This document shows, in pieces, positions 1 through 64,000 of a DNA stretch of 64,000 nt. The stretch is taken from sequence record PQ480333.1. One strand, written 5' to 3'. The notes under the pieces are model-generated. The model made no database searches. It was given only the letters and a program-made list of their open reading frames with translations, and was not told where the DNA came from. Source of the stretch: Escherichia phage NRG-P0074. Made by a program: the position numbers and the translations under genes. Within the stretch, counting starts at the first letter, position 1; each line of letters opens with the position of its first letter.

Positions 1-815
1 CAAAACGTTGCAGTATAAGTTGTCTCTTTTTGAATGTGTGATACCATTTCACACACCATTCGATATAATGAACGACCTGCTTCTGGAGCGGATGCGTAGC
101 TCAAGTCAATAAATCCGGTGTCAGTAATTCCAGTAACTTTATAACGTTTCGATACAGTAATTAAAGACTGAAGAATATCTTTATTAATTTCATCAGCCAT
201 TTCAGTAGCAAGCAAATCTTCTAAGAAGTTAGGGGCATCAAATCCATTCGCTTCCAAATCTTGCGCTAATTCAACCGTGAGGCCAGTTTTAAGTTTACGA
301 GATTTGACTGAAGTTTGCCATTTATTAATCTGGAATCTTGCATCAGAAATTTCGCTACCAGAGCTTTCAAATTTGCTTGTTATCGCTGCATCTGAAAATA
401 ACCGTACCTTCAAATGAACGACCGCAATCTGAAGAGCTAATTCTAGATCACTTTCTTGAATATCTGCAAATGGTGTATCTTCTAACACTTTATAGACGAT
501 ATTATTATATTTGAAAAAATCGCCTTTATTTAGTGTGACTTTTGATTCTTCTGTGAGCTCAGTAATTTTTTCTCGGTCTACATATCCAACTTCGCCAGCA
601 TAAGTAGCACCGGTTTTAAATGTGAATTCGTTATCTGGGTTAAGATATTTGATACCATAAAAAGCAGCAACAGGTTGATTAGTTCTTTGTGTTGCTACAA
701 TGTCAGAATATATTAATTTAGTCGTAGCGCGAGTCAAAGCAACGAGATTTGGGCGACCAATTGAGTTGCTAGTAGACGTTGTAGATTCACGCAATAATTT
801 TTGGATTTTACTCAT
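1..815 (-). CDS. 24: Capsid vertex protein gp24 (N-terminal 271 codons; 3' end runs off the window)
   Basis: Reverse translation from 815 gives MSKIQKLLRESTTSTSNSIGRPNLVALTRATTK..., matching remembered T4 gp24 N-terminus; AAGGA ribosome-binding site upstream on minus strand. Confidence 0.9.
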   Translation of the reverse strand, partial: MSKIQKLLRESTTSTSNSIGRPNLVALTRATTKLIYSDIVATQRTNQPVAAFYGIKYLNPDNEFTFKTGATYAGEVGYVDREKITELTEESKVTLNKGDFFKYNNIVYKVLEDTPFADIQESDLELALQIAVVHLKVRLFSDAAITSKFESSGSEISDARFQINKWQTSVKSRKLKTGLTVELAQDLEANGFDAPNFLEDLLATEMADEINKDILQSLITVSKRYKVTGITDTGFIDLSYASAPEAGRSLYRMVCEMVSHIQKETTYTATF

Positions 816-845
816 TGCATTTTTTCCTTATTGAGAATATAATTT

Positions 846-853
846 TATTTATA
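846..853 (-). promoter_or_regulatory. T4-type late promoter TATAAATA, about 30 bp upstream of gene 24
   Basis: Plus strand reads tatttata, i.e. TATAAATA on minus strand, correctly placed before the gene 24 start. Confidence 0.55.
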
Positions 854-859
854 AAAGTG

Positions 860-900
860 GTTTACACACAAAAAGCGTCGTGTTACTATAGACCTATCAA
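860..900 (+). promoter_or_regulatory. Early-type promoter (GTTTAC -35, TACTAT -10) followed by the recurrent tgttactatagacctatc motif
   Basis: gtttac at 860-865; tactat about 18 bp downstream; same cassette motif recurs at about 42238, 49283 and 50761. Confidence 0.5.
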
Positions 901-918
901 AACATGAGGAGATTAAAA

Positions 919-1185
919 ATGAACAAATTAAACTTTATCCGTACCACACTTTCTAACCTTGACAAAGACATCAAAGCTCTGGTAGAAAAATTTGGTACCA
1001 ATCCTAACGGTAATGCAGTTAATGCATTGGTTAAGAAATACGAAGCCCTGGCTTATGAAACTGACTTCTGGTGGAACGGTGAATATTCTACCCATACCAA
1101 AGACAAATCTGGTAACTGGCTGAAAATCCAAGAAAATCGTATTGACTTCCGTGATATCATCAACCGTCGTGTCAAAGCAGCGTAA
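919..1185 (+). CDS. Hypothetical small protein (88 aa), opposite strand to flanking late genes
   Basis: ORF with GAGGAG ribosome-binding site 7 nt upstream of ATG at 919; early promoter upstream; no family recognised. Confidence 0.5.
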   Translation: MNKLNFIRTTLSNLDKDIKALVEKFGTNPNGNAVNALVKKYEALAYETDFWWNGEYSTHTKDKSGNWLKIQENRIDFRDIINRRVKAA

Positions 1186-1188
1186 AAT

Positions 1189-1848
1189 ATGAATTATTTA
1201 ATTTACAAAATAACCAATCTCATTAATAACAAGATTTATGTTGGAGCCCATGCCACTACAGATGTTAACGATTCTTATATGGGTTCCGGGGTTAACATAG
1301 TAAAATCCATAAAGAAATACGGCTTAGAGAATTTTAAAAAGGAAATCCTTTTCAATTTCGAAACATCTGAAGAGATGTATGCTAAGGAAGCCGAACTAGT
1401 TGACGAGGCTTTTGTCATGAGAACAGATACTTATAATGCAGCCTTAGGCGGCAAGGGTAATCCTGTTATAGTAGCTTTACAGGAACCTGGGTATCGTGAG
1501 ATGTTATCCAAAAAGACAAAAGCTGGTATGACTGAAGAAGTTCGGGCCAAAATATCTAAAAAGAAATTAGGTTCTAAAGAATCTAAAGAACATCGAGAAA
1601 ACAAATCTATAGCAAATAAAAAGTTTTATAAAAATAGAGATTCTCATCTTAAAGGTAGAAAACTATCAGAAGAGCATAAAGCAAAAATTAGAAAGAATTC
1701 TAATAAAGGTAAGAAATTTGTATTTGTGGATATTTCTATTAAAGGTCATGAATTTAACCACTACGATTACGCTGCCGAATTCTTTAACGTATCCGCAAAA
1801 ACTATAAGAAATTGGATTAATGAACGCGATGATTGTTTTAAGCTATAG
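1189..1848 (+). CDS. GIY-YIG homing endonuclease (Seg-like) with NUMOD3-like basic repeats
   Basis: N-terminal YLIYKITNLINNKIYVGAH matches the GIY...YIG motif; C-terminal lysine-rich repeats (KGRKLSEEHKAKIRKNS) typical of Seg/I-TevI-like DNA-binding modules; sits between genes 23 and 24 where T4 carries segD. Confidence 0.75.
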   Translation: MNYLIYKITNLINNKIYVGAHATTDVNDSYMGSGVNIVKSIKKYGLENFKKEILFNFETSEEMYAKEAELVDEAFVMRTDTYNAALGGKGNPVIVALQEPGYREMLSKKTKAGMTEEVRAKISKKKLGSKESKEHRENKSIANKKFYKNRDSHLKGRKLSEEHKAKIRKNSNKGKKFVFVDISIKGHEFNHYDYAAEFFNVSAKTIRNWINERDDCFKL

Positions 1849-1858
1849 AAACAAGAAT

Positions 1859-1876
1859 GGGAGACCGGAGTCTCCC
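1859..1876. terminator. Stem-loop between convergent gene 23 and the GIY-YIG gene (candidate bidirectional terminator)
   Basis: gggagac-cgga-gtctccc perfect 7-bp stem immediately after both stop codons; T-rich flank on minus strand. Confidence 0.5.
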
Positions 1877-1905
1877 ATAAGGTTATGTATTTTAACGTTA
1901 AAGCA

Positions 1906-3474
1906 TTAAATTCCTTTAACGTAGACGCGTCTAAAGTAAGCGTTCTTACCAAGGCTGTTCAGGATAGACGGCATACCGGACTGGATGCGAGCACCTGGAG
2001 CCTGCAGGGAACTTTCAGCAAACGGGTTAACACCGATACCGTAACGAGTTTTAAAGCCCATTACCGGCTGGAAGTTCTTAGGATCGGAACCACGCAGTGG
2101 GGTAAGTGCAACGTAAGGAGCATAGTAAATACCTGCATCCATTTCATTAGCGCCTTTGTAACCAACGGTGAAGTAATCCTGTTTAGCATACTGGTCGATG
2201 TATACGCGGTATTTACCACCAAGTACACCGGCAAATACAGACTTAGTAGTGTCGGTATTAAAACCAGAAGCCAGACCCTGTGCAGCGTAAGAAATACCAG
2301 TATCAACTGAAGCCAGTACGTTAACTACGTTACGGGAAGCGATAATGAAGTTACCTTCACCACGACCGGTTTGACGAGCAATTTCAACTGCTTCTTTATC
2401 AATCTGGAACAACAGAGATTTAAAGCTTTCACCGGCCCAACGAGCACCACGGATATCAATCGGGTCCTGGAAGTCAAATACACCAGCTTTAGAACCCGGA
2501 GTCAGGGTCATACCAGATTTACCGACCTGTGCTGAGTAGTTAATCCAATCAACAACTTCACGGTTGATTTCTAGCATAATTTCAGTAGCAAGAATACCGC
2601 TCAGTTCAGCATCAGCATCCATACCGTGTACTGCACGGAGGTCTTGTGCCAATTCGATGGAGTAAGCTGCTTTCAGCTGACGAGATTTAGCTTCGATAAC
2701 TTGTTTATCGATACGGAAGCCCATTTCATTCCATGGGTTATCGGTAGAACCGTTGAAACCTTCCTGGAGTTCAGCGATAGAAGTAGCCATACCTTCAGCG
2801 ATTTCTACCAGTGCACCAGCTTCCATTTGTTTCTTAACTTCGGCATCTAATTTAGCAGCATCAGTCGCACCGGCATCGATTGTTACTTGAACAGAAGCTT
2901 GCAGATATACAGTACCAGTTTCCTGGAAGAAGTGAGTATAGATATCACCTACTGTGGTTTGTGTGCTAGCAGCCAGAGCTGGGAATTTCTTAGCAGCACC
3001 CTGACCAGAGAACATAGCGTCTGGAGCATACATCGGATGGAAAGCTTCTTTAGCGTCAGCAGCGATAGGGTCTTTACCATATACTGCACGGAGAGCAAAT
3101 ACCTGACCGGTCGGGCTGTTCATAGGCTGAACACCACAAATACCAAAAGCAATCAGATTAGGAATAGCACGACGAACCATACCCATAACTGCCGGCCCAA
3201 TTTGGGTTACTGCACCAGAGGTTTGACCTGCTGCGATGTTCTGAGCATTATAACCATGGTCACCACCAATTTCAGCTTCGGTCAAGAAAGAACCAAATGC
3301 CTGAGCGATTTTCTCGTCTTTATATTCAGGGGATACTTCGAAATCTTTTTCCTGGTTTTCGAAGATTTTAGCGATAATAGCCTGCTTGCTATTAGCGATT
3401 TCCGGCAGGCCTTCACCTTCCAGCAGTTCTTTCCATTTGTCTACGAGCTGAGCTTTAGTTTTGATAGTAGTCAT
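1906..3474 (-). CDS. 23: Major capsid protein gp23
   Basis: 522 aa, MTTIKTKAQLVDKWKELLEGEGLPEIANSKQAIIAKIFENQEKDF..., near-identical to remembered T4 gp23 across its length. Confidence 0.97.
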   Translation of the reverse strand: MTTIKTKAQLVDKWKELLEGEGLPEIANSKQAIIAKIFENQEKDFEVSPEYKDEKIAQAFGSFLTEAEIGGDHGYNAQNIAAGQTSGAVTQIGPAVMGMVRRAIPNLIAFGICGVQPMNSPTGQVFALRAVYGKDPIAADAKEAFHPMYAPDAMFSGQGAAKKFPALAASTQTTVGDIYTHFFQETGTVYLQASVQVTIDAGATDAAKLDAEVKKQMEAGALVEIAEGMATSIAELQEGFNGSTDNPWNEMGFRIDKQVIEAKSRQLKAAYSIELAQDLRAVHGMDADAELSGILATEIMLEINREVVDWINYSAQVGKSGMTLTPGSKAGVFDFQDPIDIRGARWAGESFKSLLFQIDKEAVEIARQTGRGEGNFIIASRNVVNVLASVDTGISYAAQGLASGFNTDTTKSVFAGVLGGKYRVYIDQYAKQDYFTVGYKGANEMDAGIYYAPYVALTPLRGSDPKNFQPVMGFKTRYGIGVNPFAESSLQAPGARIQSGMPSILNSLGKNAYFRRVYVKGI

Positions 3475-3491
3475 TTGTGTTAACCTTTAAA

Positions 3492-4304
3492 TTAGAAACG
3501 AGATGCGACTTTCGCATATAAACTTACATTAGAATTCTGTTCTACCTGAGTTGTGGTAGTGTCAACTGCTTCGGCAACAAAATTAAGACCGGCAGCGTCA
3601 TTGTCAACTGTATTTATACTTTCGGTAATAGCGGCTTCTTCTTTAGTAGAACCTTTAACCATTTCTACAATAGCAGTTAACTTAGTACCAAATGCGTCAG
3701 AATAATCCATACCTTCAACCAGGCCAATAACTTTTTCTTTCTGAGATTCAGTCAAGTCTTTTACGCTTTCATTAATAGCGGTTTCACGCTGAACGTAATT
3801 GATATATGCATCACGTTTGGTAACTTCTTCGAACAAACGAGCGGTTTCTTCTTTATGTTCGGCCAGCTCTTCTTCCATTTCTGCTACAACATCTACAGAT
3901 TCTTCTGGAACAACAACGTTATGTTCAACAAACAGTTCTTTCAGACCACCAAGCATGGATTCGAACAAATCAGCTTTAATGCCTTTATCAACTGCGATTT
4001 GGTTTTCTGTGAGCCATTCTTTTGCAAGATGGTCTAGGAATTTAGAAGCTTGTTCAGCCAATTTTTTATCAGCTTTCTCTTCAGCATCTTCTTTAGCCTT
4101 TTCAACTTCTTCTTCGGCTTTTTCGGCGATAGCTTTGATATGAGATTCAGCTAGTTTGACTGCTTCCTGCTTAACGGTGGCTTCGAATACAGTGCTGAAA
4201 TTAGCTTTAACGTCCGGAGACAGTTCTACTGATTCGAAAACACTATTAAGAGCAACTGAAGTCTCGATATTCTGAGCTTCTTTCAAAAGTTGTTCTTTGA
4301 TCAT
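3492..4304 (-). CDS. 22: Prohead core scaffold protein gp22
   Basis: 270 aa acidic, coiled-coil-rich protein between 21 and 23; T4 gene order. Confidence 0.85.
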   Translation of the reverse strand: MIKEQLLKEAQNIETSVALNSVFESVELSPDVKANFSTVFEATVKQEAVKLAESHIKAIAEKAEEEVEKAKEDAEEKADKKLAEQASKFLDHLAKEWLTENQIAVDKGIKADLFESMLGGLKELFVEHNVVVPEESVDVVAEMEEELAEHKEETARLFEEVTKRDAYINYVQRETAINESVKDLTESQKEKVIGLVEGMDYSDAFGTKLTAIVEMVKGSTKEEAAITESINTVDNDAAGLNFVAEAVDTTTTQVEQNSNVSLYAKVASRF

Positions 4305-4337
4305 TTTAGTGTCCTGTGGTTTAGATTACATTATTAT

Positions 4338-4979
4338 TTATAATGCTTTTAAACTCTCTGCGAGAGCTTTAAATGCTTCATCAGCACTGTTTTTGGTGAT
4401 TTCCACCGAATTTTCTGATTCTGATATTTGTTTAGGAGTAACCCAAGCATCTGGAGCAGAAGGTCCCCATACGGCATCTACGCCGACGGTTAATTTAAAT
4501 CCTTCGTTCACGATACGGTACCCTTTATTGGTGTCGGTTAAAGAACCAAGACCACGAGAGGAAACACCTGGAATCCAACCAGCTCGTATATTAGCAGCTA
4601 ATTTATCACCGGGACCATGGTCGCCTTCAATAATTCTAGCGCGTCCATATACATCGTTTCCTTTCCACCACATATCTTCAATAATGATAGCGGCTTGCAT
4701 AGGGTCAACATTTGCGCGAGGTGGATGGTTTAATTCTCCAAGGGCTTGTTTGGTTGCGACTTGTTCTTTAATATAGTCACTTACTGCTTTTTCCAAAACG
4801 CGTTTAGGATATAAACGTTTATTTCGGTTAACAACCTCTGCCTGAAGAAAAATACCTTCTATATAAAGCCCTGGTTTTAAGCCAGAATCTTTTCCATCAT
4901 GAGATTCCAACATTGGAACGCCATCAATAATCTCACCGGGTTGACCCCAAGTTTCAATAAGTAACTCGGGTTTATTCAT
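4338..4979 (-). CDS. 21: Prohead core protease gp21
   Basis: 213 aa, [31 protein letters not shown]... matches remembered T4 gp21. Confidence 0.88.
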   Translation of the reverse strand: MNKPELLIETWGQPGEIIDGVPMLESHDGKDSGLKPGLYIEGIFLQAEVVNRNKRLYPKRVLEKAVSDYIKEQVATKQALGELNHPPRANVDPMQAAIIIEDMWWKGNDVYGRARIIEGDHGPGDKLAANIRAGWIPGVSSRGLGSLTDTNKGYRIVNEGFKLTVGVDAVWGPSAPDAWVTPKQISESENSVEITKNSADEAFKALAESLKAL

Positions 4980-5404
4980 TAGCTTAATCCTAATGCTTTA
5001 CGACGTTTAAGAGCCTTTTTACGCTTACGCAAGCCTTTAACTTGGCCTGAAGGGTTAGCTTTTTTAGCTTTAACGACCTTACGAGCGATTTGTCTACGTT
5101 TTGCTTTAGAAAGACCAGTTGTTTGGAACGCATTACGTTCACGAGTTTTACGGTCTTTAGTGCGGGTGACTTCACCACGAGAAGAAACATGTTTAACGAT
5201 AAACTCATTTAACTGTTCTTCATTAATAATGGAAGCCATTGCAACAGCTAAATCCGTTTCAGTTTCAAGCATGTTCTCGATAATAGTATTTATATCGTCA
5301 ATATCGAGAGCAGAAGACAATGCATCGATTCGGCCCTGTGCTTCAGGAATAAGTGCTTCGACATTTTCGAGTACCAATTCATAAGATTCAGGGATAAGAT
5401 ACAT
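4979..5404 (-). CDS. 68: Prohead core protein gp68
   Basis: 141 aa, position between 67 and 21, basic C-terminus; T4 synteny. Confidence 0.7.
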
Positions 5405-5640
5405 TATTCATCGTCCTCATCATCTTCGTCTTCGTCGTCATCGCCTTCATCAGCGTCGTCTTCCGAAGCTTTAGCTTTCTTTTCTTCTTCAGGTTCTTCG
5501 CCTTCAATCAAAAATTGAGAAGCGATTTCTGCTTTGCGTGCTTCAATCAAACGAACCGTTTTTTCTGCCATTGCACTTTCAAAAAACTTTCGAGTAGCAA
5601 CGAGGTCGTTTGATTTAATAGCTTGAATTAAATCGTCCAT
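5404..5640 (-). CDS. 67: Prohead core protein gp67
   Basis: 78 aa with strongly acidic C-terminal tail ([12 protein letters not shown]), position after gene 20. Confidence 0.7.
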
Positions 5641-7211
5641 TAAAAATCCTCTTGTTCTTGGTCGGGGTCTTGGAAACGAGCCTCTTTCGACTCTTCTTCA
5701 ATTTGCTTAGCCTCTTGTTCAATTTCCTCGTCAGACATCTGAAGAATATCTTTCATAGCTGTTCTGTGAGAAATATATTTACCAATAAATGGTTCGGCCA
5801 TCTGAAGCATATTAATGCGACGCTCCAGAATCTCAGCATCCTTTAATTCCGAGAAATAACTATCCCGATGAAATTTTATCTTAATATTATTTATTTCAAC
5901 ATTCCACTCATCTTCTGTAATAATTCCTTTAAGAATTAAATTAGTTTTAAGCGGGTCTAGGAATATCTCTTCAAATTTATGTTGCAGCTCACGAATAAAT
6001 TTACCAAATGACAATTCATCTCGTGTAATAGAAGTACCAGCATCAAACTGTATACCACCTTGGTCACTTGGAATACGGGTAATAGGAATACGTAAAGCCA
6101 TATAAAGCGCATTACGGAACCAACGTACATCTTCCATATTTCCGGTATTATCTGCACCTGGTAATGTATCAACTTCTGTTACTGCTTTACCGTCACGTCG
6201 TTGTAACCAATAATCCTCGGTCATCGACATAATATGCTGCTGGTTTTTAATCTTGCCTGTAGTAGCATCATATGCAATACGGTTTTTCATCGTATTCATA
6301 ACATGTTGCATATGTTCTGCTGCTTTTCTTGAAGGCATATTACCTGTATCAACGTACCATACACGACGATCAGGAGCACGAGTAATACGATAAATTACGA
6401 CGGCATCTTCAAGAAGTTTTAATTGGTTCGCTGGCTTAATAGCCCGATGCAAATAACCGATGATATTTTTACCACAACAATCAACTAAACCAGAATGGGC
6501 GTAAACAATCGCGGCTTTAGGGATTTTTATTTTTGTGCCCGCTTCATATATGCGACCATCACAAGCATAAGATTCGTGTGATGTGTCATAAATGAAATAT
6601 TCTTTATAACCCTTGACTATTTTAACGCCGGCTTCAGTGGTTGTAATAACTTCACGGACATATTGAACTTGACGTGGGTCTAAACGACGAAGCTCTTTAA
6701 TACCTTCTTTAGGACGTTTAGGGTCAATAATTTTATGGAAGAAAATTCGAGAATCTACATACCAACGCCTAAAATGGTCTGAACCTTTACGTTGGAAAGA
6801 TAAATGATTCAACACTTCGTTAAATTCATCCAACATCATTGATTTTATATTTGGACTAAATTTTGTGTTGTCTAAATTTATAGAAACGACTTCTGTATCA
6901 TCTTCATATACGATAGCATCGGAAACTATTTCAGAGACTGCATTATCCACTTCATAGTTCGTCATCAAATTTCGATACGTATCGATTAATTCACGGGTTG
7001 ATTTGAGCCCTGGTTCTTGACTACCGAACATTCTCTGAAACATAGCATTATATGTTTGCTGTGCTTCATTTTCAGATACTTCGTATTCTTTAGCACCGTC
7101 GTCTAATTTTGGTGCGGTGATAGATTCTAAATTTTCTTTTTCTTGGTCTTTGTAATCACGTTCGTCCATTTTTGCCCATGGAGCAAACAAACTTAAGATA
7201 TTAAATTTCAT
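5640..7211 (-). CDS. 20: Portal vertex protein gp20
   Basis: 523 aa; size, order and sequence character match T4 gp20. Confidence 0.9.
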
Positions 7212-7239
7212 TGTATTCTCCGAATGGGAATTATAGTTA

Positions 7240-7247
7240 TATTTATA
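7240..7247 (-). promoter_or_regulatory. Late promoter TATAAATA upstream of gene 20
   Basis: Plus strand tatttata about 30 bp upstream of the gp20 start at 7211. Confidence 0.5.
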
Positions 7248-7295
7248 TGGACTTCTCCGTCATCACGGGAAGCTGGGGATTTCTCCCCAACCGGA

Positions 7296-7787
7296 TTATT
7301 CCCACCAATCAAGAGCAAGAGTTACTTCGAACGTTTCAATCTCGTTATTGCTGTCCCAGTCAAGAGATACTTCGCCAACGTTAGTAGGCCACAAGCCGAC
7401 AATTTCAACTTCTTTAGTGACCGTTTTAGCATCACGGGCAAATTGACGAACGATAGCAGACTTTTTATATTCAGCAGGTTTACCACCGGTAATTTCATTA
7501 CCTTGTCCTGCTGCAATACCTTGCCAATCAACAAATTTCTGACGAATGCTATGAGCATCATCGTTCATTACTGTAATAGTCCAATCATCGAATGTACGAT
7601 CACCGGCCACGTTAATTTTACGGTTCATATAAGAAACAGGAACCTTTTCAACGATCGCAGCAGGAAGAGCCGTAGCACGACACTGGAAGCTAAAGTTTTG
7701 CCCAAGATAAGAGATTTCTACTTCGAACAGGTTAGGGCGAGCGAAATCACCTGATTCGAAGGCACGAGTTACGTCATCTACAAACAT
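7296..7787 (-). CDS. 19: Tail tube protein gp19
   Basis: 163 aa; T4 order between 18 and 20. Confidence 0.85.
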   Translation of the reverse strand: MFVDDVTRAFESGDFARPNLFEVEISYLGQNFSFQCRATALPAAIVEKVPVSYMNRKINVAGDRTFDDWTITVMNDDAHSIRQKFVDWQGIAAGQGNEITGGKPAEYKKSAIVRQFARDAKTVTKEVEIVGLWPTNVGEVSLDWDSNNEIETFEVTLALDWWE

Positions 7788-7859
7788 ATTAGCCTCTGTA
7801 GTAATATGGGCTTAGGATTAACCGGATGCCCATAGAATTAATTTTTAAACGATATAGTA

Positions 7860-7867
7860 TATTTATA
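7860..7867 (-). promoter_or_regulatory. Late promoter TATAAATA between genes 18 and 19
   Basis: Plus strand tatttata; adjacent hairpin gggcta-ccgaaa-tagccc at 7869-7886 downstream of the gp18 stop. Confidence 0.45.
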
Positions 7868-7899
7868 TGGGCTACCGAAATAGCCCATCAGGCGTCTTA

Positions 7900-9882
7900 T
7901 TAGGCACCTACAGCACCAATTAGTTCGTCGAAATCAGCACCCGTTGCTGTTGCTACAAAGTTCAACGTAATATAATTTATCGATCTCGCAGGTTGTAAGT
8001 AGAAAGTAGCTACAAATTCATTACGGTCGATAACTGCTGGTGTGTTATTGGTAGTATCACAAACAACTTTAAAGTTATATACACCACCAAGAGCTTTAAT
8101 ACCCTGTAGATATTGAGAAGTCTCTGTACGGAAAGAAGAACGGGTAAATGCGTTGTTCAATTCAAACAGGCGATATTTAGATGCTGAACCAATGTTCGTT
8201 TTAACCATATTGAACAAACGACGAACGTTAATACGGTCAAATGGTGAAGGAACAGAAGTGGCAGTTTTATCACCATACAGAACATACCCATCACCACCGG
8301 TACCAGTAACAGGGTTAATAGCTTCCTGGTACAAACGATCACGCTGCGCTTGGCGAGTTTCAATTGCAAGCTTAATAACGTTAAGAATTTGTCCACGGTT
8401 ATAACCGGCTGGAGACATCCAAGGCTGAGAAATATTGTCTGTGCGAGCACAAAGACCAGCAATATCAGCAGCTAATGGAACCCAACGATTCACGTCATTA
8501 TATTTGTCATATTGATATTTATAGTTACCGTCAATAGCAGCGTAAGTAGAACTTACATTAAAGTTATTATCAGTGTAAGTTCCTGACGCAGTACGCCAAT
8601 CAACCAGATTATCAACTGCACGATTAACAGGAATACCGACTATAGTTGCACGTGGTGGTGAGCAAAGAACCAAACAATCTTGGCGAGAATCACCAATTGC
8701 TACAACATGTTTCTGAACTGTAGAAGCAACTTCTAAAGATTCACCTGCACAAGAACCGGCAATAAACAACTGCGCATTAACAGATTCGCGGTCAGCAAAC
8801 AAATCCCAAGCTTCCATTAAATCACCAGCGTCAACCGTTTCATTAGATGATAAGCCGCCGCCCAGTTTGATTACGCCAGAGAAACCTTTTGGCCAACCTT
8901 GTGCAGTAGCGAAAATATAATTGCTTGCGCCTTTAGCAAAGAAATCATCAATAAAGATATTACTACCATAAATATCGCGTTCACCACGTTTAGTAGAAAG
9001 AACTACACTCTGGACTACAGCATCGTTACGACGAACGATAATTGCATATTGGTCATCAGTTTGTGGGCCATACCCAAAGATTGCTTTAGCAGTAGATGCA
9101 CGAGTACCACCATCAGGATAAATTTTTAACTGGGCTGAAGCACCTTTGTCATAGTCTGCTTTAGATACGATTTCAATTTCGAGCTGGTCGCCAAGTTCAC
9201 CAGGATAAAGAGCAACTACGCCTGGGACACCATATTTTTTAATAGATTCTTGGAAAGTTAGAGAAGTAATAGCTTCTTCAGAAGTTTCAACTTCAGTTAA
9301 CAGAATACCCGAATCGGTTACGATAGAACCAATTGTAATAACGCCAGAAAGTCCAGAAGAAGAACTGGCAACTTCGGCGGTCCAGTTAGAACCCAATGCC
9401 GGATATTCATTAATTTCTTTTGCACGAGCAATAATTTTACCGGTTGGGATATAAATGTTAAGAATTTTACCATCGACATCAACTGAAGTGACATAACCAT
9501 CTGCTTCAACAGTTTCAGTCAAATACTTAACGATAATTTTATCACCAACTGCATAGTTACTACCAGTAGCAGAGATTGTGAATTCAATATTGCCTGCTAC
9601 AGGAGATGAGTTCTTAGCAGCATCACGATCAACTGCGCGTACAACACGAAGGTCATTACCATATTGAAGGAAGTTCATAGCAGACATGAAATAATCTGCT
9701 GTATCCGTATTAGGAGTACCAAACATATCAACCAATGCAACTTCATCAGTGATTTGTTTAATCTGGAATGCAGGTCCCCATTGGAATTTTCCAGCCAGGG
9801 CAGCAGTACCAGTGGAGTTATTAACTACAGTACTCTGTACGGTAGTTTCTTTGAGCTCAACGCCCGGAGAGAGAAGTGCCAT
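7900..9882 (-). CDS. 18: Tail sheath protein gp18
   Basis: 660 aa; T4 gp18 size and order. Confidence 0.9.
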   Translation of the reverse strand: MALLSPGVELKETTVQSTVVNNSTGTAALAGKFQWGPAFQIKQITDEVALVDMFGTPNTDTADYFMSAMNFLQYGNDLRVVRAVDRDAAKNSSPVAGNIEFTISATGSNYAVGDKIIVKYLTETVEADGYVTSVDVDGKILNIYIPTGKIIARAKEINEYPALGSNWTAEVASSSSGLSGVITIGSIVTDSGILLTEVETSEEAITSLTFQESIKKYGVPGVVALYPGELGDQLEIEIVSKADYDKGASAQLKIYPDGGTRASTAKAIFGYGPQTDDQYAIIVRRNDAVVQSVVLSTKRGERDIYGSNIFIDDFFAKGASNYIFATAQGWPKGFSGVIKLGGGLSSNETVDAGDLMEAWDLFADRESVNAQLFIAGSCAGESLEVASTVQKHVVAIGDSRQDCLVLCSPPRATIVGIPVNRAVDNLVDWRTASGTYTDNNFNVSSTYAAIDGNYKYQYDKYNDVNRWVPLAADIAGLCARTDNISQPWMSPAGYNRGQILNVIKLAIETRQAQRDRLYQEAINPVTGTGGDGYVLYGDKTATSVPSPFDRINVRRLFNMVKTNIGSASKYRLFELNNAFTRSSFRTETSQYLQGIKALGGVYNFKVVCDTTNNTPAVIDRNEFVATFYLQPARSINYITLNFVATATGADFDELIGAVGA

Positions 9883-9912
9883 TTTAATTCCTCTTAATTT
9901 GCTTTATTTTAT

Positions 9913-12235
<2,323 letters not shown>

Positions 12236-13060
12236 TTATTGTTTTCTAGGACCAGGAGGGGTTGGTGGAGTCGGGATTGGAATATCATGAGTATAAGTTT
12301 GTTCAACTTCACCATTCCAATCTTGTGCTTCAACGTCTCTCGGTTTAATTTCTGTATCAACTGATTCAAAAACACTGGCGGCTGTTTGAAGGTCTCGTTC
12401 ATTAGCATGAAAATCAAGATAAGTCGTTTTAATAAGGCCTTCGGCTGCGCCTACCGGAGGATACATCCATCCATTTACTTCAAATGTTAATGACCACTCT
12501 AAACGTCGACGGGATAAATTATCACCGTCTATTTGTTCATCCATTGCTGCTGCCATCCATACGACTTTAATATCCCTTTCAAATGGAATATCCTGCCCAT
12601 ATTGCTCAATCATAGTCGTATTAAAATGCGGCTGAAAATATGGAATAATTTGCTCAACGATTTGGAACATATCATCTTCATAACGAGTAAAGATGCTCAG
12701 TTCAAAAATCATTTTAATTGGTGATGGGTTGTATTGGTCTACAATATCCTTAGTCGATTTACTCAAAAGAGAGTTATTCAATATATTCGTTTTAAACGTT
12801 GGGTTATAAACGAAATCTACCATTTGGAGATTTATACGTGGTAGAATAGTTTCGACTTTAGCCACATCTTCTTGTGAGTTTATAGAGGTCCATTTATTAA
12901 GTTTCATCATAAAGTGCTCTTTAGATGCATACGTAATAGGAACTCTAATTAATTTATTGCCTGTAGACAATTGACGGTTAACTTGGATATTTGAAAACAA
13001 ATCGCCCATCATTGTGATATATCGCCTGAACGACGAGTTGTAAAAATAGCCAAACATCAT
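12236..13060 (-). CDS. 15: Tail sheath stabiliser / tail completion protein gp15
   Basis: 274 aa, T4 synteny. Confidence 0.8.
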   Translation of the reverse strand: MMFGYFYNSSFRRYITMMGDLFSNIQVNRQLSTGNKLIRVPITYASKEHFMMKLNKWTSINSQEDVAKVETILPRINLQMVDFVYNPTFKTNILNNSLLSKSTKDIVDQYNPSPIKMIFELSIFTRYEDDMFQIVEQIIPYFQPHFNTTMIEQYGQDIPFERDIKVVWMAAAMDEQIDGDNLSRRRLEWSLTFEVNGWMYPPVGAAEGLIKTTYLDFHANERDLQTAASVFESVDTEIKPRDVEAQDWNGEVEQTYTHDIPIPTPPTPPGPRKQ

Positions 13061-13109
13061 TTCTCCTAACCGGCCTTTCGACCGGTGTTTGCTTTATCTT
13101 ATCTATTTA

Positions 13110-13874
13110 TTAATTCATAAACCCATCGTCAAATGGTGAATTTTGTCTACCACGGTTGTTAACTACTACGTACGGTTCAACGTATTCACTTGCCTCTGAA
13201 TTGATTTGCTCAACTTCAGAATATTCATCGATATTAATGTCATGGATACCGTCAAGATTTCTAACAGGGTTAAGTTCCAAGTCACTAAATTCAGGTATAT
13301 TGATACCTTCATTTTTCTGAAGCACCGGATTGATTTCTTCGCCAGAGTAAATAAACTTGCCTGCAGTAATTTTACGAATCGCATTTTTACCTACTTGATA
13401 GAATGGGTCATATGGTTCAACCCAGTTAATCTCAAACAAACTGTTATCCATTGGGAAGTATATTAAATCACCTTCCTTGGGCTCCTGATTGTTGACCTGG
13501 TGTTTGAAAAGACCCGGGTTAATAGATAATGTAACTTCGTCTTGAACTTGCATTCCGAAGTTGCTGAAGAACGATTTCGCTCCTTCATAACCTTCAAAAG
13601 AGTTCAGATATGCAGCAAATTTCCATGCTTTAGTAAATTTATTTTTAAGGTCCTCACCAAAGATAAGGTCCACGGCAACATATTCACGTGGAACATAAAA
13701 ACATTCAATACCGCGCATCTGTATGCTTTCTGCTACTAACACATCAGCTAGGGTTTGACTATTTTCGTATTTGTTGAAGTTCACGTATTTGTTTAAAATC
13801 TCGGTTTCATTAGTTTTAGAATAGCCACCACGATTTTCTAGTTTGGCGAAAAGATTTTTATCATAAGTTGCCAT
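13110..13874 (-). CDS. 14: Neck protein gp14
   Basis: 254 aa, T4 synteny. Confidence 0.8.
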
Positions 13875-13875
13875 A

Positions 13876-14802
13876 TTAACCTACCAAAATACCTGCAGGA
13901 GGGTCCAGTAAATATAACTCTTCTCGTAAAGCTTCTTTCTCTAAACGAGCTTCTTCAATTAATCGAACACCATCAACAGTGACGCCGCCTGGTAACATCA
14001 TACCTTGATGTTTAGCAAGAATTTGTCCATTAAGCTCTTTAGCTAATGCAGTTGCATAATCTTTAACCCAGCGGTTGTTATATGCGCCTTGTTTGGTTGC
14101 AGGATCTTCACCAACTCGGCGTCCGACCAAATTATGGTCTGGATTATCATAACGTTCAGAAATAGTCCATGAATCACGAGGACCAACCTGACCGTACCCT
14201 ACTGTATTTCCTACCATCTTATGGGTCTCGATATAAGAGCGAACGTACGATTCAACGATAATGACATCTTTCTGTCTAAAGTTACCCATTACTTTTAATT
14301 GCTCGTTTGCAGAGTTAAACCAAAAATCTGGAAGAGGAGCAATCATATCTTGAAGCATACCCATATAAGATACTAATTGAGAATAATACCCAAGATCAGC
14401 GCCAAAAGCGTTCGGGCCGTAGAATTTACCACAATTACTACCCATACCACCTGAAACACCAGCCATTCCTAAAAGGAAATCAGTGAACCATGGATAAGTT
14501 GCATTACCATCCATTGAAGTAATAGAGCCAACATTTGTTCTTATAATTCTTGTTACAGCAAATACGTTAGAACCACGCATATCAAATACGCCGTGACGGT
14601 ATTTTTCTTCGTCATCAACAAAAAATACATGGAACCCTTTATTCAACCCGTCAAAATGGTATTCGCCATAAAGTTCTAACGCTCGTGAAATACAATCATA
14701 AATTTGGTCTGTAGTTAATTCAACATTTACAATAGGAGCGCCTAAACGACGTAATATTACGTCCTTTAATTCTTTAGGGTTTTGTGCATTATAACCTGAC
14801 AT
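13876..14802 (-). CDS. 13: Neck protein gp13
   Basis: 308 aa, T4 synteny. Confidence 0.8.
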
Positions 14803-14814
14803 ATAAATCCTTTA

Positions 14815-14828
14815 GGGCCCGAAGGCCC
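14815..14828. other. GC-rich stem-loop between wac and gene 13
   Basis: gggcc-cgaa-ggccc; T-run follows on plus strand only, so its role on the minus-strand late transcript is unclear. Confidence 0.35.
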
Positions 14829-14834
14829 TTTTCA

Positions 14835-16283
14835 TTAAGCTGTAGGAAGTTCAACCCATGCGCCATCTTTGCGAACATAGAATTTACCGTCTGAAGGAGC
14901 ATCTTCAATATATCCAGCGTCCTTAAGAGTTTGGATTTCAGCTTCTGCAGCGGCCAAATCAGTTTCAAGAGTAGCAATTCTAGAAGTTAAACCATTAATT
15001 GTCGTATCATGACTTTTAACTGTAGGCAATATACCGCGTTCTTCAACAGTCGAACCATTTGGGTTGGTGCCATTTATAAGAGTATTTAATGTGTTTACAG
15101 AACCCTTAATTCCTGTGGAATTAGTCCCAACATCAGTTTGAATGTTCTGAATGTCATTACTCAGCCCACTGATAGTTCCTTCGAGCTCTCGAGTACGATA
15201 AAGCAAAGAGCCGTCTGGTTCCGGTTTCCCACCTGAAGCGTCAACACCGACTACGTTATTTAACCATGACACATTAAAACGCAGTCCTGACGAAGAATCA
15301 GAGCCGACAACAGTGTTCAATGCTCCGATAGCATCAGTATTGAGTTTAATACGTCCTTGGATTGTAGTAGGCAAATCATCAGCGCCAATGGCAGTTTCTA
15401 CTGTAGTCAAACGAGGTTTAATACCACCGGATTGATTGAGCTCAAGATTAATGTCGTTTATTGCTGAACTATTCGCATTAGTTGTAGTAATAATAGAAGT
15501 CGTATTAGGATACCCAATAGACTGTTTAATGCCATCCAAGTCAGCATTTTGACGCGACAAAGTTAAATCAATACTGGAAAGACGACTAAACACTGGAGTA
15601 GTGAAAGAAGTACGAGGCCCCATTTCTTCGCGCAAGTGTTCGACTTCAATAGTTAAAGAGCCGACGTCAGAATCAGCAAATTTAGTTTCTAAATCGGTTA
15701 ATCGAACACCGTGGTCAACAATTACGGAGCTATTAGTCATAATACGGCGTTTCATACCAGTGCTATCATTTCCTGGAGTAGGAACCCCATTAATATCTTG
15801 ACCAGTATATTGTCCTAATTCATTTTTAATCCAAAGCAGGTCATTACGAACCGTTCTATAAACTGAATCCGTTTCCTGATTATAAACACCAATATCATCA
15901 GTATTCGCATCAATATGTTCATTCAAATCATTCAATTCACTGGCATGGGTTTGAACTGTGACTTTAATGACATCGATATCTTGGGTGTTCTGACCTATCT
16001 GTGAAAGAGCATCAACATCCCCAGAAACATCTAAAATACCTTGAATAACTTTGATATCTTCATTGGCCGTATTCAAAGAAGATGCTATAGTTTTAATATT
16101 AACATCTAACGCTTCTACGTTACGTTGAACTTCAACAATAGGACGGTTCATTACACCTTCAGAACCGTATTTTGTGTCAGCACCTGTTATTTCTTCATCG
16201 TTTTTAATCCATTCAATACGACTCTGACCCGCGTCTGGCGGGCCGTCAACATATGGTAAATCTACCAGAGTTATATCAGCCAT
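14835..16283 (-). CDS. wac: Fibritin (whisker antigen control, neck whiskers)
   Basis: 482 aa, repetitive coiled-coil-type sequence, position between 13 and 12. Confidence 0.8.
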   Translation of the reverse strand: MADITLVDLPYVDGPPDAGQSRIEWIKNDEEITGADTKYGSEGVMNRPIVEVQRNVEALDVNIKTIASSLNTANEDIKVIQGILDVSGDVDALSQIGQNTQDIDVIKVTVQTHASELNDLNEHIDANTDDIGVYNQETDSVYRTVRNDLLWIKNELGQYTGQDINGVPTPGNDSTGMKRRIMTNSSVIVDHGVRLTDLETKFADSDVGSLTIEVEHLREEMGPRTSFTTPVFSRLSSIDLTLSRQNADLDGIKQSIGYPNTTSIITTTNANSSAINDINLELNQSGGIKPRLTTVETAIGADDLPTTIQGRIKLNTDAIGALNTVVGSDSSSGLRFNVSWLNNVVGVDASGGKPEPDGSLLYRTRELEGTISGLSNDIQNIQTDVGTNSTGIKGSVNTLNTLINGTNPNGSTVEERGILPTVKSHDTTINGLTSRIATLETDLAAAEAEIQTLKDAGYIEDAPSDGKFYVRKDGAWVELPTA

Positions 16284-17866
16284 TATTTTACCTTAATGAT
16301 ATAGTTTAAAGAAATATTCCATGGACGTGTTTCATTTCCAATTAATTCAGGACGATTCATGGTATATTTAGAGTTACGCTGAGACGCTGGATCAATTTCA
16401 TATCCTTCGTTAGTAAAATATGAACGGTTATCCCAGTCAAGTCCTTTACGAGTACCAACAAAGTTTGAACGACGAGTATTACCAAATGCACCGGAATCGT
16501 CATGTTCGCCAAAACCGCCAGCATGCTTATGATATGACATCTGTTGTTTTTGCACTTCACCGACATATCCACCAGTACAACCTACACCTAATCTAGGCTT
16601 ACCAAACTGGTCATTACCATTAACATTTGGATTTGTTAAGTGAGAGCCGCGACCTGAGCCACGAACAAATAATCCACGCATATCAGGCAAGCCTGGGTTA
16701 GAAGAACTACCACCATATCGTGTCCCAATTCTGGAAGCATATACCGGACATTCTGAAGCAGAAACGGTCCCACCGTGACAGAAACGCCAGTCCGAACTCG
16801 GCAAACTATCTGCAGCCCACATTGTAATAGCGCCAACTGGAAGAATTCGGTCTAATTCATTTTGAGTCACAATACGATTGCCTTGAATATAACCACCGGT
16901 CATATTGACATTACCCGTTATATTAGCACCACCAGAACCAACCGTCAACGTATTATTAATGCGAAGCGTGCCATTAATAGTTTGACCGCCTCGTTGGTGG
17001 ATAACATCAGCATTCCAAGCAAGGGCAGAAGAACCATCACCACCTGATTGGCTACCCGCTTGTGTAGTTAAACGAACAACTCCACGTAAAGAAGTTGTAG
17101 CCCCACGCCCGTTTAATGTTGCGCCGGTCACTACAACTGAAGAGTTGTTACTATTTACTTCAGTCTGTGTCCCTAGTTTAACGACACCTTTATTAGTTTC
17201 TGATGCTACTGAATTCATAAAGGTATAAGGTGAAATTGCATAGCCTTCACGCAGGGTGCCTTGTTGTGCTTGAGCAACTGTAGCCAAACGAACAACACCG
17301 GTAATAGATTCGCTGGCGTCACTATTATTTGGAGCAATTTGTGAAATAAGTTTAATTGCTAATTGCTGGGTTTTTAACGGGGTCATTGCCGTTGTATCGT
17401 CAGAACCAGCTAATGCCGCAGCAGAAGTTGAAATTTTAATTACACCATTTGTTGCTTCTGTTGACACTTTTGTCTGAAATACATTGTCTATTTTTTGATT
17501 CAATTTAAGCGGAGTAATTGATGCATCGTCAATAGCTCCGGCTACTGCTTCATCTTCAGTAGCATAACGAGTTAAACCATATTGAGTTTCGGTTGCATTA
17601 GGATATTGTAGACGAGCATTCAGTGATGCCGGAGTAACAGCTTTACTATTATCTAATCCATCAATAACTTCTTGTGGAGTGGCTATTTGAATAATTCCAG
17701 GTGTAGTAGTTGTTGCTTCCGGGACGCCGTTAACACCTGAAGGAGAAATAGCAGCTAATGCGGCTTGGACATTAGTGACTGTATCTGGAAAATTCGACCC
17801 AGTAGGGTCGAATTCAACGTAAATAGATTCATTTGAAACGTGTTGGTATGTATTGTTATTACTCAT
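16283..17866 (-). CDS. 12: Short tail fibre protein gp12
   Basis: 527 aa, T4 size and order. Confidence 0.85.
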
Positions 17867-18522
17867 GAGGCTCTCACAAAGTGGTAGAAAACGGTAGGAG
17901 TATCATGGTTATCAAGAGTAACCGTTTGGGCACCTAATAAATTCCATGTTCCGTATCCGGATTTTGCTTCAGACAAAATTTCTTGCGAAATTGTTACACC
18001 AAACGAAGCATATGTTGGCAACACATGACGTTGGTTATCTAAATATGTCACCTGAAGTTTATTACCTTCGGATGGATGGTCTTTATAAGAAGAAATAGCG
18101 ATTTGATTAGCAATGGCTTCTTGTAAAGCTATACGAACTTGTGCCGTTAATTCGTTATCAGTCATACCGATTGTTGCTTTAACAGCAAGTCCAAATACGT
18201 TAATAACGACTGGCGTTCCAGTGGTCAAAGTATCGTCGAGAACATCACCAGAAAAAGTCCAATAATCAACTTGTGCTGTACCTTCAGGCGATACGCCTGA
18301 AGTGTTTGTGACAACAGTACCAATATCAGCTCGTGCCATATTATGGACATCATTTATTGCAGATTCTACGTTAGCATCATAAAAACCGCGAGCTAACTGA
18401 GAAATAGTCACGGAACCTACAGCTTGGTTGTTTAAAACATCAATTTGAGCTGGATTTTTTCTGTAATTCAAAAAATCAGCATGACGGGAAATAACTCCCG
18501 CCTTTGTATTAAGTACAGTCAT
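17863..18522 (-). CDS. 11: Baseplate wedge protein gp11
   Basis: Start trimmed to [14 protein letters not shown]..., which aligns with remembered T4 gp11 (MSLLNNKAGVISR...); start overlaps the gp10 stop (TAATG). Confidence 0.85.
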
Positions 18523-20327
18523 TATGCAATCCTTACCCAACGGTATACAGTTATAGATGGCTGAATATTAGTTATAGAACGCGCTGGAACATGAGATCCA
18601 TTAGTCTTTGCATGGTCTTCACGATATTTAGTGTAAATAGGACCTTCTTCATCCGGGTCATATTGGCAACCGCCTATAATTACTGTACCATTATCATCAG
18701 AAATAAGAACCTTTTCATCGGTTTGTGTAGCTGGTAAATCAGCATTTTCTAATGTGATGGTTGTTACACCAACGGTACCACCTGCGGTATGAGTAGGGTT
18801 ACCATTGACGTCAAGGTCATTATTATTTAATGCAAAATTAGGATCGGATGCGTCGTCATTCCAACCTGCTAATACTTTGCCTTGTCCCCAAATTTTCCAC
18901 AAACCAAAACCTAAATAAGTTGCCGGATTATTAGGGTTAACCGCATTTTCGTAAATAGTCCCGACAGGATAAATTGTATCAAATATTGCTGAGATAGTCG
19001 AGAATTCACGTTCATACTTAGGAACAGGTTCTACATTAGGCCATCCAATTTTATCGAAATCGGTTAATGCAACGTCACCAGTAATTTCAATGTTAGACCC
19101 TTGAGAAACATATTTCTCATCAGCGACATCAAGGATTTCTTCCATTTCAAGAAGAGTTCCTAAATCGTTATTAAACCATGTGATGGTAATAATGTCTTGG
19201 TCTTCAAATTGACGGTCAAACAGAATTGCGCTAGGGATATTATCAGTATATTCAATCGCATAATCTGTATACGATTGAGTCCATGTCCCACCGAGATTAG
19301 CGCATGACTCTTCAGAATCAGCATCCACACCTTCACAACGGAAAATAGGAGTTCCAACAGTACCAGCTAATTCTTGGAGAATACCATTGAAGCGAACTTC
19401 TAACGAATTAGGGTTAGGTGGTTCCGTAGGATTAATACCAAATGCTGTAAATGGAATAGACCGGAACGTACTCAAATCAGTGACGTAAATACTTCCGTCA
19501 ATAGACTTTTTAGCAGTCAATTTACTATCTAAAATGCGAACTTGGCGACGAGTATATGAACTACGCCACTGAGAAACACCATCTAGGAATGTCTCAATTT
19601 GTACAGTGTCCCCAACATTACACGGTTGGCGTAATCTAATATTAAATCCATCGAGTGCAACCAGTTCACCAGGATTAGCGCCTGGAGAACCAAAATCACT
19701 ATTATCACTGAATACATCACCATAGTACAATTCGTTGCCACGATGTTTTACGCGAATGTTGTTAACATTATAAGAGGTCCCGTTAAAAACATCCATGAAA
19801 TCGGTCTGACCTTGGGTTTCAACCAGATATTCTCTACGAGCAACGTTACTAATGTCAGAGCTAACTATTTTGTCAATTTGTTTGTTCTTGATGTATTCCC
19901 AACGTCCAGGAGCACAATAAACTAATTCTAAATCAGAGAACTGAACGTTAATTTCCACCGGAGATGAAGAACCTTTAATCGTGTCTCCGTTTGCCGGAAT
20001 TAAAGTAACAGGGTTAATGTTCCAAGTTGCAAATACGTCACGGGCACGAATAACTTTATTATAGTCTGCAATTGTCCCTTTAGGAAGATTTACCGAAACT
20101 CGTCCAGAAGTAGTATTAATTGCATAAGATTTACCCCAAGCAGCCTTAAGATTAAGACCATCAGCCGCATCATAAGTCTTCCATGCGCCAGCGGCATAAG
20201 GAACTTCACCGTCACCTAATTCATAATAGATTTCGTCAAAGTTCTCATTTATTTTTTCACCACCTCGACGAAGGTAATCGCCTTGTCCGTCATCAACGAC
20301 GTTACCAATTTTAATATTTTGTTTCAT
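18522..20327 (-). CDS. 10: Baseplate wedge protein gp10
   Basis: 601 aa, T4 synteny. Confidence 0.85.
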
Positions 20328-21199
20328 TATTGAGCGACCCCAATTTTCTGAGTTGAGATAATTTTAACTGCTGAACGTAATCCAATAATATCGGATGTAA
20401 TCGTCATAGTAGCAAAGTTGTTAATAATACTAAAGCTAATATTAGCAATCTCGTCGGTTTCATCTACATTACCAACTCGCATTACTGCAAATTCGGTAGA
20501 AAGAACTTCTGAGTTAATTGTATCTATTAGAATATTTATTTCACATGTTTTTATTTTTCTACCGTCTGCGGATTGGCATGTAACAAGCAATTTAGCCATG
20601 TTATAATCTGTGCGATAAAACAGAGGAATAGAAACTGAGTTTCCTGTAAGACTCCAAGTCCCATCGACAGGAGATTCTTTCTGCCCAAACATGCTATCGG
20701 TAGAATAATTCCATACTGAAGTTGGCCCATTAATTTCAACACAGCGAAGAACAACATGGGTATAAGGGGTTGAAATAACAAGATTATTAAGAACACCTTT
20801 AATCGAACCGTCGGTTACTTGGATACTTAAAGGATTGTTAACAGAAATAGACCCATTAGAGTTTATGAATTCTACAGAGTCACCTAATTCAGGACGGTCA
20901 ATAATAACAATCACACCACCATCAGAAGCATCAATATCATGCATAGTGCCTGGTTTAATAGGAGTTTGATAATCGACCGCCTTTCCTTTTTGATAATAAC
21001 CTGTGGCATGAATAGTTTGACCTGTAGGTCCGGTTCCATCTGCTACGGCCATTTTACGTTGATCGCCAAATGCATTGTAAATAGCGTTGATATCGTCATT
21101 TATTTTATTACCACCGTCGAATAAGATATCACCTGTTGAGGCATTACCAATTTCGCCGGTATCGATTAATTGTTTAGGAGTTTGCTTAAAAAATGCCAT
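20327..21199 (-). CDS. 9: Baseplate wedge / long tail fibre socket protein gp9
   Basis: 290 aa, T4 synteny. Confidence 0.85.
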   Translation of the reverse strand: MAFFKQTPKQLIDTGEIGNASTGDILFDGGNKINDDINAIYNAFGDQRKMAVADGTGPTGQTIHATGYYQKGKAVDYQTPIKPGTMHDIDASDGGVIVIIDRPELGDSVEFINSNGSISVNNPLSIQVTDGSIKGVLNNLVISTPYTHVVLRCVEINGPTSVWNYSTDSMFGQKESPVDGTWSLTGNSVSIPLFYRTDYNMAKLLVTCQSADGRKIKTCEINILIDTINSEVLSTEFAVMRVGNVDETDEIANISFSIINNFATMTITSDIIGLRSAVKIISTQKIGVAQ

Positions 21200-21232
21200 A
21201 ATTCTGCCTTTTGTTGTCCGATATTATATTCT

Positions 21233-21240
21233 ATTTATAG
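21233..21240 (-). promoter_or_regulatory. Late promoter TATAAATA upstream of gene 9
   Basis: Plus strand tatttata, about 35 bp before the gp9 start. Confidence 0.5.
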
Positions 21241-21250
21241 ACACAAAAAT

Positions 21251-21268
21251 GGGAGCCCGAAGGCTCCC
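21251..21268 (-). terminator. Intrinsic terminator-like hairpin after gene 8
   Basis: gggagcc-cgaa-ggctccc followed on minus strand by ATTTTTG. Confidence 0.5.
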
Positions 21269-21271
21269 TAA

Positions 21272-22276
21272 TTAAAACATAAACAAAATGTTAATTTCTT
21301 CTGTTTGGTCCATTGCCATAATAACAGGTGGTCGGTTTTCCATATAAATCATTTCACCAGAATGACGTTGCAGGTCTCTAGGGTCGTAATAATCCTTTTC
21401 TGCTTTAACATTAGGGTCATTTGGATTTTTCTTAGCTTCTAACGGGTTTGCGATAATTGATATCTGTCTAAAACCCTTGTTACCAGGCAAAGCTGCCTCA
21501 GGGAAATAAACAGAATCAAAATATGCTTTAAACCGCATCGTATTAGCTTTAACACGGTAAATCAAACCGTAGTCATCTTGTTGCCAAGTTAAGTTATTTT
21601 CATATCCCCAACGGGTGGGGTCTTCTTTAATTTCTTCGGGCCATGGAACTACAAGATATTCGTTAGTGCAACGGTTAATTGACACATCGGCAGGAATCTC
21701 ATAAAGATATTCCCAAATATATCCATCACCGGTTTCGATAACCCCATTAGCATCGCCTCTGCCTTCAGGAGGAGACATAGAACGAACAGACGGAGTCCAT
21801 TTACCACCTAATTTAAGACATTCATCTTTATTATCTAAAGATTCTATTGAACAGAGCCCTACGTCAGGGACATCTAAACAACGGTAAATTAACCAACCGG
21901 CTCCAACTTCTGTCGCGTTGTACGGAGCAGTATTACATGCGACTATATCGTTAATTCTAAACGTGTAAGGGTCTGGATATCGCACATCTCCCCAATCACG
22001 TCTAGGAATAACAGAATCTAACATTGAAGGTAAAACTTTAACGGTACCCATCATATGGGTCCACATATCAGTAACACCAAGAACAGAATCTGTAGGATAA
22101 GGTGGGGCGAAGCCCACCTCATTTTCATTTGACGCCCAAGGCTCTGAACGTCCAAACGTAATATAAATGGAGTTCTTATCATCTCCATCCCCAACTGAAT
22201 TATAAAAATTCAGCATTTTCTCTGTTCTAAATTTTGATGTAACTATTGCACGATAGATAACACTTGAATCATTCAT
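21272..22276 (-). CDS. 8: Baseplate wedge protein gp8
   Basis: 334 aa, T4 synteny. Confidence 0.85.
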   Translation of the reverse strand: MNDSSVIYRAIVTSKFRTEKMLNFYNSVGDGDDKNSIYITFGRSEPWASNENEVGFAPPYPTDSVLGVTDMWTHMMGTVKVLPSMLDSVIPRRDWGDVRYPDPYTFRINDIVACNTAPYNATEVGAGWLIYRCLDVPDVGLCSIESLDNKDECLKLGGKWTPSVRSMSPPEGRGDANGVIETGDGYIWEYLYEIPADVSINRCTNEYLVVPWPEEIKEDPTRWGYENNLTWQQDDYGLIYRVKANTMRFKAYFDSVYFPEAALPGNKGFRQISIIANPLEAKKNPNDPNVKAEKDYYDPRDLQRHSGEMIYMENRPPVIMAMDQTEEINILFMF

Positions 22277-25200
22277 CTAATTTAACCTGTGGTGGATTCA
22301 CGGGGTCTCTTGGATTTCCTACATTATCGATTAACCGTTGTTCAACCAAATCTCTAAATCTAGAGAATGTTGTTCCGGACGCATCAAATAATGGGCTCAT
22401 CAGTTTACGTCGTTCCGATGGAAGTTGACCTTGAAATATGGAGTTATTGTTTTCAGCGTTATAATCTTCAGGTAATGGATAATCTTGACCAGCCATAGGG
22501 CCTATTTCATATATCGCTTTACCTGTAATAGGGTCAAACTCAACATTTCCTTGTGGGTCTAATTTAGCCACTCGGTCTGCATATTTAGTCGGTAATCCAG
22601 AATCCCACTTATAGTTTTTGTATTTATTAATAATGGTTTCAACATGTTTAAGTGTTAATCCGGTGTTAATAAACATTGTGAGAAGGGTAATTGCGATAAA
22701 TCCAAATCCAACCGGATGAACAAAACGTAATACGTCTGATTTCCAACGAGATGATGGAAGTTTAGATTTAATCTTCATTACGTAGTATGCTCTACCACGA
22801 TTTATGTAATCGATGTTGTTCTGAGAAAGCTCTTTACCTTTAATACCACGAACAATTTCACCTTCAAAACCAGGGAGTCTTTCAGCTTTAACTTCCTGTC
22901 CTTGGATTAAACGTCCTAAGAGGTTGTGAATTGTTACAGTCCATTGTAATTTACCTTTAGAGTAACTTCTCTCGATATACGTCACATTACAACGTCCTGT
23001 CGCGGTGTATATGGTTTGTCCGACCAAATCTTCTGTCAACGAATCAGATTCAATGATGATATCATATTCGGTCCCGGAGCTAGATTCAATTTCAATTTCA
23101 ACATCTTCGTTATAAAGCACTTTAAACAAGAATTTATATGATGCTTCAGTTCCTTTAGTTGAATAGAAGTCATAACTTCTTGATTCAAAGAAACGAGACA
23201 CTAAATCGCGTTTTTCGGCGTTTAAATAAATGTTTCGTTTATAAATCTCGGACCATAAATATTCCCACGCATGTTCTTCTCGCGGATATTGATTTTTAAT
23301 AAGATTCAAAAGGTTGTTATAATGGGTCCCATAACCGTCAGAAAGATACTGAATATAAGCCTCGCAGAATGCTTCGAAGTTTGTATTATCTAAAAGATAA
23401 GACTCCGGCATCATTGTAGTGAGCAATGGTCGTAAATCTGGGTCTGCAATACCATTCTCTTCTACAGGAGTCCATGTGGTATCTTTTTCTTGGTTTTGTA
23501 ACGATGCTGTTAAGAATATATTAGTAGGCTTCCAAATTATAGAAACATTATCTCTAACACGATAACTAAAATCATAATAAGAAATAATCTCACCTGATGA
23601 TTTATAGAAAATCATGCCGGATGCATATTTTTTAAATCCGGTGAAATCTACGTTAGGCATCACTATTGTACAGTCACCGTCCTTCCAATATTCATGAACT
23701 TCACGGTCTGAAGAACTAAGTGGATGATTCTCAATAACCTTAGTGTAAAGTAAATCAGAATAAATTACAACGGCCTTGTCTGAGTTATTAATCCAACATC
23801 GAGTACCAGACTTTCTAGAATAACTAAAGAATGGCTCGGCATAGTATTCCATCGGTTGAGGAGTGAACGATTCCCATTGAGAGTCTTCAGTTGAAATAAA
23901 TGCCATCATATGATAATGTTTATCAGCCAACCATTCGCGAGGATACTCATATTTAACAGCACCGATTAAACCGTACTTGATTTGTGTTTTTGGGTCATTA
24001 ACAATATCTGATTCTAAAAATTTAAAATTACTAGATGAAATAGATAACTCAACACCATCAGTAGACATACTGGTGTACCCAGGTTCAATACGACGGCGTT
24101 CTTCTTCAGTATTACCAAACACACGTTTAAATGTGCCAGCATCATGGTCTAGAACGTAAACACCCTTATCAGCAGAATCAACAATAGGAGTAGTCCTCGG
24201 GTCATCGTTAAGATTAACAACTTCACCGATAATCAGTGCAAATATTTTACCACCGACAGAATCCATTTTATAGCAAACTGCCTTAGGGTTACCTGTGATG
24301 TTAAATGTTTCTTGTTCAAACAAACGTTCGGAATATGTCGGAGATAACGGATCTGAATCAATAGGGGCATTACTAGTTTTAATAAAACGAACTTTATCTC
24401 GAGCAGCAACATATACATAATCGTCATTGCAAACGATAGCTTCTGCAATACGTGATACGTTAGCAGGTAATGATGCGTAGTTACCAAATATTTCTACATC
24501 ATATCCTAAATTTAACTGGTCACCAATTTTAGCAAATGTTATATCTTGAGAACTAAATCTCACATCATCAGCAGACCAACGAACGTCAGTTGATTTACGG
24601 CCGTAAAATAATTTATCATACCCAAGAACATACGTGGTGTAATCTGTCTGGTAATACACTGTTCTTGATACAGGGTACCCTACACGGTCATTAAACAATT
24701 TAACCGATTTCCAGGTTTGTCCCTTATCATTAGAGACTTTAACCACAGGCTGATACCGTTCAAACAAATAAAGAATTCCTTCGGATTCCATCAAATAAAC
24801 ACGGTTTATATCATGACACACCTGTTGAATCGAACCTTGAATTTCATGATACTCATTTTCGCCAATAATGAAATTTTTAATAGATGAAATATCTGCATAA
24901 GCAGGGCTAAATTGGAACGATTCATTCATTAGAGCTGCCATTATAGTGTCGTTATTAAAATCGACATAAGCCATGTTGTTATTTGTAAATTTTTCTCTAA
25001 TAAAAGTGTTAGCCAATTGCATTTCAATCATATGTTGAAATGTATACGCGTTAGTCTGAAATGATTCAAATATTTCGGTATATACCCAATCAGATCTCTC
25101 GAAGCCTTCGGCGGCAGTTGATACACGAATAATATAAGAAGTTAATGGGTCTAAGCTACTTTCGAACCAGTTGCTATTAGGAGTATATCCTAAATTTATC

Positions 25201-25367
25201 CATCTGTAGCTGGCAGGGGGAATTATTTCCCCGTCTGCCGTTTTAGTCTCAGCGATTTCTACGAAATAGTAGAAATTAGCACCAACGTCATCCCAGCGTA
25301 TTTGAACTTGGTTAGCGGACAACTTGGATATTCTGAGACTTGTGACTGCTGGCGCTTTTACTGTCAT
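22269..25367 (-). CDS. 7: Baseplate wedge protein gp7
   Basis: 1032 aa, T4 size and order. Confidence 0.85.
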   Translation of the reverse strand: MTVKAPAVTSLRISKLSANQVQIRWDDVGANFYYFVEIAETKTADGEIIPPASYRWINLGYTPNSNWFESSLDPLTSYIIRVSTAAEGFERSDWVYTEIFESFQTNAYTFQHMIEMQLANTFIREKFTNNNMAYVDFNNDTIMAALMNESFQFSPAYADISSIKNFIIGENEYHEIQGSIQQVCHDINRVYLMESEGILYLFERYQPVVKVSNDKGQTWKSVKLFNDRVGYPVSRTVYYQTDYTTYVLGYDKLFYGRKSTDVRWSADDVRFSSQDITFAKIGDQLNLGYDVEIFGNYASLPANVSRIAEAIVCNDDYVYVAARDKVRFIKTSNAPIDSDPLSPTYSERLFEQETFNITGNPKAVCYKMDSVGGKIFALIIGEVVNLNDDPRTTPIVDSADKGVYVLDHDAGTFKRVFGNTEEERRRIEPGYTSMSTDGVELSISSSNFKFLESDIVNDPKTQIKYGLIGAVKYEYPREWLADKHYHMMAFISTEDSQWESFTPQPMEYYAEPFFSYSRKSGTRCWINNSDKAVVIYSDLLYTKVIENHPLSSSDREVHEYWKDGDCTIVMPNVDFTGFKKYASGMIFYKSSGEIISYYDFSYRVRDNVSIIWKPTNIFLTASLQNQEKDTTWTPVEENGIADPDLRPLLTTMMPESYLLDNTNFEAFCEAYIQYLSDGYGTHYNNLLNLIKNQYPREEHAWEYLWSEIYKRNIYLNAEKRDLVSRFFESRSYDFYSTKGTEASYKFLFKVLYNEDVEIEIESSSGTEYDIIIESDSLTEDLVGQTIYTATGRCNVTYIERSYSKGKLQWTVTIHNLLGRLIQGQEVKAERLPGFEGEIVRGIKGKELSQNNIDYINRGRAYYVMKIKSKLPSSRWKSDVLRFVHPVGFGFIAITLLTMFINTGLTLKHVETIINKYKNYKWDSGLPTKYADRVAKLDPQGNVEFDPITGKAIYEIGPMAGQDYPLPEDYNAENNNSIFQGQLPSERRKLMSPLFDASGTTFSRFRDLVEQRLIDNVGNPRDPVNPPQVKLDE

Positions 25368-27337
25368 TGTGAAATAGGCTCCAAATCTATAGTTAAGTAC
25401 TGAGGACGTAAGTCGTTTTCGAATACGATTAAAGAACCATCCTTTGTAAAAATAATATCATCTGCAGGGTCGGAATAAAGTTCAATTGTTTGAACTTCAA
25501 AACGGTCTGAAGTGAGGTCAATTTTAGCAATGTTCCAATAAATCGAATCGGCAGGATAATTCACTTCACCAATTGAATAGTATTTGTTTCGTCCGTCAGT
25601 AACAGTAAGTTTATTAAAATCATTACCTGTATAAGGTTGTATATTTTCGTTTTCAACAACATCGCCGTCGGCAAATGGACCAATAATAACTTGACCTATG
25701 CCACGGTCATTACGGTCAGAAGATACTATGCGAACACCATATTTAATAGTTTCGTTTGCATTTTCTGGATTAGGTCTGTGCGAATCAAACGAGAATATAT
25801 TAGATTCCAACGATCTATCTTTAATCTGATTATTGTATTTAATACCGGCCTCAGGCGTTTTATAGAAGTTTTGTACTTCGCGAACCATTTGAATAGTAGC
25901 TGAAGAACCAATAATAGAAATATCTGCATCATCGACATAAGTTAGCATTTTAGATTTTGCAAACGATGAGTTAAAAATTTCTACATCTTCAATATAATAA
26001 CGGTCAATTTTATTAATAATCTGCCCTTCAAGATATTGTTCTGATTCTTGGAGTTTATTCAACGCGTATGTAACTTTGATATTCATTTTGATAAACAAAT
26101 AATCAGGCGAAATAACAACAGGTGTAATAGTCCCTAAGTTATAATCATTCAAATAGTTTTTGATATCATCGCGTTGGACAGAAGTCAAATACAATCCAGA
26201 TTTAGGCTTAGCAGCAATATAGGCGTACCCTGGTTTAGATGAATCTGTGAATGTTTGAACCGCTTGAATAATAGAACCAAACCGCTCAGAGACGAATGTG
26301 TCATAGTCGGAAGCGGTTACACAACGTTGTTGAGTTTCGCGTTTAATTGTGCCTAATTCGCGGATACGTTCAATATCTTCAGGGTCACCACCGCCGTCGG
26401 CGCCAACAAAGTCTGGGTTATTGCTAGGGTTCTCGTTAATATCGATTACCGTAATATTAGCTAATGTATCAGCATAAGAAAATCCTACAGCACCGTTAGC
26501 ATCTGCGCCATTAGTAGAAATATACTCAATTACGATTTTAGAACCCTGAACAGGTTTAAGGCCACCAATATAGTTAGATGTTAACGCACCTTCTGATGTG
26601 TTAATAGAGATTTCGCCTTCACCAAAATAAAATTCGGTGTTCCCATCAACTGTTTCACGCATATAATAGATTGTTGACGTAGAACCAGCGTGAACCATCG
26701 ACTTACGAGTCCAGTTAATCCATTCTGCTCCGTCAACATACAACTTAACCAAATTACGGTCAATATTCTTATCACGAATAATGATAGGTTTTAATTTATC
26801 AAATGTTAATTCAGTGCGAACAATACGTCCTTGAGCTAATCGAAGACGTGGAAAATATTGGTTATTTTTGTCTTTAACTACAATGACATCTTCAGTAGAA
26901 ACAAAGTTATACGGGTTAACAGAAGTATCTTTAGCGTATGCTAAGAAACGAGTGCCACGTGGAATGGTGATATAGTTTCTATTTAATGCATCCGTACATG
27001 TGAGCATAATTTCTGTTTGTGCTGCTGATTTAGATGAAGGCAGATATCCGTTATCTTGAGCCGCTTGTACAACAGAACTACGCAAGTTTGCAGTACGCAT
27101 AAAACTTTCATACACTGCACTATTACTGAACTGTTGGATGTAAAGAGTGTTATATGCTAAAAGGTCGCACAATACGTTTAAGCGTGAACCTTCAAAATCA
27201 TAATCAAGAAATTCATTCTGTCCATTGAGCCATTCGATAATGTTCTGTTTGATTTCGGCAAATGTGCCCCCGATAAAAATCTCGGGAATAGCATTCGCTG
27301 TTCGGGTTAATTGATAATTTACAGGAGTGTTTGCCAT
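25364..27337 (-). CDS. 6: Baseplate wedge protein gp6
   Basis: Start trimmed to MANTPVNYQLTRTANAIPEIF..., matching the remembered T4 gp6 N-terminus; the upstream in-frame extension in the ORF track is rejected. Confidence 0.9.
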   Translation of the reverse strand: MANTPVNYQLTRTANAIPEIFIGGTFAEIKQNIIEWLNGQNEFLDYDFEGSRLNVLCDLLAYNTLYIQQFSNSAVYESFMRTANLRSSVVQAAQDNGYLPSSKSAAQTEIMLTCTDALNRNYITIPRGTRFLAYAKDTSVNPYNFVSTEDVIVVKDKNNQYFPRLRLAQGRIVRTELTFDKLKPIIIRDKNIDRNLVKLYVDGAEWINWTRKSMVHAGSTSTIYYMRETVDGNTEFYFGEGEISINTSEGALTSNYIGGLKPVQGSKIVIEYISTNGADANGAVGFSYADTLANITVIDINENPSNNPDFVGADGGGDPEDIERIRELGTIKRETQQRCVTASDYDTFVSERFGSIIQAVQTFTDSSKPGYAYIAAKPKSGLYLTSVQRDDIKNYLNDYNLGTITPVVISPDYLFIKMNIKVTYALNKLQESEQYLEGQIINKIDRYYIEDVEIFNSSFAKSKMLTYVDDADISIIGSSATIQMVREVQNFYKTPEAGIKYNNQIKDRSLESNIFSFDSHRPNPENANETIKYGVRIVSSDRNDRGIGQVIIGPFADGDVVENENIQPYTGNDFNKLTVTDGRNKYYSIGEVNYPADSIYWNIAKIDLTSDRFEVQTIELYSDPADDIIFTKDGSLIVFENDLRPQYLTIDLEPISQ

Positions 27338-27345
27338 TTTAATTC

Positions 27346-27639
27346 CTATTTTATAAAGACTTTTGACGAGGCCTGAGAAACAGTATCCCCGCATGAAATT
27401 GGGTCAGCCATTTGAACGGCCTTTTTACCGGTGACGTATACTTTAGATGTACGAGGTTCAGTAACACCTCCATGAGTCTCGTATGGTTTTTTAATTTCTG
27501 TATGAGGTGTTATTTGGTCTCCTGCTACAAGAACAGGAATACCGCCGGTGAACACTTTAGATTGGGAAGCATTTATTACAGTAGGAGGCCATGCTTCATG
27601 ACCTGTTGTAACGCACTTGTCGTAACTTAAGCCAGACAT
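27346..27639 (-). CDS. 5.4: Baseplate spike tip (PAAR-like) protein gp5.4
   Basis: Trimmed to [21 protein letters not shown]..., matching remembered T4 gp5.4 (97 aa). Confidence 0.85.
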
Positions 27640-27641
27640 TT

Positions 27642-28157
27642 TCACGGCCTCACATAAACATAGTTTCGTAATTGATGAGCCCATTTGCTCCAATTTCCTA
27701 CTATAGTTTTTGTATAAACCTTAGTAAGAGTTTTTTGTACTGGAGCCGGTGGAGGTTCTGTACCAGAGTCACTTCTAGAACCGCCTGATGAACTTTCTTC
27801 TTGGTAGTTATAAATCATTTCAACCGTATAACTAAACACTTTACGAAGATTCTGAGGAGCTCTCCACAAATATAACTGTGTGGACTCATCTTTTGGTAAA
27901 TCATCCCATGAAGATGCGGTTTCAAAATCATCATTTAATCGGTATTTCAATGCGTCCGAAGAAAAGCTAAACACACTTTCATATGTTCCATATAAACGAT
28001 TACCGTCTACCGTAATGCCTTGTGTCGGTTCATAATCTGTTATATTTATTGACACTAAAGTTTCGGTTGTTTCTAACTGTGGAGTAAAAAGGACGTCAAT
28101 AGACGCCCCTTCCATGTCTTCTCCTAAGTCGGTATTTAAAGGAAGTATTTGTGCCAT
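27642..28157 (-). CDS. 5.1: Probable gp5.1 (baseplate-associated hypothetical protein)
   Basis: 171 aa ORF between 5 and 5.4; call rests on synteny only. Confidence 0.55.
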
Positions 28158-28160
28158 ATA

Positions 28161-29894
28161 TTACCCAATATCAATACGAGATCCGTCAACAGTGTATTGT
28201 CCTGAAGCTACTGAGCTCATTGTAGACATTGTTTCTGCCCAATCCCCGGCAACAGTCATATCAACATTACCATTAACAGTCCATTTAACGTTTCCGTTGA
28301 CGGTGTAATCATGATTCCCTTCGACCTGAGTTTTAGCATCACCTTTAACAAGAATATCTGCATTTCCGTCAACAACTATTTTGATATTACCCTTAACGTA
28401 AAGAGTTCCATCGCCTTCAACAGTTTTAGATTGGTTACCACGAATAAAGATTGTGTCATTGCCGTCTATTTGATGGAGGCGGTCTGCCATGTTATAATAT
28501 ATTTCATTAGCACCAACGTTAACAAGCTTATCACCAGAAATCAAGAAGTTCCCATCACCATTAGTGATGTCAAAAAGGTCTTCTACAGTTTTACGAGTAC
28601 GACGCCCAGACGGAGAAACTTCCTCATATGACCCTGTTGGATGAACTAAGCGATAACGTTCATTACCTGGAGTATCGTCAAATTCTTGGATATGACCACT
28701 TTCTGTTTCCATAGCATGAACGTATGGATACTCACCACGATAACTTGATTCCGGTTCTTTAAAAAGGATGCGTGAATCTAATGGAATAGGAGGACCAGCC
28801 GGGTCTTCTGAATCGGTATTTCTAGTAACTAAATCGGCACCAACTCCTGGTGAAGGCGGTGTTTTAACAGGAACACCGTATGATTCCATGTTACCGGTTA
28901 AAATAATTGTTGTTACACGTGAAGCGCGTCCTTTAGTCTGTTGGAACCATAATGAATCGCGCCCAGATTTGTATGCAGTTTTCCAATCACCTTCGGCCAT
29001 TGCTTTAAGCATAGTATTGAATTTTGCTACACCACCAACGCCCATTTGGAAGCACATGTTTTCTAATGCCATTTGGCGAGATCTGTTCATTTTAGCATAA
29101 ACAGGACCTACTTTAGAATTAGAACGAATGTCTTTCTGCATCTTAGCAAGGTCCTTCTCAAATAACGCTGTTGCTTCTTCTAATGTAATAGTTCCCGGAT
29201 TTCCTGTTACTTCACGCCCTACTTGATCAGATAACAATTTATTAATTCGAGACATATCTCGGGTCTTTTCCATTACGATAAGGTGTCCAATACCTACTGT
29301 AGGATACCCGAGATGGTCCCAATACACTTTATCACGAAGACCTTCGTCACGACGTAACATTTCTGTTATTGTAAAATTAGGGTCGTCATCTTCTGGAATA
29401 TTTGCTAAATCTGTATCGTCTGGGTTTATACCATAATCTAAGTTGTTATCTTGAATTACGTTAGAGTTCGAATAATAACCAGCTTCACCACCTTGGTTTA
29501 ATACGTTCGTATCATTACCTAAACGTCGTGGATACTGGCCCGTCGGGTCTGAAAAACCTTCAAGTCTATTAGGCTTTTCACGTACGATTCCGCCATATGT
29601 ACCAAGTACAATACCGTTTGTTTTCCATTTGTCTAAGAAATGACCATATACTCGAGTTCCTTCAACAGGACCTGTAACAGAACCACCAATACCTGACATT
29701 GATGCAGACGTAATAGGTTGAATAACAGTCATCCATGGAAGTTTTTCTGTAGGAATACCCTGCACATCGCCTTGTACTCTCTGTGCGGTATGAAGCCCAA
29801 CTACTCGCACTCGAACTCGCCCTTGTTTTAATGGGTCCATTCTGTCCTCGACAACACCCACGAACCAATTAAGGCTACTGCTAATCATTTCCAT
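28161..29894 (-). CDS. 5: Baseplate hub plus tail lysozyme gp5
   Basis: 577 aa; central lysozyme domain and C-terminal VxGxxxxxV beta-helix repeats (VKGNIKIVVDGNADILVKGDAKTQVEGN...). Confidence 0.9.
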   Translation of the reverse strand: MEMISSSLNWFVGVVEDRMDPLKQGRVRVRVVGLHTAQRVQGDVQGIPTEKLPWMTVIQPITSASMSGIGGSVTGPVEGTRVYGHFLDKWKTNGIVLGTYGGIVREKPNRLEGFSDPTGQYPRRLGNDTNVLNQGGEAGYYSNSNVIQDNNLDYGINPDDTDLANIPEDDDPNFTITEMLRRDEGLRDKVYWDHLGYPTVGIGHLIVMEKTRDMSRINKLLSDQVGREVTGNPGTITLEEATALFEKDLAKMQKDIRSNSKVGPVYAKMNRSRQMALENMCFQMGVGGVAKFNTMLKAMAEGDWKTAYKSGRDSLWFQQTKGRASRVTTIILTGNMESYGVPVKTPPSPGVGADLVTRNTDSEDPAGPPIPLDSRILFKEPESSYRGEYPYVHAMETESGHIQEFDDTPGNERYRLVHPTGSYEEVSPSGRRTRKTVEDLFDITNGDGNFLISGDKLVNVGANEIYYNMADRLHQIDGNDTIFIRGNQSKTVEGDGTLYVKGNIKIVVDGNADILVKGDAKTQVEGNHDYTVNGNVKWTVNGNVDMTVAGDWAETMSTMSSVASGQYTVDGSRIDIG

Positions 29895-30469
29895 TATGCA
29901 ATCTCCATCTCACGAATCAAATCAGTAATAAACGAGTTTATATCTTCTTTTGCAACAATTTTTATTTTACGAAGTTTTTCATTATCTAATACTGCCGCTT
30001 CATAAGTATCTACTGCAGCTAAAGGTCCTTTATATTGCGGATACTTACGAGCTTCATCACCTTTATCGTACCACACTAAAGGCTCGTCTGGATATGAAAC
30101 CAAATTGTAAAATTTCTCACGGTTCTCGTTAATATGATAAAGAATTTGGTCTCCGCCGGCATTTGCATATTTCTGAATAGAAGCTTGATACGCTGCTTCC
30201 TGAGATGTAATCCAACCATAATACGGATCATAGTTGTCATTACACATCAAAAGGACCCAGTATAATTGAGGGTTGCCATAAATTATGTTTGCTAGTTCTT
30301 CAGGACGTGGAGAGCCTTTAATGTAATAAGAACGTAATCTATAATTGGCAGCCACACGCTTAAAGTACTCTTTATAATTACGAAATATGTCCGTCATAGG
30401 AATAGTAGGTGCGTTCTTATTAACTGTTTTAGCACTATATCCTATCGGGTCGAAGAATGTAAATAACAA
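29894..30469 (-). CDS. 53: Baseplate wedge protein gp53
   Basis: 191 aa, T4 synteny upstream of gene 5. Confidence 0.8.
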   Translation of the reverse strand: MLFTFFDPIGYSAKTVNKNAPTIPMTDIFRNYKEYFKRVAANYRLRSYYIKGSPRPEELANIIYGNPQLYWVLLMCNDNYDPYYGWITSQEAAYQASIQKYANAGGDQILYHINENREKFYNLVSYPDEPLVWYDKGDEARKYPQYKGPLAAVDTYEAAVLDNEKLRKIKIVAKEDINSFITDLIREMEIA

Positions 30470-30496
30470 GATAGTCTCCTTCCAATATGAAATTGG

Positions 30497-30519
30497 TATA
30501 AATAATAATACTATTTATA
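30497..30519. promoter_or_regulatory. Divergent late promoters: TATAAATA on plus strand (30497-30504, for gene 4) and on minus strand (30512-30519, for gene 53)
   Basis: Both octamers read directly; the plus-strand copy lies about 25 bp before the AAGGAGG ribosome-binding site of gene 4. Confidence 0.5.
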
Positions 30520-30530
30520 AGGAGGACAAC

Positions 30531-30980
30531 ATGGCCTACTCTGGTAAATGGGTCCCAAAAAATTTAAAAAAATACCGTGGAGACCATACCAAAATAACGT
30601 ATCGTTCAAACTGGGAAAAATTCTTTTTCGAATGGTTAGATAAAAATCCAGAAATTATTGCATGGGGTAGTGAAACAGCAGTAATTCCATATTTCTGTAA
30701 CGCAGAAGGTAAGAAACGTCGATACTATATGGACATATGGATGAAAGATGCATCAGGTCAAGAGTTCTTTGTAGAAATAAAACCAAAGAAAGAAACTCAA
30801 CCACCTATTAAGCCTGCAAATCTTACGACTGCAGCAAAGAAACGTTATATGAACGAGATCTACGTGTGGTCTGTGAACTGTGATAAATGGAAAGCCGCCT
30901 CAGCTGTTGCTGAAAAGAGAAATATAAAATTTCGAGTTCTAACCGAAGATGGTCTTAGAAAACTCGGATACAAGGGGTAA
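30531..30980 (+). CDS. 4: Head completion protein gp4
   Basis: 150 aa, [48 protein letters not shown]... matches remembered T4 gp4. Confidence 0.85.
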
Positions 30981-30982
30981 TT

Positions 30983-31804
30983 ATGAGCATATTCCAAATT
31001 ATATCTGAAGGCGTACAAGCCCCTAAGATTGCTCAGTCTATGAATGAAAGAAAATGGATTGAGATAGGATTAGAATACAAGAAAGCTAAAGAGAAAGGAA
31101 TCACTGCAAAAGCATTTGCAGAATCAAAAGGAATAAAATACTCGTCGTTTACATCTGCAATGTCTAGATATGCATCATCTATTAAGACTGCACAGAAAAT
31201 TGAAACGCTTGAATCTAAACCTAAAAATAAACTCAATAAGCAAGAACGTCAACTTCTGATGATAAACTCGTTTCGCAGTTCAATACGAGAAAAGATTAGA
31301 AATGAAGGCGCAGCAGTAAACAACAAATCATCTAAGTGGTTTGTTGAAACAATTAAGAAAAGTGTAAAAGGTCATAAAGTAGTCAAGCCTACGCCAGGCA
31401 AAATTTATACTTACATGTATGATGCTAAACATAAAGATACTCTGCCATATTGGGACAGATATCCTTTGATTATTTATTTAGGATTAGGTAAACATAATTT
31501 GATGTACGGGTTAAACTTGCACTATATCCCACCTAAAGCACGTCAACAGTTTCTTGAAGAATTGCTGAAGCAATATGCTAGCACAACTACTATTACTAAT
31601 AACACAAAGTTGAAGATAGACTGGAGCAAGGTGAAAGGATTTCAAGGTGCTGACAAAATGATTAAAGCATACCTGCCAGACCACATTAGAGGAACAATAA
31701 CAGAAATAGCTCCTAAAGACTGGGCTAACATAATCATGTTACCTACTCAGCAGTTTATGTCAAAAGGAAAACGTTTCTCTGCGAATACTGTTTGGAAATC
31801 TTAA
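30983..31804 (+). CDS. 2: DNA end protector protein gp2
   Basis: 273 aa, T4 size and order. Confidence 0.85.
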
Positions 31805-31906
31805 TTCTATTCTCTTCCGTTCTTCTGATATTCTGTTGAACCAGATTAATGGAAGAGACCTAAAACCATTATACTGCATTTTTATTAAAGCGTTTTTGAG
31901 GTGCTT

Positions 31907-32491
31907 ATGACTCGTCCAACGAGACAGATTTTTAACCAAACGAATATAACAAACTTTGTTGTGGATATCCCAGATAGTACACGAACTTCAGGTTTTGTGC
32001 TCAATGCCCAAACGGCGCCGTTGCCAGGTGTGAGAATTCCTGTTGTTGAAACTGTGACAGGCACAATGGGGTTAGGACGTGCAATGCGTGCAGGCACCAC
32101 ATTTGAATATGACCCTTTTGTTGTACGATTTATAGTTGATGAAGACATGACGTCCTGGATGAACATGTATAAATGGATGCTCAGCACTAATAACTATATA
32201 ACCGGACATAATACGGCCCACTCCGATGGTCCTGAGTTTGTTACTTTGCACATTTTAAACAACAATAAGACTGAAGTAGTTTTGACGGCAAATTTCTATA
32301 AACCATGGATTTCCGATCTGAGCGAAATTGAATTTAGTTACACTGAAGATTCTGACCCTGCCGTTACGTGCGTAGCAACTATTCACTATGCGTATATGAC
32401 GATAGAAAAGGATGGTGAAGTCATTGTATCTCAACAACCGCGTCAAGCGGTCGAATCTAAATCCATTTCTAGACACCCTTCCTTGCGTTAA
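31907..32491 (+). CDS. 3: Tail completion / sheath stabiliser protein gp3
   Basis: ATG at 31907 preferred over the GTG at 31901 listed in the track; T4 synteny. Confidence 0.75.
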   Translation: MTRPTRQIFNQTNITNFVVDIPDSTRTSGFVLNAQTAPLPGVRIPVVETVTGTMGLGRAMRAGTTFEYDPFVVRFIVDEDMTSWMNMYKWMLSTNNYITGHNTAHSDGPEFVTLHILNNNKTEVVLTANFYKPWISDLSEIEFSYTEDSDPAVTCVATIHYAYMTIEKDGEVIVSQQPRQAVESKSISRHPSLR

Positions 32492-32544
32492 TCGCTTCTA
32501 GCTCCGTATGTTATAATCACTCATAAATTATATGAGGAAAACCT

Positions 32545-33279
32545 ATGGAGCTAATCTTTTTAAGTGGCATCAAACGTAGTGGTAAAGACACTACTGCTGA
32601 TTACATCAATTCAAACTTTAAATCCGTAAAATACCAATTGGCATATCCGATTAAAGACGCTCTAGCAATAGCCTGGGGACGTAAACATGCTGAAAACCCT
32701 GATGTATTCACAGAGTTGAAATACGAATACTTTGAAGGTGTCGGATATGACCGTGAAACACCATTAAATCTCAATAAGTTGGATGTTATTGAATTAATGG
32801 AAGAAGCGCTAATTTATTTACAAAGTCAATATTTACCAATTAATAATGTTAAAGTATTATCATCATTAGAAGGTGGATATTCATATCTAGATATTAAACC
32901 ATATGAAGCCCTGCGTGAAGCTATAAATAATATCAACGACACATGGTCAATCCGCCGTCTTATGCAAGCCCTCGGTACGGATGTTGTCGTTAATTTATTT
33001 GACCGTATGTATTGGGTTAAACTTTTTGCATTAAACTATATGGATTATATTGGAAGTGATTTCGATTACTATGTTGTAACCGATACACGCCAAGTCCATG
33101 AAATGGAAACCGCCAGAGCGATGGGTGCTACAGTTATTCATGTGGTTCGCTCTGGTACGGAATCCACTGATAAACATATTACAGAAGCTGGGTTGCCTAT
33201 TGAAGAAGGCGATTTAGTTATTACAAACAACGGCTCTTTAGAAGAGCTTTATTCTAAAATTGAAACAATCTTAAGGTAA
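32545..33279 (+). CDS. 1: Deoxynucleoside monophosphate kinase gp1
   Basis: 244 aa, P-loop GIKRSGKDTTAD; close match to remembered T4 gp1. Confidence 0.9.
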   Translation: MELIFLSGIKRSGKDTTADYINSNFKSVKYQLAYPIKDALAIAWGRKHAENPDVFTELKYEYFEGVGYDRETPLNLNKLDVIELMEEALIYLQSQYLPINNVKVLSSLEGGYSYLDIKPYEALREAINNINDTWSIRRLMQALGTDVVVNLFDRMYWVKLFALNYMDYIGSDFDYYVVTDTRQVHEMETARAMGATVIHVVRSGTESTDKHITEAGLPIEEGDLVITNNGSLEELYSKIETILR

Positions 33280-33283
33280 TAAA

Positions 33284-33969
<686 letters not shown>

Positions 33970-33982
33970 TTTTCACAAAACA

Positions 33983-34018
33983 GTTTACATAAGGATGATG
34001 GTGTGATACTATCATCCT
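33983..34018 (+). promoter_or_regulatory. Early promoter with flanking inverted repeat (PeSL-like) upstream of first internal-protein gene
   Basis: gtttac -35; arms aggatgat / atcatcct bracket gatactat. Confidence 0.5.
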
Positions 34019-34046
34019 ATCAAATAAACAACCTCAAGGAAATAAA

Positions 34047-34334
34047 ATGAAATCCTATAAAGAATTTATATCACCTGTTGCTAACGTTTCTACTCTGACC
34101 GAAGCAACCCTTACTTCTGAAGTTATTAAAGCAAATAAAGGACGTGAGGGTAAACCAATGATTAGTCTGGTTGACGGCGAAGAAGTAAAAGGTACTGTTT
34201 ACTTAGGGGATGGATGGTCTGCTAAGAAAGATGGCGCTACTATTGTTATCTCTCCGGCTGAAGAGACTGCACTGTTTAAAGCTAAGCATATTTCTGTAGC
34301 TCAGCTTAAAATTATTGCAAAAACTCTTCTGTAA
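34047..34334 (+). CDS. Internal protein (Ip) with capsid targeting sequence; positional equivalent of T4 ipI
   Basis: N-terminus MKSYKEFIS... resembles the T4 internal-protein targeting sequence MKTYQEFIAE; 95 aa; located just after 57B. Confidence 0.65.
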   Translation: MKSYKEFISPVANVSTLTEATLTSEVIKANKGREGKPMISLVDGEEVKGTVYLGDGWSAKKDGATIVISPAEETALFKAKHISVAQLKIIAKTLL

Positions 34335-34337
34335 GTA

Positions 34338-34375
34338 GTTTACATGCTGATAGGACTATGTTATAGTAGTCCTAT
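34338..34375 (+). promoter_or_regulatory. PeSL-like early promoter cassette (copy A of ataggactatgttatagtagtcctat)
   Basis: gtttac then 9-bp arms ataggacta / tagtcctat around the -10. Confidence 0.5.
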
Positions 34376-34395
34376 CAAATTAAATGGAGTCCACA

Positions 34396-34635
34396 ATGAT
34401 TTATTACGAAAGTATCGGAACTAAAGTGGTTGCTAAAACCATTACTCGTGAAAAGTTTGCAAAGATATTCGATATGCGTTATAAAAAATCTGAACACAAA
34501 GGCATCCGATTCGAAGATGCGCACTGTACAATTTGCCCTTATAATGAAGACATAAACGGTACAATCGTTCCATTGGTAGAAGCTTCACATGATGACCTCT
34601 GGGATGAATATAATATCGCATGTCGTGAAATTTAA
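34396..34635 (+). CDS. Hypothetical protein (79 aa)
   Basis: ORF with GGAG ribosome-binding site; start taken at the second ATG (MIYYES...). Confidence 0.45.
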   Translation: MIYYESIGTKVVAKTITREKFAKIFDMRYKKSEHKGIRFEDAHCTICPYNEDINGTIVPLVEASHDDLWDEYNIACREI

Positions 34636-34663
34636 GTTAATGAATTAATCCGAGGAAAATATT

Positions 34664-35620
34664 ATGATGTTAGTTATTGGTTCTCGTGCACTTCACTATC
34701 ATGGTCTTATTGATTCTAGCGCTATCAAAAATAGCGATTGGGACTTTATTGCGGACCAAGGTTCTTGGAATGCATTCAAAAATCAAATGATGGGTGTATA
34801 TGTTCACCAAGATAACCCTGATGTTCAAGTTTTCAAATGCTTACATAATGGATGCGAAACTCATTTTGAAGCATATATTGTTCCGGCAATCACTAATGTC
34901 CGTGAATTAGTCGGTGAACTCACTCCTGAAGATTTCACGTCTTCTTATGACCTTTTAAAATACGCCAAGAAAAATTTGACTAAAGACTGTTTGAACGGGT
35001 TTTACTGGGCAACTCCTGAGATATGTCTTGCAATTAAGATGTCTCATCGTTTCAAGAAAAATAATCCATTCTTTTTAAAGACTATGAACCATATTCAGTA
35101 TCTTCGTGGTAAAGGTGTTACACTGAACGATGAACTTACTGAAATTATGCTGAAACGCCAGAAAGAAACCTTGAACTATGCTCACCCGGTTCTTGACACT
35201 TCTAAAAGTGCGTTCTTTAAAGATGACATCTATACATATGACCACGATACTATTCATGAAGCCATTGCACTAACAGACCGTCCAGCTTATACATTTTACA
35301 TGAAAGATGGTTCTGAAGTCATGACCTCACGTGAGAAGTTCGAATCATTACCAGAAATGGTCAAATTGGCTGGTGTATACGAAGAATCATGTGTACTAGC
35401 ATTAGAACGTTCTCAAATTCCTAATGACTTTAAAATTAACCCTGAAGCCAGTTTCATGATGGCATTAGAAAAAGTCTGCACAAGCATCACCTCCGGTTGG
35501 TTCCGTGAATACGCCTGGGAAAACTACAGCAAAGTAGTAAGTATGTACCAAAGCTTAGGACATGACGATTACGTCAAACGTTTCAAACAAAATTTCCATA
35601 TGGTAAAACCTTTCAAATAA
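34664..35620 (+). CDS. Hypothetical protein (318 aa), weak nucleotidyltransferase-like N-terminal motif
   Basis: IGSRALHYHGLIDSSAIKNSDWDF resembles a GS...DxD motif but spacing is atypical; function not established. Confidence 0.5.
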   Translation: MMLVIGSRALHYHGLIDSSAIKNSDWDFIADQGSWNAFKNQMMGVYVHQDNPDVQVFKCLHNGCETHFEAYIVPAITNVRELVGELTPEDFTSSYDLLKYAKKNLTKDCLNGFYWATPEICLAIKMSHRFKKNNPFFLKTMNHIQYLRGKGVTLNDELTEIMLKRQKETLNYAHPVLDTSKSAFFKDDIYTYDHDTIHEAIALTDRPAYTFYMKDGSEVMTSREKFESLPEMVKLAGVYEESCVLALERSQIPNDFKINPEASFMMALEKVCTSITSGWFREYAWENYSKVVSMYQSLGHDDYVKRFKQNFHMVKPFK

Positions 35621-35632
35621 TTTCGCAAAACT

Positions 35633-35670
35633 GTTTACACAATTATAGGACTATGTTACAGTAGTCCTAT
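35633..35670 (+). promoter_or_regulatory. PeSL-like early promoter cassette (copy B, ataggactatgttacagtagtcctat)
   Basis: Near-identical to the copy at 34350. Confidence 0.5.
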
Positions 35671-35690
35671 TAAAACATGAGGAGAATATT

Positions 35691-35996
35691 ATGAAATTAG
35701 GCGAAACCAACCGAATTGGTCTTTTAACAATATTTGCATCACTTTTTTACGCAGCTCTTTCTGTTGCAGTATTACAAAAGGCTTACAGTATGGATGGTGT
35801 TCCTGGTTTTGTATTCTTATCACCATTTTTGCTATTCGTTGGAGCTTTGTTATTATATGCCACGACTAGTTTCGACCATAATGTCTGGGTCAATTATAAA
35901 CGTAAATTGTCCGAAGAAGAACACGCAGAAGCTCGTAAAAAAGCTATTGAATCTACCAATCTAGAAAATTTCATTAAAGAATGTCGAGGAAAATAA
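35691..35996 (+). CDS. Small membrane protein (101 aa, two predicted transmembrane helices)
   Basis: Hydrophobic segments LLTIFASLFYAALSVAVL and FVFLSPFLLFVGALLLYA. Confidence 0.5.
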   Translation: MKLGETNRIGLLTIFASLFYAALSVAVLQKAYSMDGVPGFVFLSPFLLFVGALLLYATTSFDHNVWVNYKRKLSEEEHAEARKKAIESTNLENFIKECRGK

Positions 35997-35997
35997 T

Positions 35998-36684
35998 ATG
36001 AATAGTTCTAAAGTGTTTAATAGTCAAGCTCGTGCAGTAGGTGGTTTTGCTCATGCGATTAAAAACGACCAGATTAAAAACGAGCCTATGTTCTTTAACT
36101 GCGATTTGAATTTTGCTTTTGATAATGGCGGCCCAATTACTCGTAGCTTTATCCAAAATCTTCCTGACGATTGGAAAGACTCGGATGTAGTATTTGATTC
36201 ACGAGTTCACATGCTGATGCCTGGTTGGTACCCTGCTATTCCTGGATATCACCATGACGATGTTCCACGCCCTGATATTCCAACAGGACAACATTTTATT
36301 ACTGCAGGACAACCTGACTATGACAACCCTCGTTACCATTCTGAACATATTCTTGGTCTTGTTAACGCTGATGTGTGTCCTACTCATTTTGCAACAGGAA
36401 CTGCAGAGTTCAGTCAGATTCCTGATGGCGAACTTATCTATCGCCAGTGGCACAAAGAAGTCCTAGAAAAAATCGAAAAAGGCGAACTAGAGAAATGGGA
36501 AGCTCCAGATCGTACTCTTCTTCAGTTTGATTGGCAAACATGGCACACTGGTTCTCGTGCAATTAGTAACGGATGGCGTTGGTTCGGACGTGTATCTCGT
36601 AATACAGACCGAGTTAAAAAGATTACCAATGAAATTCGTGTCAATGCCCAAGTTTATCTGGAATTCCCTATGGAAGGTTGGTAA
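35998..36684 (+). CDS. Hypothetical protein (228 aa), His/Asp-rich
   Basis: ORF with ribosome-binding site AGGAAAA; no confident family. Confidence 0.5.
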   Translation: MNSSKVFNSQARAVGGFAHAIKNDQIKNEPMFFNCDLNFAFDNGGPITRSFIQNLPDDWKDSDVVFDSRVHMLMPGWYPAIPGYHHDDVPRPDIPTGQHFITAGQPDYDNPRYHSEHILGLVNADVCPTHFATGTAEFSQIPDGELIYRQWHKEVLEKIEKGELEKWEAPDRTLLQFDWQTWHTGSRAISNGWRWFGRVSRNTDRVKKITNEIRVNAQVYLEFPMEGW

Positions 36685-37175
36685 TGATTAACAAAACATA
36701 TTGGTCTAATATAGACGATGGCGACGAAGGTATTTCGTATTATTCGGTAGATTGGACAGGATGTCCATCCTACTTAGTGAAACATATTTGCCAAGAATTT
36801 AAAATCGACCAGCCAGCAGGTATTATCGTGAACAGATACATTAATGGATATCAACCTATCGATGAAGTAATACGAACAACTCAAGCTGAGCTTGAAAAGT
36901 TTTTCAATAAGTGCCAATGGATAACAGGATGGATTATATTTGTACCGTCAGTATGGTTTTTTAGTACTAAAGTAAGTGCCTTTGCTATACTAGATATTAT
37001 CGCTATCTTATTAGCATCTACTATCGTAAGTATTATTGGTGGTATTATTGGTGGAGGTACTGTAGGCATCATTATTAATCTTGTTAAAAGTAGTTTACAA
37101 GAACATAAAGACAAGATAAAAGCCAAGAATAATGAAGTTGAACGTTTTATTACCGAATGCAGGAATTTGAGATGA
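36684..37175 (+). CDS. Membrane protein (163 aa)
   Basis: ATG start overlapping previous stop; C-terminal hydrophobic and glycine-rich segment (IIGGIIGGGTVGIIINLV). Confidence 0.5.
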   Translation: MINKTYWSNIDDGDEGISYYSVDWTGCPSYLVKHICQEFKIDQPAGIIVNRYINGYQPIDEVIRTTQAELEKFFNKCQWITGWIIFVPSVWFFSTKVSAFAILDIIAILLASTIVSIIGGIIGGGTVGIIINLVKSSLQEHKDKIKAKNNEVERFITECRNLR

Positions 37176-37408
37176 GTATAGCAATTTACATTAAATCAGA
37201 ATCATGTGATAGTTATCTGTACACATACGATAAAGATGTGTCAGAAGAAAAAATCAAAGACGATCTTAATATGGACCTTGATATGTTCTGTCCTATTGCA
37301 GATTACAAACTTGCGGTCTCTAATAGTGAAAGTCCATCTAAAGAAACGCGCATCGAAGAATTTATGTCCGAATTAATGGCCAAATCATGGGGCCGAGATG
37401 ATGAGTAA
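37172..37408 (+). CDS. Hypothetical protein (78 aa)
   Basis: ATGA overlap with preceding gene; ribosome-binding site AGGAAT. Confidence 0.4.
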   Translation: MSIAIYIKSESCDSYLYTYDKDVSEEKIKDDLNMDLDMFCPIADYKLAVSNSESPSKETRIEEFMSELMAKSWGRDDE

Positions 37409-37856
37409 GAAAAATAAAGTGAAAGAACTATCAGCCGGTATTATTTTCCTTACCGAAGATAAAGAATTATTCATGGGGCGTGTAACTGGTTCTCGTCCTA
37501 AAGGTTCTTTAGCTCATCGGTGGGATATTCCTAAAGGCCGTGTCGAACCTGGCGAATCTCCTATTGAAGCCGCTATTCGTGAATGCGAAGAAGAAACTGG
37601 GTTTACACAATATGACCCTGCCTTCCTGAAAGACCTAGGTGAACATCATTACTCAGACAATAAGAATATTCATCTGTTCTTATATACCATCCCTGTAGAG
37701 CACGAGCAATTCAGAAATAGTGTTTGTAATTCCTATCATACATTCCCAGACGGACGTCAGATTCCTGAATTTGATGCATTCGCTTTAATTAAACCTTCTC
37801 AATGGGAATATGTAATGGGCAAATCATTATATAAGGTGCTCACTACCCTCCTATAA
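37398..37856 (+). CDS. nudE: Nudix hydrolase
   Basis: Nudix box GRVEPGESPIEAAIRECEEETG; lies immediately upstream of lysozyme as in T4. Confidence 0.85.
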   Translation: MMSKKNKVKELSAGIIFLTEDKELFMGRVTGSRPKGSLAHRWDIPKGRVEPGESPIEAAIRECEEETGFTQYDPAFLKDLGEHHYSDNKNIHLFLYTIPVEHEQFRNSVCNSYHTFPDGRQIPEFDAFALIKPSQWEYVMGKSLYKVLTTLL

Positions 37857-37864
37857 GTAATAAA

Positions 37865-37888
37865 TACCTCCTATAAACGTGGGAGGTA
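37865..37888 (+). promoter_or_regulatory. Hairpin sequestering the ribosome-binding site of gene e
   Basis: tacctcc ... gggaggta inverted repeat; the right arm is the GGGAGG ribosome-binding site; the same arrangement is documented for T4 gene e. Confidence 0.6.
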
Positions 37889-37890
37889 TT

Positions 37891-38379
37891 ATGAATATAT
37901 TTGAAATGCTTCGTAATGACGAAGGTCTTAGACTGACTTTATACAAAGACACTGAAGGCTTTTGGACGATTGGCATAGGCCATTTAGTAACAAAGAACCC
38001 GTCTTTAGCCGTAGCTAAAGCTGAACTTGACAGAATGATCGGACGTAAATGCAACGGTACAATTACCCTTGATGAGGCTGAAAAGCTATTTAATGAAGAC
38101 GTTGATAAAGCCGTTCGCGGAATCTTGGGTAATGCTAAACTTAAACCGGTATATGATTCTTTAGATGCAGTTCGTCGGTGTGCATTGGTCAATATGGTCT
38201 TCCAAATGGGTGTAGCAGGAGTCGCCGGTTTTACTAATTCTCTTCGTATGCTTCAACAGAAACGTTGGGATGAAGCGGCAGTAAATCTAGCCCAATCTAA
38301 ATGGTATCGTCAGACACCTAATCGCGCGAAACGCGTAATCTCAACATTTAAAACAGGAACTTGGAAAGCGTATATATGA
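37891..38379 (+). CDS. e: Endolysin (T4 lysozyme)
   Basis: [32 protein letters not shown]... near-identical to T4 lysozyme. Confidence 0.97.
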
Positions 38380-38657
38380 AAACATATAGTGAATTTTTAT
38401 CAGAATCTATTCTTAACGAAGCTACTGACACATTTGCAACTAAGCTAGGTGCAGCTTTGGTTGAAGCTGAAAGTCTATTAGCACGTATTTCTGAACTTGC
38501 TAGTAAGATAGATACTCGCAAATTTGAACGTACCAGCGATATCGCTAAGCTTGAAGCTTTGTTACGTATGTGCGATAAACCGGAAGAAATCGCTAAGAAC
38601 GGCTCGTTAATGAAACAACGTCTTGAAAAATATATTTCAGGCGCTTCAGAAAAATAG
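38376..38657 (+). CDS. Internal protein (Ip) with capsid targeting sequence
   Basis: ATG overlaps the e stop (ATGA); N-terminus [16 protein letters not shown]... Confidence 0.6.
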
Positions 38658-38711
38658 TGTTTACTTCCTCCAAGGACTTTGATACTATACATTCATCAAC
38701 TACTTGGAGGA
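38658..38711 (+). promoter_or_regulatory. Early promoter with inverted repeat whose right arm contains the denV ribosome-binding site
   Basis: gtttac; arms ttcctccaag / cttggaggaa. Confidence 0.45.
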
Positions 38712-38715
38712 AATT

Positions 38716-39129
38716 ATGACTCGTATCAATTTAACACTTGTTTCTGAACTGTCCGACCAACATCTTATGGCTGAGTATCGTGAATTACCACGCGTATTTG
38801 GTGCAGTCCGTAAACATGTTCAAAACGGTAAACGTGTAAAGGATTTTAAAATCTCTCCAACATTTATCTTAGGCACAGGTCACGTAACATTCTTTTACGA
38901 CAAACTCGAATTTTTACGTTTACGTCAAATCGAGCTAATCGCTGAATGTTTGAAACGTGGTTTCAAAATCAAGGACACGACAGTCCAGGATATTTCCGAC
39001 ATCCCTGCCGAATTTCGTAATAATTATGTCCCGTCCGAAGCGTCCATTGCGATAAGTCAAGCACGCTTAGATGAAAAAATTGCTCAACGTCCGACTTGGT
39101 ACAAATACTATGGTAAATCAATTTACTAA
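38716..39129 (+). CDS. denV: Endonuclease V (pyrimidine dimer DNA glycosylase)
   Basis: [35 protein letters not shown]... near-identical to T4 DenV. Confidence 0.95.
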
Positions 39130-39135
39130 GGAAAA

Positions 39136-39396
39136 ATGAAAATGTATCAAGAATTTATCATTGAAGCAGATGCCAAAGGTCCTAAATTTAAAGTTAAAGC
39201 TTTCATTGGTGATGCGGAAGACTTTGGCTCATTAAAACGTAATGGGTATTCTTTCTTAGGTGGCGATGGTAAAGAAATCAACACCTATGCAAAACGTAGT
39301 GAAATTGCTTATGTTGTAGCAAGTCCTAAAGTAGATGTTGACGATATTGGATATGATTTTAACAACTTCGGAATTATTTCTGGCGGTAAAGCTTAA
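39136..39396 (+). CDS. Internal protein (Ip) with capsid targeting sequence
   Basis: N-terminus MKMYQEFIIEA; 86 aa. Confidence 0.6.
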   Translation: MKMYQEFIIEADAKGPKFKVKAFIGDAEDFGSLKRNGYSFLGGDGKEINTYAKRSEIAYVVASPKVDVDDIGYDFNNFGIISGGKA

Positions 39397-39399
39397 ATT

Positions 39400-39429
39400 G
39401 TTTACGCTTAAGTATTAATATGGTATAAT
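39400..39429 (+). promoter_or_regulatory. Early promoter (GTTTAC, TGgTATAAT)
   Basis: gtttac at 39400-39405, extended -10 tggtataat. Confidence 0.5.
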
Positions 39430-39459
39430 TACTCTATCAAAACAAACAAGGAAACAAAA

Positions 39460-39777
39460 ATGAAAACGTATAAAGAATTTATTGCAGAATCCGCCAACCA
39501 ACGCGTTGAAGGTGGTTATATTTGGATTGAACAAGTTGAGCCACCGAGCCGCACTTCTACAGGTAAATGGAAAATTACTGTTGACGGTCCTGGTGGTAAA
39601 CGTAGGACTCTTAAAGAAATTAATGGGTACTATGAAGAAGCTCTTTCGGATGCAGGAACTTACATGATGCAAATCATGATTAAAAACCCTGAAAACCGTT
39701 TTGCAGCTAAAGTCTTCCGTCGTATTGGTAATAAACTTTATGATGCATACTCTAAAAACTTCCCTAAAGAATAACAT
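39460..39777 (+). CDS. Internal protein (Ip) with capsid targeting sequence
   Basis: N-terminus MKTYKEFIAES; 105 aa. Confidence 0.65.
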
Positions 39778-39799
39778 AAATTAAAACAATAGGAACAAA

Positions 39800-40129
39800 A
39801 TGAAAACATATCAGGAGTTTATCACTGAAGTTACATTATCTGCGGAACAGAAAGCTGCTATCGAAGAAGGTAAAAATCCCAAAGTAACATACAAAGTAAA
39901 TAGTAAAGGCGTTTTTGATGGCTTGGTTCAAGACCCTGAATTGAAAAAAGCTCTTTCTAAAACTAATGCGTACTTTGCTCCTAAATTTAACACAGCCGGT
40001 GTACTTATTGGATTGGATGTATTCAACTCTAAAGGTGTTCTATCTAATGCCTTTGGTTATGCCGCTAACAAAATTACCAAAGCCGCATGGGAATCCAATA
40101 CCAAACAAGCTCAAAAGCCTAGAGTATAA
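39800..40129 (+). CDS. Internal protein (Ip) with capsid targeting sequence
   Basis: N-terminus MKTYQEFITEV; 109 aa. Confidence 0.65.
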   Translation: MKTYQEFITEVTLSAEQKAAIEEGKNPKVTYKVNSKGVFDGLVQDPELKKALSKTNAYFAPKFNTAGVLIGLDVFNSKGVLSNAFGYAANKITKAAWESNTKQAQKPRV

Positions 40130-40302
40130 TTCTTGCCTAATAAAGGGAAACGCAACCTCTCCTCATGAACGTCGAGTCCTCTGAGTGATGTACCTTTTCC
40201 AACCTGTAATAAGGTCGAGCGCAATGCGGTAATGGGTTTACATAGCGAGTCGAAGGACCTAACATGTGCCACGGAATGGCCCCAACCTAAAAGAGAAACT
40301 AA

Positions 40303-40842
40303 ATGAGAACATTTTTAACTGGACCTTATCTATCCCTGATGAATGCTTTTACACACCATTCTGATGCTAGAGTAGAAGAAATTTGTAAGAACGGTTATAT
40401 CCCACCGTTTGAAGACGTACTCAAGCAGTACTGTACACTTCGTTTAGACGGCGGCAGACAATCAGGTAAATCGACCGCAGTAACTAATTTTGCTGCTAAT
40501 TGGCTGTATGATGGTGGAACAGTTATTGTTCTTTCTAATACTTCAGCTTATGCTAAAATTTCTGCTGGCAACATTGAAAAAGAATTTTCTCGTTATTCTA
40601 GCGATGATATTCGATTCCGTTTATTTACTGATTCTGTTCGTAGTTTTATTGGCAATGAAGGTTCTAAATTCCGTGGATTAACGCTTTCTCGTATTCTGTA
40701 TATAATTGACGAGCCTATTAAAGCTCCTGATATGGATAAGATTTACAATGTCCACATTAAAACAGTACAGCACTGCTGCAAAAGCAAATATTGCATCGGC
40801 GGTAATGCTCGTCCTCAATTTTTTGTGATTGGAATGCAATGA
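40303..40842 (+). CDS. Small P-loop NTPase (179 aa)
   Basis: Walker A GGRQSGKST and Walker B-like ILYIIDEP; weak ribosome-binding site. Confidence 0.5.
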   Translation: MRTFLTGPYLSLMNAFTHHSDARVEEICKNGYIPPFEDVLKQYCTLRLDGGRQSGKSTAVTNFAANWLYDGGTVIVLSNTSAYAKISAGNIEKEFSRYSSDDIRFRLFTDSVRSFIGNEGSKFRGLTLSRILYIIDEPIKAPDMDKIYNVHIKTVQHCCKSKYCIGGNARPQFFVIGMQ

Positions 40843-41147
40843 TGACCACTATTGAAGTTTTTGAGTATTGTTATAACAGCCCAGTATGCAATAAAAGGGC
40901 TCTTGTAGAAAATTACGAGATTTACCATTTTAAACCTAAACGATATCGTTTGACTAAAGGTCCGTTCGCAGGGCAGCAGGTTCTTTGTACTGCTCCTAAT
41001 GCACGGTTGATGACTAGTATTCCGCATTTCAAAATGGAATTTATTGATGGGCCATTTAAGGGATTAATCACTCAAAGTTTAATGGCGTTTAATTCCGACC
41101 CATTTTTGATTAAAGAAAAATCTTGGATAAATTTATTTTCTAATTGA
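40839..41147 (+). CDS. Hypothetical protein (102 aa)
   Basis: ORF overlapping the previous stop. Confidence 0.4.
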   Translation: MMTTIEVFEYCYNSPVCNKRALVENYEIYHFKPKRYRLTKGPFAGQQVLCTAPNARLMTSIPHFKMEFIDGPFKGLITQSLMAFNSDPFLIKEKSWINLFSN

Positions 41148-41153
41148 GGTTAT

Positions 41154-41516
41154 ATGAAAGCATATCAAATTCTTGAAGGTGCACATAAAGGCACTATTTA
41201 TTTTGAAGACGGTACTCAAGCCCGGATTATTGTCTCTAAGACTTTTAAAGAAGACACTATTGTAGACCCGGAAATTTTCTACGGTTTGCATGCCCGTGAA
41301 ATTGAAATTGAACATCAACCTAAAGTTAAAATTGAAGGTGGTCAACATCTGAACGTTAACGTTCTGCGTCGCGAAACTCTGGAAGATGCAGTTAAACATC
41401 CGGAAAAATATCCGCAGCTGACCATCCGTGTATCTGGTTATGCAGTTCGCTTTAACTCTCTGACTCCGGAACAGCAGCGCGACGTTATCGCTCGTACCTT
41501 TACTGAGAGTCTATAA
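41154..41516 (+). CDS. Autonomous glycyl radical cofactor (GrcA/YfiD-like; T4 Y06I-like)
   Basis: C-terminus ...[60 protein letters not shown] carries the glycyl-radical motif RVSGYAV and matches the remembered E. coli GrcA C-terminus. Confidence 0.8.
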
Positions 41517-41740
41517 TGGCTAAATTGATTATAGAAGGGTCTGAAGATGTTTTAAAATGTTTTGCCGCCTGGTTTAGTTGCTCAGGCGAGCAATCATTCA
41601 TTGAAGCATTTAGAATGGGTGATATTACTGGAAACTATCCGACAACTGATATCACTGTACATGGATATGGTATTAATGAGCCTATCCAATTGGTCGAATA
41701 TGACCTTGCCACTGATGAGGAAATTCCTTATGTCGATTGA
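41516..41740 (+). CDS. Hypothetical protein (74 aa)
   Basis: ORF with overlapping start. Confidence 0.4.
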   Translation: MAKLIIEGSEDVLKCFAAWFSCSGEQSFIEAFRMGDITGNYPTTDITVHGYGINEPIQLVEYDLATDEEIPYVD

Positions 41741-41996
41741 AGACATCAAAGGCTACAAGCCACATACCGACGATAAAATCAGTAAAGTGAACGCTATTAA
41801 AGATGCAGAAGTCCGTCTTGGATTGATGTTTGATGCTCTGATTGAAGAAGCATATATCTTGAAAGAAAATGAAACAGAGCAACAAACCAAAGAAGATATG
41901 GATGCAGTGCAGGCTCTTAAGTATGCTAAGCAACATCTAAAAGAAGCCAGCATGTGGGCGTGTCGTGCAGTATTTCGACCTGAGGAAAAATACTAA
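41730..41996 (+). CDS. Hypothetical protein (88 aa)
   Basis: Start moved to ATG 41730 (ribosome-binding site GATGAGG) to avoid out-of-frame overlap in the 144-aa track ORF. Confidence 0.4.
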   Translation: MSIEDIKGYKPHTDDKISKVNAIKDAEVRLGLMFDALIEEAYILKENETEQQTKEDMDAVQALKYAKQHLKEASMWACRAVFRPEEKY

Positions 41997-42211
41997 TGGC
42001 TTCTACTATTACTGGGTTATTGGACTTCCAAGAAAAGGTCAACAAAATTTGTAGTGAATACTTAAAGTATCTTGAAGAAGACCTTGAAGATTGTAAGGAA
42101 GAAGGCGAAGAAGACTATGCTGACCAGCGTCGCCGCCAAATCGAAGAGATGAGGCATTTCGCCAATATGGTATCTAAAGAATCTTGGGCTTTAACTCCGT
42201 TTTATCAATAA
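41996..42211 (+). CDS. Hypothetical acidic protein (71 aa)
   Basis: ORF with TAATG overlap. Confidence 0.4.
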   Translation: MASTITGLLDFQEKVNKICSEYLKYLEEDLEDCKEEGEEDYADQRRRQIEEMRHFANMVSKESWALTPFYQ

Positions 42212-42215
42212 AGTA

Positions 42216-42265
42216 GTTTACTTCTCCTCTAGTTGTGTTACTATAGACCTGTCAACTAGAGGAGA
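42216..42265 (+). promoter_or_regulatory. PeSL-like early promoter upstream of regB (13-bp inverted repeat)
   Basis: gtttac; arms tctcctctagttg / caactagaggaga flank tgttactatagacctgt; right arm contains the ribosome-binding site. Confidence 0.55.
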
Positions 42266-42272
42266 AATCAAA

Positions 42273-42731
42273 ATGACTATCAATTCGGAAGTTTTTATCC
42301 GCCGTAATAAACTCCGTCGAATCTTTGAAACGGAGTTCCGCAAAATAAATGCCAGTATAAAAGACGCTGCAAAGTCTCTTGGACTACCAGGCTTTCATAT
42401 CAAGTATTCTCAACATCTCTTAGATCGTGCTATCCAGAGAGAAATAGATGAGAATTACGTTTTTGAATTATTTCGTAAAGTAAAAAATCATGTTAAAGAA
42501 GTTGCAGAATTTTTATCAATGCCGGCACGTCCAGATGTTGATGAAGATTTTGTCGAAGGTGTCGAATATCGCCCAGGACGTTTAGAAATAACTGATGGAA
42601 ATCTTTGGTTAGGACTTACAGTTTGTCGCGAAAATCCAGCATTCAAAATGAAGACTCTTCAATGCAGAATGGCTATTATTAACAGTAAACGACTACCAGG
42701 AAAAGCTTCTAAAGCAGTGATTAAAATCTAG
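42273..42731 (+). CDS. regB: RegB site-specific endoribonuclease
   Basis: MTINSEVFIRRNKLRRIFETEFRKIN...GRLEITDGNLWLG... matches remembered T4 RegB. Confidence 0.85.
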   Translation: MTINSEVFIRRNKLRRIFETEFRKINASIKDAAKSLGLPGFHIKYSQHLLDRAIQREIDENYVFELFRKVKNHVKEVAEFLSMPARPDVDEDFVEGVEYRPGRLEITDGNLWLGLTVCRENPAFKMKTLQCRMAIINSKRLPGKASKAVIKI

Positions 42732-42739
42732 AGGTAAAC

Positions 42740-43282
42740 ATGAGAAAAGCACTACTCGCTGGTCTATTTGCTCTTTCATTATCAGCACATAGCTCCGAGC
42801 ATACTTTTAGTAATGTCCAACTCGATAACTTGAATTATGCTTATCAGTTTGGGGAACAGTTTTCTAAGGACGGAAAATTTAAAACGCATGAAAATATGCA
42901 TAAGAAAGGACTTGGATACATAATGGCCGCAATACTATGGCAGGAATCATCTGCCGGTATTAATCTTAAAGATAAGAAAGGTCACCATGCGTATGGAATG
43001 TTCCAAAATTATCTACCAACAATGAGGGCAAGAATTAACCAGCTTGGTTATAATATGACTGATGCCCAAATTAAGAAAATGCTATCTAAGCGGTCTAATT
43101 CAACCAGATGGGCTTATATCGAATTTTCTTATTGGTTAAATATACATAACGGGGATATAAGAAAAGCTATATCCTCATATAATGCGGGATGGAAGACAAG
43201 TGCTGGAAGTAAATATGCTTCTGAAGTCCTAGAAAAGGCTAATTACCTTAAATCAAATAAACTACTGGAAATAAAAGAATGA
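42740..43282 (+). CDS. Secreted/periplasmic protein (180 aa; possibly T4 vs.1-like)
   Basis: N-terminal signal peptide MRKALLAGLFALSLSAHS; position after regB. Confidence 0.5.
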   Translation: MRKALLAGLFALSLSAHSSEHTFSNVQLDNLNYAYQFGEQFSKDGKFKTHENMHKKGLGYIMAAILWQESSAGINLKDKKGHHAYGMFQNYLPTMRARINQLGYNMTDAQIKKMLSKRSNSTRWAYIEFSYWLNIHNGDIRKAISSYNAGWKTSAGSKYASEVLEKANYLKSNKLLEIKE

Positions 43283-43626
43283 CCAAAATGTTGGCTTTAA
43301 TAGTTGGCTTGGTTTCATTTAACGCTCTTGCTAATACAACATATACTGATGTAACGGAGTATACAAACAGAACGGCGTCTGATTATTGTGGTAAAAGTCA
43401 AGAGTGTAAAGTAGATTTTTCACAAAAATTGTTATATGCGTATAAAGACGGAGAAAAAGATGGGGCGTCTAGTAGGTTCAAGGCGTCTACCTTAATTAAA
43501 AGATACTATAAAAAATGGCAAATATTAGAATGCTCTGTGGCGGAACCTAAAGATAAGGCAGCATGCAATTCTATGGTGGACCGTCTAGTTGACTCTTATA
43601 CTAGAGGACTTGCAGCAAGTGATTAA
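43279..43626 (+). CDS. Secreted protein (115 aa; possibly T4 vs-like)
   Basis: Signal peptide MTKMLALIVGLVSFNALA; 115 aa equals T4 Vs length; identity not verified. Confidence 0.4.
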   Translation: MTKMLALIVGLVSFNALANTTYTDVTEYTNRTASDYCGKSQECKVDFSQKLLYAYKDGEKDGASSRFKASTLIKRYYKKWQILECSVAEPKDKAACNSMVDRLVDSYTRGLAASD

Positions 43627-44083
43627 AAACTATATCAAGGGCGATATTGTCGCCCTGTTTTCTAAAGGTAATAATATTGCTCATGGGTGTAATTGTTTTC
43701 ATACAATGGGCGCTGGTGTGGCAGGACAATTAGCAAAGGCTTATCCAAAAATTCTGGAAGCCGATAAACTTCAAACCGAATTCGGAGACAAGTCTAAACT
43801 CGGGACTTATTCGGTTTATGAAAAATATTTTAAGACCCATAAAGCTTATTGCTTTAATCTTTATACACAGTTTGAGCCGGGACCTAATTTTGAGTACTCT
43901 GCTTTAATGAATTGTATAATAGAATTAAATGAATTCGGAAAGAATAAGATAATAAAGCCTGTAATTTATATGCCTAGAATTGGTGCAGGTATTGGTGGTG
44001 GAAACTGGGATATCATCGAAGAGATTTTAGATACGTATTCCACTAAACTAGAAATTGTGATTGTTGATTGGGAACCTAAATGA
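43589..44083 (+). CDS. Macro-domain protein, TARG1/DarG-like (ADP-ribose-removing hydrolase family)
   Basis: KGDIVALF...IAHGCNCFHTMGAGVAGQLAKAYP and PRIGAGIGGGNWDIIEEIL resemble remembered TARG1 motifs (KGDLFAC...LAHCISEDCRMGAGIA, PRIGCGLDRLQW); start codon uncertain (TTG 43589 or GTG 43619). Confidence 0.65.
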   Translation: MTLILEDLQQVIKNYIKGDIVALFSKGNNIAHGCNCFHTMGAGVAGQLAKAYPKILEADKLQTEFGDKSKLGTYSVYEKYFKTHKAYCFNLYTQFEPGPNFEYSALMNCIIELNEFGKNKIIKPVIYMPRIGAGIGGGNWDIIEEILDTYSTKLEIVIVDWEPK

Positions 44084-44262
44084 AATTAACTAAAGAAGAG
44101 AAAGCTAAATTGTTCGAACTTATCCATGACCTATTGGATGAGCAAGCAGCCACCAATGCGTATGATGAATATGCTCCTTTGACGGATGAAGAATATCACG
44201 CATTGATGGAATCATTTGACAGGAAAGAACAAGAACTCATTGACTACGTGAATTCACTATAA
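44080..44262 (+). CDS. Hypothetical acidic protein (60 aa)
   Basis: ORF with ATGA overlap. Confidence 0.4.
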   Translation: MKLTKEEKAKLFELIHDLLDEQAATNAYDEYAPLTDEEYHALMESFDRKEQELIDYVNSL

Positions 44263-44271
44263 GGGACTCTT

Positions 44272-44853
44272 ATGGCTAGTTTAATTTTTACCTATGCCGC
44301 TATGAACGCTGGTAAGTCTGCTTCATTACTTACTGCCGCACATAACTATAAAGAACGTGGCATGGGTGTATTAGTTCTTAAACCGGCTATTGATACTCGC
44401 GATTCAAAAGGTGAAATAGTCTCTCGTATTGGTATTCGTCAGGACGCCAATATAATTACAAAAGACATGGATATCTTTGAATTCTATAAATGGGCTGCAG
44501 CACAAAAGGATATTCACTGCGTATTTGTTGACGAAGCTCAGTTCTTAACTACTGAAAAGGTGTATCAACTTAGTCGTATTGTTGACGTATACAATGTGCC
44601 GGTAATGGCATATGGACTACGAACAGATTTTAAAGGTAATCTATTTGAAGGTTCTCAAGCATTAATGGCTATTGCCGATAAGCTTGTTGAACTTAAAGGT
44701 GTCTGTCATTGTGGTAAAAAGGCCACAATGGTAGCTAGAGTCACGGAAGACGGACTTCCAATTACAGATGGCAGTCAAATTGAAATTGGTGATACCGATA
44801 GATATGTGTCATTATGCCGGAAGCATTGGAACGATTTGACAGGGTTGTTATAA
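44272..44853 (+). CDS. tk: Thymidine kinase
   Basis: 193 aa, P-loop MNAGKSASLL, Zn-finger CHCGKKA...CRKH; matches T4 Tk. Confidence 0.9.
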   Translation: MASLIFTYAAMNAGKSASLLTAAHNYKERGMGVLVLKPAIDTRDSKGEIVSRIGIRQDANIITKDMDIFEFYKWAAAQKDIHCVFVDEAQFLTTEKVYQLSRIVDVYNVPVMAYGLRTDFKGNLFEGSQALMAIADKLVELKGVCHCGKKATMVARVTEDGLPITDGSQIEIGDTDRYVSLCRKHWNDLTGLL

Positions 44854-44880
44854 ATACTAATATCTAACCAAGAGGTATAT

Positions 44881-45093
44881 ATGCAGCAATTAAACGAAAG
44901 ACAACTTCGTAATCTTACTGTAACCCAATTGGATGAAATCCGAAGAGAATTAGGACATTCTATTTCTCATTTAAACGAGGATATCCGTCAAACTGGTTCT
45001 AAAGCTGATTATACACGCAAGCGCAAGCTGGAAAAATACCTCACAGATGTTAAGGCCGTCCAAAGGCGAAAAATAAATACTGGCCAAAATTAA
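44881..45093 (+). CDS. Hypothetical protein (70 aa)
   Basis: ORF with ribosome-binding site GAGG. Confidence 0.4.
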
Positions 45094-45105
45094 CAGGAGG
45101 CCTAT

Positions 45106-45408
45106 ATGGCCTTAAGAGCGATAGCTGTCATGGCGATGCTGGGGTTTTTTGCAGCAACAACTCCTATCGTTGGTACTGCATATATCGACCCATATTTTGA
45201 TAACTTTATGGAATCAGGGATTAAAAACGTATATACTTTGTTTGAAATTCAAAATGTCGAGAATTCTGAAAAATTCTATAAGTATATGGCAAAGCATTAC
45301 AAAAATAGCCCCTGTGATGATGCATTTGAATGTCACGAACAAGGCATAAAAACTGCCAGACAATTTGCCGAGTTCATGAAAATAAAATTAGAGCCTACAT
45401 CTATCTAA
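45106..45408 (+). CDS. Secreted hypothetical protein (100 aa)
   Basis: Signal-peptide-like N-terminus MALRAIAVMAMLGFFAATTPIVGTA. Confidence 0.45.
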   Translation: MALRAIAVMAMLGFFAATTPIVGTAYIDPYFDNFMESGIKNVYTLFEIQNVENSEKFYKYMAKHYKNSPCDDAFECHEQGIKTARQFAEFMKIKLEPTSI

Positions 45409-45414
45409 TTTACT

Positions 45415-45443
45415 AGCCCCTTCCGAAAGGTTGGGGCTTTTTG
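45415..45443 (+). terminator. Rho-independent terminator
   Basis: agcccc-ttccgaaaggtt-ggggct followed by TTTTT. Confidence 0.7.
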
Positions 45444-45453
45444 GCATCTATCA

Positions 45454-45504
45454 GTTTACTTCTCCTCAGGTTGTGTTATAGTAAACCTTACTTACTAGAG
45501 GAGA
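45454..45504 (+). promoter_or_regulatory. PeSL-like early promoter
   Basis: gtttac; arms tctcctc / gaggaga around gtgttatagt. Confidence 0.5.
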
Positions 45505-45509
45505 ACGTT

Positions 45510-45689
45510 ATGACACGTAAAGAAAAAATTTCTAAGTTAATGTTTTTGATTGAAGAGTACGCTAATGCGGTATCTGATTGGGAAAATGCTCATGGTTGCG
45601 AAGATGGAGACATCGACATTAACAGAGCTATGAAAAAGATGGCTGATGCCCACACCGAATTGCAAATGTATGTTAACGAGATTATGTGA
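45510..45689 (+). CDS. Hypothetical protein (59 aa)
   Basis: Start at ATG 45510 after ribosome-binding site GAGGAG. Confidence 0.4.
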   Translation: MTRKEKISKLMFLIEEYANAVSDWENAHGCEDGDIDINRAMKKMADAHTELQMYVNEIM

Positions 45690-45696
45690 GGATATT

Positions 45697-45903
45697 ATGC
45701 TTTACGATTATACTGGAAAATCTGAAGACGGTGTACTTGAACTTTTACCTGAAAGCGCTGAAGATGATGATATGGTGGCGATGTTTTGTAAAAATGGCCC
45801 TGGGGATAAGGGATGGATTTATCTTCGTCAAGAAAATGACTTAATTGTTTTGGACCCTAAACAAGTTGAAGAACTTTATCAACATTTAAAACACAATCGG
45901 TAG
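45697..45903 (+). CDS. Hypothetical acidic protein (68 aa)
   Basis: ATG 45697 with ribosome-binding site GTGAGGA. Confidence 0.4.
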   Translation: MLYDYTGKSEDGVLELLPESAEDDDMVAMFCKNGPGDKGWIYLRQENDLIVLDPKQVEELYQHLKHNR

Positions 45904-45941
45904 TTTACAACTTGGTAGGACTATGTTATAGTAGTCCTACC
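45903..45941 (+). promoter_or_regulatory. PeSL-like early promoter cassette (copy C, ggtaggactatgttatagtagtcctacc)
   Basis: Near-identical to the cassettes at 34350 and 35645. Confidence 0.5.
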
Positions 45942-45960
45942 AAAACAAATGGAGAACAAA

Positions 45961-46071
45961 ATGAAACTTTTGCTTATCGCTTATGTTGTAGTACAATACA
46001 ATTATCCGATGTTTACGTATAACATGGTAAATGGTGTAATGAATCTTATTGAAGCGAGTATGGTAAAATGA
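45961..46071 (+). CDS. Possible micro-ORF (36 aa, hydrophobic)
   Basis: MKLLLIAYVVVQYNYPMF... with ribosome-binding site GGAGAA; below the ORF-track cutoff. Confidence 0.25.
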   Translation: MKLLLIAYVVVQYNYPMFTYNMVNGVMNLIEASMVK

Positions 46072-46168
46072 CCTGTGAAATGGATCTTATTTAATTTTTA
46101 TAGAAATCAGGTTGATGCTCGTCAGAATGATTTGGTGAATTTTGTTGAAACTTTAATTGGTGAATAAT

Positions 46169-46699
46169 ATGAAAACTGTAATTGAAACGACTGAGTTGTT
46201 TGGTGATTTATGTATCGAAAAACGTGGTTATGCGTACGTTCTGACGCAAGAAGATGATGTTGTTACTATTCTTCCTATGGAACTAGACAAGATTTTGAAA
46301 CTCAATCCACCAGGTCATGCATCTGTAATTAACATTGATGAAGACCTCCAAGTTCGTTTTTATCACGGACTTTATAGTGGGGTTAATATCGAAACCGAAG
46401 ACGAATGTTTTTCTATTAATAATTGGAAAACATTTGTCACTAAGGTGAAAGAATTCATGGAATCTGAAACAGCCAAAAAGGCCAAACTTCAATGGGCTAA
46501 ATGCCGTAATGCTTTTATTACAAATCAGGACCGCCCTGACTATACAACAGTCCTAGGCGTTAATCCTTCTTATGAAGATGGTGATGTCGTAGTTATTCGC
46601 CAAATTGATGACCTTCGTCAACATATCATTACATTAGACAAAGATGAAGCAGTTGCTCTTAAAGCTTATCTCGATTCTATTATCCCAACTTTGAAATAA
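46169..46699 (+). CDS. Hypothetical protein (176 aa)
   Basis: ORF; start at ATG 46169. Confidence 0.45.
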   Translation: MKTVIETTELFGDLCIEKRGYAYVLTQEDDVVTILPMELDKILKLNPPGHASVINIDEDLQVRFYHGLYSGVNIETEDECFSINNWKTFVTKVKEFMESETAKKAKLQWAKCRNAFITNQDRPDYTTVLGVNPSYEDGDVVVIRQIDDLRQHIITLDKDEAVALKAYLDSIIPTLK

Positions 46700-46708
46700 G
46701 GAATTATT

Positions 46709-47185
46709 ATGATTATCAATGAAAACTCTTGGCACTTTAAAATTTATGCCGCGTTCAATAGTACATGGAATCGTCCGAAAACGTTATGTGCTTATTTTTG
46801 GAAAACGTTTCTCCCGGTATTGGCTGCTTCAATTATTGGATTTGCGATTTTAGCAGCAGTCACAATCATTGGCCAGGAAATTTTAACTAAATTCTTTGTT
46901 TTTAGCAGTCTATGGACATTAGTTCTGGCTTCAATTGGTGTAGGCATTTTAATGGTAGCAGTCATGGCTTTTATTGCTACCGGGTTGGTAATTGGTCCGT
47001 CTTGGTTGTTAGACAAATATAACGACAGAAAATATTATAAAGAAATTGAGCTCATTGCACAAAACCAAGAACGAATTAAAAATGGACTTGAGCCTATTGA
47101 ACGTAAGAAATCGATTATCGTTGAATTTTTAAAAGCTCGTAAAGCTAAAGTGTGTCCTACTCTTGAATACAAGCCAGGCAAATGA
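46709..47185 (+). CDS. Membrane protein (158 aa)
   Basis: Two to three hydrophobic helices (LAASIIGFAILAAVTIIG, LVLASIGVGILMVAVMAFIATGLVIG). Confidence 0.5.
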   Translation: MIINENSWHFKIYAAFNSTWNRPKTLCAYFWKTFLPVLAASIIGFAILAAVTIIGQEILTKFFVFSSLWTLVLASIGVGILMVAVMAFIATGLVIGPSWLLDKYNDRKYYKEIELIAQNQERIKNGLEPIERKKSIIVEFLKARKAKVCPTLEYKPGK

Positions 47186-47964
47186 ATTATATCAAATGTT
47201 ATGATGCAATAATTCAACGAGGAAAACTTAGAGGCAGTGATAAGTCTGAGTTGAATTATTATACTGAATCCCATCACATAATCCCTTCATGTATTGGAGG
47301 GAGTGATGACCCGAGTAATAAAGTTTTATTGACTGCCAGGGAACATTTTATCGCTCATTGGTTATTATCAAAAATTCACCCAAACTCTGAAGGATTGATT
47401 TACGCTTACTGGGCGTTCTATAATTTAGGCGAAGATGCTTTAGGACGAAATCTTAAATTAACCTCAAGAGGCTATAAAGACGTAAGGGAAAAGTTTTCAG
47501 AAATTCACTCTAATAGAATGAAAGATATATGGGAATCACAAGAATATCGTGATAAGCGTTCAGCGACCATGAGCCTCCCTGAGATAAAGGCTAAAATGTC
47601 AGATTCTCAAATAGAGGCACAGAATAGACCTGAAGTTAAAGCAAAAATATCTACTGCTATCAAAGAGGCCTTTAAGAGAGATGATGTTAAAGAACGGCAT
47701 TCAAGAGCTGTTAAAAAGGCCCTAGATAATCCAGAAACTAAAAAGAGACAGTCTGAAGCGTCTAAAGCTAGACAACGAACTGGTAAACACTGGGAAGATT
47801 ATGATATGCTTTACGAACTTTGGATTAAATTGAATCGACCTAAGCGTGGGGCTTTCGGAACCTATATTAGTAAAATGGGTTATCCTAAATCAAATTACCA
47901 ACGCTTAATATTACAGTTCATTGAAGATTATGAAAGGAAAGTGAATAATGAAAACGATTGTTAA
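47182..47964 (+). CDS. HNH homing endonuclease (Mob-like)
   Basis: HNH motif ESHHIIPSCIGGSDDPSNKVLLTAREHFIAH; C-terminal basic repeats. Confidence 0.75.
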   Translation: MNYIKCYDAIIQRGKLRGSDKSELNYYTESHHIIPSCIGGSDDPSNKVLLTAREHFIAHWLLSKIHPNSEGLIYAYWAFYNLGEDALGRNLKLTSRGYKDVREKFSEIHSNRMKDIWESQEYRDKRSATMSLPEIKAKMSDSQIEAQNRPEVKAKISTAIKEAFKRDDVKERHSRAVKKALDNPETKKRQSEASKARQRTGKHWEDYDMLYELWIKLNRPKRGAFGTYISKMGYPKSNYQRLILQFIEDYERKVNNENDC

Positions 47965-48934
47965 GGCTTACTTTGGTAGCCACCTTTATGGAACGTCTAC
48001 TCCTGAATCTGACGTCGATTTTAAAGAAATTTATGTCCCTCATGCTCGTGATATTTTGACCGGTAACGTTAAAGAACATATGAGCAAGAACACGAATAAC
48101 ACATCTTCTAAGAACACAAAAGACGACGTGGACCATGAGTTATATAGTCTCAAATATTTCTTTAAACTAGCTGCAGATGGTGAAACTGTCGCATTAGATA
48201 TGCTTCACACTCCACCAAGTCTAGTAGTTAAATCTGATTTGCCTGATGTATGGAAGTATATTCAAGATAACAGGTCTCGTTTCTATACCACTAACATGAA
48301 ATCTTATTTAGGGTATGTCCGTAAGCAAGCTTCTAAATACGGTGTCAAGGGTTCTCGACTGGCTGTTCTTCGTCAAGCCCTTAAACGTTCTAATGAATGG
48401 GGACAATACTTTGATAATGGTGCAGTAATTCGTTTATCACATATGAAGAATGTTCTGCCTGTAGGTGAATTTGCTTCATGGGTTGAAACCGAAAACGAGA
48501 AAACAGGTAAGCAAACATTCTATAATCTGTTAGACCGTAAATTCCAAGACACGTTAACCAATAAAGAGTTCAATGCCGTCCTGGTTAAACTTGAAGAGAA
48601 CTATGGTGAACGTGCTCGTAAGGCAGAAGCCAACGAAGGTATTGACTGGAAAGCATTGAGTCATGCATGTCGTGGTGGACTTCAACTATTGGAAATTTAC
48701 AAAACCGGCGACCTGGTTTACCCGCTTCAGGATGCTCCATTTATTCTCGATGTTAAGCTTGGTAAACATACGTTTAAAACCGTACAGGAATTCCTAGAAG
48801 ATATCGTTGACCAAGTTGAACATGCAGCAGAACAAGCTGCTAAGAACGGTATGCAACAAAAAGTAGATATGAGTTTCTGGGATGACTTCCTTGAACAAGT
48901 CTACTTAGAAAACCACAATTCGTACTATAAATGA
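47948..48934 (+). CDS. Pol-beta-superfamily nucleotidyltransferase (328 aa)
   Basis: Classic motif FGSHLYGTSTPESDVDF (GS-x10-DxD). Confidence 0.6.
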   Translation: MKTIVKAYFGSHLYGTSTPESDVDFKEIYVPHARDILTGNVKEHMSKNTNNTSSKNTKDDVDHELYSLKYFFKLAADGETVALDMLHTPPSLVVKSDLPDVWKYIQDNRSRFYTTNMKSYLGYVRKQASKYGVKGSRLAVLRQALKRSNEWGQYFDNGAVIRLSHMKNVLPVGEFASWVETENEKTGKQTFYNLLDRKFQDTLTNKEFNAVLVKLEENYGERARKAEANEGIDWKALSHACRGGLQLLEIYKTGDLVYPLQDAPFILDVKLGKHTFKTVQEFLEDIVDQVEHAAEQAAKNGMQQKVDMSFWDDFLEQVYLENHNSYYK

Positions 48935-48937
48935 TAA

Positions 48938-48954
48938 GGGCCTTCGGGCCCTTT
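48938..48954 (+). terminator. Terminator-like hairpin
   Basis: gggcc-ttcg-ggccc followed by TTT. Confidence 0.45.
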
Positions 48955-48982
48955 AGGGGGTCAAAATATTTTTAAAAAGTAG

Positions 48983-49018
48983 TGTACATGCTTTTAGGAT
49001 ATGTTATTATAGACCTAT
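48983..49018 (+). promoter_or_regulatory. Early promoter (GTGTAC -35 variant) with tgttattatagacctatc motif
   Basis: Motif shared with the cassettes at 881 and 49283. Confidence 0.45.
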
Positions 49019-49040
49019 CAAAACAAGAGGAGAAAACAAA

Positions 49041-49259
49041 ATGAAAACCAAAATGTTAGAAATGATTCGTGAAGCTGGTGATAAAGGTCTTATGGTTAAC
49101 ACTCGTGATGCAGACCAACGTCAAGCATTCGGTGAACTGAAAGCTAAAGGTCTAGTTAAAGCATCCTTAGGAATCGGTAATGCATTACGAGTCACCTTAA
49201 CCCCAGCCGGTAAAGCAGTGTTCTTTCAACCTCTTACCAAAAAATCTCGTCGCAAATAA
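49041..49259 (+). CDS. Hypothetical small basic protein (72 aa)
   Basis: Ribosome-binding site GAGGAG. Confidence 0.45.
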   Translation: MKTKMLEMIREAGDKGLMVNTRDADQRQAFGELKAKGLVKASLGIGNALRVTLTPAGKAVFFQPLTKKSRRK

Positions 49260-49261
49260 TT

Positions 49262-49299
49262 GTTTACTTTTGCTTTAAACATGTTATTATAGACCTATC
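49262..49299 (+). promoter_or_regulatory. Early promoter with an overlapping MotA-box-like TGCTTTA
   Basis: gtttac 49262-49267; tgcttta 49271-49277; tgttattatagacctatc. Confidence 0.45.
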
Positions 49300-49329
49300 G
49301 AAACGAAATGAGTAAATTTGGAGAATAAA

Positions 49330-50310
49330 ATGTTCAACGTTCAAATCAAAAAAGGTATCTATCGTAATAACGAAATCTCTGGTTCTTATGTTGCCACAAA
49401 GACATGGTTCCCGGCAAAGCTTAATCCTGAATGTTCCCACTTAGGTGACGGTAAAATTTTCGTTATGATTGATGGTTCTGAACGTGGAGTATGGGTCTTC
49501 AAACCAGACATCGTAATGGAAGGAGTTGAGACATCACCAGTTGCAGTTGTTGAAAGCACTGAAGATATGAAAACTCGTATCAACAAACGCTTTAAAGTAA
49601 TGAACATGATGACGAATGGTATTATCGATGGCAAAATTCGTTCACTCATTATTTCAGGTGCAGCCGGTATTGGTAAGACGTATTCTCTGGATAAAGCACT
49701 TAATAATGCTAATGATAATGGTTTCATCAAATACAAAAGCATTAATGGTAAAATCTCTGGTATTGGCCTTTACGAACAACTTTGGCTCAACCGTGATGCA
49801 TACAGCGTTCTCTTAATCGACGACGTTGATGTATTCTCAGATATGGACATCTTGAACCTTCTTAAAGCAGCATTAGATACCGGAGATAAACGCAAAGTTT
49901 GTTGGAGCACTGCGTCATCTTATCTCGATGATAAGGGTATTGATAAAGAATTTGAGTTTGAAGGTACTATCGTTTTCATTACAAACGTTGATATCGATAA
50001 AGAGTTAGAACGCGGTTCGAAACTTGCTCCGCACCTTCAAGCTTTAGTATCTCGTTCAGTGTATTTGGACCTTGGAGTACACTCTAATGAAGAGATTATG
50101 GTTCGAGTTGAAGATGTAATATTATCTACTGACATGATGCAGAAACGTGGCCTGACGGATGCAGAAACGTATAAAGCATTGTCCTGGATGAAGGCTAACG
50201 TATCTCGTCTTCGCAATGTATCATTACGTACGGCTCTTTATGTAGCAGATTTTATTTCAACTGATAAAGATGGTTGGGAGGAAATCTCTGAAGTAACTTT
50301 ACTGAAATAA
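49330..50310 (+). CDS. AAA+ family ATPase (327 aa)
   Basis: Walker A GAAGIGKT and Walker B LLIDDVD; ATG 49330 preferred over the TTG in the track. Confidence 0.6.
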   Translation: MFNVQIKKGIYRNNEISGSYVATKTWFPAKLNPECSHLGDGKIFVMIDGSERGVWVFKPDIVMEGVETSPVAVVESTEDMKTRINKRFKVMNMMTNGIIDGKIRSLIISGAAGIGKTYSLDKALNNANDNGFIKYKSINGKISGIGLYEQLWLNRDAYSVLLIDDVDVFSDMDILNLLKAALDTGDKRKVCWSTASSYLDDKGIDKEFEFEGTIVFITNVDIDKELERGSKLAPHLQALVSRSVYLDLGVHSNEEIMVRVEDVILSTDMMQKRGLTDAETYKALSWMKANVSRLRNVSLRTALYVADFISTDKDGWEEISEVTLLK

Positions 50311-50448
50311 GCTTATAGGAAGTTCTGAGGTAACAAAAGCCATAAAGATGAATAATCATATGGCTTACCTCAAAGAAGGACACCAGGAACCTACTGAGGG
50401 CATAGAAATATTTAAAAATAATGGTGTACAAATCAAAGAGGATATGTT

Positions 50449-50736
50449 ATGGATTTTATGCAAAAAATTAAAGCCGCAGTCGAACTGTATGCTCATCGTA
50501 TGGTTAGTTCTACGATGCAATATAGCGAGGAGGTTCGCCAGGACTCTTCCTTGAAAGGAAAAACTAAAGCCTTAATTACCTTAGACCGTCTACAAAAGAA
50601 TGCCCTAGAGTTGTTCCAGTACGACAAGGATGCATATAAGAAAGAACAGGAAGAGAAACTTAAATCTGAAAAATTACAAAAAATACCGAAGTCTGTTTGG
50701 TTCAGTGGAAAAAATACCGAAAAAAGTTTCTTTTAG
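50449..50736 (+). CDS. Hypothetical protein (95 aa)
   Basis: Ribosome-binding site AAGAGGA 6 nt upstream. Confidence 0.4.
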   Translation: MDFMQKIKAAVELYAHRMVSSTMQYSEEVRQDSSLKGKTKALITLDRLQKNALELFQYDKDAYKKEQEEKLKSEKLQKIPKSVWFSGKNTEKSFF

Positions 50737-50738
50737 TT

Positions 50739-50774
50739 GTTTACACAGGTCTATGGACATGTTACTATAGACCT
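50739..50774 (+). promoter_or_regulatory. PeSL-like early promoter
   Basis: gtttac; arms aggtctat / atagacct around gttactat. Confidence 0.5.
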
Positions 50775-50795
50775 ATCAACTACTAGAGGTAAAAC

Positions 50796-51320
50796 ATGAA
50801 CGCTAAAGATATTTTCAACCTGGTAAATTACAATGACGGTAAATTCAAATCTGAAGCACAAAGCAAGTTCTTTAATGAAGTAGCATGCGGTAACGAGATT
50901 ACCGTTTCTGGAGGAGAGATTTACAAAAGCCGTTGGAACTGGATTGTTATCATCGATTCAGTCGGGATTTTGGAAGTCTATAAAAACACTAACAAAAAAC
51001 GTACTCTTCACTGGAGTCGTGCTACAAACGCAGAGTATCAGGCAAAACGTAAAGCACGTAACATGCCTACTGAGTCTGATATCCAAAACATTAAATCAGA
51101 TATCGAATACTACAACAATCTGATTGCAGAACAACAAGCAGTTATTGACAAGTTCGACGAAATCAAAGCTTGTCGTGAGATTCCTGATTTTATGAAGGAA
51201 TCGGTAAACGAACAATATGCCCTCACTTCAGGTCGTATTAAAACTTATACGGAACAACGAGCAGAACGCCAAGCACTTCTTCGGAAATTTGAAGAACGTT
51301 TAAAGACGGTTCACGCATAA
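50796..51320 (+). CDS. Hypothetical protein (174 aa)
   Basis: Ribosome-binding site AGAGG. Confidence 0.45.
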   Translation: MNAKDIFNLVNYNDGKFKSEAQSKFFNEVACGNEITVSGGEIYKSRWNWIVIIDSVGILEVYKNTNKKRTLHWSRATNAEYQAKRKARNMPTESDIQNIKSDIEYYNNLIAEQQAVIDKFDEIKACREIPDFMKESVNEQYALTSGRIKTYTEQRAERQALLRKFEERLKTVHA

Positions 51321-51382
51321 ACGCTTTACCCAAGGACGGGTTATAATGGTTTTGAGTTCCAATTCAATCTGAGGAAATAGTT

Positions 51383-52378
51383 ATGAGCATTACATCTGAT
51401 GCGGTAAAACATGAAATTAACGGTTTATGTGCTTCACAGATTAAAGTGTGGTTTAAAGACCATAATGATCGCAGAGCACTTAATTATGAACAAATTGCTA
51501 TCCAAGTTCATCAATTACTGGTTAGTAAATTTGATTTTCATATGCCGTCTGAAATCTATACTAATCTACCGCGAGCGCTTATTAAAGCATGTAAAGGTTA
51601 CGGAAAATCAATGGCCGATGGAATCTTCAGCGCGCTGAATAAACTTAACGTTCTGTCGATGATTAACTCTAACAATATCCTGCGTAATTTAGGACGTACT
51701 GATTTGTTCGGTCGTGAACAGGGTAAAATGCCTTTGAAATGGATTGTTGCTCATCTTAACGAGAACCAAACACGTTTTCTGGCCGTATCAGCACGTTTAC
51801 AAATGGGCTTAGATCGTCAGATGAACTTTAAAACTCATCCACGTTATTCAGGTTCAACAGACTTTTATAAATGTGAGCTTCAAAAGGTCAGTGGCAAAAC
51901 CGTCTTAGTAGTTCGTGTAACGTTTGAAGGACGACGTCAAGGATATTTTAACCTAATCGGCTCTGGTCTTAAACATTGTGGATTTATCGACGAAGTTGAT
52001 ATCAAGCGAGACGGCACTGGATATCGTATTGGATATGTTTGTACTCTTAAAGAAGAGATTTTAGGACCAGCTCCAGGACTAAAAGACGTTAGATATAAAG
52101 ACGAGCTCGTTGAAGAAATAAAAGAAGTTGAATATGATATCAACCAAGAAGATGCTCTTAAAGACCTTATTGATGAACTGAATCAAGACGTTATTCCGGT
52201 TCAGAAATTTGAATCAAAACATGCTGAGCAAATCAAATACTTTGAAGCTTTGATTAACGAACTTAATGTAACTATTCAACAGACTGACGATGAAATCTCA
52301 CGATTAGCAGGCTTAAACGGTAAAAATAAAACAGAACGAGCTAATCTTATTCAAGTAGTAAAACTTCTTAAGGAATGA
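51383..52378 (+). CDS. Hypothetical protein (331 aa) with C-terminal coiled coil
   Basis: First of three tandem similarly sized ORFs; C-terminal heptad-like region. Confidence 0.5.
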   Translation: MSITSDAVKHEINGLCASQIKVWFKDHNDRRALNYEQIAIQVHQLLVSKFDFHMPSEIYTNLPRALIKACKGYGKSMADGIFSALNKLNVLSMINSNNILRNLGRTDLFGREQGKMPLKWIVAHLNENQTRFLAVSARLQMGLDRQMNFKTHPRYSGSTDFYKCELQKVSGKTVLVVRVTFEGRRQGYFNLIGSGLKHCGFIDEVDIKRDGTGYRIGYVCTLKEEILGPAPGLKDVRYKDELVEEIKEVEYDINQEDALKDLIDELNQDVIPVQKFESKHAEQIKYFEALINELNVTIQQTDDEISRLAGLNGKNKTERANLIQVVKLLKE

Positions 52379-52408
52379 TGTACAACCAAGGATGGTTGGA
52401 GTATAATA
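52378..52408 (+). promoter_or_regulatory. Early promoter cassette caaccaaggatggttggagtataat (copy 1)
   Basis: Inverted repeat caacca / tggttg followed by gaGTATAAT. Confidence 0.5.
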
Positions 52409-52433
52409 AATTTTTCAACATGAGGAATATAAA

Positions 52434-53393
52434 ATGGCTTTTATTACACGTAGAGAACTTATCAAAGAATTTACCTCGAACGCATATACTCCAGGACCTA
52501 ATCCTATCCGTATGCCTGTAAAGACTCCTGAAGAGATTGAGGAAATCTGTTCATATTATGGGATTACTTCTCGTAAGTTTACTCAATTTGAATGCGTTAC
52601 TAACACACCCGTTAAAGAGTTCATTAAAAATGGTGAGTTCAGCCGTTTATTAGCCAAACAGAAACTTCGTAATTTTTGTATTGGTGGTGAAGGACAATAT
52701 TTCGCTAAGCAGTTCCGGAATAACCTTAACAATCTGATGGCCATTGCTTCTCGTATTCGTCCTCAAGCAATTAACATGAAACATTTGAAATATACTTACG
52801 ATAAGTTAGAAATCATGGTTATCAGTGAGAACGAGTTCACTCTTACGTATAAACCTAAGAATGATAACGTTGCTCGTGTATTCCACCAAGCGTTGGAAGT
52901 TTTAGGTGATAATATCCACCAGATTAAAGCAATTTATTCTCGTGAGCTTAATATTATCGACCCTATCAAGAATAAGGGCCATATCGCTATCCAGGCTCGT
53001 GTATCTATTGGTAAAAAGGTTCCTGCGCCATGGTGGCACAAAGACTCTGAATACTATCAAAATCTTAAAAAGGAAAATGCATTGTTTGAAGCATCGCTTA
53101 CTGGGACCCCAATTGAACAGGCCGAAGTCCTAAGTGCTTATTCTACTTCGGGTAAATCAATGTTTAAAGGTTTGCCAAATGTGTGCAAACTGTCTGCAGT
53201 AAAACTAAATGTTTCTAATGACCTTCTTCCGGCCGAAGATTACCGTTACAATCAAATCAAGGCCACTATGGACCAACTGTCTGTTGAACTTGACAAAGCA
53301 CAAGCTAAGCTTCGTGATGCTCAAAGTGTTGTAACGAATCTCCAGTTGCAGTATTCTAAACTTTTTAACGCAATGAATGCGTTAAAATCATAA
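52434..53393 (+). CDS. Hypothetical protein (319 aa) with C-terminal coiled coil
   Basis: Ribosome-binding site GAGGAA. Confidence 0.5.
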   Translation: MAFITRRELIKEFTSNAYTPGPNPIRMPVKTPEEIEEICSYYGITSRKFTQFECVTNTPVKEFIKNGEFSRLLAKQKLRNFCIGGEGQYFAKQFRNNLNNLMAIASRIRPQAINMKHLKYTYDKLEIMVISENEFTLTYKPKNDNVARVFHQALEVLGDNIHQIKAIYSRELNIIDPIKNKGHIAIQARVSIGKKVPAPWWHKDSEYYQNLKKENALFEASLTGTPIEQAEVLSAYSTSGKSMFKGLPNVCKLSAVKLNVSNDLLPAEDYRYNQIKATMDQLSVELDKAQAKLRDAQSVVTNLQLQYSKLFNAMNALKS

Positions 53394-53397
53394 AATA

Positions 53398-53428
53398 GTT
53401 TACAACCAAGGATGGTTGGAGTATAATG
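53398..53428 (+). promoter_or_regulatory. Early promoter cassette caaccaaggatggttggagtataat (copy 2)
   Basis: About 30 bp identical to the cassette at 52381. Confidence 0.5.
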
Positions 53429-53455
53429 AATCTATCTTAACGAGAGGAAAATATT

Positions 53456-54406
53456 ATGACACGTTCACATTACATTGAATACTTTGCAGGTCTTATCGCT
53501 AACGTTCATGCCCAACGTGCTTCTGGTGCACTAGGATTTGATGTTCCACACCGAGATGTAGTAAGTGGTATTCTTCGCGATTTTGGTACATACATAGGCC
53601 AAGAAAATCATATCTGTAAAGATACTCAAAATGCGTATTCTCATTCGTTAGGGACGTTGCTTCAATGGTTCAAACGTTCTCGTTTATTATCTTCTACTGT
53701 AGCTCGCGATAACATTAAAAACTTTATGAAGCCGAGCTTTATTAAATCTGTGACATCTAAAACCGATTTGGTTGAATTCACTATTGTTAATGATGTTAAA
53801 AAGACTCATTTGGCTGATTGGTTAACTACCATTCCTGAAACTAAATTTGCTGATAAATTTGCTTGTGAATTCAATAACCAAGTGAATATGCTTTTTAAAC
53901 ATTCTCGTAAATTATTCACAGGCGGCGATGATCGTACAAATACAGTTCATGCTAAAGATTGGGTTACTGCAGTGTTCAAACCAACCGGTAATGGTACCGC
54001 ATCATTATCAATTGATATTCAGGTTCCTTATTATTACTCACGTAATCTCGGCACCATGAAAGCTGAAGAAATTAAGAAGCACAATAAAACCATTCGTTCG
54101 CTGTCTTATAAACTTCGCATGATGTTAAGAATCATGGACGTGGTAGAAATGTATGATGAAACCGAAGATAATGGTTCAATGTTATACAGTTCTCGCATTC
54201 AAATTAAGTTGAAGAACCCTAACGAGTATAAGCCTAAGCCTATTAAAGAGCCTAAAGCAGAAAAAGTTGATAACTTAAGAGAAGAACGCGAATATCTCAA
54301 ATCTCGTCTGAAAGAAGTCGAAGCCCAGATTGCAGAACAAACTAAATCGTTAAAAGCTCTGAATGCGAAAGCGGATGGTTTACGAAATGCCATTGAGGTG
54401 TTATAA
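53456..54406 (+). CDS. Hypothetical protein (316 aa) with C-terminal coiled coil
   Basis: Ribosome-binding site GAGAGGAAAA. Confidence 0.5.
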   Translation: MTRSHYIEYFAGLIANVHAQRASGALGFDVPHRDVVSGILRDFGTYIGQENHICKDTQNAYSHSLGTLLQWFKRSRLLSSTVARDNIKNFMKPSFIKSVTSKTDLVEFTIVNDVKKTHLADWLTTIPETKFADKFACEFNNQVNMLFKHSRKLFTGGDDRTNTVHAKDWVTAVFKPTGNGTASLSIDIQVPYYYSRNLGTMKAEEIKKHNKTIRSLSYKLRMMLRIMDVVEMYDETEDNGSMLYSSRIQIKLKNPNEYKPKPIKEPKAEKVDNLREEREYLKSRLKEVEAQIAEQTKSLKALNAKADGLRNAIEVL

Positions 54407-54711
54407 TGAAACTACGCCTTTTAGAGGATATTGATATGAGCACTAATCACCGCTTGGTTAAGTTTATTGACAATAGTTCAAAGATTGAATTTGTTCAGCG
54501 AGATAAAATCCACGGTGAAGAAGAGTTCGTTCCTCCGGCATGGAACGAAATAATGAAAATGGTTGAACGACGTGAAAATGCTGCCAAATCGGCAGCAAAA
54601 CATCCATGCCCGGAATGTGGAACTATCCAAGTCCAACTGGTTAACTGGACCACTGATAACTTGAAATTGAAATGCCGTAAATGCTTCCACAAATTTGAGA
54701 GAACATTATAA
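54406..54711 (+). CDS. Zinc-ribbon protein (101 aa)
   Basis: CPEC ... CRKC pair. Confidence 0.45.
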   Translation: MKLRLLEDIDMSTNHRLVKFIDNSSKIEFVQRDKIHGEEEFVPPAWNEIMKMVERRENAAKSAAKHPCPECGTIQVQLVNWTTDNLKLKCRKCFHKFERTL

Positions 54712-55124
54712 TGAGATATAGCCTTCGTTGTTTTATTGCAGCTTTAGTTTTTGCCATCATTCCATTCATTTGGAACAGCCAGAATACTTACATGGAAACT
54801 AAAGTAATTCCTGTGGAGGTAGTGGAATTAATTTCAGGTCAATCTACAGGAAAATATTCTAAATTAGAATTTATTGCAGTCTATAAAGATGAGCAAGGAC
54901 GAGTTTTTGACAGGCATGTATCACCTTCGTTTTATACGCTTCTGAATAAAGGTGATACGATAGCTATAGAAATTCGTGAGATGGATATCAAACAAACTAC
55001 TAAAGATAACCTGATTTGGTTCTTTGGTACAGTGTTGTTGGTTTCTATCTGTATCACAGGTTTTATTACATGTATTGTATTTGGCATTGCATATTTAATC
55101 GATGAAAGGAAAAATAATGTTTAA
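54711..55124 (+). CDS. Membrane protein (137 aa)
   Basis: N- and C-terminal hydrophobic helices. Confidence 0.45.
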   Translation: MRYSLRCFIAALVFAIIPFIWNSQNTYMETKVIPVEVVELISGQSTGKYSKLEFIAVYKDEQGRVFDRHVSPSFYTLLNKGDTIAIEIREMDIKQTTKDNLIWFFGTVLLVSICITGFITCIVFGIAYLIDERKNNV

Positions 55125-55380
55125 AGTGTACGGGTATGACTCTACTATTCATAAATGCATTTATTGTGATAATGCGAAACGATTGCTGACTGTTAAGAAA
55201 CAGCCGTTCGAATTCATTAATGTTATGCCAGAAAAAGGTGTTTTTGATGATGAGAAAATTGCTGAGCTTCTGGCTAAGCTTGGACGTGAATCACATGTTG
55301 GATTGACGATGCCTCAGGTGTTTGCTCCTGATGGAACTTCGATCGGTGGCTTTGACCAACTGCGAGAATATTTTAAATGA
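55117..55380 (+). CDS. nrdC: Thioredoxin/glutaredoxin NrdC
   Basis: MFKVYGYDSTIHKCIYCDNAKRLLTVKKQPFEFINVMPEKG... near-identical to remembered T4 NrdC. Confidence 0.9.
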   Translation: MFKVYGYDSTIHKCIYCDNAKRLLTVKKQPFEFINVMPEKGVFDDEKIAELLAKLGRESHVGLTMPQVFAPDGTSIGGFDQLREYFK

Positions 55381-55733
55381 CATATTCATTAAATCTTAAA
55401 GATTTCCAAGATGTATACGAAGTTTGTGCCAATGAACTTGGTCCTGATGCTCCAACTATTATTGAAGTTTTAAATGTGCTCCCTTCATCATTAGCTTACG
55501 AAGCCAAATCATGGGGTTGGAACGACACTGTCGTTCGTGATGACCTTTACGTCCTGATGAACGATATGATGGTTAAAAAGGCAGAACCGGTTGCACCAAT
55601 GGTTACCATTACCGTTGAAGAATATAATCGCCTGCAAGCCATTGAAGAGCTTCTGTGGAACATTGAATGTGACCTGCCGTCAGGGCTAGAATCCTGGATT
55701 GATTATGAAGAGCTCAATAAACTCCGCGGTTAA
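55377..55733 (+). CDS. Hypothetical protein (118 aa)
   Basis: ATGA overlap with nrdC. Confidence 0.45.
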   Translation: MTYSLNLKDFQDVYEVCANELGPDAPTIIEVLNVLPSSLAYEAKSWGWNDTVVRDDLYVLMNDMMVKKAEPVAPMVTITVEEYNRLQAIEELLWNIECDLPSGLESWIDYEELNKLRG

Positions 55734-55861
55734 ACCGTGGTATTCGGCTCGATGGGAGACGGTCGAGCCAGACGTCGAAACAGTTTACAACGACGAAGAA
55801 ACGTGTTATGATGGACCTACAGTAAACGATATGATTGATTTGGAAATGGGAAGAGATTATT

Positions 55862-56032
55862 ATGCAAGTTAAATTGTTATACCGTTTATTAAAAAGTGGC
55901 GAACACGATTGGTATGTGTTGATTAAAACTGAACCAAATTTTTTCTCCGGACGACCATTTACGGTTCGACCAACTAAACGTCAGCTTCGCAAAGCGAAAC
56001 GCACGCATCGCAACTTTTATAGAGGATATTGA
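55862..56032 (+). CDS. Small basic protein (56 aa)
   Basis: ATG 55862; the track ORF starts at an upstream TTG. Confidence 0.3.
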   Translation: MQVKLLYRLLKSGEHDWYVLIKTEPNFFSGRPFTVRPTKRQLRKAKRTHRNFYRGY

Positions 56033-56033
56033 T

Positions 56034-56459
56034 ATGAATATTTCTGACACACGTGGTAAGTGGTTCAAGATTGTTAAAGATGACGAAGAACTCCAAGATA
56101 AGTTTCCTGAATTAAAGAAAGATACAATCATCAAGGTAATTGGTACTACGACCGAAGATGGTTATGGCGACCATGGCATTATTGAAGTGATGTTGAACAC
56201 TGGTGAGAAACTTTGCATCTATGACCGTGATACTTCTCTTTGGTGCTTCTGGGAATCACATTCAATAGATGAACTTGAAGAAATTGATTCGGCTGATATT
56301 TCGGATGTGCTAGGTAGTAAACTTGGTGAATTCGAAGGTGAACGAATTTCTTATGCATTAGCTAAATTAGCCGGACAAGAAAATAACGACGGCTATGAAG
56401 GTAACCTGATGCAAGCAGCCGCAGAATACATTGAATATTTAGAAAGACGTTTAAGTTAA
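56034..56459 (+). CDS. Hypothetical acidic protein (141 aa)
   Basis: ORF; synteny upstream of gene 49. Confidence 0.45.
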   Translation: MNISDTRGKWFKIVKDDEELQDKFPELKKDTIIKVIGTTTEDGYGDHGIIEVMLNTGEKLCIYDRDTSLWCFWESHSIDELEEIDSADISDVLGSKLGEFEGERISYALAKLAGQENNDGYEGNLMQAAAEYIEYLERRLS

Positions 56460-56494
56460 TAAATACCCTTATCTATTTAAGGTAAGGGTTTATC

Positions 56495-56968
56495 ATGTTA
56501 TTATCAGGCGCAAAATATAAAGAAGAAAAACAAAAATTTTATGATGCACAGAATGGTAAGTGTCCTATTTGCCACCGTGAATTAGACCCTGATGTTCAAG
56601 GTAACCATCTTGACCACGACCACGAATTAAACGGGCCAAAAGCCGGTAGAGTTCGTGGATTACTCTGTAATCTGTGCAACGCAGCAGAAGGTCAAATGAA
56701 GCATAAGTTCAACCGTTCCGGTCTTAAAGGACGTGATGTTGACTACCTCGAATGGCTTGAAGCTCTTCTTGCTTATTTGAAACAAGATTATTCTGATAAT
56801 AATATCCATCCTAATTTTGTTCCAGACAAAACTAAAGAGTTCTCAAGACTAGGTAAAGAGGAAATGATGGCTGAGATGCTTCAAAGAGGATTTGAATATA
56901 ATGAATCTGACACCAAAACACAGTTAATAGCTTCATTTAAGAAGCAACTTAGAAAGAGTTTAAAATGA
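56495..56968 (+). CDS. 49: Endonuclease VII (Holliday junction resolvase)
   Basis: MLLSGAKYKEEKQKFYDAQNGKCPICHRELDPDVQGNHLDHDHELNGPKAG... near-identical to T4 gp49. Confidence 0.95.
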   Translation: MLLSGAKYKEEKQKFYDAQNGKCPICHRELDPDVQGNHLDHDHELNGPKAGRVRGLLCNLCNAAEGQMKHKFNRSGLKGRDVDYLEWLEALLAYLKQDYSDNNIHPNFVPDKTKEFSRLGKEEMMAEMLQRGFEYNESDTKTQLIASFKKQLRKSLK

Positions 56969-58782
56969 AAATTGAAAAAGAAATTGAAGGATTAATTTAT
57001 AAAACTAATAAAGATCTTTTGAACGAGAATGCTAATAAAGATTCTCGTGTTTTTCCAACTCAACGGGACCTTATGGCTGGTATTGTGTCTAAGCACATTG
57101 CCAAAAATATGGTCCCGTCTTTTATTATGAATGCGCATGAAAGCGGAATCATTCACATGCATGATATTGATTATTCTCCTGCTCTTCCGTTTACCAATTG
57201 CTGTTTAGTCGATTTAAAGGGGATGCTTGAGAATGGATTTAAGCTAGGTAATGCACAGATTGAAACTCCTAAATCAATTGGCGTTGCTACTGCAATTATG
57301 GCACAAATTACCGCACAGGTTGCTTCACACCAGTATGGCGGAACTACATTTGCGAATGTAGATAAAGTACTTTCTCCTTATGTTAAACGCACCTATGCAA
57401 AACATATTGAGGATGCAGAAAAATGGCAAATCGCTGATGCGTTGAATTATGCTCAATCCAAAACAGAAAAAGATGTCTATGACGCATTTCAAGCTTATGA
57501 GTATGAAGTAAATACTCTCTTTAGTTCAAACGGACAAACTCCTTTTGTAACAATTACATTTGGTACGGGAACTGACTGGACTGAACGAATGATTCAGAAA
57601 GCAATTCTGAAAAATCGTATTAAAGGTCTTGGTCGTGATGGGATAACTCCTATTTTCCCTAAGCTTGTTATGTTCATTGAAGAAGGTGTTAATCTTTATA
57701 AAGACGATCCAAACTATGATATTAAACAACTTGCGTTAGAATGTGCAAGCAAAAGAATGTATCCTGACGTTATTTCGGTTAAGAATAATAAAGCTATTAC
57801 CGGTTCTTCAGTTCCAGTTTCTCCAATGGGCTGCCGTAGTTTCTTGAGTGTATGGAAAGATTCAACCGGTAATGAAATTCTTGATGGACGTAATAATCTC
57901 GGTGTTGTAACACTGAATCTTCCTCGCATCGCGTTAGATTCTTATATTGGAACACAGTTCAATGAACAGAAATTTGTTGAATTATTCAATGAACGAATGG
58001 ATCTGTGTTTTGAAGCCTTGATGTGTAGAATTAGTTCCTTAAAAGGAGTTAAAGCAACTGTTGCTCCTATTCTTTACCAAGAAGGTGCATTCGGGGTTCG
58101 TCTTAAACCTGATGACGATATAATTGAGTTATTTAAAAACGGTAGAAGTTCAGTGTCCCTAGGATACATTGGTATTCACGAATTGAATATTCTTGTCGGT
58201 CGTGATATTGGACAGGAAATTTTAACTAAAATGAATGCTCGTCTTAAGCAGTGGACCGAAAGAACCGGTTTTGCTTTTAGTTTATATTCTACTCCTGCCG
58301 AAAACTTGTGTTATCGTTTCTGTAAACTCGACACAGAAAAATATGGAAGTATAAAGGATGTCACTGATAAAGGCTGGTACACTAATAGTTTCCATGTTTC
58401 AGTAGAAGAAAATATTACTCCGTTTGAAAAGATTTCTCGTGAAGCGCCATATCATTTCATAGCGACCGGCGGTCATATTTCTTATGTTGAACTTCCTGAT
58501 ATGAAAAATAACTTAAAAGGACTTGAGGCTGTATGGGATTATGCTGCACAACATTTAGATTATTTTGGTGTTAATATGCCAGTAGATAAATGTTTTACAT
58601 GCGGAAGTACCCATGAAATGACTCCTACTGAAAACGGATTTGTTTGTTCAGTTTGTGGAGAAACTGATCCTAAAAAGATGAACACAATAAGAAGAACGTG
58701 TGGTTATTTGGGAAATCCGAACGAGCGCGGATTTAATCTAGGCAAAAATAAAGAAATCATGCATAGGGTTAAACACCAATGA
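56965..58782 (+). CDS. nrdD: Anaerobic ribonucleoside-triphosphate reductase NrdD (605 aa, uninterrupted)
   Basis: Full-length continuous ORF; C-terminal glycyl-radical region and Zn-ribbon CxxC...CxxC. Confidence 0.92.
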   Translation: MKIEKEIEGLIYKTNKDLLNENANKDSRVFPTQRDLMAGIVSKHIAKNMVPSFIMNAHESGIIHMHDIDYSPALPFTNCCLVDLKGMLENGFKLGNAQIETPKSIGVATAIMAQITAQVASHQYGGTTFANVDKVLSPYVKRTYAKHIEDAEKWQIADALNYAQSKTEKDVYDAFQAYEYEVNTLFSSNGQTPFVTITFGTGTDWTERMIQKAILKNRIKGLGRDGITPIFPKLVMFIEEGVNLYKDDPNYDIKQLALECASKRMYPDVISVKNNKAITGSSVPVSPMGCRSFLSVWKDSTGNEILDGRNNLGVVTLNLPRIALDSYIGTQFNEQKFVELFNERMDLCFEALMCRISSLKGVKATVAPILYQEGAFGVRLKPDDDIIELFKNGRSSVSLGYIGIHELNILVGRDIGQEILTKMNARLKQWTERTGFAFSLYSTPAENLCYRFCKLDTEKYGSIKDVTDKGWYTNSFHVSVEENITPFEKISREAPYHFIATGGHISYVELPDMKNNLKGLEAVWDYAAQHLDYFGVNMPVDKCFTCGSTHEMTPTENGFVCSVCGETDPKKMNTIRRTCGYLGNPNERGFNLGKNKEIMHRVKHQ

Positions 58783-59249
58783 ATTATGATAGATTTTATC
58801 CTTGCGGTTTTGTGAATGGCCCTGGTTGCAGGGTCGTTCTTTTCGTTACAGGGTGTTTGCATAAATGCGAAGGGTGTTATAATAAATCAACATGGAATGC
58901 TAGAAATGGTATTCCATTCACTGGTGAAACACTAGAACAATTAATTGAATGTTTGAATAATGATTATATAGAAGGATTAACTATAACTGGAGGAGACCCT
59001 CTCTATCCTGATAACAGAGATGTGATTCACTCTGTGGTTCAAACTATTAAAAATCTTTATCCCAATAAAAGCATTTGGTTGTGGACAGGATATAAGTTTG
59101 AAGATATTAAACAGCTAGAAATGCTTAAATATGTTGATGTTATTATTGATGGGAAGTATGAGAAAAATCTTCCGACTAAAAAGCTGTGGCGAGGATCAGA
59201 TAATCAGCGACTTTGGTCAAATACCGATGGGGTGTGGAAACATGATTAA
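58779..59249 (+). CDS. nrdG: Anaerobic ribonucleotide reductase activating protein NrdG (radical SAM)
   Basis: CLHKCEGCYN radical-SAM cysteine motif. Confidence 0.88.
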   Translation: MNYDRFYPCGFVNGPGCRVVLFVTGCLHKCEGCYNKSTWNARNGIPFTGETLEQLIECLNNDYIEGLTITGGDPLYPDNRDVIHSVVQTIKNLYPNKSIWLWTGYKFEDIKQLEMLKYVDVIIDGKYEKNLPTKKLWRGSDNQRLWSNTDGVWKHD

Positions 59250-59359
59250 ATTGAATTACATTATGGATACTATAAATGATATGATTTTTCGTTTTGGTCC
59301 AGAATTTTATTCGCAATATAGTTTAGTGCTTATCAATGCTTAGTTAATTAAGGGTAAAT

Positions 59360-59572
59360 ATGTATAAATTTCGTAAAGGTTTAGCTGATTTTCTTACAAC
59401 TGTAACATTCTTTTTGTTTATGGCAGTTGGAGCTATTTTTCTTATTCCTTTTACTGCTGTATTTTTCGTGATTAGTTTAATTTCTCCGGAAAAGGGTTTA
59501 TCCTCCAGCGAATTCAATGAACGTTTGGACAAAATTACTAATAAACTGAATTCTGTTCTTGGCAAGGAATAA
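59360..59572 (+). CDS. Small membrane protein (70 aa)
   Basis: Hydrophobic core TTVTFFLFMAVGAIFLIPFTAVFFVISLI. Confidence 0.45.
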   Translation: MYKFRKGLADFLTTVTFFLFMAVGAIFLIPFTAVFFVISLISPEKGLSSSEFNERLDKITNKLNSVLGKE

Positions 59573-59574
59573 TT

Positions 59575-59883
59575 GTGGAACACAACAAGATTGAAATTTA
59601 TGGCATCCCTGAAGAAGTAGGACGTTGTCCAGGATGTTATACTGTTACAAAACTTTTAAAGGAGCTCAATGCTCCTTATACATTTTATAAAGTCCTCACT
59701 AATAATGGTAAGATTGAATATGACCGTCCTTTAATCGTATCTCTTGCTAAACGTGCAGGATTCACTTCACTTAATATTCGTTATCCTGTCATATTTTTAA
59801 ATGATAAGAAACAAAAGAATATTGCAGAGTTTAAAAAGTCCTTGATTTCATTAGGATACGACTCTGATATCATAGAAGATTGA
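59575..59883 (+). CDS. nrdH: Glutaredoxin-like protein NrdH (GTG start)
   Basis: CPGC redox motif; position after nrdG; ribosome-binding site AAGGA 6 nt before GTG. Confidence 0.65.
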   Translation: MEHNKIEIYGIPEEVGRCPGCYTVTKLLKELNAPYTFYKVLTNNGKIEYDRPLIVSLAKRAGFTSLNIRYPVIFLNDKKQKNIAEFKKSLISLGYDSDIIED

Positions 59884-59907
59884 CCAGGTGCCGCCTGGTC
59901 TTCTTTA
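59882..59907 (+). terminator. Rho-independent terminator
   Basis: gaccagg-tgccg-cctggtc followed by TTCTTT. Confidence 0.65.
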
Positions 59908-59991
59908 TCCCATTTCTAATATAATCCATTGGAATCTTCACTTCACTATCTCCTTGTGCCCCTCTCAAATCGAAAATATTTTCATAAAACA

Positions 59992-60020
59992 GTTTACATC
60001 CTCAATAGACGTGTTAAGAT
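59992..60020 (+). promoter_or_regulatory. Early promoter
   Basis: gtttac -35 and gtgttaagat -10 region. Confidence 0.4.
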
Positions 60021-60049
60021 TAAACCATCTACTATAGAGGAAAATAAAA

Positions 60050-60231
60050 TGACAATTGAAGATAAAGAAATTAAGGTTGACCAGTACTATTCCGTCAACG
60101 GTAATGTAGTACAGATAACCAGAGTTTCAAGCCTGGATGTTTGGTACCGTTCAATCAAATATCCAGAAATTGGCGAAATGCTTTGTGACCGTGGTATCTT
60201 CTGTTCAATTGCGAAGGAAATTAAGCCATGA
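60050..60231 (+). CDS. Hypothetical protein (60 aa)
   Basis: Ribosome-binding site AGAGGAAAA. Confidence 0.4.
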
Positions 60232-60476
60232 TTAGTTTAGATTCAAAGAAAGTTGTTCTAACCCTTAAAGTTAATGACGAGCGACCGGTATTCGTTACCA
60301 TTTCCGATTTGCATGTTGAAATTGCTAATGGCGTCCGTACTTATCAAACGTCTAAAACACATTGGGACTATATCCCGATGTTGACGCTTACTCAGTGTTT
60401 AGAATCAATCGGTCTTAAAGACCTTTCAGTAAGTGAAGTGAATTTTATCAAACGCATTGTATCAATCAACCTCTGA
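60228..60476 (+). CDS. Hypothetical protein (82 aa)
   Basis: ORF with overlapping start. Confidence 0.4.
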   Translation: MISLDSKKVVLTLKVNDERPVFVTISDLHVEIANGVRTYQTSKTHWDYIPMLTLTQCLESIGLKDLSVSEVNFIKRIVSINL

Positions 60477-60483
60477 GGTACTT

Positions 60484-60777
60484 ATGGGTAAAACATATCG
60501 TCGTAAAGATTTGAAAGTTCGCGATTACGACTATTTTGGTAAGCGTAAAGCTCCTGACGGTGTTAGCCACAAAGACATGGTTGAAAACATTTTCCGCTCA
60601 GATAAATGGAAACGTATGAAAGGCGTTGATTCTGAAGTCAAGAATGAAATGAATCGACAACTCCGCAAAGAAGTTCGTAAGTTGAAAAAAGATGTTTACA
60701 GTAAAGAAGATTATGATTATAATACTTCTCATACTGAAGCCAAACGTAAAGCTAACGAATGTTATCGTTACAGTTGA
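60484..60777 (+). CDS. Hypothetical basic protein (97 aa)
   Basis: Ribosome-binding site TGAGGT. Confidence 0.4.
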   Translation: MGKTYRRKDLKVRDYDYFGKRKAPDGVSHKDMVENIFRSDKWKRMKGVDSEVKNEMNRQLRKEVRKLKKDVYSKEDYDYNTSHTEAKRKANECYRYS

Positions 60778-60784
60778 GGAAATT

Positions 60785-60919
60785 ATGAATATCAAACGAA
60801 TGCTTTTTAAGCAGGGATTATATACTTTAAATGTTAATCCAAAGGGTGACACAACTAAATGGTCTGTAAATGACTGGATTAAGTTCATCGATGAAAATGG
60901 GGCGTGGAACACAAAATGA
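60785..60919 (+). CDS. Hypothetical protein (44 aa)
   Basis: Ribosome-binding site TGAGGAAA. Confidence 0.3.
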   Translation: MNIKRMLFKQGLYTLNVNPKGDTTKWSVNDWIKFIDENGAWNTK

Positions 60920-61116
60920 ATCCTGAATCTATGTTATCGCAAAAGCTTCGTGAAGAACGTGCCGAATTCTTTGCCAACATGAAACTCAATGGTGTTGAGG
61001 ACGAAGACTTCTTACGCTGGTTCTGGATTTACAAATACAAAGAATGCCAGCACGCTGTACTACTGACTTGTGCAGTTATGTACGAAGGCTGGAAAGGCGC
61101 TAAAAAGTTCGGTTAA
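60916..61116 (+). CDS. Hypothetical protein (66 aa)
   Basis: ATGA overlap. Confidence 0.4.
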   Translation: MNPESMLSQKLREERAEFFANMKLNGVEDEDFLRWFWIYKYKECQHAVLLTCAVMYEGWKGAKKFG

Positions 61117-61118
61117 TA

Positions 61119-61158
61119 ATGTACAACGATAGGAAGACATGTTATTATCTTCCTATCG
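61119..61158 (+). promoter_or_regulatory. PeSL-like early promoter (11-bp inverted repeat)
   Basis: atgtac -35 variant; arms cgataggaaga / tcttcctatcg around catgttattat. Confidence 0.5.
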
Positions 61159-61179
61159 TCTTAAAATGAGGAAAATATC

Positions 61180-61419
61180 GTGGCCCAAGAATTAGATTTT
61201 ATCAAATTCAAAAAACACCTCGACGTTAAAATTGGGGATTCAATTGTTAGGATTGAGTATGACATTTTAACAGATGCTATTACTGTTAGTTGTGATGGAA
61301 ATAGTTTCAGCTTCGATACAACCGAAAACAAATACCCAATCTATAAAGGCATCTTTGATATGGGTGTTGATATTACTCCACGTGATACAAATTACTTACT
61401 TTTCATGCTTAAAAAATAG
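61180..61419 (+). CDS. Hypothetical protein (79 aa, GTG start)
   Basis: Ribosome-binding site TGAGGAAAA 7 nt before GTG. Confidence 0.4.
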   Translation: MAQELDFIKFKKHLDVKIGDSIVRIEYDILTDAITVSCDGNSFSFDTTENKYPIYKGIFDMGVDITPRDTNYLLFMLKK

Positions 61420-61427
61420 TATACAAA

Positions 61428-61462
61428 CTCTTGAGAGATGAGTATAATTCTCTCGTTGGATA
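61428..61462 (+). promoter_or_regulatory. Early promoter with short inverted repeat
   Basis: gtatac -35 variant; gaGTATAAT -10 between gagag and ctctc arms. Confidence 0.45.
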
Positions 61463-61485
61463 ATAAAATAACCGAGGAAAATAAT

Positions 61486-61818
61486 ATGTCTACTAAAATC
61501 AAAAACGTAGTTAATTCTTTCGCTTTCGATAAAGTTGTTGCTCTTCTGGAATCTGGCAATATTGTTACTCCTCAAGTTCTTGACGCGTGGGAATTCCGTC
61601 TTTATGAAATCATGCAAAAACACGGCCAGAAAATTGGACGTAATTCTATTCGTGAAATTCTAGTACAATATATTCTTTCTGAATTTGACGTTGCTGCATT
61701 TGGTGTTGAATCTAAAGCTTATCAGAAACATGAAATCTCTGAAAAGACTATCCGTCGTATGAAAAATCAACGTAAGAAAAAATTCGTTGACCTGAAAATT
61801 GTTAAGGCGGTAAAATGA
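61486..61818 (+). CDS. Hypothetical protein (110 aa)
   Basis: Ribosome-binding site GAGGAAAA. Confidence 0.45.
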   Translation: MSTKIKNVVNSFAFDKVVALLESGNIVTPQVLDAWEFRLYEIMQKHGQKIGRNSIREILVQYILSEFDVAAFGVESKAYQKHEISEKTIRRMKNQRKKKFVDLKIVKAVK

Positions 61819-62042
61819 GCGTATTAACAGAAACTTTGATTAATGACCTGCGTCTAGCTGGTTACGAAGTTGGTACAAATAGCCTAGGTCTTCCTCAGAT
61901 TGAAGGGCCTGGATTTATCCTAGAATATGAATTCAAACAATGGTGGTTATATGCTACGGTTGACGATGCGTTGAATATTGATTTCGTTGACCAATTTGAT
62001 TCGCTGGATGCTGCTCTTGAAGCAGCAAAGGAACTAGAATGA
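61815..62042 (+). CDS. Hypothetical protein (75 aa)
   Basis: ATGA overlap. Confidence 0.4.
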   Translation: MSVLTETLINDLRLAGYEVGTNSLGLPQIEGPGFILEYEFKQWWLYATVDDALNIDFVDQFDSLDAALEAAKELE

Positions 62043-62308
62043 AATTAACTCGAATCAGTATAACTGAAGAAAAGCTGGGCGAATTTTATGTTGACGAATA
62101 CATGAAAGTCACGTATTTTCCATTCGTTAAAGGTGTTGGTTTTTGGGAAACTCATGTATCTCAATTAAACGAAGGCGACTATAACGAAACACATGAGAAC
62201 TTTTTAGATTTTCTTTATAATGCCGGTCTTACTGAGCTTTATATCGATATCCATGAGTTCAAACGTTTAATGGAAAAAGTGTTTCAGGCTTATTGTTTGC
62301 TCCGATAG
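62039..62308 (+). CDS. Hypothetical protein (89 aa)
   Basis: ATGA overlap. Confidence 0.4.
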   Translation: MKLTRISITEEKLGEFYVDEYMKVTYFPFVKGVGFWETHVSQLNEGDYNETHENFLDFLYNAGLTELYIDIHEFKRLMEKVFQAYCLLR

Positions 62309-62315
62309 TATCTCG

Positions 62316-62359
62316 TGCTTTAAGATAGGTCTCTAAATATTATGATATAATAGACCTAT
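62316..62359 (+). promoter_or_regulatory. Promoter region upstream of gene 55: MotA-box-like TGCTTTA plus inverted repeat ataggtct / agacctat around gaTATAAT
   Basis: tgcttta at 62316-62322; tataat at 62346-62351; spacing does not fit a simple middle promoter, so the architecture is uncertain. Confidence 0.4.
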
Positions 62360-62380
62360 GAATTGAGCTAAGAGGTACTT

Positions 62381-62938
62381 ATGACTGAACAAAAACCTAA
62401 AAATAACTATGTGAATAATAAAGAGCTTCTCGCCGCTATAATCGAGTGGAAAAAGGAGCTCTTAAATAATAAAGACCCAAACAAAATTATTCGTCAGAAT
62501 GATACCATCGGTTTAGCAATTATGCTTATCGCCGAAGGCCTGTCCAAACGTTTCAACTTTTCAGGATATACCCAGTCTTGGAAGCAGGAGATGATTGCAG
62601 ATGGGATTGAAGCCTCTATTAAGGGACTTCATAATTTCGACGAAACTAAGTACAATAACCCACATGCATACATAACTCGAGCTTGTTTTAATGCTTTTGT
62701 CCAACGTATCAAAAAAGAACGTAAGGAAGTTGCAAAGAAATATAGTTACTTCGTTCATAATGTCTACGACAGTCATGACGATGATATGGTAGCGTTGGTA
62801 GATGAAACGTTTATTCAAGACATCTACGATAAAATGACGCATTATGAAGAATCCGCTTATAAAGCTCCTGGGGCTGAAAAGAAGGAAGTTGTTAGCGATT
62901 CGCCTAGTTTGGATTTTTTATATGAGGATGACAATTGA
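62381..62938 (+). CDS. 55: Late-transcription sigma factor gp55
   Basis: 185 aa, [79 protein letters not shown]... near-identical to T4 gp55. Confidence 0.95.
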
Positions 62939-63137
62939 CATCTCTAACTACTTAGAAGAACCTTTTGACGAAGCAATCCCTTATTTGGTAAAACTGTTGG
63001 GTCGTGAATTTAAAATTAATTTTGACATCGACCCTTTGAACCCACATGACGTGTCATTTTCGATAAATGGGACTCCGGTTGAGTATGAGTTCTGTATTGA
63101 AGAGGATGGACGTTTTTATTTTAATTTAATGAGATAA
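62920..63137 (+). CDS. Hypothetical protein (about 72 aa)
   Basis: ORF overlapping the 3' end of gene 55; start ambiguous (62920 or 62926). Confidence 0.35.
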
Positions 63138-63138
63138 T

Positions 63139-63462
63139 ATGACTACCGAGATTATTGAAAATAAAGAAGCAGAAGATGCAGTAGCTAAAATGCTACAAGA
63201 AATCCAAAAGAAAAATGAAGCTGAAGCACGTAAAAAATCCGAAAAGATTCTTAAAAAGAATCGTTTTGAACTAAACCGTCTTTATGCACATGCTCAAGAA
63301 GCAGCAATTCAAAACAACTTCGAAGCTTACGAATATGCTATTAAGAAATCTCGGGATATTCTACGACAACCATATAATGACAAGTTAATTAAAATCCAGT
63401 GGGTTACTACTCGTCAGGCTATTGAGGACATCATTAATGGCGCTAGTTCAAACAAAGTTTAA
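63139..63462 (+). CDS. Hypothetical protein (107 aa)
   Basis: ORF. Confidence 0.45.
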   Translation: MTTEIIENKEAEDAVAKMLQEIQKKNEAEARKKSEKILKKNRFELNRLYAHAQEAAIQNNFEAYEYAIKKSRDILRQPYNDKLIKIQWVTTRQAIEDIINGASSNKV

Positions 63463-63643
63463 ACGTCTGAAGCTGAACGCAGGGTTCACCCTTAAATTGG
63501 GAGGTCCTCTTTGTGTTAAAATTTCTGAAAAGGAATATCACGACGGTTCTATTACAGAAATTTGTCCGCCTATTGTAAAGGCAGACCCAAAACAACTCGT
63601 GTGGGCCGATTCATTTCAAGTTAAGAAATGGTGGAAACGATGA
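63440..63643 (+). CDS. Hypothetical protein (67 aa)
   Basis: ATG 63440 chosen inside the 73-aa track ORF. Confidence 0.35.
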   Translation, partial: ALVQTKFKRLKLNAGFTLKLGGPLCVKISEKEYHDGSITEICPPIVKADPKQLVWADSFQVKKWWKR

Positions 63644-63680
63644 GAGAAATTGATTTAGGCATTTTCTGAGAGGTGCTTAT

Positions 63681-63854
63681 GCATGACGAACGACCTGACC
63701 TCTGAAAATTTCGATAAAATCCGTAAAGGCAAAGCAGAAAGAATGAGACGTTTTAAAGAGTCTTATGATAAAGCTAAAGCCGAAGGAACTATTACATACA
63801 AGCCCATTAGATTTAAAAGTTCAAATGAGCCTCTGTACGGTGTACTATGTGGAT
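63681..63854 (+). CDS. Hypothetical protein (57 aa)
   Basis: Ribosome-binding site GAGGTG 8 nt upstream; followed by a terminator. Confidence 0.35.
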
Positions 63855-63855
63855 A

Positions 63856-63880
63856 GGAACTCTTCGGAGTTCCTTTTTTT
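63856..63880 (+). terminator. Rho-independent terminator
   Basis: ggaactc-ttcg-gagttcc followed by TTTTTTT. Confidence 0.75.
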
Positions 63881-63926
63881 GCTTTATAAACGGATGATAG
63901 AATGAATTAACTAATGAGGAAATAAT

Positions 63927-64000
63927 ATGAAAATTTTGCACTTAGGCGACTTCCATATCGGAGTCAAACAAGACGACCCATGGGTCCAAGATATTCAACG
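63927..64000 (+). CDS. 47: Recombination endonuclease subunit gp47 (Mre11/SbcD-like), 5' end only
   Basis: MKILHLGDFHIGVKQDDPWVQDIQ... matches the metallophosphatase motif I and remembered T4 gp47 N-terminus; ribosome-binding site TGAGGAAA. Confidence 0.8.
   Translation, partial: MKILHLGDFHIGVKQDDPWVQDIQ

Follow-up and report, generated by a model that had tools for sequence, protein, structure and literature searches.

Dispersed RB69-like early promoter cassettes and their embedded inverted repeats in an Escherichia phage

Early promoters and stem-loops described in T4-type phages

Early promoters of phage RB69 were predicted by Nolan et al. (2006, Virol J 3:30, PMC1524935). The DNA analyzed here (64,000 nucleotides, hereafter the window) comes from an RB69-like Mosigvirus, a T4-type phage. 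In this DNA, 18 of the 20 promoter cassettes at 33983-62380 are one-to-one orthologues, position for position, of the RB69 promoters Pe:77187 through Pe:42515 (PMC1524935), which supports the initial annotation in its reading of these sites as T4-type early promoters. Both sets have the GTTTAC -35 box, an A-rich upstream tract and a preference for C at positions -3 to -1. The paper of Nolan et al. (2006) is silent on inverted repeats and on recombination at promoters (neither "palindrom" nor "stem-loop" occurs in its text), whereas one cassette of the window (34338) unites two RB69 promoters.

Promoter-early stem-loops (PeSLs) were described in RB49/phi1, T4/PST and KVP40/nt-1 (Arbiol 2010, PMC2839356; Comeau 2014, PMC4122927). 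Their description expressly covers stem-loops that lie in the -35/-10 spacer or overlap -10, and terminator activity was demonstrated for one RB49 stem-loop (Arbiol 2010, PMC2839356). PeSLs and the cassettes of the window share an A/T-rich tract, early promoter, stem-loop, SD (Shine-Dalgarno) sequence and start codon, and in both the stem-loop often occupies the positions just named. Both are concentrated in hyperplastic regions, bound indels of close relatives and leave hybrids. However, PeSL promoters have TTGACA where those of the window have T4-type GTTTAC; PeSL stems are GGGG...CCCC, whereas the window has A/T-rich stems that vary among cassettes. The T4/PST stem-loops are drawn upstream of the promoter, an arrangement found here only for the hairpins at 45411, 48936 and 59882. 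The label "PeSL-like", given earlier to the cassettes, suits their composition and hybrid junctions, but only half of them carry a stem-loop, and the promoter-embedded hairpins have no U tail, so that a terminator function is doubtful.

Conserved promoter and leader elements flank the T-even internal-protein (IP) loci (Repoila et al., 1994, as summarized by Arbiol 2010, PMC2839356). As far as that summary goes, the window agrees in both locus (57B-ipI) and behavior, with IP genes swapped between a T4-type early promoter bearing a weak A/T-rich stem-loop and a shared N-terminal leader. The events are at 34015-34069, an indel junction relative to RB69 within the ipI cassette and IP leader, and at 39488, where the breakpoint is the end of the common IP leader repeat 39460-39489. 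In contrast to the loci summarized, like exchange in the window is also found outside IP loci, at 35633, 49036/49271 and 45415-45443.

Hairpins that sequester the ribosome-binding site, combined with a late internal promoter, are known from T4 genes e, 49, soc, and I-TevI, where they keep early read-through RNA silent (reviewed in PMC3014915). In these hairpins, as in one class of cassettes of the window (the SD class), the SD sequence pairs with sequence upstream of the promoter start, and only the RNA of that promoter would be translatable. In contrast to the T4 genes, the internal promoter of this class (denV, regB, 45454, and 59992) is early. In that review, regB is credited only with "a typical early promoter" (PMC3014915). 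The hairpins of genes e and 49 are present in the window at 37863-37890 and 56465-56489 and provide an internal control. Potential stem-loops before T4 ipII, ipIII, denV, and orf61.9 were reportedly noted by Valerie et al. in 1986.

Promoter cassettes of the early region

The pattern GTTTAC-N17-18-TAYWRT has 14 matches where 0.26 would be expected, and every one is on the + strand; 20 + strand cassettes are obtained at 33983-62380 once -35 variants with one mismatch are admitted (Table 1), so the earlier estimate of about 18 early promoters is a fair one. Judged by sequence, the sites are T4-type early promoters with predicted start sites, and their activity is taken from orthology; the T4 orthologue of cassette 45903 (the mobD.5 promoter) is an early promoter seen by primer extension. 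A cassette comprises 55-90 bp. An A/T-rich upstream tract is followed by GTTTAC, a spacer of 17-18 bp ending in TGn and a TAnnnT -10 hexamer; a C-rich CCTATC box lies where transcription is predicted to start, and a short A-rich leader then precedes SD and ATG. An A residue is found 7 nt past -10 in 15 of 21 cassettes. About 30% of the genes in the early region have a cassette. The gene 55 upstream region (62323) was rejected as a T4-type early promoter, since its sequence disagrees and it is absent from the RB69 early list.

Table 1. Early promoter cassettes and associated hairpins in the window.
Feature	Position	Strand	RB69 promoter	Inverted repeat	Remarks
ipI early promoter cassette	33983..34046	+	Pe:77187	AGGATGAT 33992-33999 / ATCATCCT 34011-34018, around -10	-35 at 33983, -10 at 34007; downstream ORF Pfam IPI_T4 (E=1e-50)
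Hybrid early promoter cassette	34338..34395	+	left half Pe:76459, right half Pe:69254	TGATAGGACTA 34348-34358 / TAGTCCTATCA 34367-34377	8-nt loop includes part of -10
Early promoter cassette	35633..35690	+	Pe:67959	ATAGGACTA 35645-35653 / TAGTCCTAT 35662-35670	
denV early promoter cassette	38659..38715	+	Pe:64934	TTCCTCCAAG 38665-38674 (spacer) / CTTGGAGGAA 38703-38712 (includes SD)	
Early promoter cassette, internal-protein-like gene	39400..39459	+	Pe:64193	none significant	exact GTTTAC-18-TATAAT
regB early promoter cassette	42216..42272	+	Pe:61376	14 bp, TTCTCCTCTAGTTG 42222-42235 (spacer) / CAACTAGAGGAGAA 42253-42266 (SD)	
Terminator-like hairpin	45411..45443	+		GCCCCTTCCGAAAGGTTGGGGCTTTTT	directly upstream of cassette 45454
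Early promoter cassette	45454..45509	+	Pe:58138	TTCTCCTC 45460-45467 / GAGGAGAA 45498-45505 (SD)	83% identity to regB cassette over 36 nt
Early promoter cassette	45903..45960	+	Pe:57689	12 bp, TTGGTAGGACTA 45912-45923 / TAGTCCTACCAA 45932-45943, around -10	
Early promoter cassette	48982..49040	+	Pe:55296	none	-35 GTGTAC; preceded by hairpin 48936-48953
Early promoter cassette	49262..49329	+	Pe:55018	none	ATGTTATTATAGACCTATC common with cassette 48982
Early promoter cassette	50739..50795	+	Pe:53683	AGGTCTAT 50747-50754 / ATAGACCT 50767-50774	
Promoter cassette	52378..52433	+	Pe:52042	only 6 bp (chance level)	weak -35 ATGTAC; 25 identical bases in common with copy at 53403
Early promoter cassette	53398..53455	+	Pe:51019	only 6 bp	exact GTTTAC-18-TATAAT
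Exact GTTTAC-18-TATAAT site	54378..54435	+	absent from 2006 list	none	overlaps annotated nrdC.2 start
Early promoter-like site	55783..55861	+	Pe:48639	none	in or between small ORFs
Terminator-like hairpin	59882-59900				upstream of cassette 59992
Early promoter cassette	59992..60048	+	Pe:43945	imperfect, TCCTCAATAG / CTATAGAGGA over SD	
Exact GTTTAC-18-TATAAT site	60694..60784	+	Pe:43242	none relevant	overlaps ORF start
Cassette	61119..61179	+	Pe:42816	12 bp, ACGATAGGAAGA 61126-61137 / TCTTCCTATCGT 61148-61159, around -10	-35 ATGTAC
Early promoter cassette	61419..61485	+	Pe:42515	GAGAGA/TCTCTC, 6 bp (chance level)	-35 GTATAC
Gene 55 upstream region	62323..62380	+		ATAGGTCT 62325-62332 / AGACCTAT 62352-62359	extended -10 TGATATAAT, no GTTTAC; MotA-box-like TGCTTTA at 62316-62322
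Outlying copy of same cassette type	860..918	+		none	inside late-gene region

Several cassettes share near-identical sequence, none of which is expected by chance: ATAGGACTATGTTAYAGTAGTCCTAT at 34350, 35645 and 45915 (the last copy with two compensating changes), CAACCAAGGATGGTTGGAGTATAAT at 52383 and 53403, and TGTTAYTATAGACCTRTC at 881, 42236, 49282 and 50760. These repeats, quoted in the initial annotation, are all exact and where it had placed them, and a fifth copy of TGTTAYTATAGACCTRTC, at 49002, had been overlooked.

Exchange of genes between cassettes

Cassettes are the dominant class of dispersed direct repeats in the window. Their copies, identical over 19-25 bp because the promoter consensus is long, probably act as direct repeats at which homologous recombination has deleted, inserted or swapped the accessory genes lying between them. 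Comparison of the window with ten related genomes showed four indels relative to close relatives in which the junction is a hybrid cassette or a duplicated cassette-adjacent hairpin. Overlapping matches of 29-55 bp were found at four junctions, and crossovers fall in the identical -10/start-site core of 19-24 bp.

Cassette 34338 joins two cassettes that are 7.1 kb apart in RB69: its left half corresponds to the one following ipI and its right half to the one preceding ORF135. The crossover lies within CTATGTTATAGTAGTCCTATCAAA, and about 7 kb, including the tRNA genes, is missing in the window relative to RB69. Of 223 phage records, one has this junction as a contiguous stretch, and BEU50, with flanks 99% identical to the window, diverges inside the cassette. 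Insertions of 262-662 bp are found exactly at cassette 35633 in L018, L021 and L023. In L019 and L021 the left half of cassette 48982 is joined to the right half of 49262 and ORF 49041-49259 is gone; one hybrid cassette without this ORF is present in L004, L019, L020, L021, L023 and L066, and 51 of 167 records have both cassettes and the ORF in one contiguous stretch. L018 has the hairpin 45411-45443 duplicated, the copies flanking a 594-bp insertion. Other edges lie beside cassettes, such as that of a replacement at 42212 next to the regB cassette (L019) and that of a deletion at 62304 next to the gene 55 upstream region (L021).

Among 25 distinct indels, 12 touch a cassette, which is far above random position, and 13 involve none. 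No enrichment at cassettes was seen for the 25 indels against a null placing them at gene boundaries, the expectation being similar because of the large share of genes here that have a cassette. Plasticity is greater in the early than in the late region, in agreement with the earlier description of the former as hyperplastic. The proposal that the repeats are recombination substrates is upheld by the hybrid cassettes and duplicated hairpins at four junctions, but not by the gene-boundary comparison. It does not extend to the inverted repeat, which is not the driver, since crossovers lie in the direct-repeat core and one clean event took place without any inverted repeat.

Inverted repeats and putative hairpins in read-through RNA

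Perfect inverted repeats of at least 8 bp (8-14 bp) are present in half of the cassettes (33983, 34338, 35633, 38659, 42216, 45454, 45903, 50739, 61119, and 62323). In shuffle statistics on a list of 21 candidates, with 860 and 40236 included and 61119 left out, 8 had a repeat of this length against 0.6 expected. An 8-bp repeat was reached by 4.8% of random 76-nt window segments. Repeats of 5-6 bp at 52383/53403 and 61419 show no excess over random segments and are at chance level, because 41% of such segments hold one. In a set of 351 unique T4-type cassettes drawn from about 60 loci, scores of at least 8 were reached by 44%, versus 3% after shuffling, and complementarity of at least 8 bp is found in 33% of self-paired cassettes versus 2.7% with halves from different cassettes. 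The claim that an inverted repeat of 7-13 bp surrounds the promoter of nearly every early gene block is thus overstated, the other half of the cassettes being without a significant one, and the function of the hairpin would therefore be optional. The right arm, said to hold the ribosome-binding site often, does so in 3-4 cassettes: 38659 (denV), 42216 (regB), 45454 and, imperfectly, 59992.

Taken together, the data are probably best explained by RB69-like early promoters that act as dispersed recombining repeats and, in half of them, by a hairpin in read-through RNA as a layer separate from recombination. The repeat has its left arm in the promoter spacer, ahead of the point where the cassette's transcript starts, and the hairpin can therefore form only in RNA from an upstream promoter. 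In the SD class the right arm is the SD sequence; with the SD sequestered in such RNA, the gene would be translated only from the transcript of its own promoter. RNA folding of the four SD-class cassettes gave an SD that is completely paired in read-through RNA but unpaired with a probability of 0.38-0.67 in the cassette's own transcript (for denV, unpaired probability of 0.00 and 0.38, respectively). In the second class the hairpin covers about -24 to +2 and leaves the SD untouched. Its likeliest role, suggested less strongly, may be that of a boundary element in read-through RNA, either decay barrier or attenuator. The sequence of the class around -10 implies no specific RNA function.

Arm sequences are cassette-specific and covary between orthologues in the 351 T4-type cassettes. 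For example, the regB repeat covaries in T4 and other genera, where TTCTCCTCTAGTTG (RB69 type), TTTTCCTCTTGACTG (T4), TTTCTCCTCTTTATG and TCTCCTGTAAG each fit their own SD side. Paired cells amount to 95 of 112 for regB (71.7 ± 4.2 with partners permuted) and 71 of 98 for denV (52 ± 4.5). In T4, the orthologue of cassette 45903 bears at the corresponding place a 14-bp repeat of entirely different sequence. Arm mismatches are G·T in 21 cases and A·C in one, or 12 to 1 among independent arm pairs, a count of only 13 independent cases among related sequences. This asymmetry is also compatible with a hairpin in displaced sense-strand DNA. Mismatch pattern and covariation point to an RNA hairpin in read-through transcripts, and the arms do not fit a cruciform, operator or recombination signal.

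An RNA hairpin of the sense strand, and with it the G·T bias, is also expected if the hairpins are terminators or attenuators shielding each cassette from upstream transcription, as first proposed for PeSL stem-loops. One RB49 stem-loop cut lacZ expression as much as rrnB T1 (Arbiol et al., PMC2839356), and U-tailed terminator-like hairpins lie just upstream of cassettes 45454, 48982 and 59992. However, the tail after the promoter-embedded hairpins is A-rich (AUCAAAACA), with no U tract after any of them, a terminator scan flags none, and the SD-class covariation is pairing with the SD itself, which indicates translation and not termination. This explanation is considered unlikely.

Still less probable, and already disfavored, is an action of the inverted repeats as DNA, in which a cruciform or hairpin, or a site for a dimeric protein, stimulates recombination (the site-specific PeSL mechanism) or silences early promoters. 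Arbiol et al. speculated on a stem-loop-binding protein and placed one crossover in a loop; T4 early-promoter shut-off is still unexplained in the literature, and the arms overlap the -10 region. However, arms that differ between cassettes and between orthologues offer no common operator, and the 21:1 ratio is unexpected for a duplex site or two-stranded cruciform, because a G·T in one strand appears as an A·C in the complementary strand. The arms, at 8-14 bp, are short for extrusion as a cruciform, and cassettes 48982 and 49262 recombined without an inverted repeat, with the crossover in the direct-repeat core.

The least probable reading, in which cassette similarity and inverted repeats simply reflect a long promoter consensus or base composition and have no role in recombination or RNA structure, is already largely refuted: although the shared sequence is largely consensus (GTTTAC, TGTTAYWRT, CCTATC box), TTTCC-like spacers right after -35 are also frequent where no SD arm matches them, and indels at cassettes are no commoner than under the gene-boundary null, the hybrids found at indel junctions directly show exchange within cassettes, the shuffles fall far short of the repeats observed, and the complementarity is cassette-specific and, as it covaries between orthologues, not a consensus artifact.

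The preferred reading, recombining early promoters with a separate hairpin layer in read-through RNA, rests mostly on known elements (T4-type early promoters, PeSL-like), now found in one more phage group. Its new part is modest and concerns what the hairpins do, their possible role at the RNA level being an angle absent from the initial annotation. Related phages gained or lost genes at several of these promoters.

Early promoter cassettes

The window carries baseplate and neck genes on the minus strand, followed by the early region (57B, ipI to gene 55) on the plus strand, and reads in reverse complement to the RB69 map. A 12-kb stretch of this region is matched at 95–99% identity by RB69 and by about 160 further Mosigvirus phages. 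Of the records found, that of phage BEU50 is closest, with 99.5% in the late region. The early region is broken up among relatives: 139 records have at least 80% of it in one piece, versus 294 for the late region. For comparison, the window was aligned to RB69, three IMG/VR contigs and six GenBank Mosigvirus genomes.

The pattern GTTTAC-N17-18-TAYWRT has 14 matches in the window, all on the plus strand, versus 0.26 expected, and discriminates early promoters in a way that a generic sigma-70 scan does not (75 sites found versus 65.5 expected, and 39 versus 34.6). Exact matches and copies whose -35 differs at one or two positions make up a list of 20 cassettes (33983–62380), here named by their first coordinate, and one outlier at 860. 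Cassettes consist, in order, of an upstream tract that is A/T-rich in some, the -35, a spacer closed by TGn, the -10, an AGxCCTATC box, a short A-rich leader, the SD and an ATG, and every one sits 5' of a plus-strand ORF having an SD. All except 62323 have the elements of T4-type early promoters (GTTTAC-like -35, 17–18 bp spacer, TGn and TAnnnT -10). The AGxCCTATC box is conserved, and 15 of 21 cassettes have an A at their predicted +1. The 24 nt upstream of the -35 have a mean A+T of 0.70 versus a background of 0.63 ± 0.09, with a clear tract at 33983, 59992 and 860 and none at 45454, 54378 and 55783. The high density that the initial annotation ascribed to the early region is borne out (20 cassettes in 28 kb versus one in the first 30 kb), as are its three families of near-identical repeats (34350, 35645 and 45915; 52384 and 53404; 881, 42238, 49283 and 50761), for which zero chance matches are expected. 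The third family has a fifth copy at 49002.

By coordinate conversion, 18 of the 20 cassettes have orthologues among the early promoters of RB69, from Pe:77187 to Pe:42515. These were predicted by Nolan et al. (2006; PMC1524935), who did not discuss inverted repeats. Cassettes 54378 and 62323 have no RB69 prediction. The T4 orthologue of cassette 45903, the mobD.5 promoter, has been detected by primer extension, which lends indirect support to the predicted initiation by host sigma-70 RNA polymerase directly after infection. No promoter features are annotated in the T4 RefSeq record, and a literature search found no sequencing study of T4 start sites or 3' ends.

Some further sites are listed in the table. 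The one upstream of nrdC.6 resembles, by its sequence, a MotA-dependent middle promoter (TGCTTtA N11-13 TAnnnT) more closely than an early promoter. Another candidate, 40236 (GTTTAC-18-TAACAT), was discarded, being absent from the RB69 list and lacking the CCTATC box; the gap around it has no RNA structure (z = +1.9). Replacement breakpoints of relatives fall at 39791 and 40199.

Individual features of the window and versions of the regB stem arms
Feature	Position	Strand	Observation
Gene 55 upstream region	62323	+	Extended -10, MotA-box-like TGCTTTA at 62316–62322; no GTTTAC
Isolated cassette	860–918	+	Full cassette with TGTTACTATAGACCTATC core, among minus-strand late genes
ORFs behind cassette 860	904–1185, 1189–1848, 1885–2310	+	Its predicted targets
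Site upstream of nrdC.6	51322–51351	+	CGCTTTA, 12 nt, TATAAT
Gap between IP-like gene and vs.8	40130–40300	+	170 nt, relatively G+C-rich; no ORF, no Rfam match
-10-like sequence	40119–40131		AGAGTATAATTCT; resembles core of cassette 61419
Gene e hairpin	37863–37890	+	Conserved; 12-bp stem, -18 kcal/mol; true start ATG 37891 (MNIFE)
Gene 49 RBS-sequestering hairpin	56465–56489	+	Conserved; adjoins the indel hot spot
Indel hot spot	56021–56459		pin missing in locus L018 and BEU50; additional ORF in RB69, SSE1 and EP02SG
MobD-like ORF	47182–47964	+	260 aa; Pfam HNH match below threshold only
Genes with internal protein (IP) leader	34047, 38376, 39136, 39460, 39800	+	Five small genes; common leader ATGAAAAC.TAT.AAGAATTTAT (MKxYxEF)
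BEU50 insertion	58779–58799		600 bp, nrdD/nrdG junction, 21-bp overlap
ECO111 5-P insertion	30983–30985		716 bp, gene 4/gene 2 junction
regB arms, RB69 type			TTCTCCTCTAGTTG / CAACTAGAGGAGAA
regB arms, T4			TTTTCCTCTTGACTG / CAGTTAAGAGGAGAA
regB arms, third version			TTTCTCCTCTTTATG / CATAAAGAGGAGAAA
regB arms, fourth version			TCTCCTGTAAG / CTTACAGGAGA

Exchange between cassettes

Comparison of the window with its aligned relatives gives 25 distinct indels or replacements in 33.9–62.4 kb, four of them with overlapping matches of 29–55 bp at the junction. Two loci of the comparison set (L019 and L021) lack ORF 49041–49259 and have a single hybrid cassette, whose left half comes from 48982 and whose right half comes from 49262, the exchange lying within the common ATGTTATTATAGACCTATC. 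The full arrangement of cassette, ORF and cassette is contiguous in 51 of 167 phage records. Neither 48982 nor 49262 has an inverted repeat, and recombination therefore relies on the core shared as a direct repeat, not on a stem-loop.

Cassette 34338 of the window is itself a hybrid, joining the left half of the RB69 post-ipI cassette to the right half of the pre-ORF135 cassette by exchange within CTATGTTATAGTAGTCCTATCAAA. About 7 kb is missing at this point, including tRNA.2–4, tRNA-Met, tRNA-Arg and e.3–e.8; the block is present between ipI and ORF135 in RB69, SSE1, moskry and ECO111 5-P (34338–34395 versus 11782–19048 in locus L001). The tRNA block was thus lost in this phage by cassette exchange, and the loss explains why ARAGORN finds zero tRNA genes across the whole window. 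The ipI|ORF135 junction is contiguous in one of 223 phage records, and the only other carrier found is KP869111.1 (E. coli O157 typing phage 13). BEU50 diverges within cassette 34338, with flanks 99% identical on both sides. Direct evidence from these Mosigvirus junctions, which is modestly new, places the exchange in the -10/start-site core, independent of the stem-loop.

Repeats of other kinds are found at two further events. RB69 has an additional internal-protein gene between two cassettes at 34015–34069, where the homology includes the common IP leader, and in locus L018 a 594-bp insertion lies between two copies of a terminator hairpin just upstream of cassette 45454.

The initial annotation expected cassettes to coincide with gene-content breakpoints. 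The hybrids at 34338 and 48982/49262 agree with this, but the overall count does not add to it: 12 of the 25 events touch a cassette, which is an excess over random positions (p = 1.4e-4) and none over a gene-boundary null, about 30% of the genes here having a cassette. Breakpoint enrichment is therefore not counted as support. The other 13 events are unrelated to cassettes and include the MobD-type gene and swaps inside the tk operon.

The MobD-like ORF is present only in the window among ten related Mosigvirus loci, with a precise gap elsewhere (47173|47944). Its identity to MobD, the HNH homing endonuclease encoded at the same map position in T4, is 74%. The MKxYxEF leader of the five small genes is typical of T4 internal head proteins, and its exact end is the replacement breakpoint 39488 of two relatives, which makes the IP leader a second recombination substrate besides the promoters. 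The BEU50 and ECO111 5-P insertions look like mobile-gene insertions unrelated to promoters.

Stem-loops within the cassettes

Promoter-early stem-loops (PeSLs) have been described as an early promoter with a stem-loop in variable position, mostly in the -35/-10 interval or across the -10, followed by an SD and a start codon; they concentrate in hyperplastic regions, beside variable or ORFan genes, and border indels (Arbiol 2010, PMC2839356; Comeau 2014, PMC4122927). The PeSL model also includes excision as encapsidated mini-circles. Elements of the T-even internal-protein locus, with T4-type promoters and weak A/T-rich stems, were regarded by the same authors as PeSL analogues (PMC2839356), and RB69 is not mentioned in either paper (PMC2839356, PMC4122927). 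The window cassettes share with PeSLs the hyperplastic location, the bounding of indels and the hybrid elements. Half of them also agree in structure and in comparative properties, whereas a terminator function is doubtful here.

The initial annotation overstated the inverted repeats in having nearly all promoters wrapped in them, as a perfect repeat of 8–14 bp is present in only 10 of the 20 cassettes. Likewise 10 of the 20 have the PeSL composite of early promoter, stable stem-loop, SD and start codon, the other 10 being plain promoters. Stems in nine of the 10 stem-bearing cassettes (61119 left out) have folding energies of -13.7 to -21.6 kcal/mol. Repeats of 5–6 bp are uninformative, being found in 41% of random segments. 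On a first-pass list of 21 candidates, 8 had a perfect repeat of at least 8 bp versus 0.6 expected from shuffles. The association extends to 351 unique T4-type cassettes, collected by scanning T4, phages like RB69 and, around tk and regB, about 40 T4-like contigs at greater distance. Of these cassettes 44% have an inverted repeat score of at least 8 versus 3% after shuffling. Upstream and downstream halves are complementary over at least 8 bp in 33% of cassettes versus 2.7% when halves of different cassettes are combined, so the complementarity is not produced by the promoter consensus. Among 153 hairpin-bearing cassettes, the arms wrap the -10 in 81 (right arm at about -7 to +2), and the right arm covers the SD in 57.

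In the -10-wrapping class the missing U tail speaks against an ordinary terminator. No U tract follows the promoter-embedded hairpins, which are trailed by AUCAAAACA-like tails, and a terminator scan flags none of them; a G+C-rich hairpin with U tract occurs only at 45411, 48936 and 59882. The -10-wrapping hairpins may have an RNA role, as decay barrier or attenuator. Rfam has no match anywhere in the window.

In the SD class the spacer holds the left arm (-29 to -16), and transcription is predicted to start 7 nt past the -10. The predicted start site is thus between the arms, so that a cassette's own transcript would lack the 5' arm and both arms would be present only in read-through RNA, which enters from an upstream promoter and would be expected because few terminators lie between cassettes. 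In folded read-through RNA the probability of an unpaired SD is 0.00 at 38659, 42216, 45454 and 59992, versus 0.38–0.67 in the own transcripts of the denV, regB, 45454 and 59992 cassettes. According to these models, read-through RNA would hide the SD and the own transcript would expose it. T4 genes e, 49, soc and I-TevI have a late promoter inside an RBS-sequestering hairpin (PMC3014915). The logic is the same, but the internal promoter is early here and late there. The T4 reviews consulted do not describe an early promoter inside an SD-sequestering hairpin, and the regB promoter is called 'typical' (PMC3014915). In the window, late-promoter-like TAATAAATA occurs with the hairpins upstream of genes e and 49.

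Orthologous promoters keep the geometry of the stem and alter the sequence of its arms, as seen at regB, denV, ipI and mobD.5. MAFFT with RNAalifold predicted no pairs in 12 regB upstream regions because indels shift the arms out of register, and the MAFFT alignment was replaced by one anchored on CTCC/GGAG. In SD-anchored alignments 95 of 112 regB stem cells are paired versus 71.7 ± 4.2 with permuted partners, and 71 of 98 denV stem cells versus 52 ± 4.5; several pair types occur per stem position in both, which amounts to compensatory change in a helix kept up by selection. This comparative evidence suggests that SD sequestration at denV and regB is conserved across genera.

Mismatches within arms comprise 21 G·T and one A·C (12 to 1 in independent arm pairs). 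This asymmetry indicates a structure of the sense strand, unlike a duplex binding site or a cruciform, and RNA would be the obvious candidate. The corresponding count just outside and inside the stems was dropped, as the promoter itself fixes the bases there (C of GTTTAC, TGn, A-rich leader).

Possible cassette autonomy and a proposed part in early-gene shut-off

The initial interpretation of the repeats is largely right and concerns something real, namely elements of a kind already known, here in a further phage group. Modestly new, besides the junctions and the tRNA block, is the comparative evidence from specificity, covariation and G·T bias, which suggests that the stem-loops work as RNA, in read-through transcripts. 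Its extension is tentative and held at somewhat under even chances: T4-type early promoter repeats could be a general sense-strand RNA code, in which an anti-SD or boundary arm in the spacer would make cassettes autonomous, with read-through silent (denV/regB) or insulated (-10 class). None of these results overturns current views.

For annotation, the region can be treated as a series of about 20 gene cassettes with promoters as boundaries. Differences in gene content between Mosigvirus phages, the missing tRNA block of this one included, are partly explicable by exchange in a promoter core of 19–24 bp. The hairpins have the look of elements that work in read-through RNA, and not of signals for recombination. 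Two properties merged in the PeSL concept, the recombining repeat and the stem-loop, are thereby separated. The hairpins also offer a testable account of denV, regB and similar genes as expressed only from their own early promoter. Early-gene shut-off in T4 is still described as incompletely understood (PMC3014915). If the proposal is true, protein synthesis from such genes would cease after the early promoters are switched off although the genes are still transcribed, and the hairpins, conserved and covarying, would contribute to early-gene shut-off at the post-transcriptional level.

Follow-up and report, generated by a model that had tools for sequence, protein, structure and literature searches.

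A tRNA-bearing segment of RB69-type phages is missing between ipI and nudE of Escherichia phage NRG-P0074, probably through recombination between promoter/stem-loop cassettes

Gene content of the ipI–nudE interval

At 96–98% nucleotide identity, the DNA analysed from Escherichia phage NRG-P0074 (PQ480333.1) is that of a Mosigvirus (RB69-like T4-type coliphage). One 64-kb stretch (hereafter, the window) was covered; the genome measures about 162 kb, so that about 100 kb of it lie outside the window. The genes and cassettes given below as coordinate ranges are on the + strand. Between the ipI stop codon and the nudE start codon there are 3.06 kb occupied by six ORFs, whereas the same interval measures 6.1 kb in T4 and about 10.3 kb in RB69. 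The initial annotation had described a short interval of about 3 kb filled with protein ORFs, which these lengths bear out, and the ORFs that it listed (79, 318, 101, 228, 163, and 78 aa) match our inventory.

The left flank contains a 57B homologue of 151 aa (33514..33969) that is collinear with RB69 57B; in relatives, a 57B product of identical length has a Pfam Acb1 match. The last gene ahead of the junction described below encodes an ipI-type internal head protein/nuclease inhibitor of 95 aa (34047..34334; Pfam IPI_T4, E = 1.3e-50; phrog_4363, ‘internal virion protein’). It matches the T4 IPI profile PF11634 over its entire length (positions 1–76 of 76) and has an N-terminal capsid-targeting sequence (MKSYKEFI...), which together place it in the T4 IPI nuclease-inhibitor family. 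Within the interval, the first ORF is an uncharacterised 79-aa homologue of RB69ORF135c (34396..34635; phrog_3723, E = 7e-37), and the second is a 318-aa homologue of RB69ORF134c (34664..35620) with a predicted N-terminal minimal Pol-beta-type nucleotidyltransferase domain and a helical C-terminal domain. These are followed by a small membrane protein of 101 aa homologous to RB69ORF133c (35691..35996; phrog_9798, E = 4e-67), in whose translation two hydrophobic segments are visible, and by a 228-aa homologue of RB69ORF132c (35998..36684; phrog_1843), probably an Fe(II)/2-oxoglutarate dioxygenase-like enzyme. The last two ORFs are a 163-aa membrane protein homologous to e.2 (36684..37175; RB69 annotation; phrog_2203, E = 6e-56) and an uncharacterised 78-aa homologue of RB69ORF130c (37172..37408; RB69 annotation; phrog_2900, E = 9e-37). 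The right boundary is formed by the Nudix hydrolase gene nudE (37398..37856; Pfam NUDIX, E = 2e-16; phrog_1185).

These ORFs had been taken as novel in the initial annotation, a description that does not hold: they are RB69ORF135c to RB69ORF130c including e.2, known conserved hypotheticals that all fall into existing PHROG or Pfam DUF families. More than 130 phage records carry RB69ORF135c, 134c, 133c, 132c, e.2, and 130c beside nudE, and the region 34337–37900 is 96–98% identical to mogra, JM17, F27, and RB69, with at least 80% of it covered in 134 records. This genus thus ordinarily carries the six ORFs, as conserved genes, next to nudE. Compared to T4 (NC_000866), the boundaries show the same gene order (1, 57A, 57B, ipI ... 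e.2, nudE, e), whereas the interval content differs: the T4 interval holds eight tRNAs, segB, rnaC/rnaD, and e.3–e.8, all of which are absent from the interval of the window, and T4 has no annotated homologues of ORF135c–132c or ORF130c, all of which the window contains. Of the e.2–e.8 series, which the initial annotation had considered absent, e.3–e.6 and e.8 are indeed missing, but e.2 is present as the 163-aa membrane ORF, based on the RB69 annotation and a BLASTP match to T4 e.2 (E = 6e-11, 42% identity over 45 aa).

Absence of a segment carried by relatives

The window is collinear with positions 64.7–135.2 kb of mogra apart from a single shift of the offset by 6.7 kb, which falls precisely on the ipI/ORF135c junction. 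At this position RB69, APCEc01, mogra, and 308Ecol101PP carry an additional 6.8–7.2 kb, which encode 16–19 ORFs, a tRNA(CAU), and a tRNA-Arg(UCU); the genes include trna.4, trna.3, trna.2, e.8, frd.3, e.6, e.5, e.4, e.3, and several RB69-type ORFans. An identical 79-aa protein is encoded by at least 24 public contigs, and a homologue of ORF136c lies upstream of it in 10 out of 10 places shown. In all relatives inspected but two, the six ORFs adjoin nudE and the tRNA-bearing segment lies further upstream; the exceptions are E. coli O157 typing phage 6, without ORF135c and ORF134c, and one gut-metagenome contig without the 228-aa gene. A partial loss was found in AV114, which has kept the tRNA(CAU) alone. 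What actually sets the window apart from its relatives is the deletion, specific to this strain, of some 7 kb of this upstream segment.

The coexistence of both elements in relatives contradicts the initial proposal that the ORFs replace the tRNA cluster. On that proposal, the short interval would be native to a separate lineage whose tRNA cluster gave way to novel genes for host interaction, while other phages gained the island; this would fit the six ORFs being functionally uncharacterised and, save e.2, without annotated T4 counterparts. We consider this highly improbable, given that RB69, mogra, APCEc01, 308Ecol101PP, and most contigs inspected carry the six ORFs as well as the tRNA island, and that the flanks are 96–99% identical to island-bearing phages. 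The island is ancestral, moreover, because its trna.4...e.3 order is common to T4. Because of the same coexistence, we also rejected the idea that the six ORFs make up a defence or anti-defence island that displaced the tRNAs by insertion.

We also searched for the segment elsewhere in the window. The APCEc01 segment gave no match to the rest of the window except copies of a repeat of about 50 bp, and its relocation within the 64 kb was rejected on this basis. It is very unlikely that the segment was excised as a mini-circle and re-integrated at a repeat copy beyond the window, so that the tRNAs persist. Such excision with possible re-insertion has been proposed for PeSL (promoter-early stem-loop) cassettes (PMC2839356), and about 100 kb of the genome lies outside the window; however, the 64 kb show no trace of the segment, even at the third repeat copy at 45903, and none of the relatives inspected (RB69, APCEc01, mogra, 308Ecol101PP) has the island at another place. 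Also, at 160,570 bp, the genome of O157 typing phage 6 falls about 8 kb short of the 168,733 bp of typing phage 3, which fits net loss.

tRNA content

No tRNA or tmRNA was found by ARAGORN throughout the 64-kb window, and Rfam searches of the whole window at gathering thresholds gave zero matches, in agreement with the earlier reading that the interval is free of tRNAs. When the Rfam threshold was relaxed to E ≤ 1 over 33900–37900, two chance-level matches were the only result. The negative ARAGORN result is informative because the same run recovered both expected tRNAs in relatives. The entire RB69 genome has only two tRNA genes (PMC2993671, Table 2), both of which fall inside the segment absent from the window. 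To judge from the 64 kb scanned, the phage would have lost all of its tRNAs and is likely to be wholly dependent on those of the host. Other T4-like phages that lack tRNAs have been described (RB49, phi1, and JSE; PMC2993671, Table 2).

The so-called tRNA-Met(CAU) of relatives is identical to T4 tRNA-Ile at 73 of 74 positions. The codons of the lost tRNAs are accordingly AUA and AGA, with frequencies of 12.0 and 7.9 per 1000 in the ORFs of the window. Use of both codons in these ORFs probably exceeds that typical of E. coli. Because the lost tRNAs read codons that the window ORFs use, the strain provides a ready-made tool for testing the contribution of phage tRNAs.

A chimeric cassette at the deletion junction

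Where the two flanks meet, we found a chimeric PeSL-like cassette of about 42 bp (34338..34379), identified by promoter score, hairpin, repeat count, and three-way alignment. Homology of the left flank (98–99% nucleotide identity to F2, 308Ecol101PP, and APCEc01) extends up to 34390, and homology of the right flank begins at 34337, such that the overlap between them corresponds to the cassette. Its −35 box (TTTACA, 34339–34344) and −10 box (TATAGT, 34362–34367, preceded by TG) are separated by 17 nt and match at 10 of 12 positions, the best promoter-like site within 33–39 kb. A 12-bp stem (34348–34359/34366–34377) gives a hairpin of −17.8 kcal/mol (z = −3.19), which none of 200 shuffled sequences equalled, and which is not followed by a T-run. 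Downstream of the stem (3′ side) there is a Shine-Dalgarno sequence (GGAG, 34386–34389) and then the ATG of ORF135c at 34396. The window contains three cassette copies (0 expected), including one upstream of ORF133c (35633..35674) and one at 45903, and the relatives scanned have 3–4 copies in each stretch of 12–50 kb. The other copies likewise precede GGAG or GAGG and an ATG, and copies border the deletion in the window, the deletion in typing phage 6, and an indel of a 66-aa ORF.

The three-way alignment showed that the left part of the cassette corresponds to the copy downstream of ipI in relatives and the right part to their copy in the ORF136c/ORF135c intergenic space. Judged against the 308Ecol101PP copies (positions 1871 and 8926 of its stretch), the bases diagnostic of the left copy end with A34355 (GGA vs GGG) and those diagnostic of the right copy begin with T34381 (CAAATT vs CAAATC). 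The parental copies have five mismatches within 42 bp, and their longest perfect identity is 25 bp, which defines the crossover interval (34356..34380).

Taken together, we consider it likely that NRG-P0074 is a Mosigvirus with a derived deletion of the tRNA island in the hyperplastic ipI–nudE region (about 7 kb; 6.8–7.2 kb depending on the reference) that arose by recombination between two cassette copies. The substrates would be the direct copies just downstream of ipI and in the ORF136c/ORF135c intergenic space, and homologous recombination within the 25-bp identical core would leave one chimeric cassette, in which the −35 side derives from the ipI copy and the side with the Shine-Dalgarno sequence and ATG from the ORF135c copy. 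Such a cassette retains both sides, so that ORF135c and the genes after it would keep an intact early promoter. The segment may have left as a PeSL mini-circle or through an unequal exchange, and the phage would have remained viable with an enlarged terminal redundancy. An identical core of 25 bp is short, yet it falls inside the range of <50 bp reported for recombination in T4-type phages (cited in PMC2839356).

The junction has no match elsewhere: its exact pattern gave zero matches in IMG/VR, GTDB genomes, and JGI metagenomes, and among 50,697 phage records searched with a junction sequence of 1.7 kb and with a 57B+ORF135c chimera, none spans it. The deletion event therefore rests on one sequence. 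This lack of a counterpart in any other public record searched, together with the position of the junction exactly in a repeat, could point to an assembly or consensus artefact, in which two cassette copies were joined and 7 kb dropped, or to a mixed lysate in which some of the phages carried the deletion. We regard either as unlikely. The perfect repeat is just 25 bp, shorter than usual reads and k-mers, which argues against repeat collapse, and 7 kb of unique sequence would normally persist as a separate contig. In addition, typing phage 6, an independent genome, has the same type of junction at other cassette copies, showing that such deletions do occur.

Comparison with known deletions in T4-type phages

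The cassette resembles the PeSL cassettes described by Arbiol et al. (2010, PMC2839356) and Comeau et al. (2014, PMC4122927): a repeated unit of about 40–50 bp with a sigma70-like early promoter, a stem-loop, and a Shine-Dalgarno sequence with ATG. The features that can be read from sequence are present (early promoter, stable stem-loop, Shine-Dalgarno sequence with start codon, and clustered copies at indel borders), whereas terminator activity and mini-circle formation are properties addressed by transcript mapping and inverse PCR (PMC2839356), and the promoter of the window (TTTACA-N17-TATAGT) fits the T4/PST-type PeSL consensus (TTTACW-N17-TAYWAT; PMC4122927). As in the window, PeSL copies are concentrated in a hyperplastic region. 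In T4-type phages they give rise to deletions and insertions and to the excision of mini-circles (PMC2839356); a crossover inside the cassette removes the ORFs that separate two copies, and a single chimera of the two remains, the same pattern as observed here. The published examples involve 1–4 ORFans, whereas the lost block of the window is about 7 kb with 16–19 ORFs and two tRNAs. The cassette stem of the window overlaps the spacer and the −10 box, which may depart from the published layout. The deletion adds a further case to a process already described: for RB69-type phages, it is a clean natural example, resolved to the base, of how cassettes mediate the deletion of modules. To our knowledge, PeSLs have not been described for RB69-type phages.

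An independent, overlapping deletion in the same hyperplastic region was found in another Mosigvirus, E. coli O157 typing phage 6 (KP869104.1, 160.6 kb). There, too, the junction is chimeric, but it was formed from two other copies of the cassette, and both endpoints differ from those of the window: the left one lies after an 87-aa ip ORF, and the right one lies before ORF133c, at the copy corresponding to 35633..35674. Because of these different endpoints, typing phage 6 also lacks ORF135c and the 318-aa nucleotidyltransferase, both of which the window keeps. No tRNA was found in the 18-kb locus examined in this phage, and its deletion is not discussed in the O157 typing-phage paper (PMC4429339). 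As a second independent case, typing phage 6 indicates that the tRNA island of 7–8 kb is dispensable and has been lost recurrently.

Spontaneous viable deletions of similar size (6.5–10 kb), which remove the tRNA cluster, have been described between direct repeats in the T4-family Serratia phages CHI14, CBH8, and X20 (Chen et al. 2017, PMC5449768). Their content (a tRNA cluster and 13–19 small ORFs) resembles that of the deletion in the window. In contrast, the Serratia deletions occurred at repeats of 5–10 bp and were selected experimentally as escapes from ToxIN abortive infection, whereas there is no known selection for NRG-P0074. With ToxIN as a model for island loss as abortive-infection escape, it could be speculated that the island was lost to escape a host defence that senses an island-encoded factor. 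A separate speculation is that the retained 318-aa and 228-aa proteins form an RNA/tRNA modification or counter-defence module. We consider these readings unlikely.

Two widespread proteins in the interval

The 318-aa and 228-aa proteins are widespread, with homologues in 2212 and 1293 protein clusters, respectively, and we flag both for functional study as a MenT-like nucleotidyltransferase and a putative dioxygenase. The nucleotidyltransferase-like GS...DxD signature previously seen in the 318-aa protein is upheld by the invariance of its catalytic residues: the hG[GS]...[DE]h[DE]h...h[DE]h pattern is present, with G6, S7, D25, D27, and E69 unchanged in 29 sequences down to 46% identity. The protein also tests positive for the nucleotidyltransferase fold, and based on the predicted fold it is a putative MenT-like nucleotidyltransferase. 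Compared to minimal nucleotidyltransferases of the MenT/AbiEii and ANT types, it shows no sequence-level family membership, has its own helical C-terminal domain of 190 aa, and is phage-encoded with no antitoxin-like partner identified. Consistent with this difference, Pfam at E ≤ 0.1 matched DUF7277/DUF7275 only and not the MenT/AbiEii (DUF1814) family profile, PADLOC gave no match, and a profile search against PDB sequences recovered no nucleotidyltransferase.

The 228-aa protein shares 69–89% identity across phages of Aeromonas, Serratia, Klebsiella, and Erwinia, with invariant H85, D87, H183, R194, and R198, a candidate HxD/E...H iron-binding triad plus 2OG-binding basic residue. Its AF2 model has a pLDDT of 88.7. 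In Foldseek against the PDB, the top 43 matches were all Fe/2OG or related non-haem iron oxygenases, although these matches were weak (E about 7e-4 to 6e-3, TM 0.3–0.43), so that a double-stranded beta-helix fold of the PhyH-like type is putative. Pfam gave no match, the PDB profile search and PADLOC gave nothing useful, and ‘phytanoyl-CoA dioxygenase family’ appears as the name of one UniRef cluster. This protein is probably an Fe/2OG dioxygenase, as a putative assignment. In a distant Aeromonas phage, the genes for both proteins are separated by no more than about 1 kb and lie about 4 kb from RNA ligase 1.

Content of the interval between ipI and nudE

As the initial annotation described, six protein-coding ORFs lie between the ipI-type gene (34047-34334, 95 aa; Pfam IPI_T4, E = 1.3e-50) and nudE (37398-37856; NUDIX match), which the e lysozyme gene follows. 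The ORF list gives products of 79 aa (34396-34635), 318 aa (34664-35620; Pfam DUF7277 and DUF7275), 101 aa (35691-35996), 228 aa (35998-36684), 163 aa (36684-37175; a membrane protein), and 78 aa (37172-37408). The reported lack of tRNA genes in the interval also held and extends to the full 64-kb window, in which ARAGORN identified no tRNA or tmRNA; this negative is meaningful because the expected tRNAs were retrieved in relatives. No Rfam family was found in the window at gathering thresholds, and the two matches at E ≤ 1 within 33900-37900 were both at chance level.

These ORFs are neither new genes nor substitutes for a tRNA cluster. In the RB69 record they correspond to RB69ORF135c, 134c, 133c, 132c, e.2, and RB69ORF130c, directly upstream of nudE and e, and their order is identical in mogra, APCEc01, and 308Ecol101PP. 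Each belongs to an existing PHROG. Because the 163-aa protein is a homologue of T4 e.2 (BLASTP, E = 6e-11), this gene, previously taken to be absent, is present in the window.

A tRNA island is missing from a window collinear with Mosigvirus genomes

Using region 34000-37900 as a megablast query against 50,697 phage records, we found 487 matching records (134 with at least 80% query coverage), the best being the Mosigvirus phages mogra, JM17, F27, and RB69 (96-98% identity). The window is collinear with 64.7-135.2 kb of mogra, starting among genes for capsid, tail, and baseplate proteins and continuing via gene 1, 57A, 57B, and ipI to nrdD, gene 55, and beyond. The alignment has a few small indels and a single 6.7-kb offset jump, which falls precisely in the gap separating ipI from the 79-aa ORF.

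At this position RB69 encodes trna.4, trna.3, trna.2, ORF151c, tRNA(CAU), tRNA-Arg(UCU), ORF150c-148c, and e.8, followed by ORF146c, ORF145c, frd.3, e.6, e.5, e.4, e.3, and ORF139c-136c. APCEc01, mogra, and 308Ecol101PP contain the same island with small differences, such that all four phages have both the island and the six ORFs. The order from trna.4 to e.3 in T4 parallels that of the RB69-type island, and it is extremely improbable that the short interval represents the ancestral state. The APCEc01 island segment did not match anywhere in the 64-kb window apart from repeats of ~50 bp, which argues against relocation of the island; a move to a site outside the window is very unlikely.

The whole RB69 genome contains only two tRNA genes (PMC2993671, Table 2), both inside the island. 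The annotated tRNA-Met(CAU) of APCEc01 (L004:3542-3615) is identical to T4 tRNA-Ile (L018:6461-6534) at 73 of 74 positions; judged by this sequence identity, the Mosigvirus gene is almost certainly an AUA-reading tRNA-Ile that is misnamed in many records, and the island would therefore supply tRNAs that decode AUA and AGA. In the window's long ORFs, the two codons have frequencies of 12.0 and 7.9 per 1000, respectively. If the genome outside the window resembles its relatives, the phage would depend on host tRNA-Ile2 and tRNA-Arg(UCU) to read them. Among T4-like phages, RB49, phi1, and JSE are already known to lack tRNAs (PMC2993671).

The junction is a chimera of two cassette copies

Homology to island-bearing phages ends at 34390 on the left side and begins at 34337 on the right; the two stretches overlap in a repeated cassette, GTTTACA-N4-GATAGGACTATGTTATAGTAGTCCTATCAAA. 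Relatives have one copy directly after ipI and another between ORF136c and ORF135c, forming direct repeats 6.8-7.2 kb apart. We compared the single junction copy in the window with both 308Ecol101PP copies (L017:1871 and L017:8926) and the RB69 right copy. Left-copy diagnostic bases (...CATGCTGATAGGA) continue until 34355, a 25-bp core (34356-34380) is the same in both parental copies, and right-copy bases (TTAAATGGAGTCCACAATG...) are found from 34381 on. From its base pattern, we interpret the junction as the trace left when two direct repeats underwent homologous exchange.

The cassette contains the best sigma70-like site within 33-39 kb (TTTACA, 17 nt, TATAGT, preceded by TG; 10/12 matches), which a 12-bp hairpin overlaps (-17.8 kcal/mol, z = -3.2); after these come GGAG and the next gene's ATG. 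Three copies were found in the window, at 34338, 35633, and 45903 (none expected by chance), and 3-4 in each relative scanned; the third copy (45903-45944, 2 mismatches) is located downstream of the tk region and precedes a small ORF there. In its sequence features the element matches the PeSL cassettes of RB49/phi1 and T4/PST (T4/PST consensus TTTACW-N17-TAYWAT), its terminator and circle roles being putative. PeSL cassettes are concentrated in hyperplastic regions, and crossovers in the stretch from their -10 box to the ATG give rise to deletions, insertions, and the excision of mini-circles (PMC2839356, PMC4122927).

The island was most likely deleted through recombination between two cassette copies. 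This could have occurred by intramolecular excision or by unequal exchange between concatemer copies, leaving a predicted functional chimeric early promoter ahead of ORF135c. T4-type phages use headful packaging, through which the loss would be tolerated by a longer terminal redundancy.

Island loss is strain-specific and recurrent

A 1.7-kb query spanning the junction was not covered to 80% or more by any record, 57B was within about 0.8 kb of ORF135c in none of 224 matching records, and the exact junction was not matched in IMG/VR, GTDB genomes, or JGI metagenomes. An ORF136c homologue lies upstream of the identical 79-aa protein in all ten contigs among the matches listed. The junction is therefore common to no public sequence in the collections searched; that it reflects an assembly artefact or a mixed population is unlikely.

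Comparable losses were found elsewhere. In E. coli O157 typing phage 6 (KP869104.1, 160,570 bp), the order is 57B, ipI, an 87-aa ip ORF, ORF133c, ORF132c, e.2, ORF130c, and nudE, and ARAGORN found no tRNA in this 18-kb locus. Its junction is chimeric as well, joining the cassette copy that follows the 87-aa ORF to the one preceding ORF133c, the latter corresponding to the window's second copy. This deletion (L019:9398-10380, ~8 kb) is independent of that in the window but affects the same hyperplastic region, and it also removed ORF135c and the 318-aa nucleotidyltransferase gene; it goes unmentioned in the paper on the typing phages. In AV114 (OR352944.1, L005:2555-6001), the island is reduced to ~3.4 kb without frd.3 and e.3-e.6, and tRNA(CAU) alone is kept, tRNA-Arg(UCU) having been lost. 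T4-family Serratia phages undergo spontaneous, viable, ToxIN-selected deletions of 6.5-10 kb in which the tRNA cluster is lost together with 13-19 ORFs (PMC5449768). Loss of this kind is recurrent, and the feature studied here adds one more case to a known process: the Mosigvirus tRNA island, which adjoins known conserved hypothetical genes, was deleted in this strain, most likely by way of the cassette. The phage is chiefly of use as a naturally occurring deletion strain, presumed to be tRNA-less.

Two putative enzymes and other local variation

The locus also points to two uncharacterised, putative phage enzymes. Homologue clusters in the protein collection numbered 2212 for the 318-aa protein and 1293 for the 228-aa protein, from phages of Escherichia, Klebsiella, Serratia, Yersinia, Aeromonas, and Pseudomonas. 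The 228-aa protein is highly conserved, sharing 69-89% identity between phage genera, with invariant H85, D87, H183, R194, and R198. The top 43 PDB fold matches of its structure model (pLDDT 88.7) were all Fe(II)/2OG or related non-haem iron oxygenases with weak scores (E about 7e-4, TM 0.3-0.43); it is probably Fe(II)/2OG oxygenase-like. In an Aeromonas-phage-like contig (ERZ27313663, L020:5001-7714), a nucleotidyltransferase homologue (45% identity) and a 228-aa gene are ~1 kb apart, ~4 kb downstream of RNA ligase 1, which suggests that their linkage is conserved in distant T4-like phages; it is absent in Pseudomonas phage PspYZU05.

APCEc01-type phages have an extra 66-aa ORF (L004:10150-10413), bounded by the cassette, between the 318-aa and 101-aa genes; it is missing at window 35621-35690, and the indel adjoins the second cassette copy. 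In a gut metagenome contig (ERR248260 k127_343210, L014:7601-7724), the 228-aa gene is absent along with the 5' portion of e.2, a further indel within the six-ORF block.

Elsewhere, mogra_108, a 636-bp 'putative endonuclease' gene between neck genes, is absent from the window at about 13840-13864, probably a homing endonuclease presence/absence polymorphism. The ~930 bp at 911-1845 had no megablast match to the equivalent 274-bp mogra stretch near the gp24 vertex-protein gene and is therefore an insertion or replacement relative to mogra. A run of small ORFs at 38361-40129 has MKTY(Q/K)EFI-type N-termini resembling the capsid-targeting sequences found on internal head proteins; mogra collinearity is interrupted at 39482-40263, and the ip gene set therefore differs among close relatives. 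The equal-length product of the 57B homologue (33514-33969, 151 aa) in relatives is assigned to Pfam PF23474 Acb1 (anti-CBASS 2H phosphoesterase family), and 'RNA ligase' or 'cyclic phosphodiesterase' labels persist in some records.

Follow-up and report, generated by a model that had tools for sequence, protein, structure and literature searches.

Among the structured RNAs borne by phages and prophages, GOLLD and ROOL have no known function and often adjoin tRNA genes. In T4, rnaC and rnaD are late RNAs of unknown function (PMC9697503), and Campylobacter phage NCTC12673 produces an abundant non-coding RNA of 158 nt (PMC6024767). Here we analysed the tract upstream of the gene vs.8 in Escherichia phage NRG-P0074 (PQ480333.1); the window, the whole stretch of 64,000 nucleotides studied, is that of an RB69-like T-even phage. 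A preliminary description had considered this tract either a small RNA or a remnant of foreign sequence. The comparative evidence for an RNA is strong, comprising conservation across genera above that of vs.8, indels that break reading frames, and covarying pairs including those of a pseudoknot, and the tract very probably specifies a functional structured RNA.

The tract upstream of vs.8 and its predicted fold

The gap from the stop codon of the third ip-like gene (40129) to the ATG of vs.8 (40303) was confirmed to be non-coding. Within it, positions 40142-40283 (+ strand) are, as judged by sequence comparison, a conserved, pseudoknotted and structured non-coding RNA of ~145 nt. Its predicted layout consists of the helices P1 and P2, a three-way junction of P3, P3a and P4, the pseudoknot, and two 3' hairpins, P5 and P6, with GGA in their loops. 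The features of the locus are as follows.

40125..40130 (+): perfect -10 hexamer TATAAT that overlaps the stop codon of the ip gene; AAGCTCA lies 11 nt further 5' (sequence reading; RB69-like group only)
40142..40197 (+): 5' domain, with P1 (AAAGG 40142-46 paired with CCUUU 40193-97)
Within P1 (+): J1/2 (40147-54) and the long helix P2 (40155-65 paired with 40182-91), with an apical hairpin at 40167-78
40151..40153 (+): 5' strand of the pseudoknot, CGC in J1/2, predicted to pair with GCG 40245-47; covaries in T-evens
40193..40241 (+): core three-way junction, the module common to unrelated phages (66.5 bits with the covariance model R1)
40198-201 paired with 40233-36 (+): P3, with a bulged G
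40202-05 (ACCU) paired with 40212-15 (AGGU) (+): P3a, closing the GNRA-like hexaloop GUAAUA 40206-11
40219-21 paired with 40225-27 (+): P4, with the junction strands CGA 40216-18 and GGUAA 40228-32
40240..40267 (+): P5 hairpin (ACAU 40240-43 paired with AUGU 40264-67), 97% of cells paired
40268..40283 (+): P6 hairpin (GCCA 40268-71 paired with UGGC 40277-80), loop CGGAA (GGA 40273-75), then CCC
40291..40305 (+): weak SD-like AAGAGA 40291-96, then the in-frame stop TAA 40300-02 and the conserved vs.8 ATG 40303
40303..42211 (+): conserved T-even block of vs.8, vs.7, vs.6 (GrcA-like), vs.5, vs.4 (Acb2) and a homologue of RB69 ORF117c; context, outside the RNA and no insertion

The tract could be aligned across Mosig-, Tequatro-, Gapriver-, Gelderland- and Winklervirus and the Klebsiella T4-likes (976 phage records). 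Across genera the element is 77-86% identical, whereas vs.8 reaches 58-64% at the nucleotide and 33-46% at the amino acid level. It lies directly before vs.8 in nearly all T-evens examined, within the ip-to-vs.8 transcription unit and immediately 5' of the weakly initiated vs.8. Some T-even relatives have two copies, which are in tandem in the loci L023 and L058, and in one Klebsiella T4-like a copy precedes an ip gene.

Compensatory changes support the predicted P1, P2, P3, P3a and pseudoknot. Pair 9:56 of P1 occurs as GC, CG and AU, and pair 18:54 of P2 as CG (11) and AU (8); three relatives drop one C:G pair compensatorily (CUCA/UGAGU to CU-A/U-AG). In an unfitted MAFFT alignment, the pseudoknot columns 15:111 were CG in 12, GC in 3, AU in 3 and UG in 1 case, and columns 16:110 were GC in 10 and CG in 6. 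Over the full structure with the pseudoknot, 93.5% of cells were paired in the unfitted alignment compared to 86.4% in shuffled controls and 24-45% in slid controls. For the full structure, double-change cells numbered 33 against 10.8, and the covariation of 0.165 against 0.053 was reached by none of 500 shuffles. The core junction gave the same picture in 48 distinct sequences: 88.1% of cells pair, compared to 75.0% after shuffling and 27-41% in slid controls, with a covariation of 0.369 against 0.118 (0 of 500 shuffles). The aligned sequences are related, and phylogeny alone could exceed the shuffle control; the slide control argues against that. The single-sequence fold was no more stable than that of shuffled sequence (z = +1.98 for the + strand, +0.92 for the - strand), and the support for the fold is therefore entirely comparative. 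The RNA is assigned to the + strand because, read from the opposite strand, the G-U pairs of P3 and P2b would become A-C.

Among the T-even sequences, P4, P5 and P6 hardly vary and therefore show little covariation. In P5 a U:A pair is changed to A:U in the loci L087 and L033. Its large loop holds the 3' strand of the pseudoknot and a conserved A(A/U)GGA(C/U) motif, in which GGA (40255-57) is invariant. P6 is paired in 98.7% of cells, so little varied that it yields no covariation evidence, and ends ~20 nt before the vs.8 ATG; the GGAs of the two loops lie 18-19 nt apart. In Winklervirus CHI14 the 3' part differs in the alignment, and, by eye, other hairpins with the loops CAGGAUG and CAAGGAUG replace P5 and P6. 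The idea that GGAC in the P5 loop pairs with GUCC of P2b was rejected, as GUCC changes to UUCC without compensation and no covariation was seen. RNAalifold proposed an alternative GUAA/UUAC pairing that competes with P3.

At the 5' edge, TATAAT and the MotA-box-like AAGCTCA might speculatively be read as a middle promoter, with an RNA start near 40137. A generic sigma-70 scan did not flag the TATAAT, and generic promoter and terminator scans were uninformative for the tract.

Known RNA families and the core junction in other phages

When window positions 39000-43000 were searched with Rfam 15 (4227 models, E up to 10), the sole match, to a human lncRNA, was spurious, and ARAGORN detected neither a tRNA nor a tmRNA anywhere in the window or at the motif in other loci. 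In the non-T-even loci, scanned at the Rfam gathering threshold, the motif itself was unmatched, and the matches elsewhere were tRNAs, one group I intron and one abiF motif; E-value scans (E up to 10) around the motif in these loci returned no family. The literature was searched for the element as well and no description was found. By these searches of Rfam 15 and the literature, the predicted RNA belongs to a phage RNA family without a described relative.

R1, a covariance model of the junction, matched the window once, at the core junction (66.5 bits, E = 3e-18), where all core-junction pairs are formed (40193-40241). Its 64 true hits score at least 37.7 bits and stand apart from chance matches to the pattern alone, which reach 26.7 bits at most, and it recovers the copies found by BLAST in a Vibrio phage, the 45-kb coliphage Ivi and a Vequintavirus. 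The core of ~50 nt recurs in rV5-like, N4-like, Vibrio and other unrelated virulent phages. In 7 of the 12 non-T-even lineages, tRNA genes are found within ~1.2 kb on the same strand, and non-T-even copies also sit in ORF-free gaps. The signature of the core comprises P3 with a bulged purine, an NCCUG-GNRANA-AGGN' hairpin, a C(N)A junction, a short GY...RC hairpin and GGUAA, all of them present in the window. About 16 unpaired nucleotides of the module are invariant, the junction strands C(G)A and GGUAA do not vary, and the variants of the P3a hexaloop keep a GNRA start (GUAA, GUGA or GCAA).

Across families the pseudoknot was visible by eye only, an automated best-helix search performing no better than on shuffles. 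Near the non-T-even copies, no homologue of Vs.8 or of another block protein was found in the loci searched. No match was obtained in 5,426 E. coli genomes, and bacterial genomes gave nothing convincing, with pattern matches at the number expected by chance.

Two candidate identities were rejected. The NCTC12673 RNA is not an expressed homologue: R1 reached only 7.4 bits, elsewhere in the locus, and the gene downstream is no Vs.8 homologue. For the N4-like contig L044, tmRNA models scored 21.7 and 8.4 bits against a threshold of 47, and ARAGORN finds no tmRNA. On the same contig, a tag-like ORF (ANEEVYLAVA followed by a stop) was seen ~230 nt upstream of the motif copy. Around the copy in phage Ivi, two structures of a hairpin plus U-run were read, which generic scans did not flag.

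Proposed role and competing readings

The best explanation overall, with a probability of about 0.6, is a structured RNA with an autonomous core recognised by protein. The internal loop of the 5' domain would pair with the P5 loop to give one compact fold, and the core would be an autonomous folded RNA that a protein or cellular machine recognises, as an RNP, a decoy or a scaffold, rather than a vs.8-specific switch. An autonomous role appears most likely because the core is found in tRNA arrays, in ORF-free gaps and, in Klebsiella T4-likes, before an ip gene. A protein-binding mode that acts in trans is put forward tentatively. In T-evens, the GGA hairpins by the vs.8 start may also link the RNA to translation or to a protein that binds GGA, for example CsrA. 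Any CsrA link would be improbable, and the 2-3 GGA triplets in 150 nt are close to the chance frequency.

As the core occurs in rV5-like, N4-like, Vibrio and other phages, often by tRNA genes, and had no convincing match in bacterial genomes, the RNA probably serves a general phage need, for example RNA processing, translation takeover or counter-defence. It is rather doubtful that phages have here a new functional class of RNA that is itself biochemically active, be it a self-processing ribozyme or a decoy or inhibitor of host RNA- or translation-directed defence. If so, it would be part of 'RNA islands' next to tRNAs in at least four unrelated virulent lineages and, in the T-evens, of the anti-defence-rich ip/Acb2 neighbourhood, and the T4 RNA would have been overlooked because it is annotated as coding sequence. 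Such a class would extend the short list of structured RNAs in virulent phages. The novelty lies in an RNA family without a relative among described families, the mechanism itself being only proposed; the proposal is directly testable in tractable systems, namely T4 or RB69 on E. coli.

Alternatively, the element could be a cis-regulatory leader of vs.8, riboswitch-like or operated by a protein, that controls initiation at the weak ribosome-binding site or mRNA stability. We consider this unlikely, if worth weighing. Its position speaks for such a leader in almost every T-even genome examined, where it stands immediately 5' of vs.8 with P6 ending near the ATG; against it, one Klebsiella copy lies 5' of an ip gene instead of vs.8, and in rV5-like, N4-like and other phages the core lies in tRNA arrays or ORF-free gaps, with no Vs.8 homologue in the searched loci. 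The ribosome-binding site of vs.8, described earlier as poor, is indeed so (AAGAGA), and relatives keep the same weak motif, as a leader controlling initiation might have it. Nevertheless, no conserved alternative pairing that sequesters the SD was found, and the CUCUC stretch is absent from T4's short type. Sequestration by CCUCUCC was rejected for this reason, the stretch being the 5' strand of P2. A second copy, in Klebsiella phage K65, appears to start an early vs.8 transcript, with a putative promoter (GTTTAC...TAGTAT) just upstream. The three-way junction and its invariant nucleotides are typical of aptamers, but no riboswitch family matched.

Decidedly less probable is a small self-cleaving ribozyme or processing module that cuts polycistronic transcripts such as tRNA precursors or the ip/vs.8 mRNA. 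The element is compact, combines a three-way junction with a pseudoknot and ~16 invariant unpaired nucleotides, and is restricted to phages, often within tRNA precursor regions. However, this reading rests purely on architecture: models of hammerhead, twister, twister-sister, pistol, hatchet and HDV ribozymes were unmatched at E up to 10, the known catalytic core motifs (hammerhead CUGANGA/GAAA, twister, pistol, hatchet, HDV) could not be read in it, and no conserved candidate cleavage dinucleotide was found.

That the tract codes for protein, either as an N-terminal extension of Vs.8 or through small ORFs on the minus strand, is very improbable. As had been stated, the tract itself contains no ORF as long as 60 codons; a 72-aa out-of-frame ORF (39966-40184) enters it by 52 nt, and ORFs of 42 and 53 aa lie on its minus strand. 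The T4 annotation (NC_000866) does give a 219-aa Vs.8 whose first 40 codons run over the element, and phages a20 and K65 have annotated hypothetical minus-strand ORFs there. However, the vs.8 frame is closed across the element in 36 of 38 distinct sequences and open through it only in T4 itself; the distance at which it closes upstream is 0-4 codons in the window and many others, and 3 codons in T4 relatives of 89% identity. Single-nucleotide indels separate the tract copies of near-identical relatives, and the 1-nt difference from Av-05, a relative ~97-98% identical to the window, would throw any ORF out of frame, whichever its strand. Substitutions track base-pairing, not codon position. The 219-aa Vs.8 of T4 is thus probably over-extended at its N-terminus, the conserved start reading MRTFLTG. 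The genomes of T4 and RB69 are among the best studied, and an RNA under a mis-annotated vs.8 start would correct the reference annotation.

The reading of the preliminary description, in which a horizontally acquired accessory island of ~3 kb lies between the denV/internal-protein genes and regB and the tract is a foreign remnant, is likewise hardly tenable. It had taken denV and regB to be near neighbours in T4, where the order is in fact denV-vs.8-vs.7-vs.6-vs.5-vs.4-vs.3-regB, identical to that of RB69; regB lies at 42273-42731 in the window. The insertion is rejected because T4 and RB69 have the vs.8-vs.3 block in this very position, as to a large extent do other T-even genera, and because its composition is normal. 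The presence of this block in T4 at the same site and with the same composition had been named as the first of two findings that would speak against the reading, the second being the lack of a stable transcript from the tract. With 34.6-41.3% GC against a window mean of 37.8%, the block genes are ordinary. The tract (170 bp) has 47.1% GC, and 40142-40283 has 50.7%. It had been called much more GC-rich than its surroundings, and it is elevated (z = 2.3, top 1.65% of 170-nt windows), but only moderately so, as 19 other sites in the window reach the same value. The gene calls themselves were correct: the NTPase at 40303-40842 is Vs.8, with a Walker A motif GGRQSGKST in its translation, a sub-threshold Pfam AAA_14 match and PHROG 1488, and the GrcA-like gene at 41154-41516 encodes a Gly_radical/GrcA-like protein (Vs.6). 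In favour of this reading, the ip-denV region is rearranged relative to T4, with ip genes flanking denV on both sides; the 5' domain of the RNA differs in type from that of T4 despite a Vs.8 that is 90% identical, which indicates recombination; and a core shared by unrelated phage families implies an old horizontal spread. On the other hand, the tract is under purifying selection for structure and hence not decaying, and no match to a possible donor was found in bacterial or E. coli genomes.

Also highly unlikely is a DNA-level element (promoter, protein-binding site or recombination hotspot) without an RNA, for which a promoter-like TTTACA-17-TAACAT inside (40237-65) and the TATAAT at the 5' edge would speak. 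The promoter-like hexamers are not conserved (T4 has GUAAAU for GUUUAC), and conservation tracks the helices, with compensatory and G-U changes that are strand-specific and unexpected for duplex DNA sites.

Relation to described RNAs

GOLLD and ROOL differ from the RNA described here in size (600-800 nt against 50-150 nt), and none of the loci tested gave an Rfam match on the element, whether at the gathering threshold or with E up to 10. With riboswitch aptamers (purine, TPP, c-di-GMP-I) it shares a three-way junction, invariant junction nucleotides, a GNRA-type loop, a long-range pairing and, in T-evens, a place in the 5' UTR. Unlike them, it has vs.8, an ip gene, tRNAs or nothing downstream, shows no conserved expression platform and matched no model. 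The P3a hexaloop GUAAUA is, we assume, identical to the loop of hairpin H44 (1093-1098) in the GTPase-associated centre of 23S rRNA, which serves as a lead only: the order of helices in the H42-H43-H44 junction differs and there is no wider similarity.

Csr sponges carry 7-22 sites, as opposed to two conserved here, where no Csr/Rsm model matched and the GGA count is near chance. Like CsrB, CsrC, RsmZ and the CsrA leaders, however, the element presents GGA in the loops of short hairpins just 5' of a start codon (P6 GCCA-NGGAA-UGGC; P5 A(U/A)GGAY), and by eye the replacement hairpins of Winklervirus do so as well, with CAGGAUG and CAAGGAUG. The GGA loops resemble what we take to be the SELEX consensus of CsrA, RUACARGGAUGU, and the optimal spacing of two sites.

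To T4 rnaC and rnaD (species 1 and 2 RNAs) there is no relation in sequence or structure: R1 had no match in the T4 tRNA/rnaC/rnaD region (L101), the sequences of rnaC and rnaD are without the junction, and kinship was rejected. The T-even element lies between denV/ip and vs.8, in a window without a tRNA cluster. What they have in common is that rnaC and rnaD are likewise small structured RNAs of T-even phages, linked to a tRNA cluster, and that non-T-even copies of the motif also lie in tRNA clusters.

Composition and gene context of the tract

Comparative analysis of the 170-bp tract between the third ip-like gene after denV and vs.8 (40133-40302) showed a conserved, compact RNA with a predicted pseudoknot on the coding strand (the element, 40142-40283), built on a module that very different phage families keep in non-coding "RNA" regions. 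The preliminary description had mentioned a small RNA in passing; this idea became the main finding, the structure being backed by conservation and covariation. The tract was also rightly described as GC-rich and non-coding: its GC content is 47.1% compared with 37.8% for the window (z = 2.3, top 1.65% of 170-nt windows; 50.7% for 40142-40283), a value matched at 19 other places within the window, and no ORF of at least 60 codons is contained in it. An out-of-frame 72-aa ORF enters by 52 nt, and the minus strand of the tract carries two short ORFs. Over the region, identity is 100% with Escherichia phage BEU50 and 96-99% with RB69 and other Mosigvirus genomes.

Genes around the tract (window coordinates, strand, gene)
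37398-37856, +, nudE
37879-38379, +, e
38361-38657, +, ip-like gene
38704-39129, +, denV
39136-39396, 39460-39774, 39800-40129, +, three ip-like genes
40303-40842, +, vs.8, directly after the tract
40839-41147, +, vs.7
41154-41516, +, vs.6 (Pfam Gly_radical, E = 2e-18)
41516-41740, +, vs.5
about 41730-41996, +, vs.4 (Pfam Acb2/Tad1, PF24729, E = 1e-17)
41996-42211, +, homologue of RB69 ORF117c
42273-42731, +, regB

The earlier assumption that denV and regB are neighbours in T4 was wrong, as vs.8 to vs.3 stand between them in T4 itself: the order denV-vs.8-vs.7-vs.6-vs.5-vs.4-vs.3-regB was found in the reference NC_000866 and in one mutant T4 record, and, with some losses, in RB69, Gaprivervirus VR26, Gelderlandvirus CGG4-1 and Winklervirus CHI14. 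The proposed accessory insertion by horizontal transfer therefore had to be abandoned, since the same block occupies the same place in T4, RB69 and other genera and its genes have ordinary GC contents (34.6-41.3% vs. 37.8% for the window). The departure from T4 is where the internal-protein genes sit around denV, a lineage-specific rearrangement. MK(T/M)Y(Q/K)EFI-type N-termini are common to the four ip-like genes, which lie on either side of denV here and in RB69, while ipIII and ipII of T4 both lie upstream of denV. By its Pfam match vs.4 is an Acb2/Tad1-family anti-CBASS sponge, and the block called accessory thus holds a known anti-defence gene. A perfect 14-bp inverted repeat (42221-42266, TTCTCCTCTAGTTG ... 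CAACTAGAGGAGAA) spans the early-type promoter of regB (GTTTAC ... TACTAT) and takes in its Shine-Dalgarno sequence GAGGAG. Pairing of the repeat in read-through transcripts would sequester this site, including the GGAG cleaved by RegB itself.

Conservation and structure of the element

BLAST with the tract alone matched 976 phage records from many T-even genera. The element was 85.5, 76.9, and 80.1% identical to the Klebsiella, Gelderlandvirus and Gaprivervirus copies, whereas the adjacent vs.8 reached only 57.7, 63.6, and 60.4% nucleotide identity (33-46% amino acid identity) in the same comparisons. Against T4 the relation was reversed (element 66%, vs.8 85%); the T4 version is "short" with a different 5' domain, so that the RNA type departs from the gene tree, which implies that modules were exchanged. 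Single-nucleotide indels occurred even among near-identical relatives, for example GCGCAA-UGCGG in the window and GCCCAAGUGCGG in Av-05. What is conserved in the element is thus its nucleotide sequence and not a protein product.

Several annotated frames nevertheless overlap it. In T4 (NC_000866, locus L035 1754-2413) Vs.8 is annotated with 219 aa including a 40-codon N-terminal extension, but the frame upstream of the conserved vs.8 start is open across the element in T4 only (51-54 codons). In the window and many others this frame ends after 0-4 codons; in T4 relatives with an 89% identical Vs.8 it ends 3 codons upstream. A Klebsiella vs.8-like CDS (locus L004 2147-2728) begins with MDSLHAPRNGP inside the element, within P5/P6, and small minus-strand "hypothetical proteins" are annotated over it in phages a20 and K65 (L001 3512-3712; L004 1485-1634). 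These frames are not conserved among relatives and are most likely annotation artefacts.

Structure of the element from comparative analysis (window coordinates, + strand)
AAAGG 40142-46 with CCUUU 40193-97, +, P1
40155-65 with 40182-91, +, long helix P2; small capping hairpin 40167-78
40198-201 with 40233-36, +, P3 with a bulged G, three-way junction
ACCU 40202-05 with AGGU 40212-15, +, P3a, three-way junction, closing hexaloop GUAAUA
between P3a and P4, +, junction strand CGA
40219-21 with 40225-27, +, P4, three-way junction
40228-32, +, junction strand GGUAA
40240-43 with 40264-67, +, P5
40268-71 with 40277-80, +, P6
CGC 40151-53 (P1/P2 internal loop) with GCG 40245-47 (P5 loop), +, pseudoknot

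RNAalifold, applied to a MAFFT alignment of 19 "long-type" sequences made without reference to structure, recovered the P2 and pseudoknot pairs unaided and also proposed a GUAA/UUAC helix in competition with P3. In this alignment the full model was paired in 93.5% of cells, compared with 86.4% after shuffling and 24-45% with partners slid by 1-3 columns; 33 cells changed on both sides (control 10.8), and the covariation score of 0.165 (control 0.053) was reached by 0 of 500 shuffles. P1 pair 9:56 was seen as GC, CG, and AU, pseudoknot pair 15:111 as CG (12), GC (3), AU (3), and UG (1), pseudoknot pair 16:110 as GC (10) and CG (6), P2 pair 18:54 as CG (11) and AU (8), P3 pairs 63:99 as CG and GC and 64:97 as UG, AU, UA, and CG, and P3a pair 65:78 as AU and GC. 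Matching deletions on both strands removed one C:G pair of P2 in three relatives. The presence of G-U pairs identifies the + strand as the RNA strand. P4, P5, and P6 were near-invariant among T-evens, and the single-sequence fold of the tract showed no unusual stability.

The core module in unrelated phages

Core-only members, matching in the central 50 nt only, were gathered by scanning viral contigs for the pattern and then running nhmmer. A covariance model of the core (R1; 50 positions, 11 pairs) was run over 822 kb of collected loci. Scores were bimodal, with 64 matches at 37.7-75.9 bits and pattern-only chance matches at 26.7 bits or below; the window held exactly one copy (40193-40241, 66.5 bits). 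Among 48 distinct sequences the core was paired in 88.1% of cells (75.0% shuffled, 27-41% in slid controls), with 71 double-change cells vs. 32 and a covariation score of 0.369 vs. 0.118 (0 of 500 shuffles). P3 positions occur as CG, GC, AU, and UA, P4 changes from GC..GC to GU..AC in several lineages, and the hexaloop starts with a GNRA sequence in all (GUAA, GUGA, GCAA).

Outside the T-evens, copies were found in rV5-like Vequintavirinae (in rV5 about 460 nt before the tRNA array, in a gap without annotation), in the N4-like Klebsiella phage KpCHEMY26 and contigs like it (within 1 kb of ORF-free sequence adjoining the tRNA array), and in a 359-kb viral contig (starting about 40 nt past a tRNA-Glu gene). 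Further copies came from several other uncultured phages, coliphage Ivi (45 kb), a Vibrio phage and a Pseudomonas megaplasmid. Same-strand tRNA genes lay within about 1.2 kb of the copy in 7 of 12 non-T-even lineages. In Ivi the copy occupies a gap of 337 nt that is free of ORFs, with, read by eye, a putative hairpin-plus-U-run on each side; the promoter and terminator scan did not flag these, and gave promoter-like sites around the copy. By eye only, the loop of a 5' hairpin seems able to pair with the sequence immediately 3' of the junction in Ivi (CUCCGG/CCGGAG), the group of contig L044 (CGGA/UCCG) and rV5 (CCAG/CUGG), which may echo the T-even pseudoknot; an automated test for such a pairing across families was not significant. 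Two T4-like contigs, one of 177.6 kb and one of 172.3 kb, hold the element twice in tandem (L023 5252-5092 and L058 9019-9180): the first copy has the long 5' domain and a different 3' hairpin, and the second combines a minimal 5' domain with a complete P5/P6 tail.

Judged from these scans, the motif appears to be restricted to phages. A pattern scan covering 185,579 bacterial and archaeal species, with a single genome for each, gave 30 matches, about the chance expectation by our own estimate; on inspection, 29 of them were without P3 and P4, the exception being the Pseudomonas megaplasmid. BLAST against 5,426 complete E. coli genomes found nothing. The only "plasmid" with the rV5-type motif, the 137.5-kb E. 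coli record CP057073.1, is probably an rV5-like phage genome. The 'Campylobacter phage A112b' records (L137, MG065682.1; UNVERIFIED) are classed as Vequintavirus, i.e., rV5-like.

Other possible RNAs were observed near some copies. Directly after the Ivi copy (L136 1553-1655), a promoter-like TTGACA-17-GATACT is followed by a C/U-rich stretch with AUCACCUCCU, the same sequence as the anti-Shine-Dalgarno end of 16S rRNA, and a strong hairpin-plus-U-run; this may be a second small RNA. In L045, an uncultured phage contig, a three-way-junction copy is followed after about 60 nt by an abiF RNA motif (583-618; Rfam RF03085; 38.9 bits, exceeding the gathering score), suggesting that small RNAs cluster, perhaps tied to host defence. 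The N4-like contig L044 carries, in a 0.9-kb non-coding region upstream of tRNAs, a tmRNA-tag-like frame (5658-5626, minus strand; GCA AAC GAA GAA ... = ANEEVYLAVA, then stop). Both Rfam tmRNA models scored below threshold (21.7 and 8.4 bits; threshold 47) and ARAGORN found no tmRNA in L044; the region may encode a divergent phage tmRNA-like RNA.

Possible function and comparison with known RNAs

The core occurs without a consistent downstream gene, and T-even relatives may hold two copies, or one placed before an ip gene; this suggests that the core most likely folds and acts as a unit of its own, which a protein or cellular machine would recognise. In T-evens two further hairpins, which show GGA at a spacing of 18-19 nt, precede the weak start of vs.8; Winklervirus replaces them, the substitutes' loops reading by eye in the alignment as CAGGAUG and CAAGGAUG. 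These loops resemble CsrA sites, and the hairpins could be putative sites of this type, even though two GGA motifs are close to chance. During T4 infection four host ncRNAs stay unexpectedly stable, CsrB among them (PMC9697503). The element could also be a cis-regulator of vs.8, an RNA decoy against host defence (its neighbours include Acb2 and internal proteins) or a self-cleaving ribozyme.

No Rfam 15 family matched, even at E up to 10, and no tRNA or tmRNA was found in the window. The T4 orphan RNAs rnaC and rnaD were unrelated. Full-text literature searches, including for the sequence itself, found no description; the motif may still be listed without a name among large sets of candidates, or figure in papers beyond the searchable ones. 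The element is a candidate for a new class of phage structured RNA, also present in T4, where the annotation treats its copy as coding. According to a 2024 review, what ncRNAs do in lytic phages is still largely unexplored (PMC10884466). Campylobacter phage NCTC12673 is reported to make a very abundant 158-nt ncRNA (PMC6024767). This RNA (L134 1611-1768; record 7110-7267) gave no meaningful R1 match and does not belong to the family; it has a similar hairpin, GACCU-AAAAUA-AGGUC, and the phage itself is T4-like.

Follow-up and report, generated by a model that had tools for sequence, protein, structure and literature searches.

The window analysed here is a stretch of 64,000 nt from Escherichia phage NRG-P0074 (sequence record PQ480333.1), and it belongs to an RB69-like T-even phage (genus Mosigvirus). 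Over the 2.4 kb that surround the gene described below, identity to the Escherichia phages BEU50 and moha is 99.2-99.3%, and at least 80% of this 2.4-kb region is covered in 154 phage records. The gene itself, a CDS of 154 aa for a macrodomain protein (43619..44083, plus strand; GTG start, TGA stop), is preceded by vs, the ortholog of the valyl-tRNA synthetase modifier gene (43279..43626, plus strand; 115 aa, 67% identity to T4 Vs), and followed by the ortholog of tk.2 (44080..44262, plus strand; 60 aa, 48% identity to T4 Tk.2) and by tk for thymidine kinase (44272..44853, plus strand; 81% identity to T4 Tk). The stop of vs overlaps the macrodomain start, and the ATG of tk.2 overlaps the macrodomain stop in the form of ATGA. 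The site between a vs-like gene and tk, as given in the initial annotation of this DNA, agrees with this gene order, and the two peptide strings quoted there for the open reading frame ending at 44083, IKGDIVALFSKGNNIAHGCNCFHTMGAGVAGQLAKAYP and PRIGAGIGGGNWDIIEEIL, are both present exactly.

When T4 proteins were searched by tblastn in the window sequence, the genes denV, vs.8, vs.7, vs.6, vs.5, vs.4, vs.3, regB, vs.1, vs, tk.4, tk.2, tk, rI.1 and rI were found to be colinear with T4, and on account of this gene order the macrodomain gene is the Mosigvirus ortholog of T4 tk.4 (adfM). T4 Tk.4 as the query was placed at 43619-44077 of the window, and in the gap-free alignment 131 of 153 residues (86%) are identical. 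In the same search with T4 proteins, no counterpart of T4 tk.1 and tk.3 was detected in the window. The vs gene lies immediately 5' of tk.4 in 8 strabovirus genomes besides the window (records of T4, Mosigvirus, Kanagawavirus, Dhakavirus, Krischvirus and a Klebsiella strabovirus), the two CDSs overlapping in all but the Krischvirus phage MIZ4. By tblastn, homologs of the macrodomain protein were found in 2,790 phage records, and the reading frame matches phrog_335, labelled 'phosphatase', with E=3e-66; together with the Pfam match given below, this puts the gene far outside chance expectation. As to the upstream genes, signal-peptide-like N-termini were noticed on both Vs and Vs.1.

The translation start was identified as GTG at 43619, giving an overlap of 8 nt with vs (GTGATTAA), of which the stop codon occupies 43624-43626. 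The non-ATG start proposed in the initial annotation thus stands, but its position at TTG 43589, with an overlap of about 38 nt, does not. For comparison of the start, we used T4 together with phages JLBYU22 (Tequatrovirus), Kosakonia phage 305 (Kanagawavirus), MX01 (Dhakavirus), HMGUkp2 (Klebsiella phage) and MIZ4, all of which carry ATG at the position aligned to GTG 43619, and in the five with overlapping vs (all but MIZ4) an in-frame TAG or TAA stands immediately 5' of this ATG. The 10 extra N-terminal residues (LTLILEDLQQ) found no match, the tblastn and PHROG alignments starting at residue 11. The N-terminal extension from TTG (43589..43618, plus strand) was therefore rejected as being the 3' end of vs only, since homolog stops precede the aligned ATG and homology begins from residue 11. 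In an alignment of 121 sequences, consisting of the window protein and 120 database homologs, to which all residue counts below refer, 98 of the 121 members start at the same residue as GTG 43619 and 116 start within one residue of it; the same GTG is also the annotated start in the GenBank record of phage moha. A Shine-Dalgarno-like element, GAGG (43604..43607, plus strand), is located within the vs end, 11 nt upstream of the GTG, and its column is invariant in the 7-phage alignment, at a distance of 11-12 nt upstream of the start. Another candidate start, TTG 43610, was discarded because GAGG would be just 2 nt upstream. The T4-like 4-nt overlap, ATGA, is converted to GTGATTAA in the window because of a 1-nt indel near the vs end relative to T4.

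The terminator scan picked up a strong hairpin of terminator-like form, GGGCGAUAUUGUCGCCC with a U-tract behind it (43639..43663, plus strand), 12 nt past the vs stop and within codons 7-15 of the macrodomain gene. After 7-phage alignment and folding, the hairpin was found to fold in the window, T4, JLBYU22, MX01 and MIZ4 and to be absent from Kosakonia phage 305 and HMGUkp2; MIZ4 has A for G at one stem position, so that U-A stands in place of a U·G pair. In the annotation of phage NBG1, this hairpin is marked as a 'terminator' and the CDS is shortened to 126 aa. Located within the first 15 codons, the hairpin might regulate macrodomain expression relative to vs. The promoter scan around the gene, which covered sigma-70 promoters as distinct from T4 middle or late ones, gave 13 sites against 15 expected, indicating no enrichment of sigma-70 sites.

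The initial annotation had described the product as a macrodomain protein like TARG1 and DarG, and this description was upheld by sequence comparison, profile-profile alignment and predicted structure. The protein matches Pfam Macro (PF01661) with E=1.4e-6 and 28.7 bits, above the gathering cut-off of 22, over profile positions 2-117 of 118. The AlphaFold2 model, made from 59 homologs (pLDDT 95.7, pTM 0.91), has the predicted three-layer alpha/beta/alpha macro fold, and among solved structures it lies closest to BT1257, Poa1p, DarG and TARG1. Sequence matches in PDB were, in this order, BT1257 (1.6e-10), Poa1p (2.6e-8), SCO6735 (4.6e-5), TARG1 (1.3e-3) and DarG (1.6e-3 to 5.7e-3), and by hhalign the probability was 98.7% for the DarG group (E 2.6e-16), 98.2% for TARG1 and 98.8% for SCO6735/BT1257, the last at 32% identity. 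The PADLOC model of DarG was matched with E 1.8e-9 and 35 bits at positions 4-145 of 329, corresponding to the macrodomain part. The closest neighbours in both structure and sequence are thus of the ALC1-like/TARG1-like class rather than the MacroD, viral or PARG classes, and on the basis of the profiles and the structural model we are confident in assigning the predicted macrodomain to the ALC1-like/TARG1-like class.

The active site was then compared using the sequences of DarG, BT1257 and SCO6735 from PDB alignments, that of TARG1 identical to 2LGR, and that of PhiKZ gp104 from the methods of PMC13309987. By profile-profile alignment and MAFFT, the window segment N80-L-Y-T-Q84-F is placed opposite N-F-P-T-K80-K of DarG, Y-L-I-T-K84-K of TARG1 and N-M-I-G-Q85-H of SCO6735/BT1257, and the Gln at the position of TARG1 K84 and DarG K80, i.e., Q84, is invariant (121/121). 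The same holds for N80, Y82 and G33 (each 121/121), and nearly so for H22 (118), N25 (119) and both G122 and G124 (119). The predicted set of ADP-ribose-binding residues is present, including D9 (D or N in 120/121), N25, G31-A-G33 and G122-A-G124-I-G-G-G128, and Q84, H22 and N25 are aligned with Q85, H24 and N27 of SCO6735. Opposite TARG1 D125 stands G126 by both hhalign and MAFFT. The mobile loop of the window and T4 proteins shows a 6-column gap opposite BT1257 and lacks 5 residues opposite SCO6735, its length in both being equal to that in TARG1, DarG and PhiKZ gp104, all of which share the gap in the MAFFT alignment. Of the catalytic motifs claimed for the protein in the initial annotation, the conserved ADP-ribose-binding loops are confirmed, but TARG1 K84/D125 and DarG K80 are absent; a TARG1-type mechanism with Lys and Asp was hence rejected, the two residues being replaced by Q84 and G126. 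Judged from the alignments, the phage protein is a Gln-type, short-loop variant.

This replacement bears also on the possibility that the protein is an eraser of protein (or RNA) ADP-ribosylation, set either by ADP-ribosyltransferases of host defence or by the phage enzymes Alt, ModA and ModB. We regard this possibility, which the initial annotation had also raised, as quite unlikely. ADP-ribosyltransferases are indeed encoded by T-even phages, but Alt and Mod enzymes modify arginine, and none of the macrodomains characterised so far is known to cleave the arginine linkage. The removal of Glu/Asp-linked ADP-ribose from proteins is known for TARG1 and SCO6735 (PMC9411070), but the Lys84/Asp125 dyad used by TARG1 for protein substrates is missing here, and of the hosts used in the T4 screens of bioRxiv 10.1101/2025.11.20.689424, the one with DarTG2 was the only one on which tk.4 came up. 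The suggestion in the initial annotation that the protein tunes the phage's own ADP-ribosylation found no support.

The gene is already annotated, and a function is already assigned to its T4 ortholog. In RefSeq, T4 tk.4 is described as 'phosphatase; contains A1pp phosphatase motif', the A1pp label having been in use since the early 2000s; the A1pp domain in tk.4 orthologs was noted by Nolan et al. 2006 (PMC1524935), and many Mosigvirus copies carry the GenBank labels 'macro domain protein' or 'Poa1p-like'. T4 without adfA and adfN (the latter being T4 30.3) remains resistant to DarTG2 (PMC11825919), which implies a further anti-DarT factor. In HIDEN-SEQ, a transposon screen, no T4 gene other than tk.4 was significant with a DarTG2-expressing host, and after clean knockout of tk.4 T4 became DarTG2-sensitive, the gene being renamed adfM for anti-DarT factor Macrodomain (bioRxiv 10.1101/2025.11.20.689424, 20 Nov 2025). 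The removal of ADP-ribose from DNA by T4 AdfM is the inference of those authors, worded as 'it seems likely' (bioRxiv 10.1101/2025.11.20.689424). Our full-text search for tk.4 combined with ADP-ribose returned the HIDEN-SEQ preprint alone. The idea in the initial annotation that a phage copy could reverse DarT-imposed ADP-ribosylation is thus supported by genetics of the T4 ortholog, both in the screen and by the knockout on DarTG2, and it is not new.

A different role to be weighed, in keeping with the old 'A1pp phosphatase' label, is that of a housekeeping, metabolite-clearing macrodomain that acts on ADP-ribose-1''-phosphate or O-acetyl-ADP-ribose in the manner of Poa1p, or on ADPr-derived immune signals, with protection from DarTG2 as a side activity. 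Poa1p is structurally as close to the window protein as DarG is, and this counts against a role directed mainly at DarTG2. Among the Poa1p residues H23, S30 and F152 (mutated in 6LFS, 6LFT and 6LFU), only the first corresponds to a conserved residue, H22; the position of S30 is variable (T29 in the window, T in 75/121), and that of F152 is occupied by Gly (G126) or Ala. In addition, the T4 ortholog has a single reported phenotype, a conditional essentiality specific to DarTG2. We therefore consider the metabolite-clearing role unlikely as the main one, while noting that metabolite-clearing and DarTG2-protective activities are not mutually exclusive. Among the readings compared in this study, the DarTG2 role alone has experimental support, obtained with the T4 ortholog.

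Taken together, the protein is probably a stand-alone ('orphan antitoxin-like') macrodomain ADP-ribosyl-glycohydrolase that neutralises DarTG2, as the ortholog of Tk.4/AdfM. In the proposed mechanism, the gene would be transcribed within the string regB-vs.1-vs-tk.4-tk.2-tk, and translation from the GTG would be coupled to the end of vs. The macrodomain would then bind the ADP-ribose that is placed by host DarT2 on thymidine of phage ssDNA, and hydrolysis of the ribose-base bond would restore replicable DNA, thereby neutralising the abortive infection by DarTG2. Cleavage of T-ADPr DNA is known for SCO6735, DarG, TARG1 and PhiKZ AdfM, and by analogy with these we infer that the window protein and T4 Tk.4 would be active on the same substrate with Gln84 as a key residue, and that the DarTG2 phenotype of T4 would transfer to the Mosigvirus copy. 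The most likely mode is SCO6735-like catalysis, in which Gln84, His22, Asn25 and the two glycine-rich phosphate loops would position the substrate and a water molecule, with no use of a Lys nucleophile of the TARG1/DarG style. Since both the Lys of DarG/TARG1 and the long loop of SCO6735 are absent, the mechanism of SCO6735 may not transfer exactly.

Protection could alternatively be mainly non-catalytic, through binding and inhibition of DarT2 or through shielding of ADP-ribosylated DNA. The strict conservation of the ADP-ribose-binding and putative catalytic residues argues for an enzymatic function, and the C-terminal DarT-binding domain of DarG is absent from this protein of 154 aa, of which the matches end at position 145 of 329 in the PADLOC model and at position 148 of 338 in the NCBIfam model described below. 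It is true that the catalytically dead mutants SCO6735 Q85A, DarG K80A and TARG1 K84A inhibit DarT in vitro, SCO6735 most strongly (PMC9411070), and since in the case of SCO6735 Q85A the inhibition of DarT persists through binding, protection may be non-catalytic in part; as the main mode of protection, we consider this very unlikely. Beyond thymidine-linked ADP-ribose on DNA, the substrate range of T-even AdfM might be broader and extend, for example, to the products of further DarT variants, to ADP-ribose on RNA or protein, or to ADPr-derived signals.

The result re-discovers a gene that was already annotated and recently characterised, and it adds one more layer to the known means by which T-even phages counter DarTG (AdfA, AdfN and AdfM), the macrodomain layer being present also in the RB69 group. 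The gene adfA, which we take to be T4 gene 61.2, and adfN presumably lie, from their T4 map positions, outside the T4-equivalent span of the window (about 40-104 kb). For phage therapy and prediction of host range, an intact tk.4/adfM ortholog would be a usable marker of DarTG2 resistance. Of mechanistic interest is a Gln-type macrodomain that would attack the thymine-ribose bond with neither the Lys nucleophile nor the long loop of SCO6735.

In comparison with T4 Tk.4/AdfM, the window protein has the same length within one residue, the same neighbours (vs upstream and tk.2/tk downstream), the Shine-Dalgarno element and the hairpin in common, together with H22, N25, Q84 and both glycine loops. 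The differences from T4 are the start codon (GTG in the window, ATG in T4), the overlap with vs (8 nt in the window, 4 nt in T4), the missing tk.1 and tk.3, and two residues, A32 and G127, which are S32 and K127 in T4. With SCO6735 and BT1257, the phage protein shares the Gln position and the H-x-C-N motif, but these two are cellular, not phage-encoded, and their mobile loop is 5-6 residues longer, a loop about 5 residues longer than that of DarG/TARG1 being characteristic of the SCO6735/BT1257 subclass (PMC9411070). SCO6735 carries neither of the TARG1 catalytic residues, and its activity, for which a water-mediated catalysis is proposed, is abolished by Q85A and Q85E (Hloušek-Kasun et al., PMC9411070); on ssDNA, it clears ADP-ribose linked to thymidine at a higher rate than DarG or TARG1 does, and it relieves the toxicity of DarT (PMC9411070). 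Residues K34 and K89, with which SCO6735 binds DNA, lack a conserved counterpart in the phage protein, the former being A32 and the latter falling in the shortened loop.

Human TARG1 (C6orf130/OARD1) was the top Foldseek match (E 3e-10; 23% identity) and has the KGD, the H of 'AH' and the PRIG-G loops in common with the phage protein, differing in the dyad as described above. The highest TM-score (0.81) was obtained with yeast Poa1p (6LFQ), a eukaryotic small-molecule phosphatase, which shares the HxCNC motif but has Ser at the position of Gln84 and Phe152 at that of Gly126. DarG of T. aquaticus (5M31/5M3E) and M. tuberculosis (5M3I), with an identity of about 21%, has K80 where the phage protein has Q84, and unlike DarG the phage protein is encoded without an adjacent darT, its neighbours being vs and tk.2/tk. 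The score against the NCBIfam DarG equivalog NF048014 was 32.1 bits (model positions 4-148 of 338), well below its cut-off of 250; with this score, and with no Lys80 and no C-terminal domain, assignment as DarG proper was rejected.

PhiKZ gp104, which was independently given the name 'AdfM', removes DarT2-installed ADP-ribose in vitro (Morgan et al., Cell Rep 2026, PMC13309987). Like the window protein, it is a phage-encoded orphan macrodomain against DarTG2 with the conserved Asn (N23 in gp104, N25 here), but it is DarG-type, carrying FPTK with Lys, matching M. tuberculosis DarG with E 9e-25 and scoring 133 bits with the PADLOC DarG model against 35 for the window protein; in addition, gp104 enters the phage nucleus by import. 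By BLASTP, the window protein and gp104 were aligned over 23 residues only (E 6e-4), and orthology between the two was rejected on this ground. That T-even Tk.4/AdfM represents a third type among the macrodomains that remove ADP-ribose from DNA, distinct from the DarG type and not fully of the SCO6735 type, with Gln and a short loop, and recruited independently of PhiKZ AdfM, is a tentative proposal that we put forward with considerable doubt. Judging from their sequences, the two 'AdfM' proteins seem to have been recruited independently, from different subtypes of ALC1-like macrodomain, and the name AdfM now covers two unrelated macrodomain lineages.

The macrodomain gene overlaps vs, the gene directly upstream, by 8 nt GTGATTAA, because the stop codon of vs has moved 4 nt downstream of its position in T4. 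This shift, together with the altered C-terminus of Vs (RGLAASD* in the window, RGLSTR* in T4), results from a 1-nt indel relative to T4 within 43610-43626, close to the vs 3′ end. The start codon of the macrodomain gene is GTG in the window and ATG in six other genera. A terminator-like hairpin, predicted to form 8 base pairs of which 5 are G-C, was found on the plus strand at 43639-43663, GGGCGAUAUUGUCGCCC then UGUUUUCU, located 12 nt 3′ of the vs stop and within macrodomain codons 7-15. Among the phages compared, the hairpin is kept in T4, JLBYU22, MX01 and MIZ4 (in the last with U-A replacing a U·G pair), and is absent from Kosakonia phage 305 and Klebsiella phage HMGUkp2. The annotation of phage NBG1 describes this hairpin as 'terminator', and the macrodomain coding sequence is truncated there to match. 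The hairpin could attenuate read-through from vs, or could modulate the translation that begins at the weak GTG codon.

Downstream, a single small ORF (44080-44262, 60 aa), the tk.2 ortholog with 48% identity to T4 Tk.2, separates the macrodomain gene from tk, and tblastn gave no match to T4 tk.1 or tk.3 within 38-48 kb of the window. Two additional small ORFs are present between the macrodomain gene and tk in some close Mosigvirus relatives (NBG1, SA79RD), and for this reason their megablast alignments fall into two pieces.

Both vs (plus strand, 43279-43626) and vs.1 (42740-43282) encode proteins with hydrophobic, signal-peptide-like N-termini, MTKMLALIVGLVSFNALA... and MRKALLAGLFALSLSAHS..., respectively, as do their T4 orthologs, and four Cys residues are aligned between the window and T4 Vs. 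Such an N-terminus is unexpected for a protein called 'valyl-tRNA synthetase modifier'. In minimal medium, vs is conditionally essential according to the HIDEN-SEQ preprint (bioRxiv 10.1101/2025.11.20.689424). Further upstream, T4 Vs.5 (58 aa) matched the window in two segments in different reading frames, at 41516-41569 and 41556-41684, in the region of an uninterrupted 74-aa ORF (41516-41740); this difference may represent a lineage-specific frameshift or recoding of vs.5.

The GenBank record of phage moha (610-3583) gives 'endoribonuclease' to four genes, the orthologs of vs.8, vs.7, regB and vs.1, of which RegB is only the ortholog of window 42273-42731; the label appears to have spread from the RegB name in pVOG notes. 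The name AdfM has been given independently in the literature to two different macrodomain lineages, T4 Tk.4 and PhiKZ gp104, and by BLASTP gp104 aligned with the window Tk.4 ortholog over 23 residues and no more. T4 Tk.4 is a Gln-type macrodomain nearest BT1257/SCO6735/Poa1p, whereas PhiKZ gp104 is a Lys-type macrodomain near DarG.
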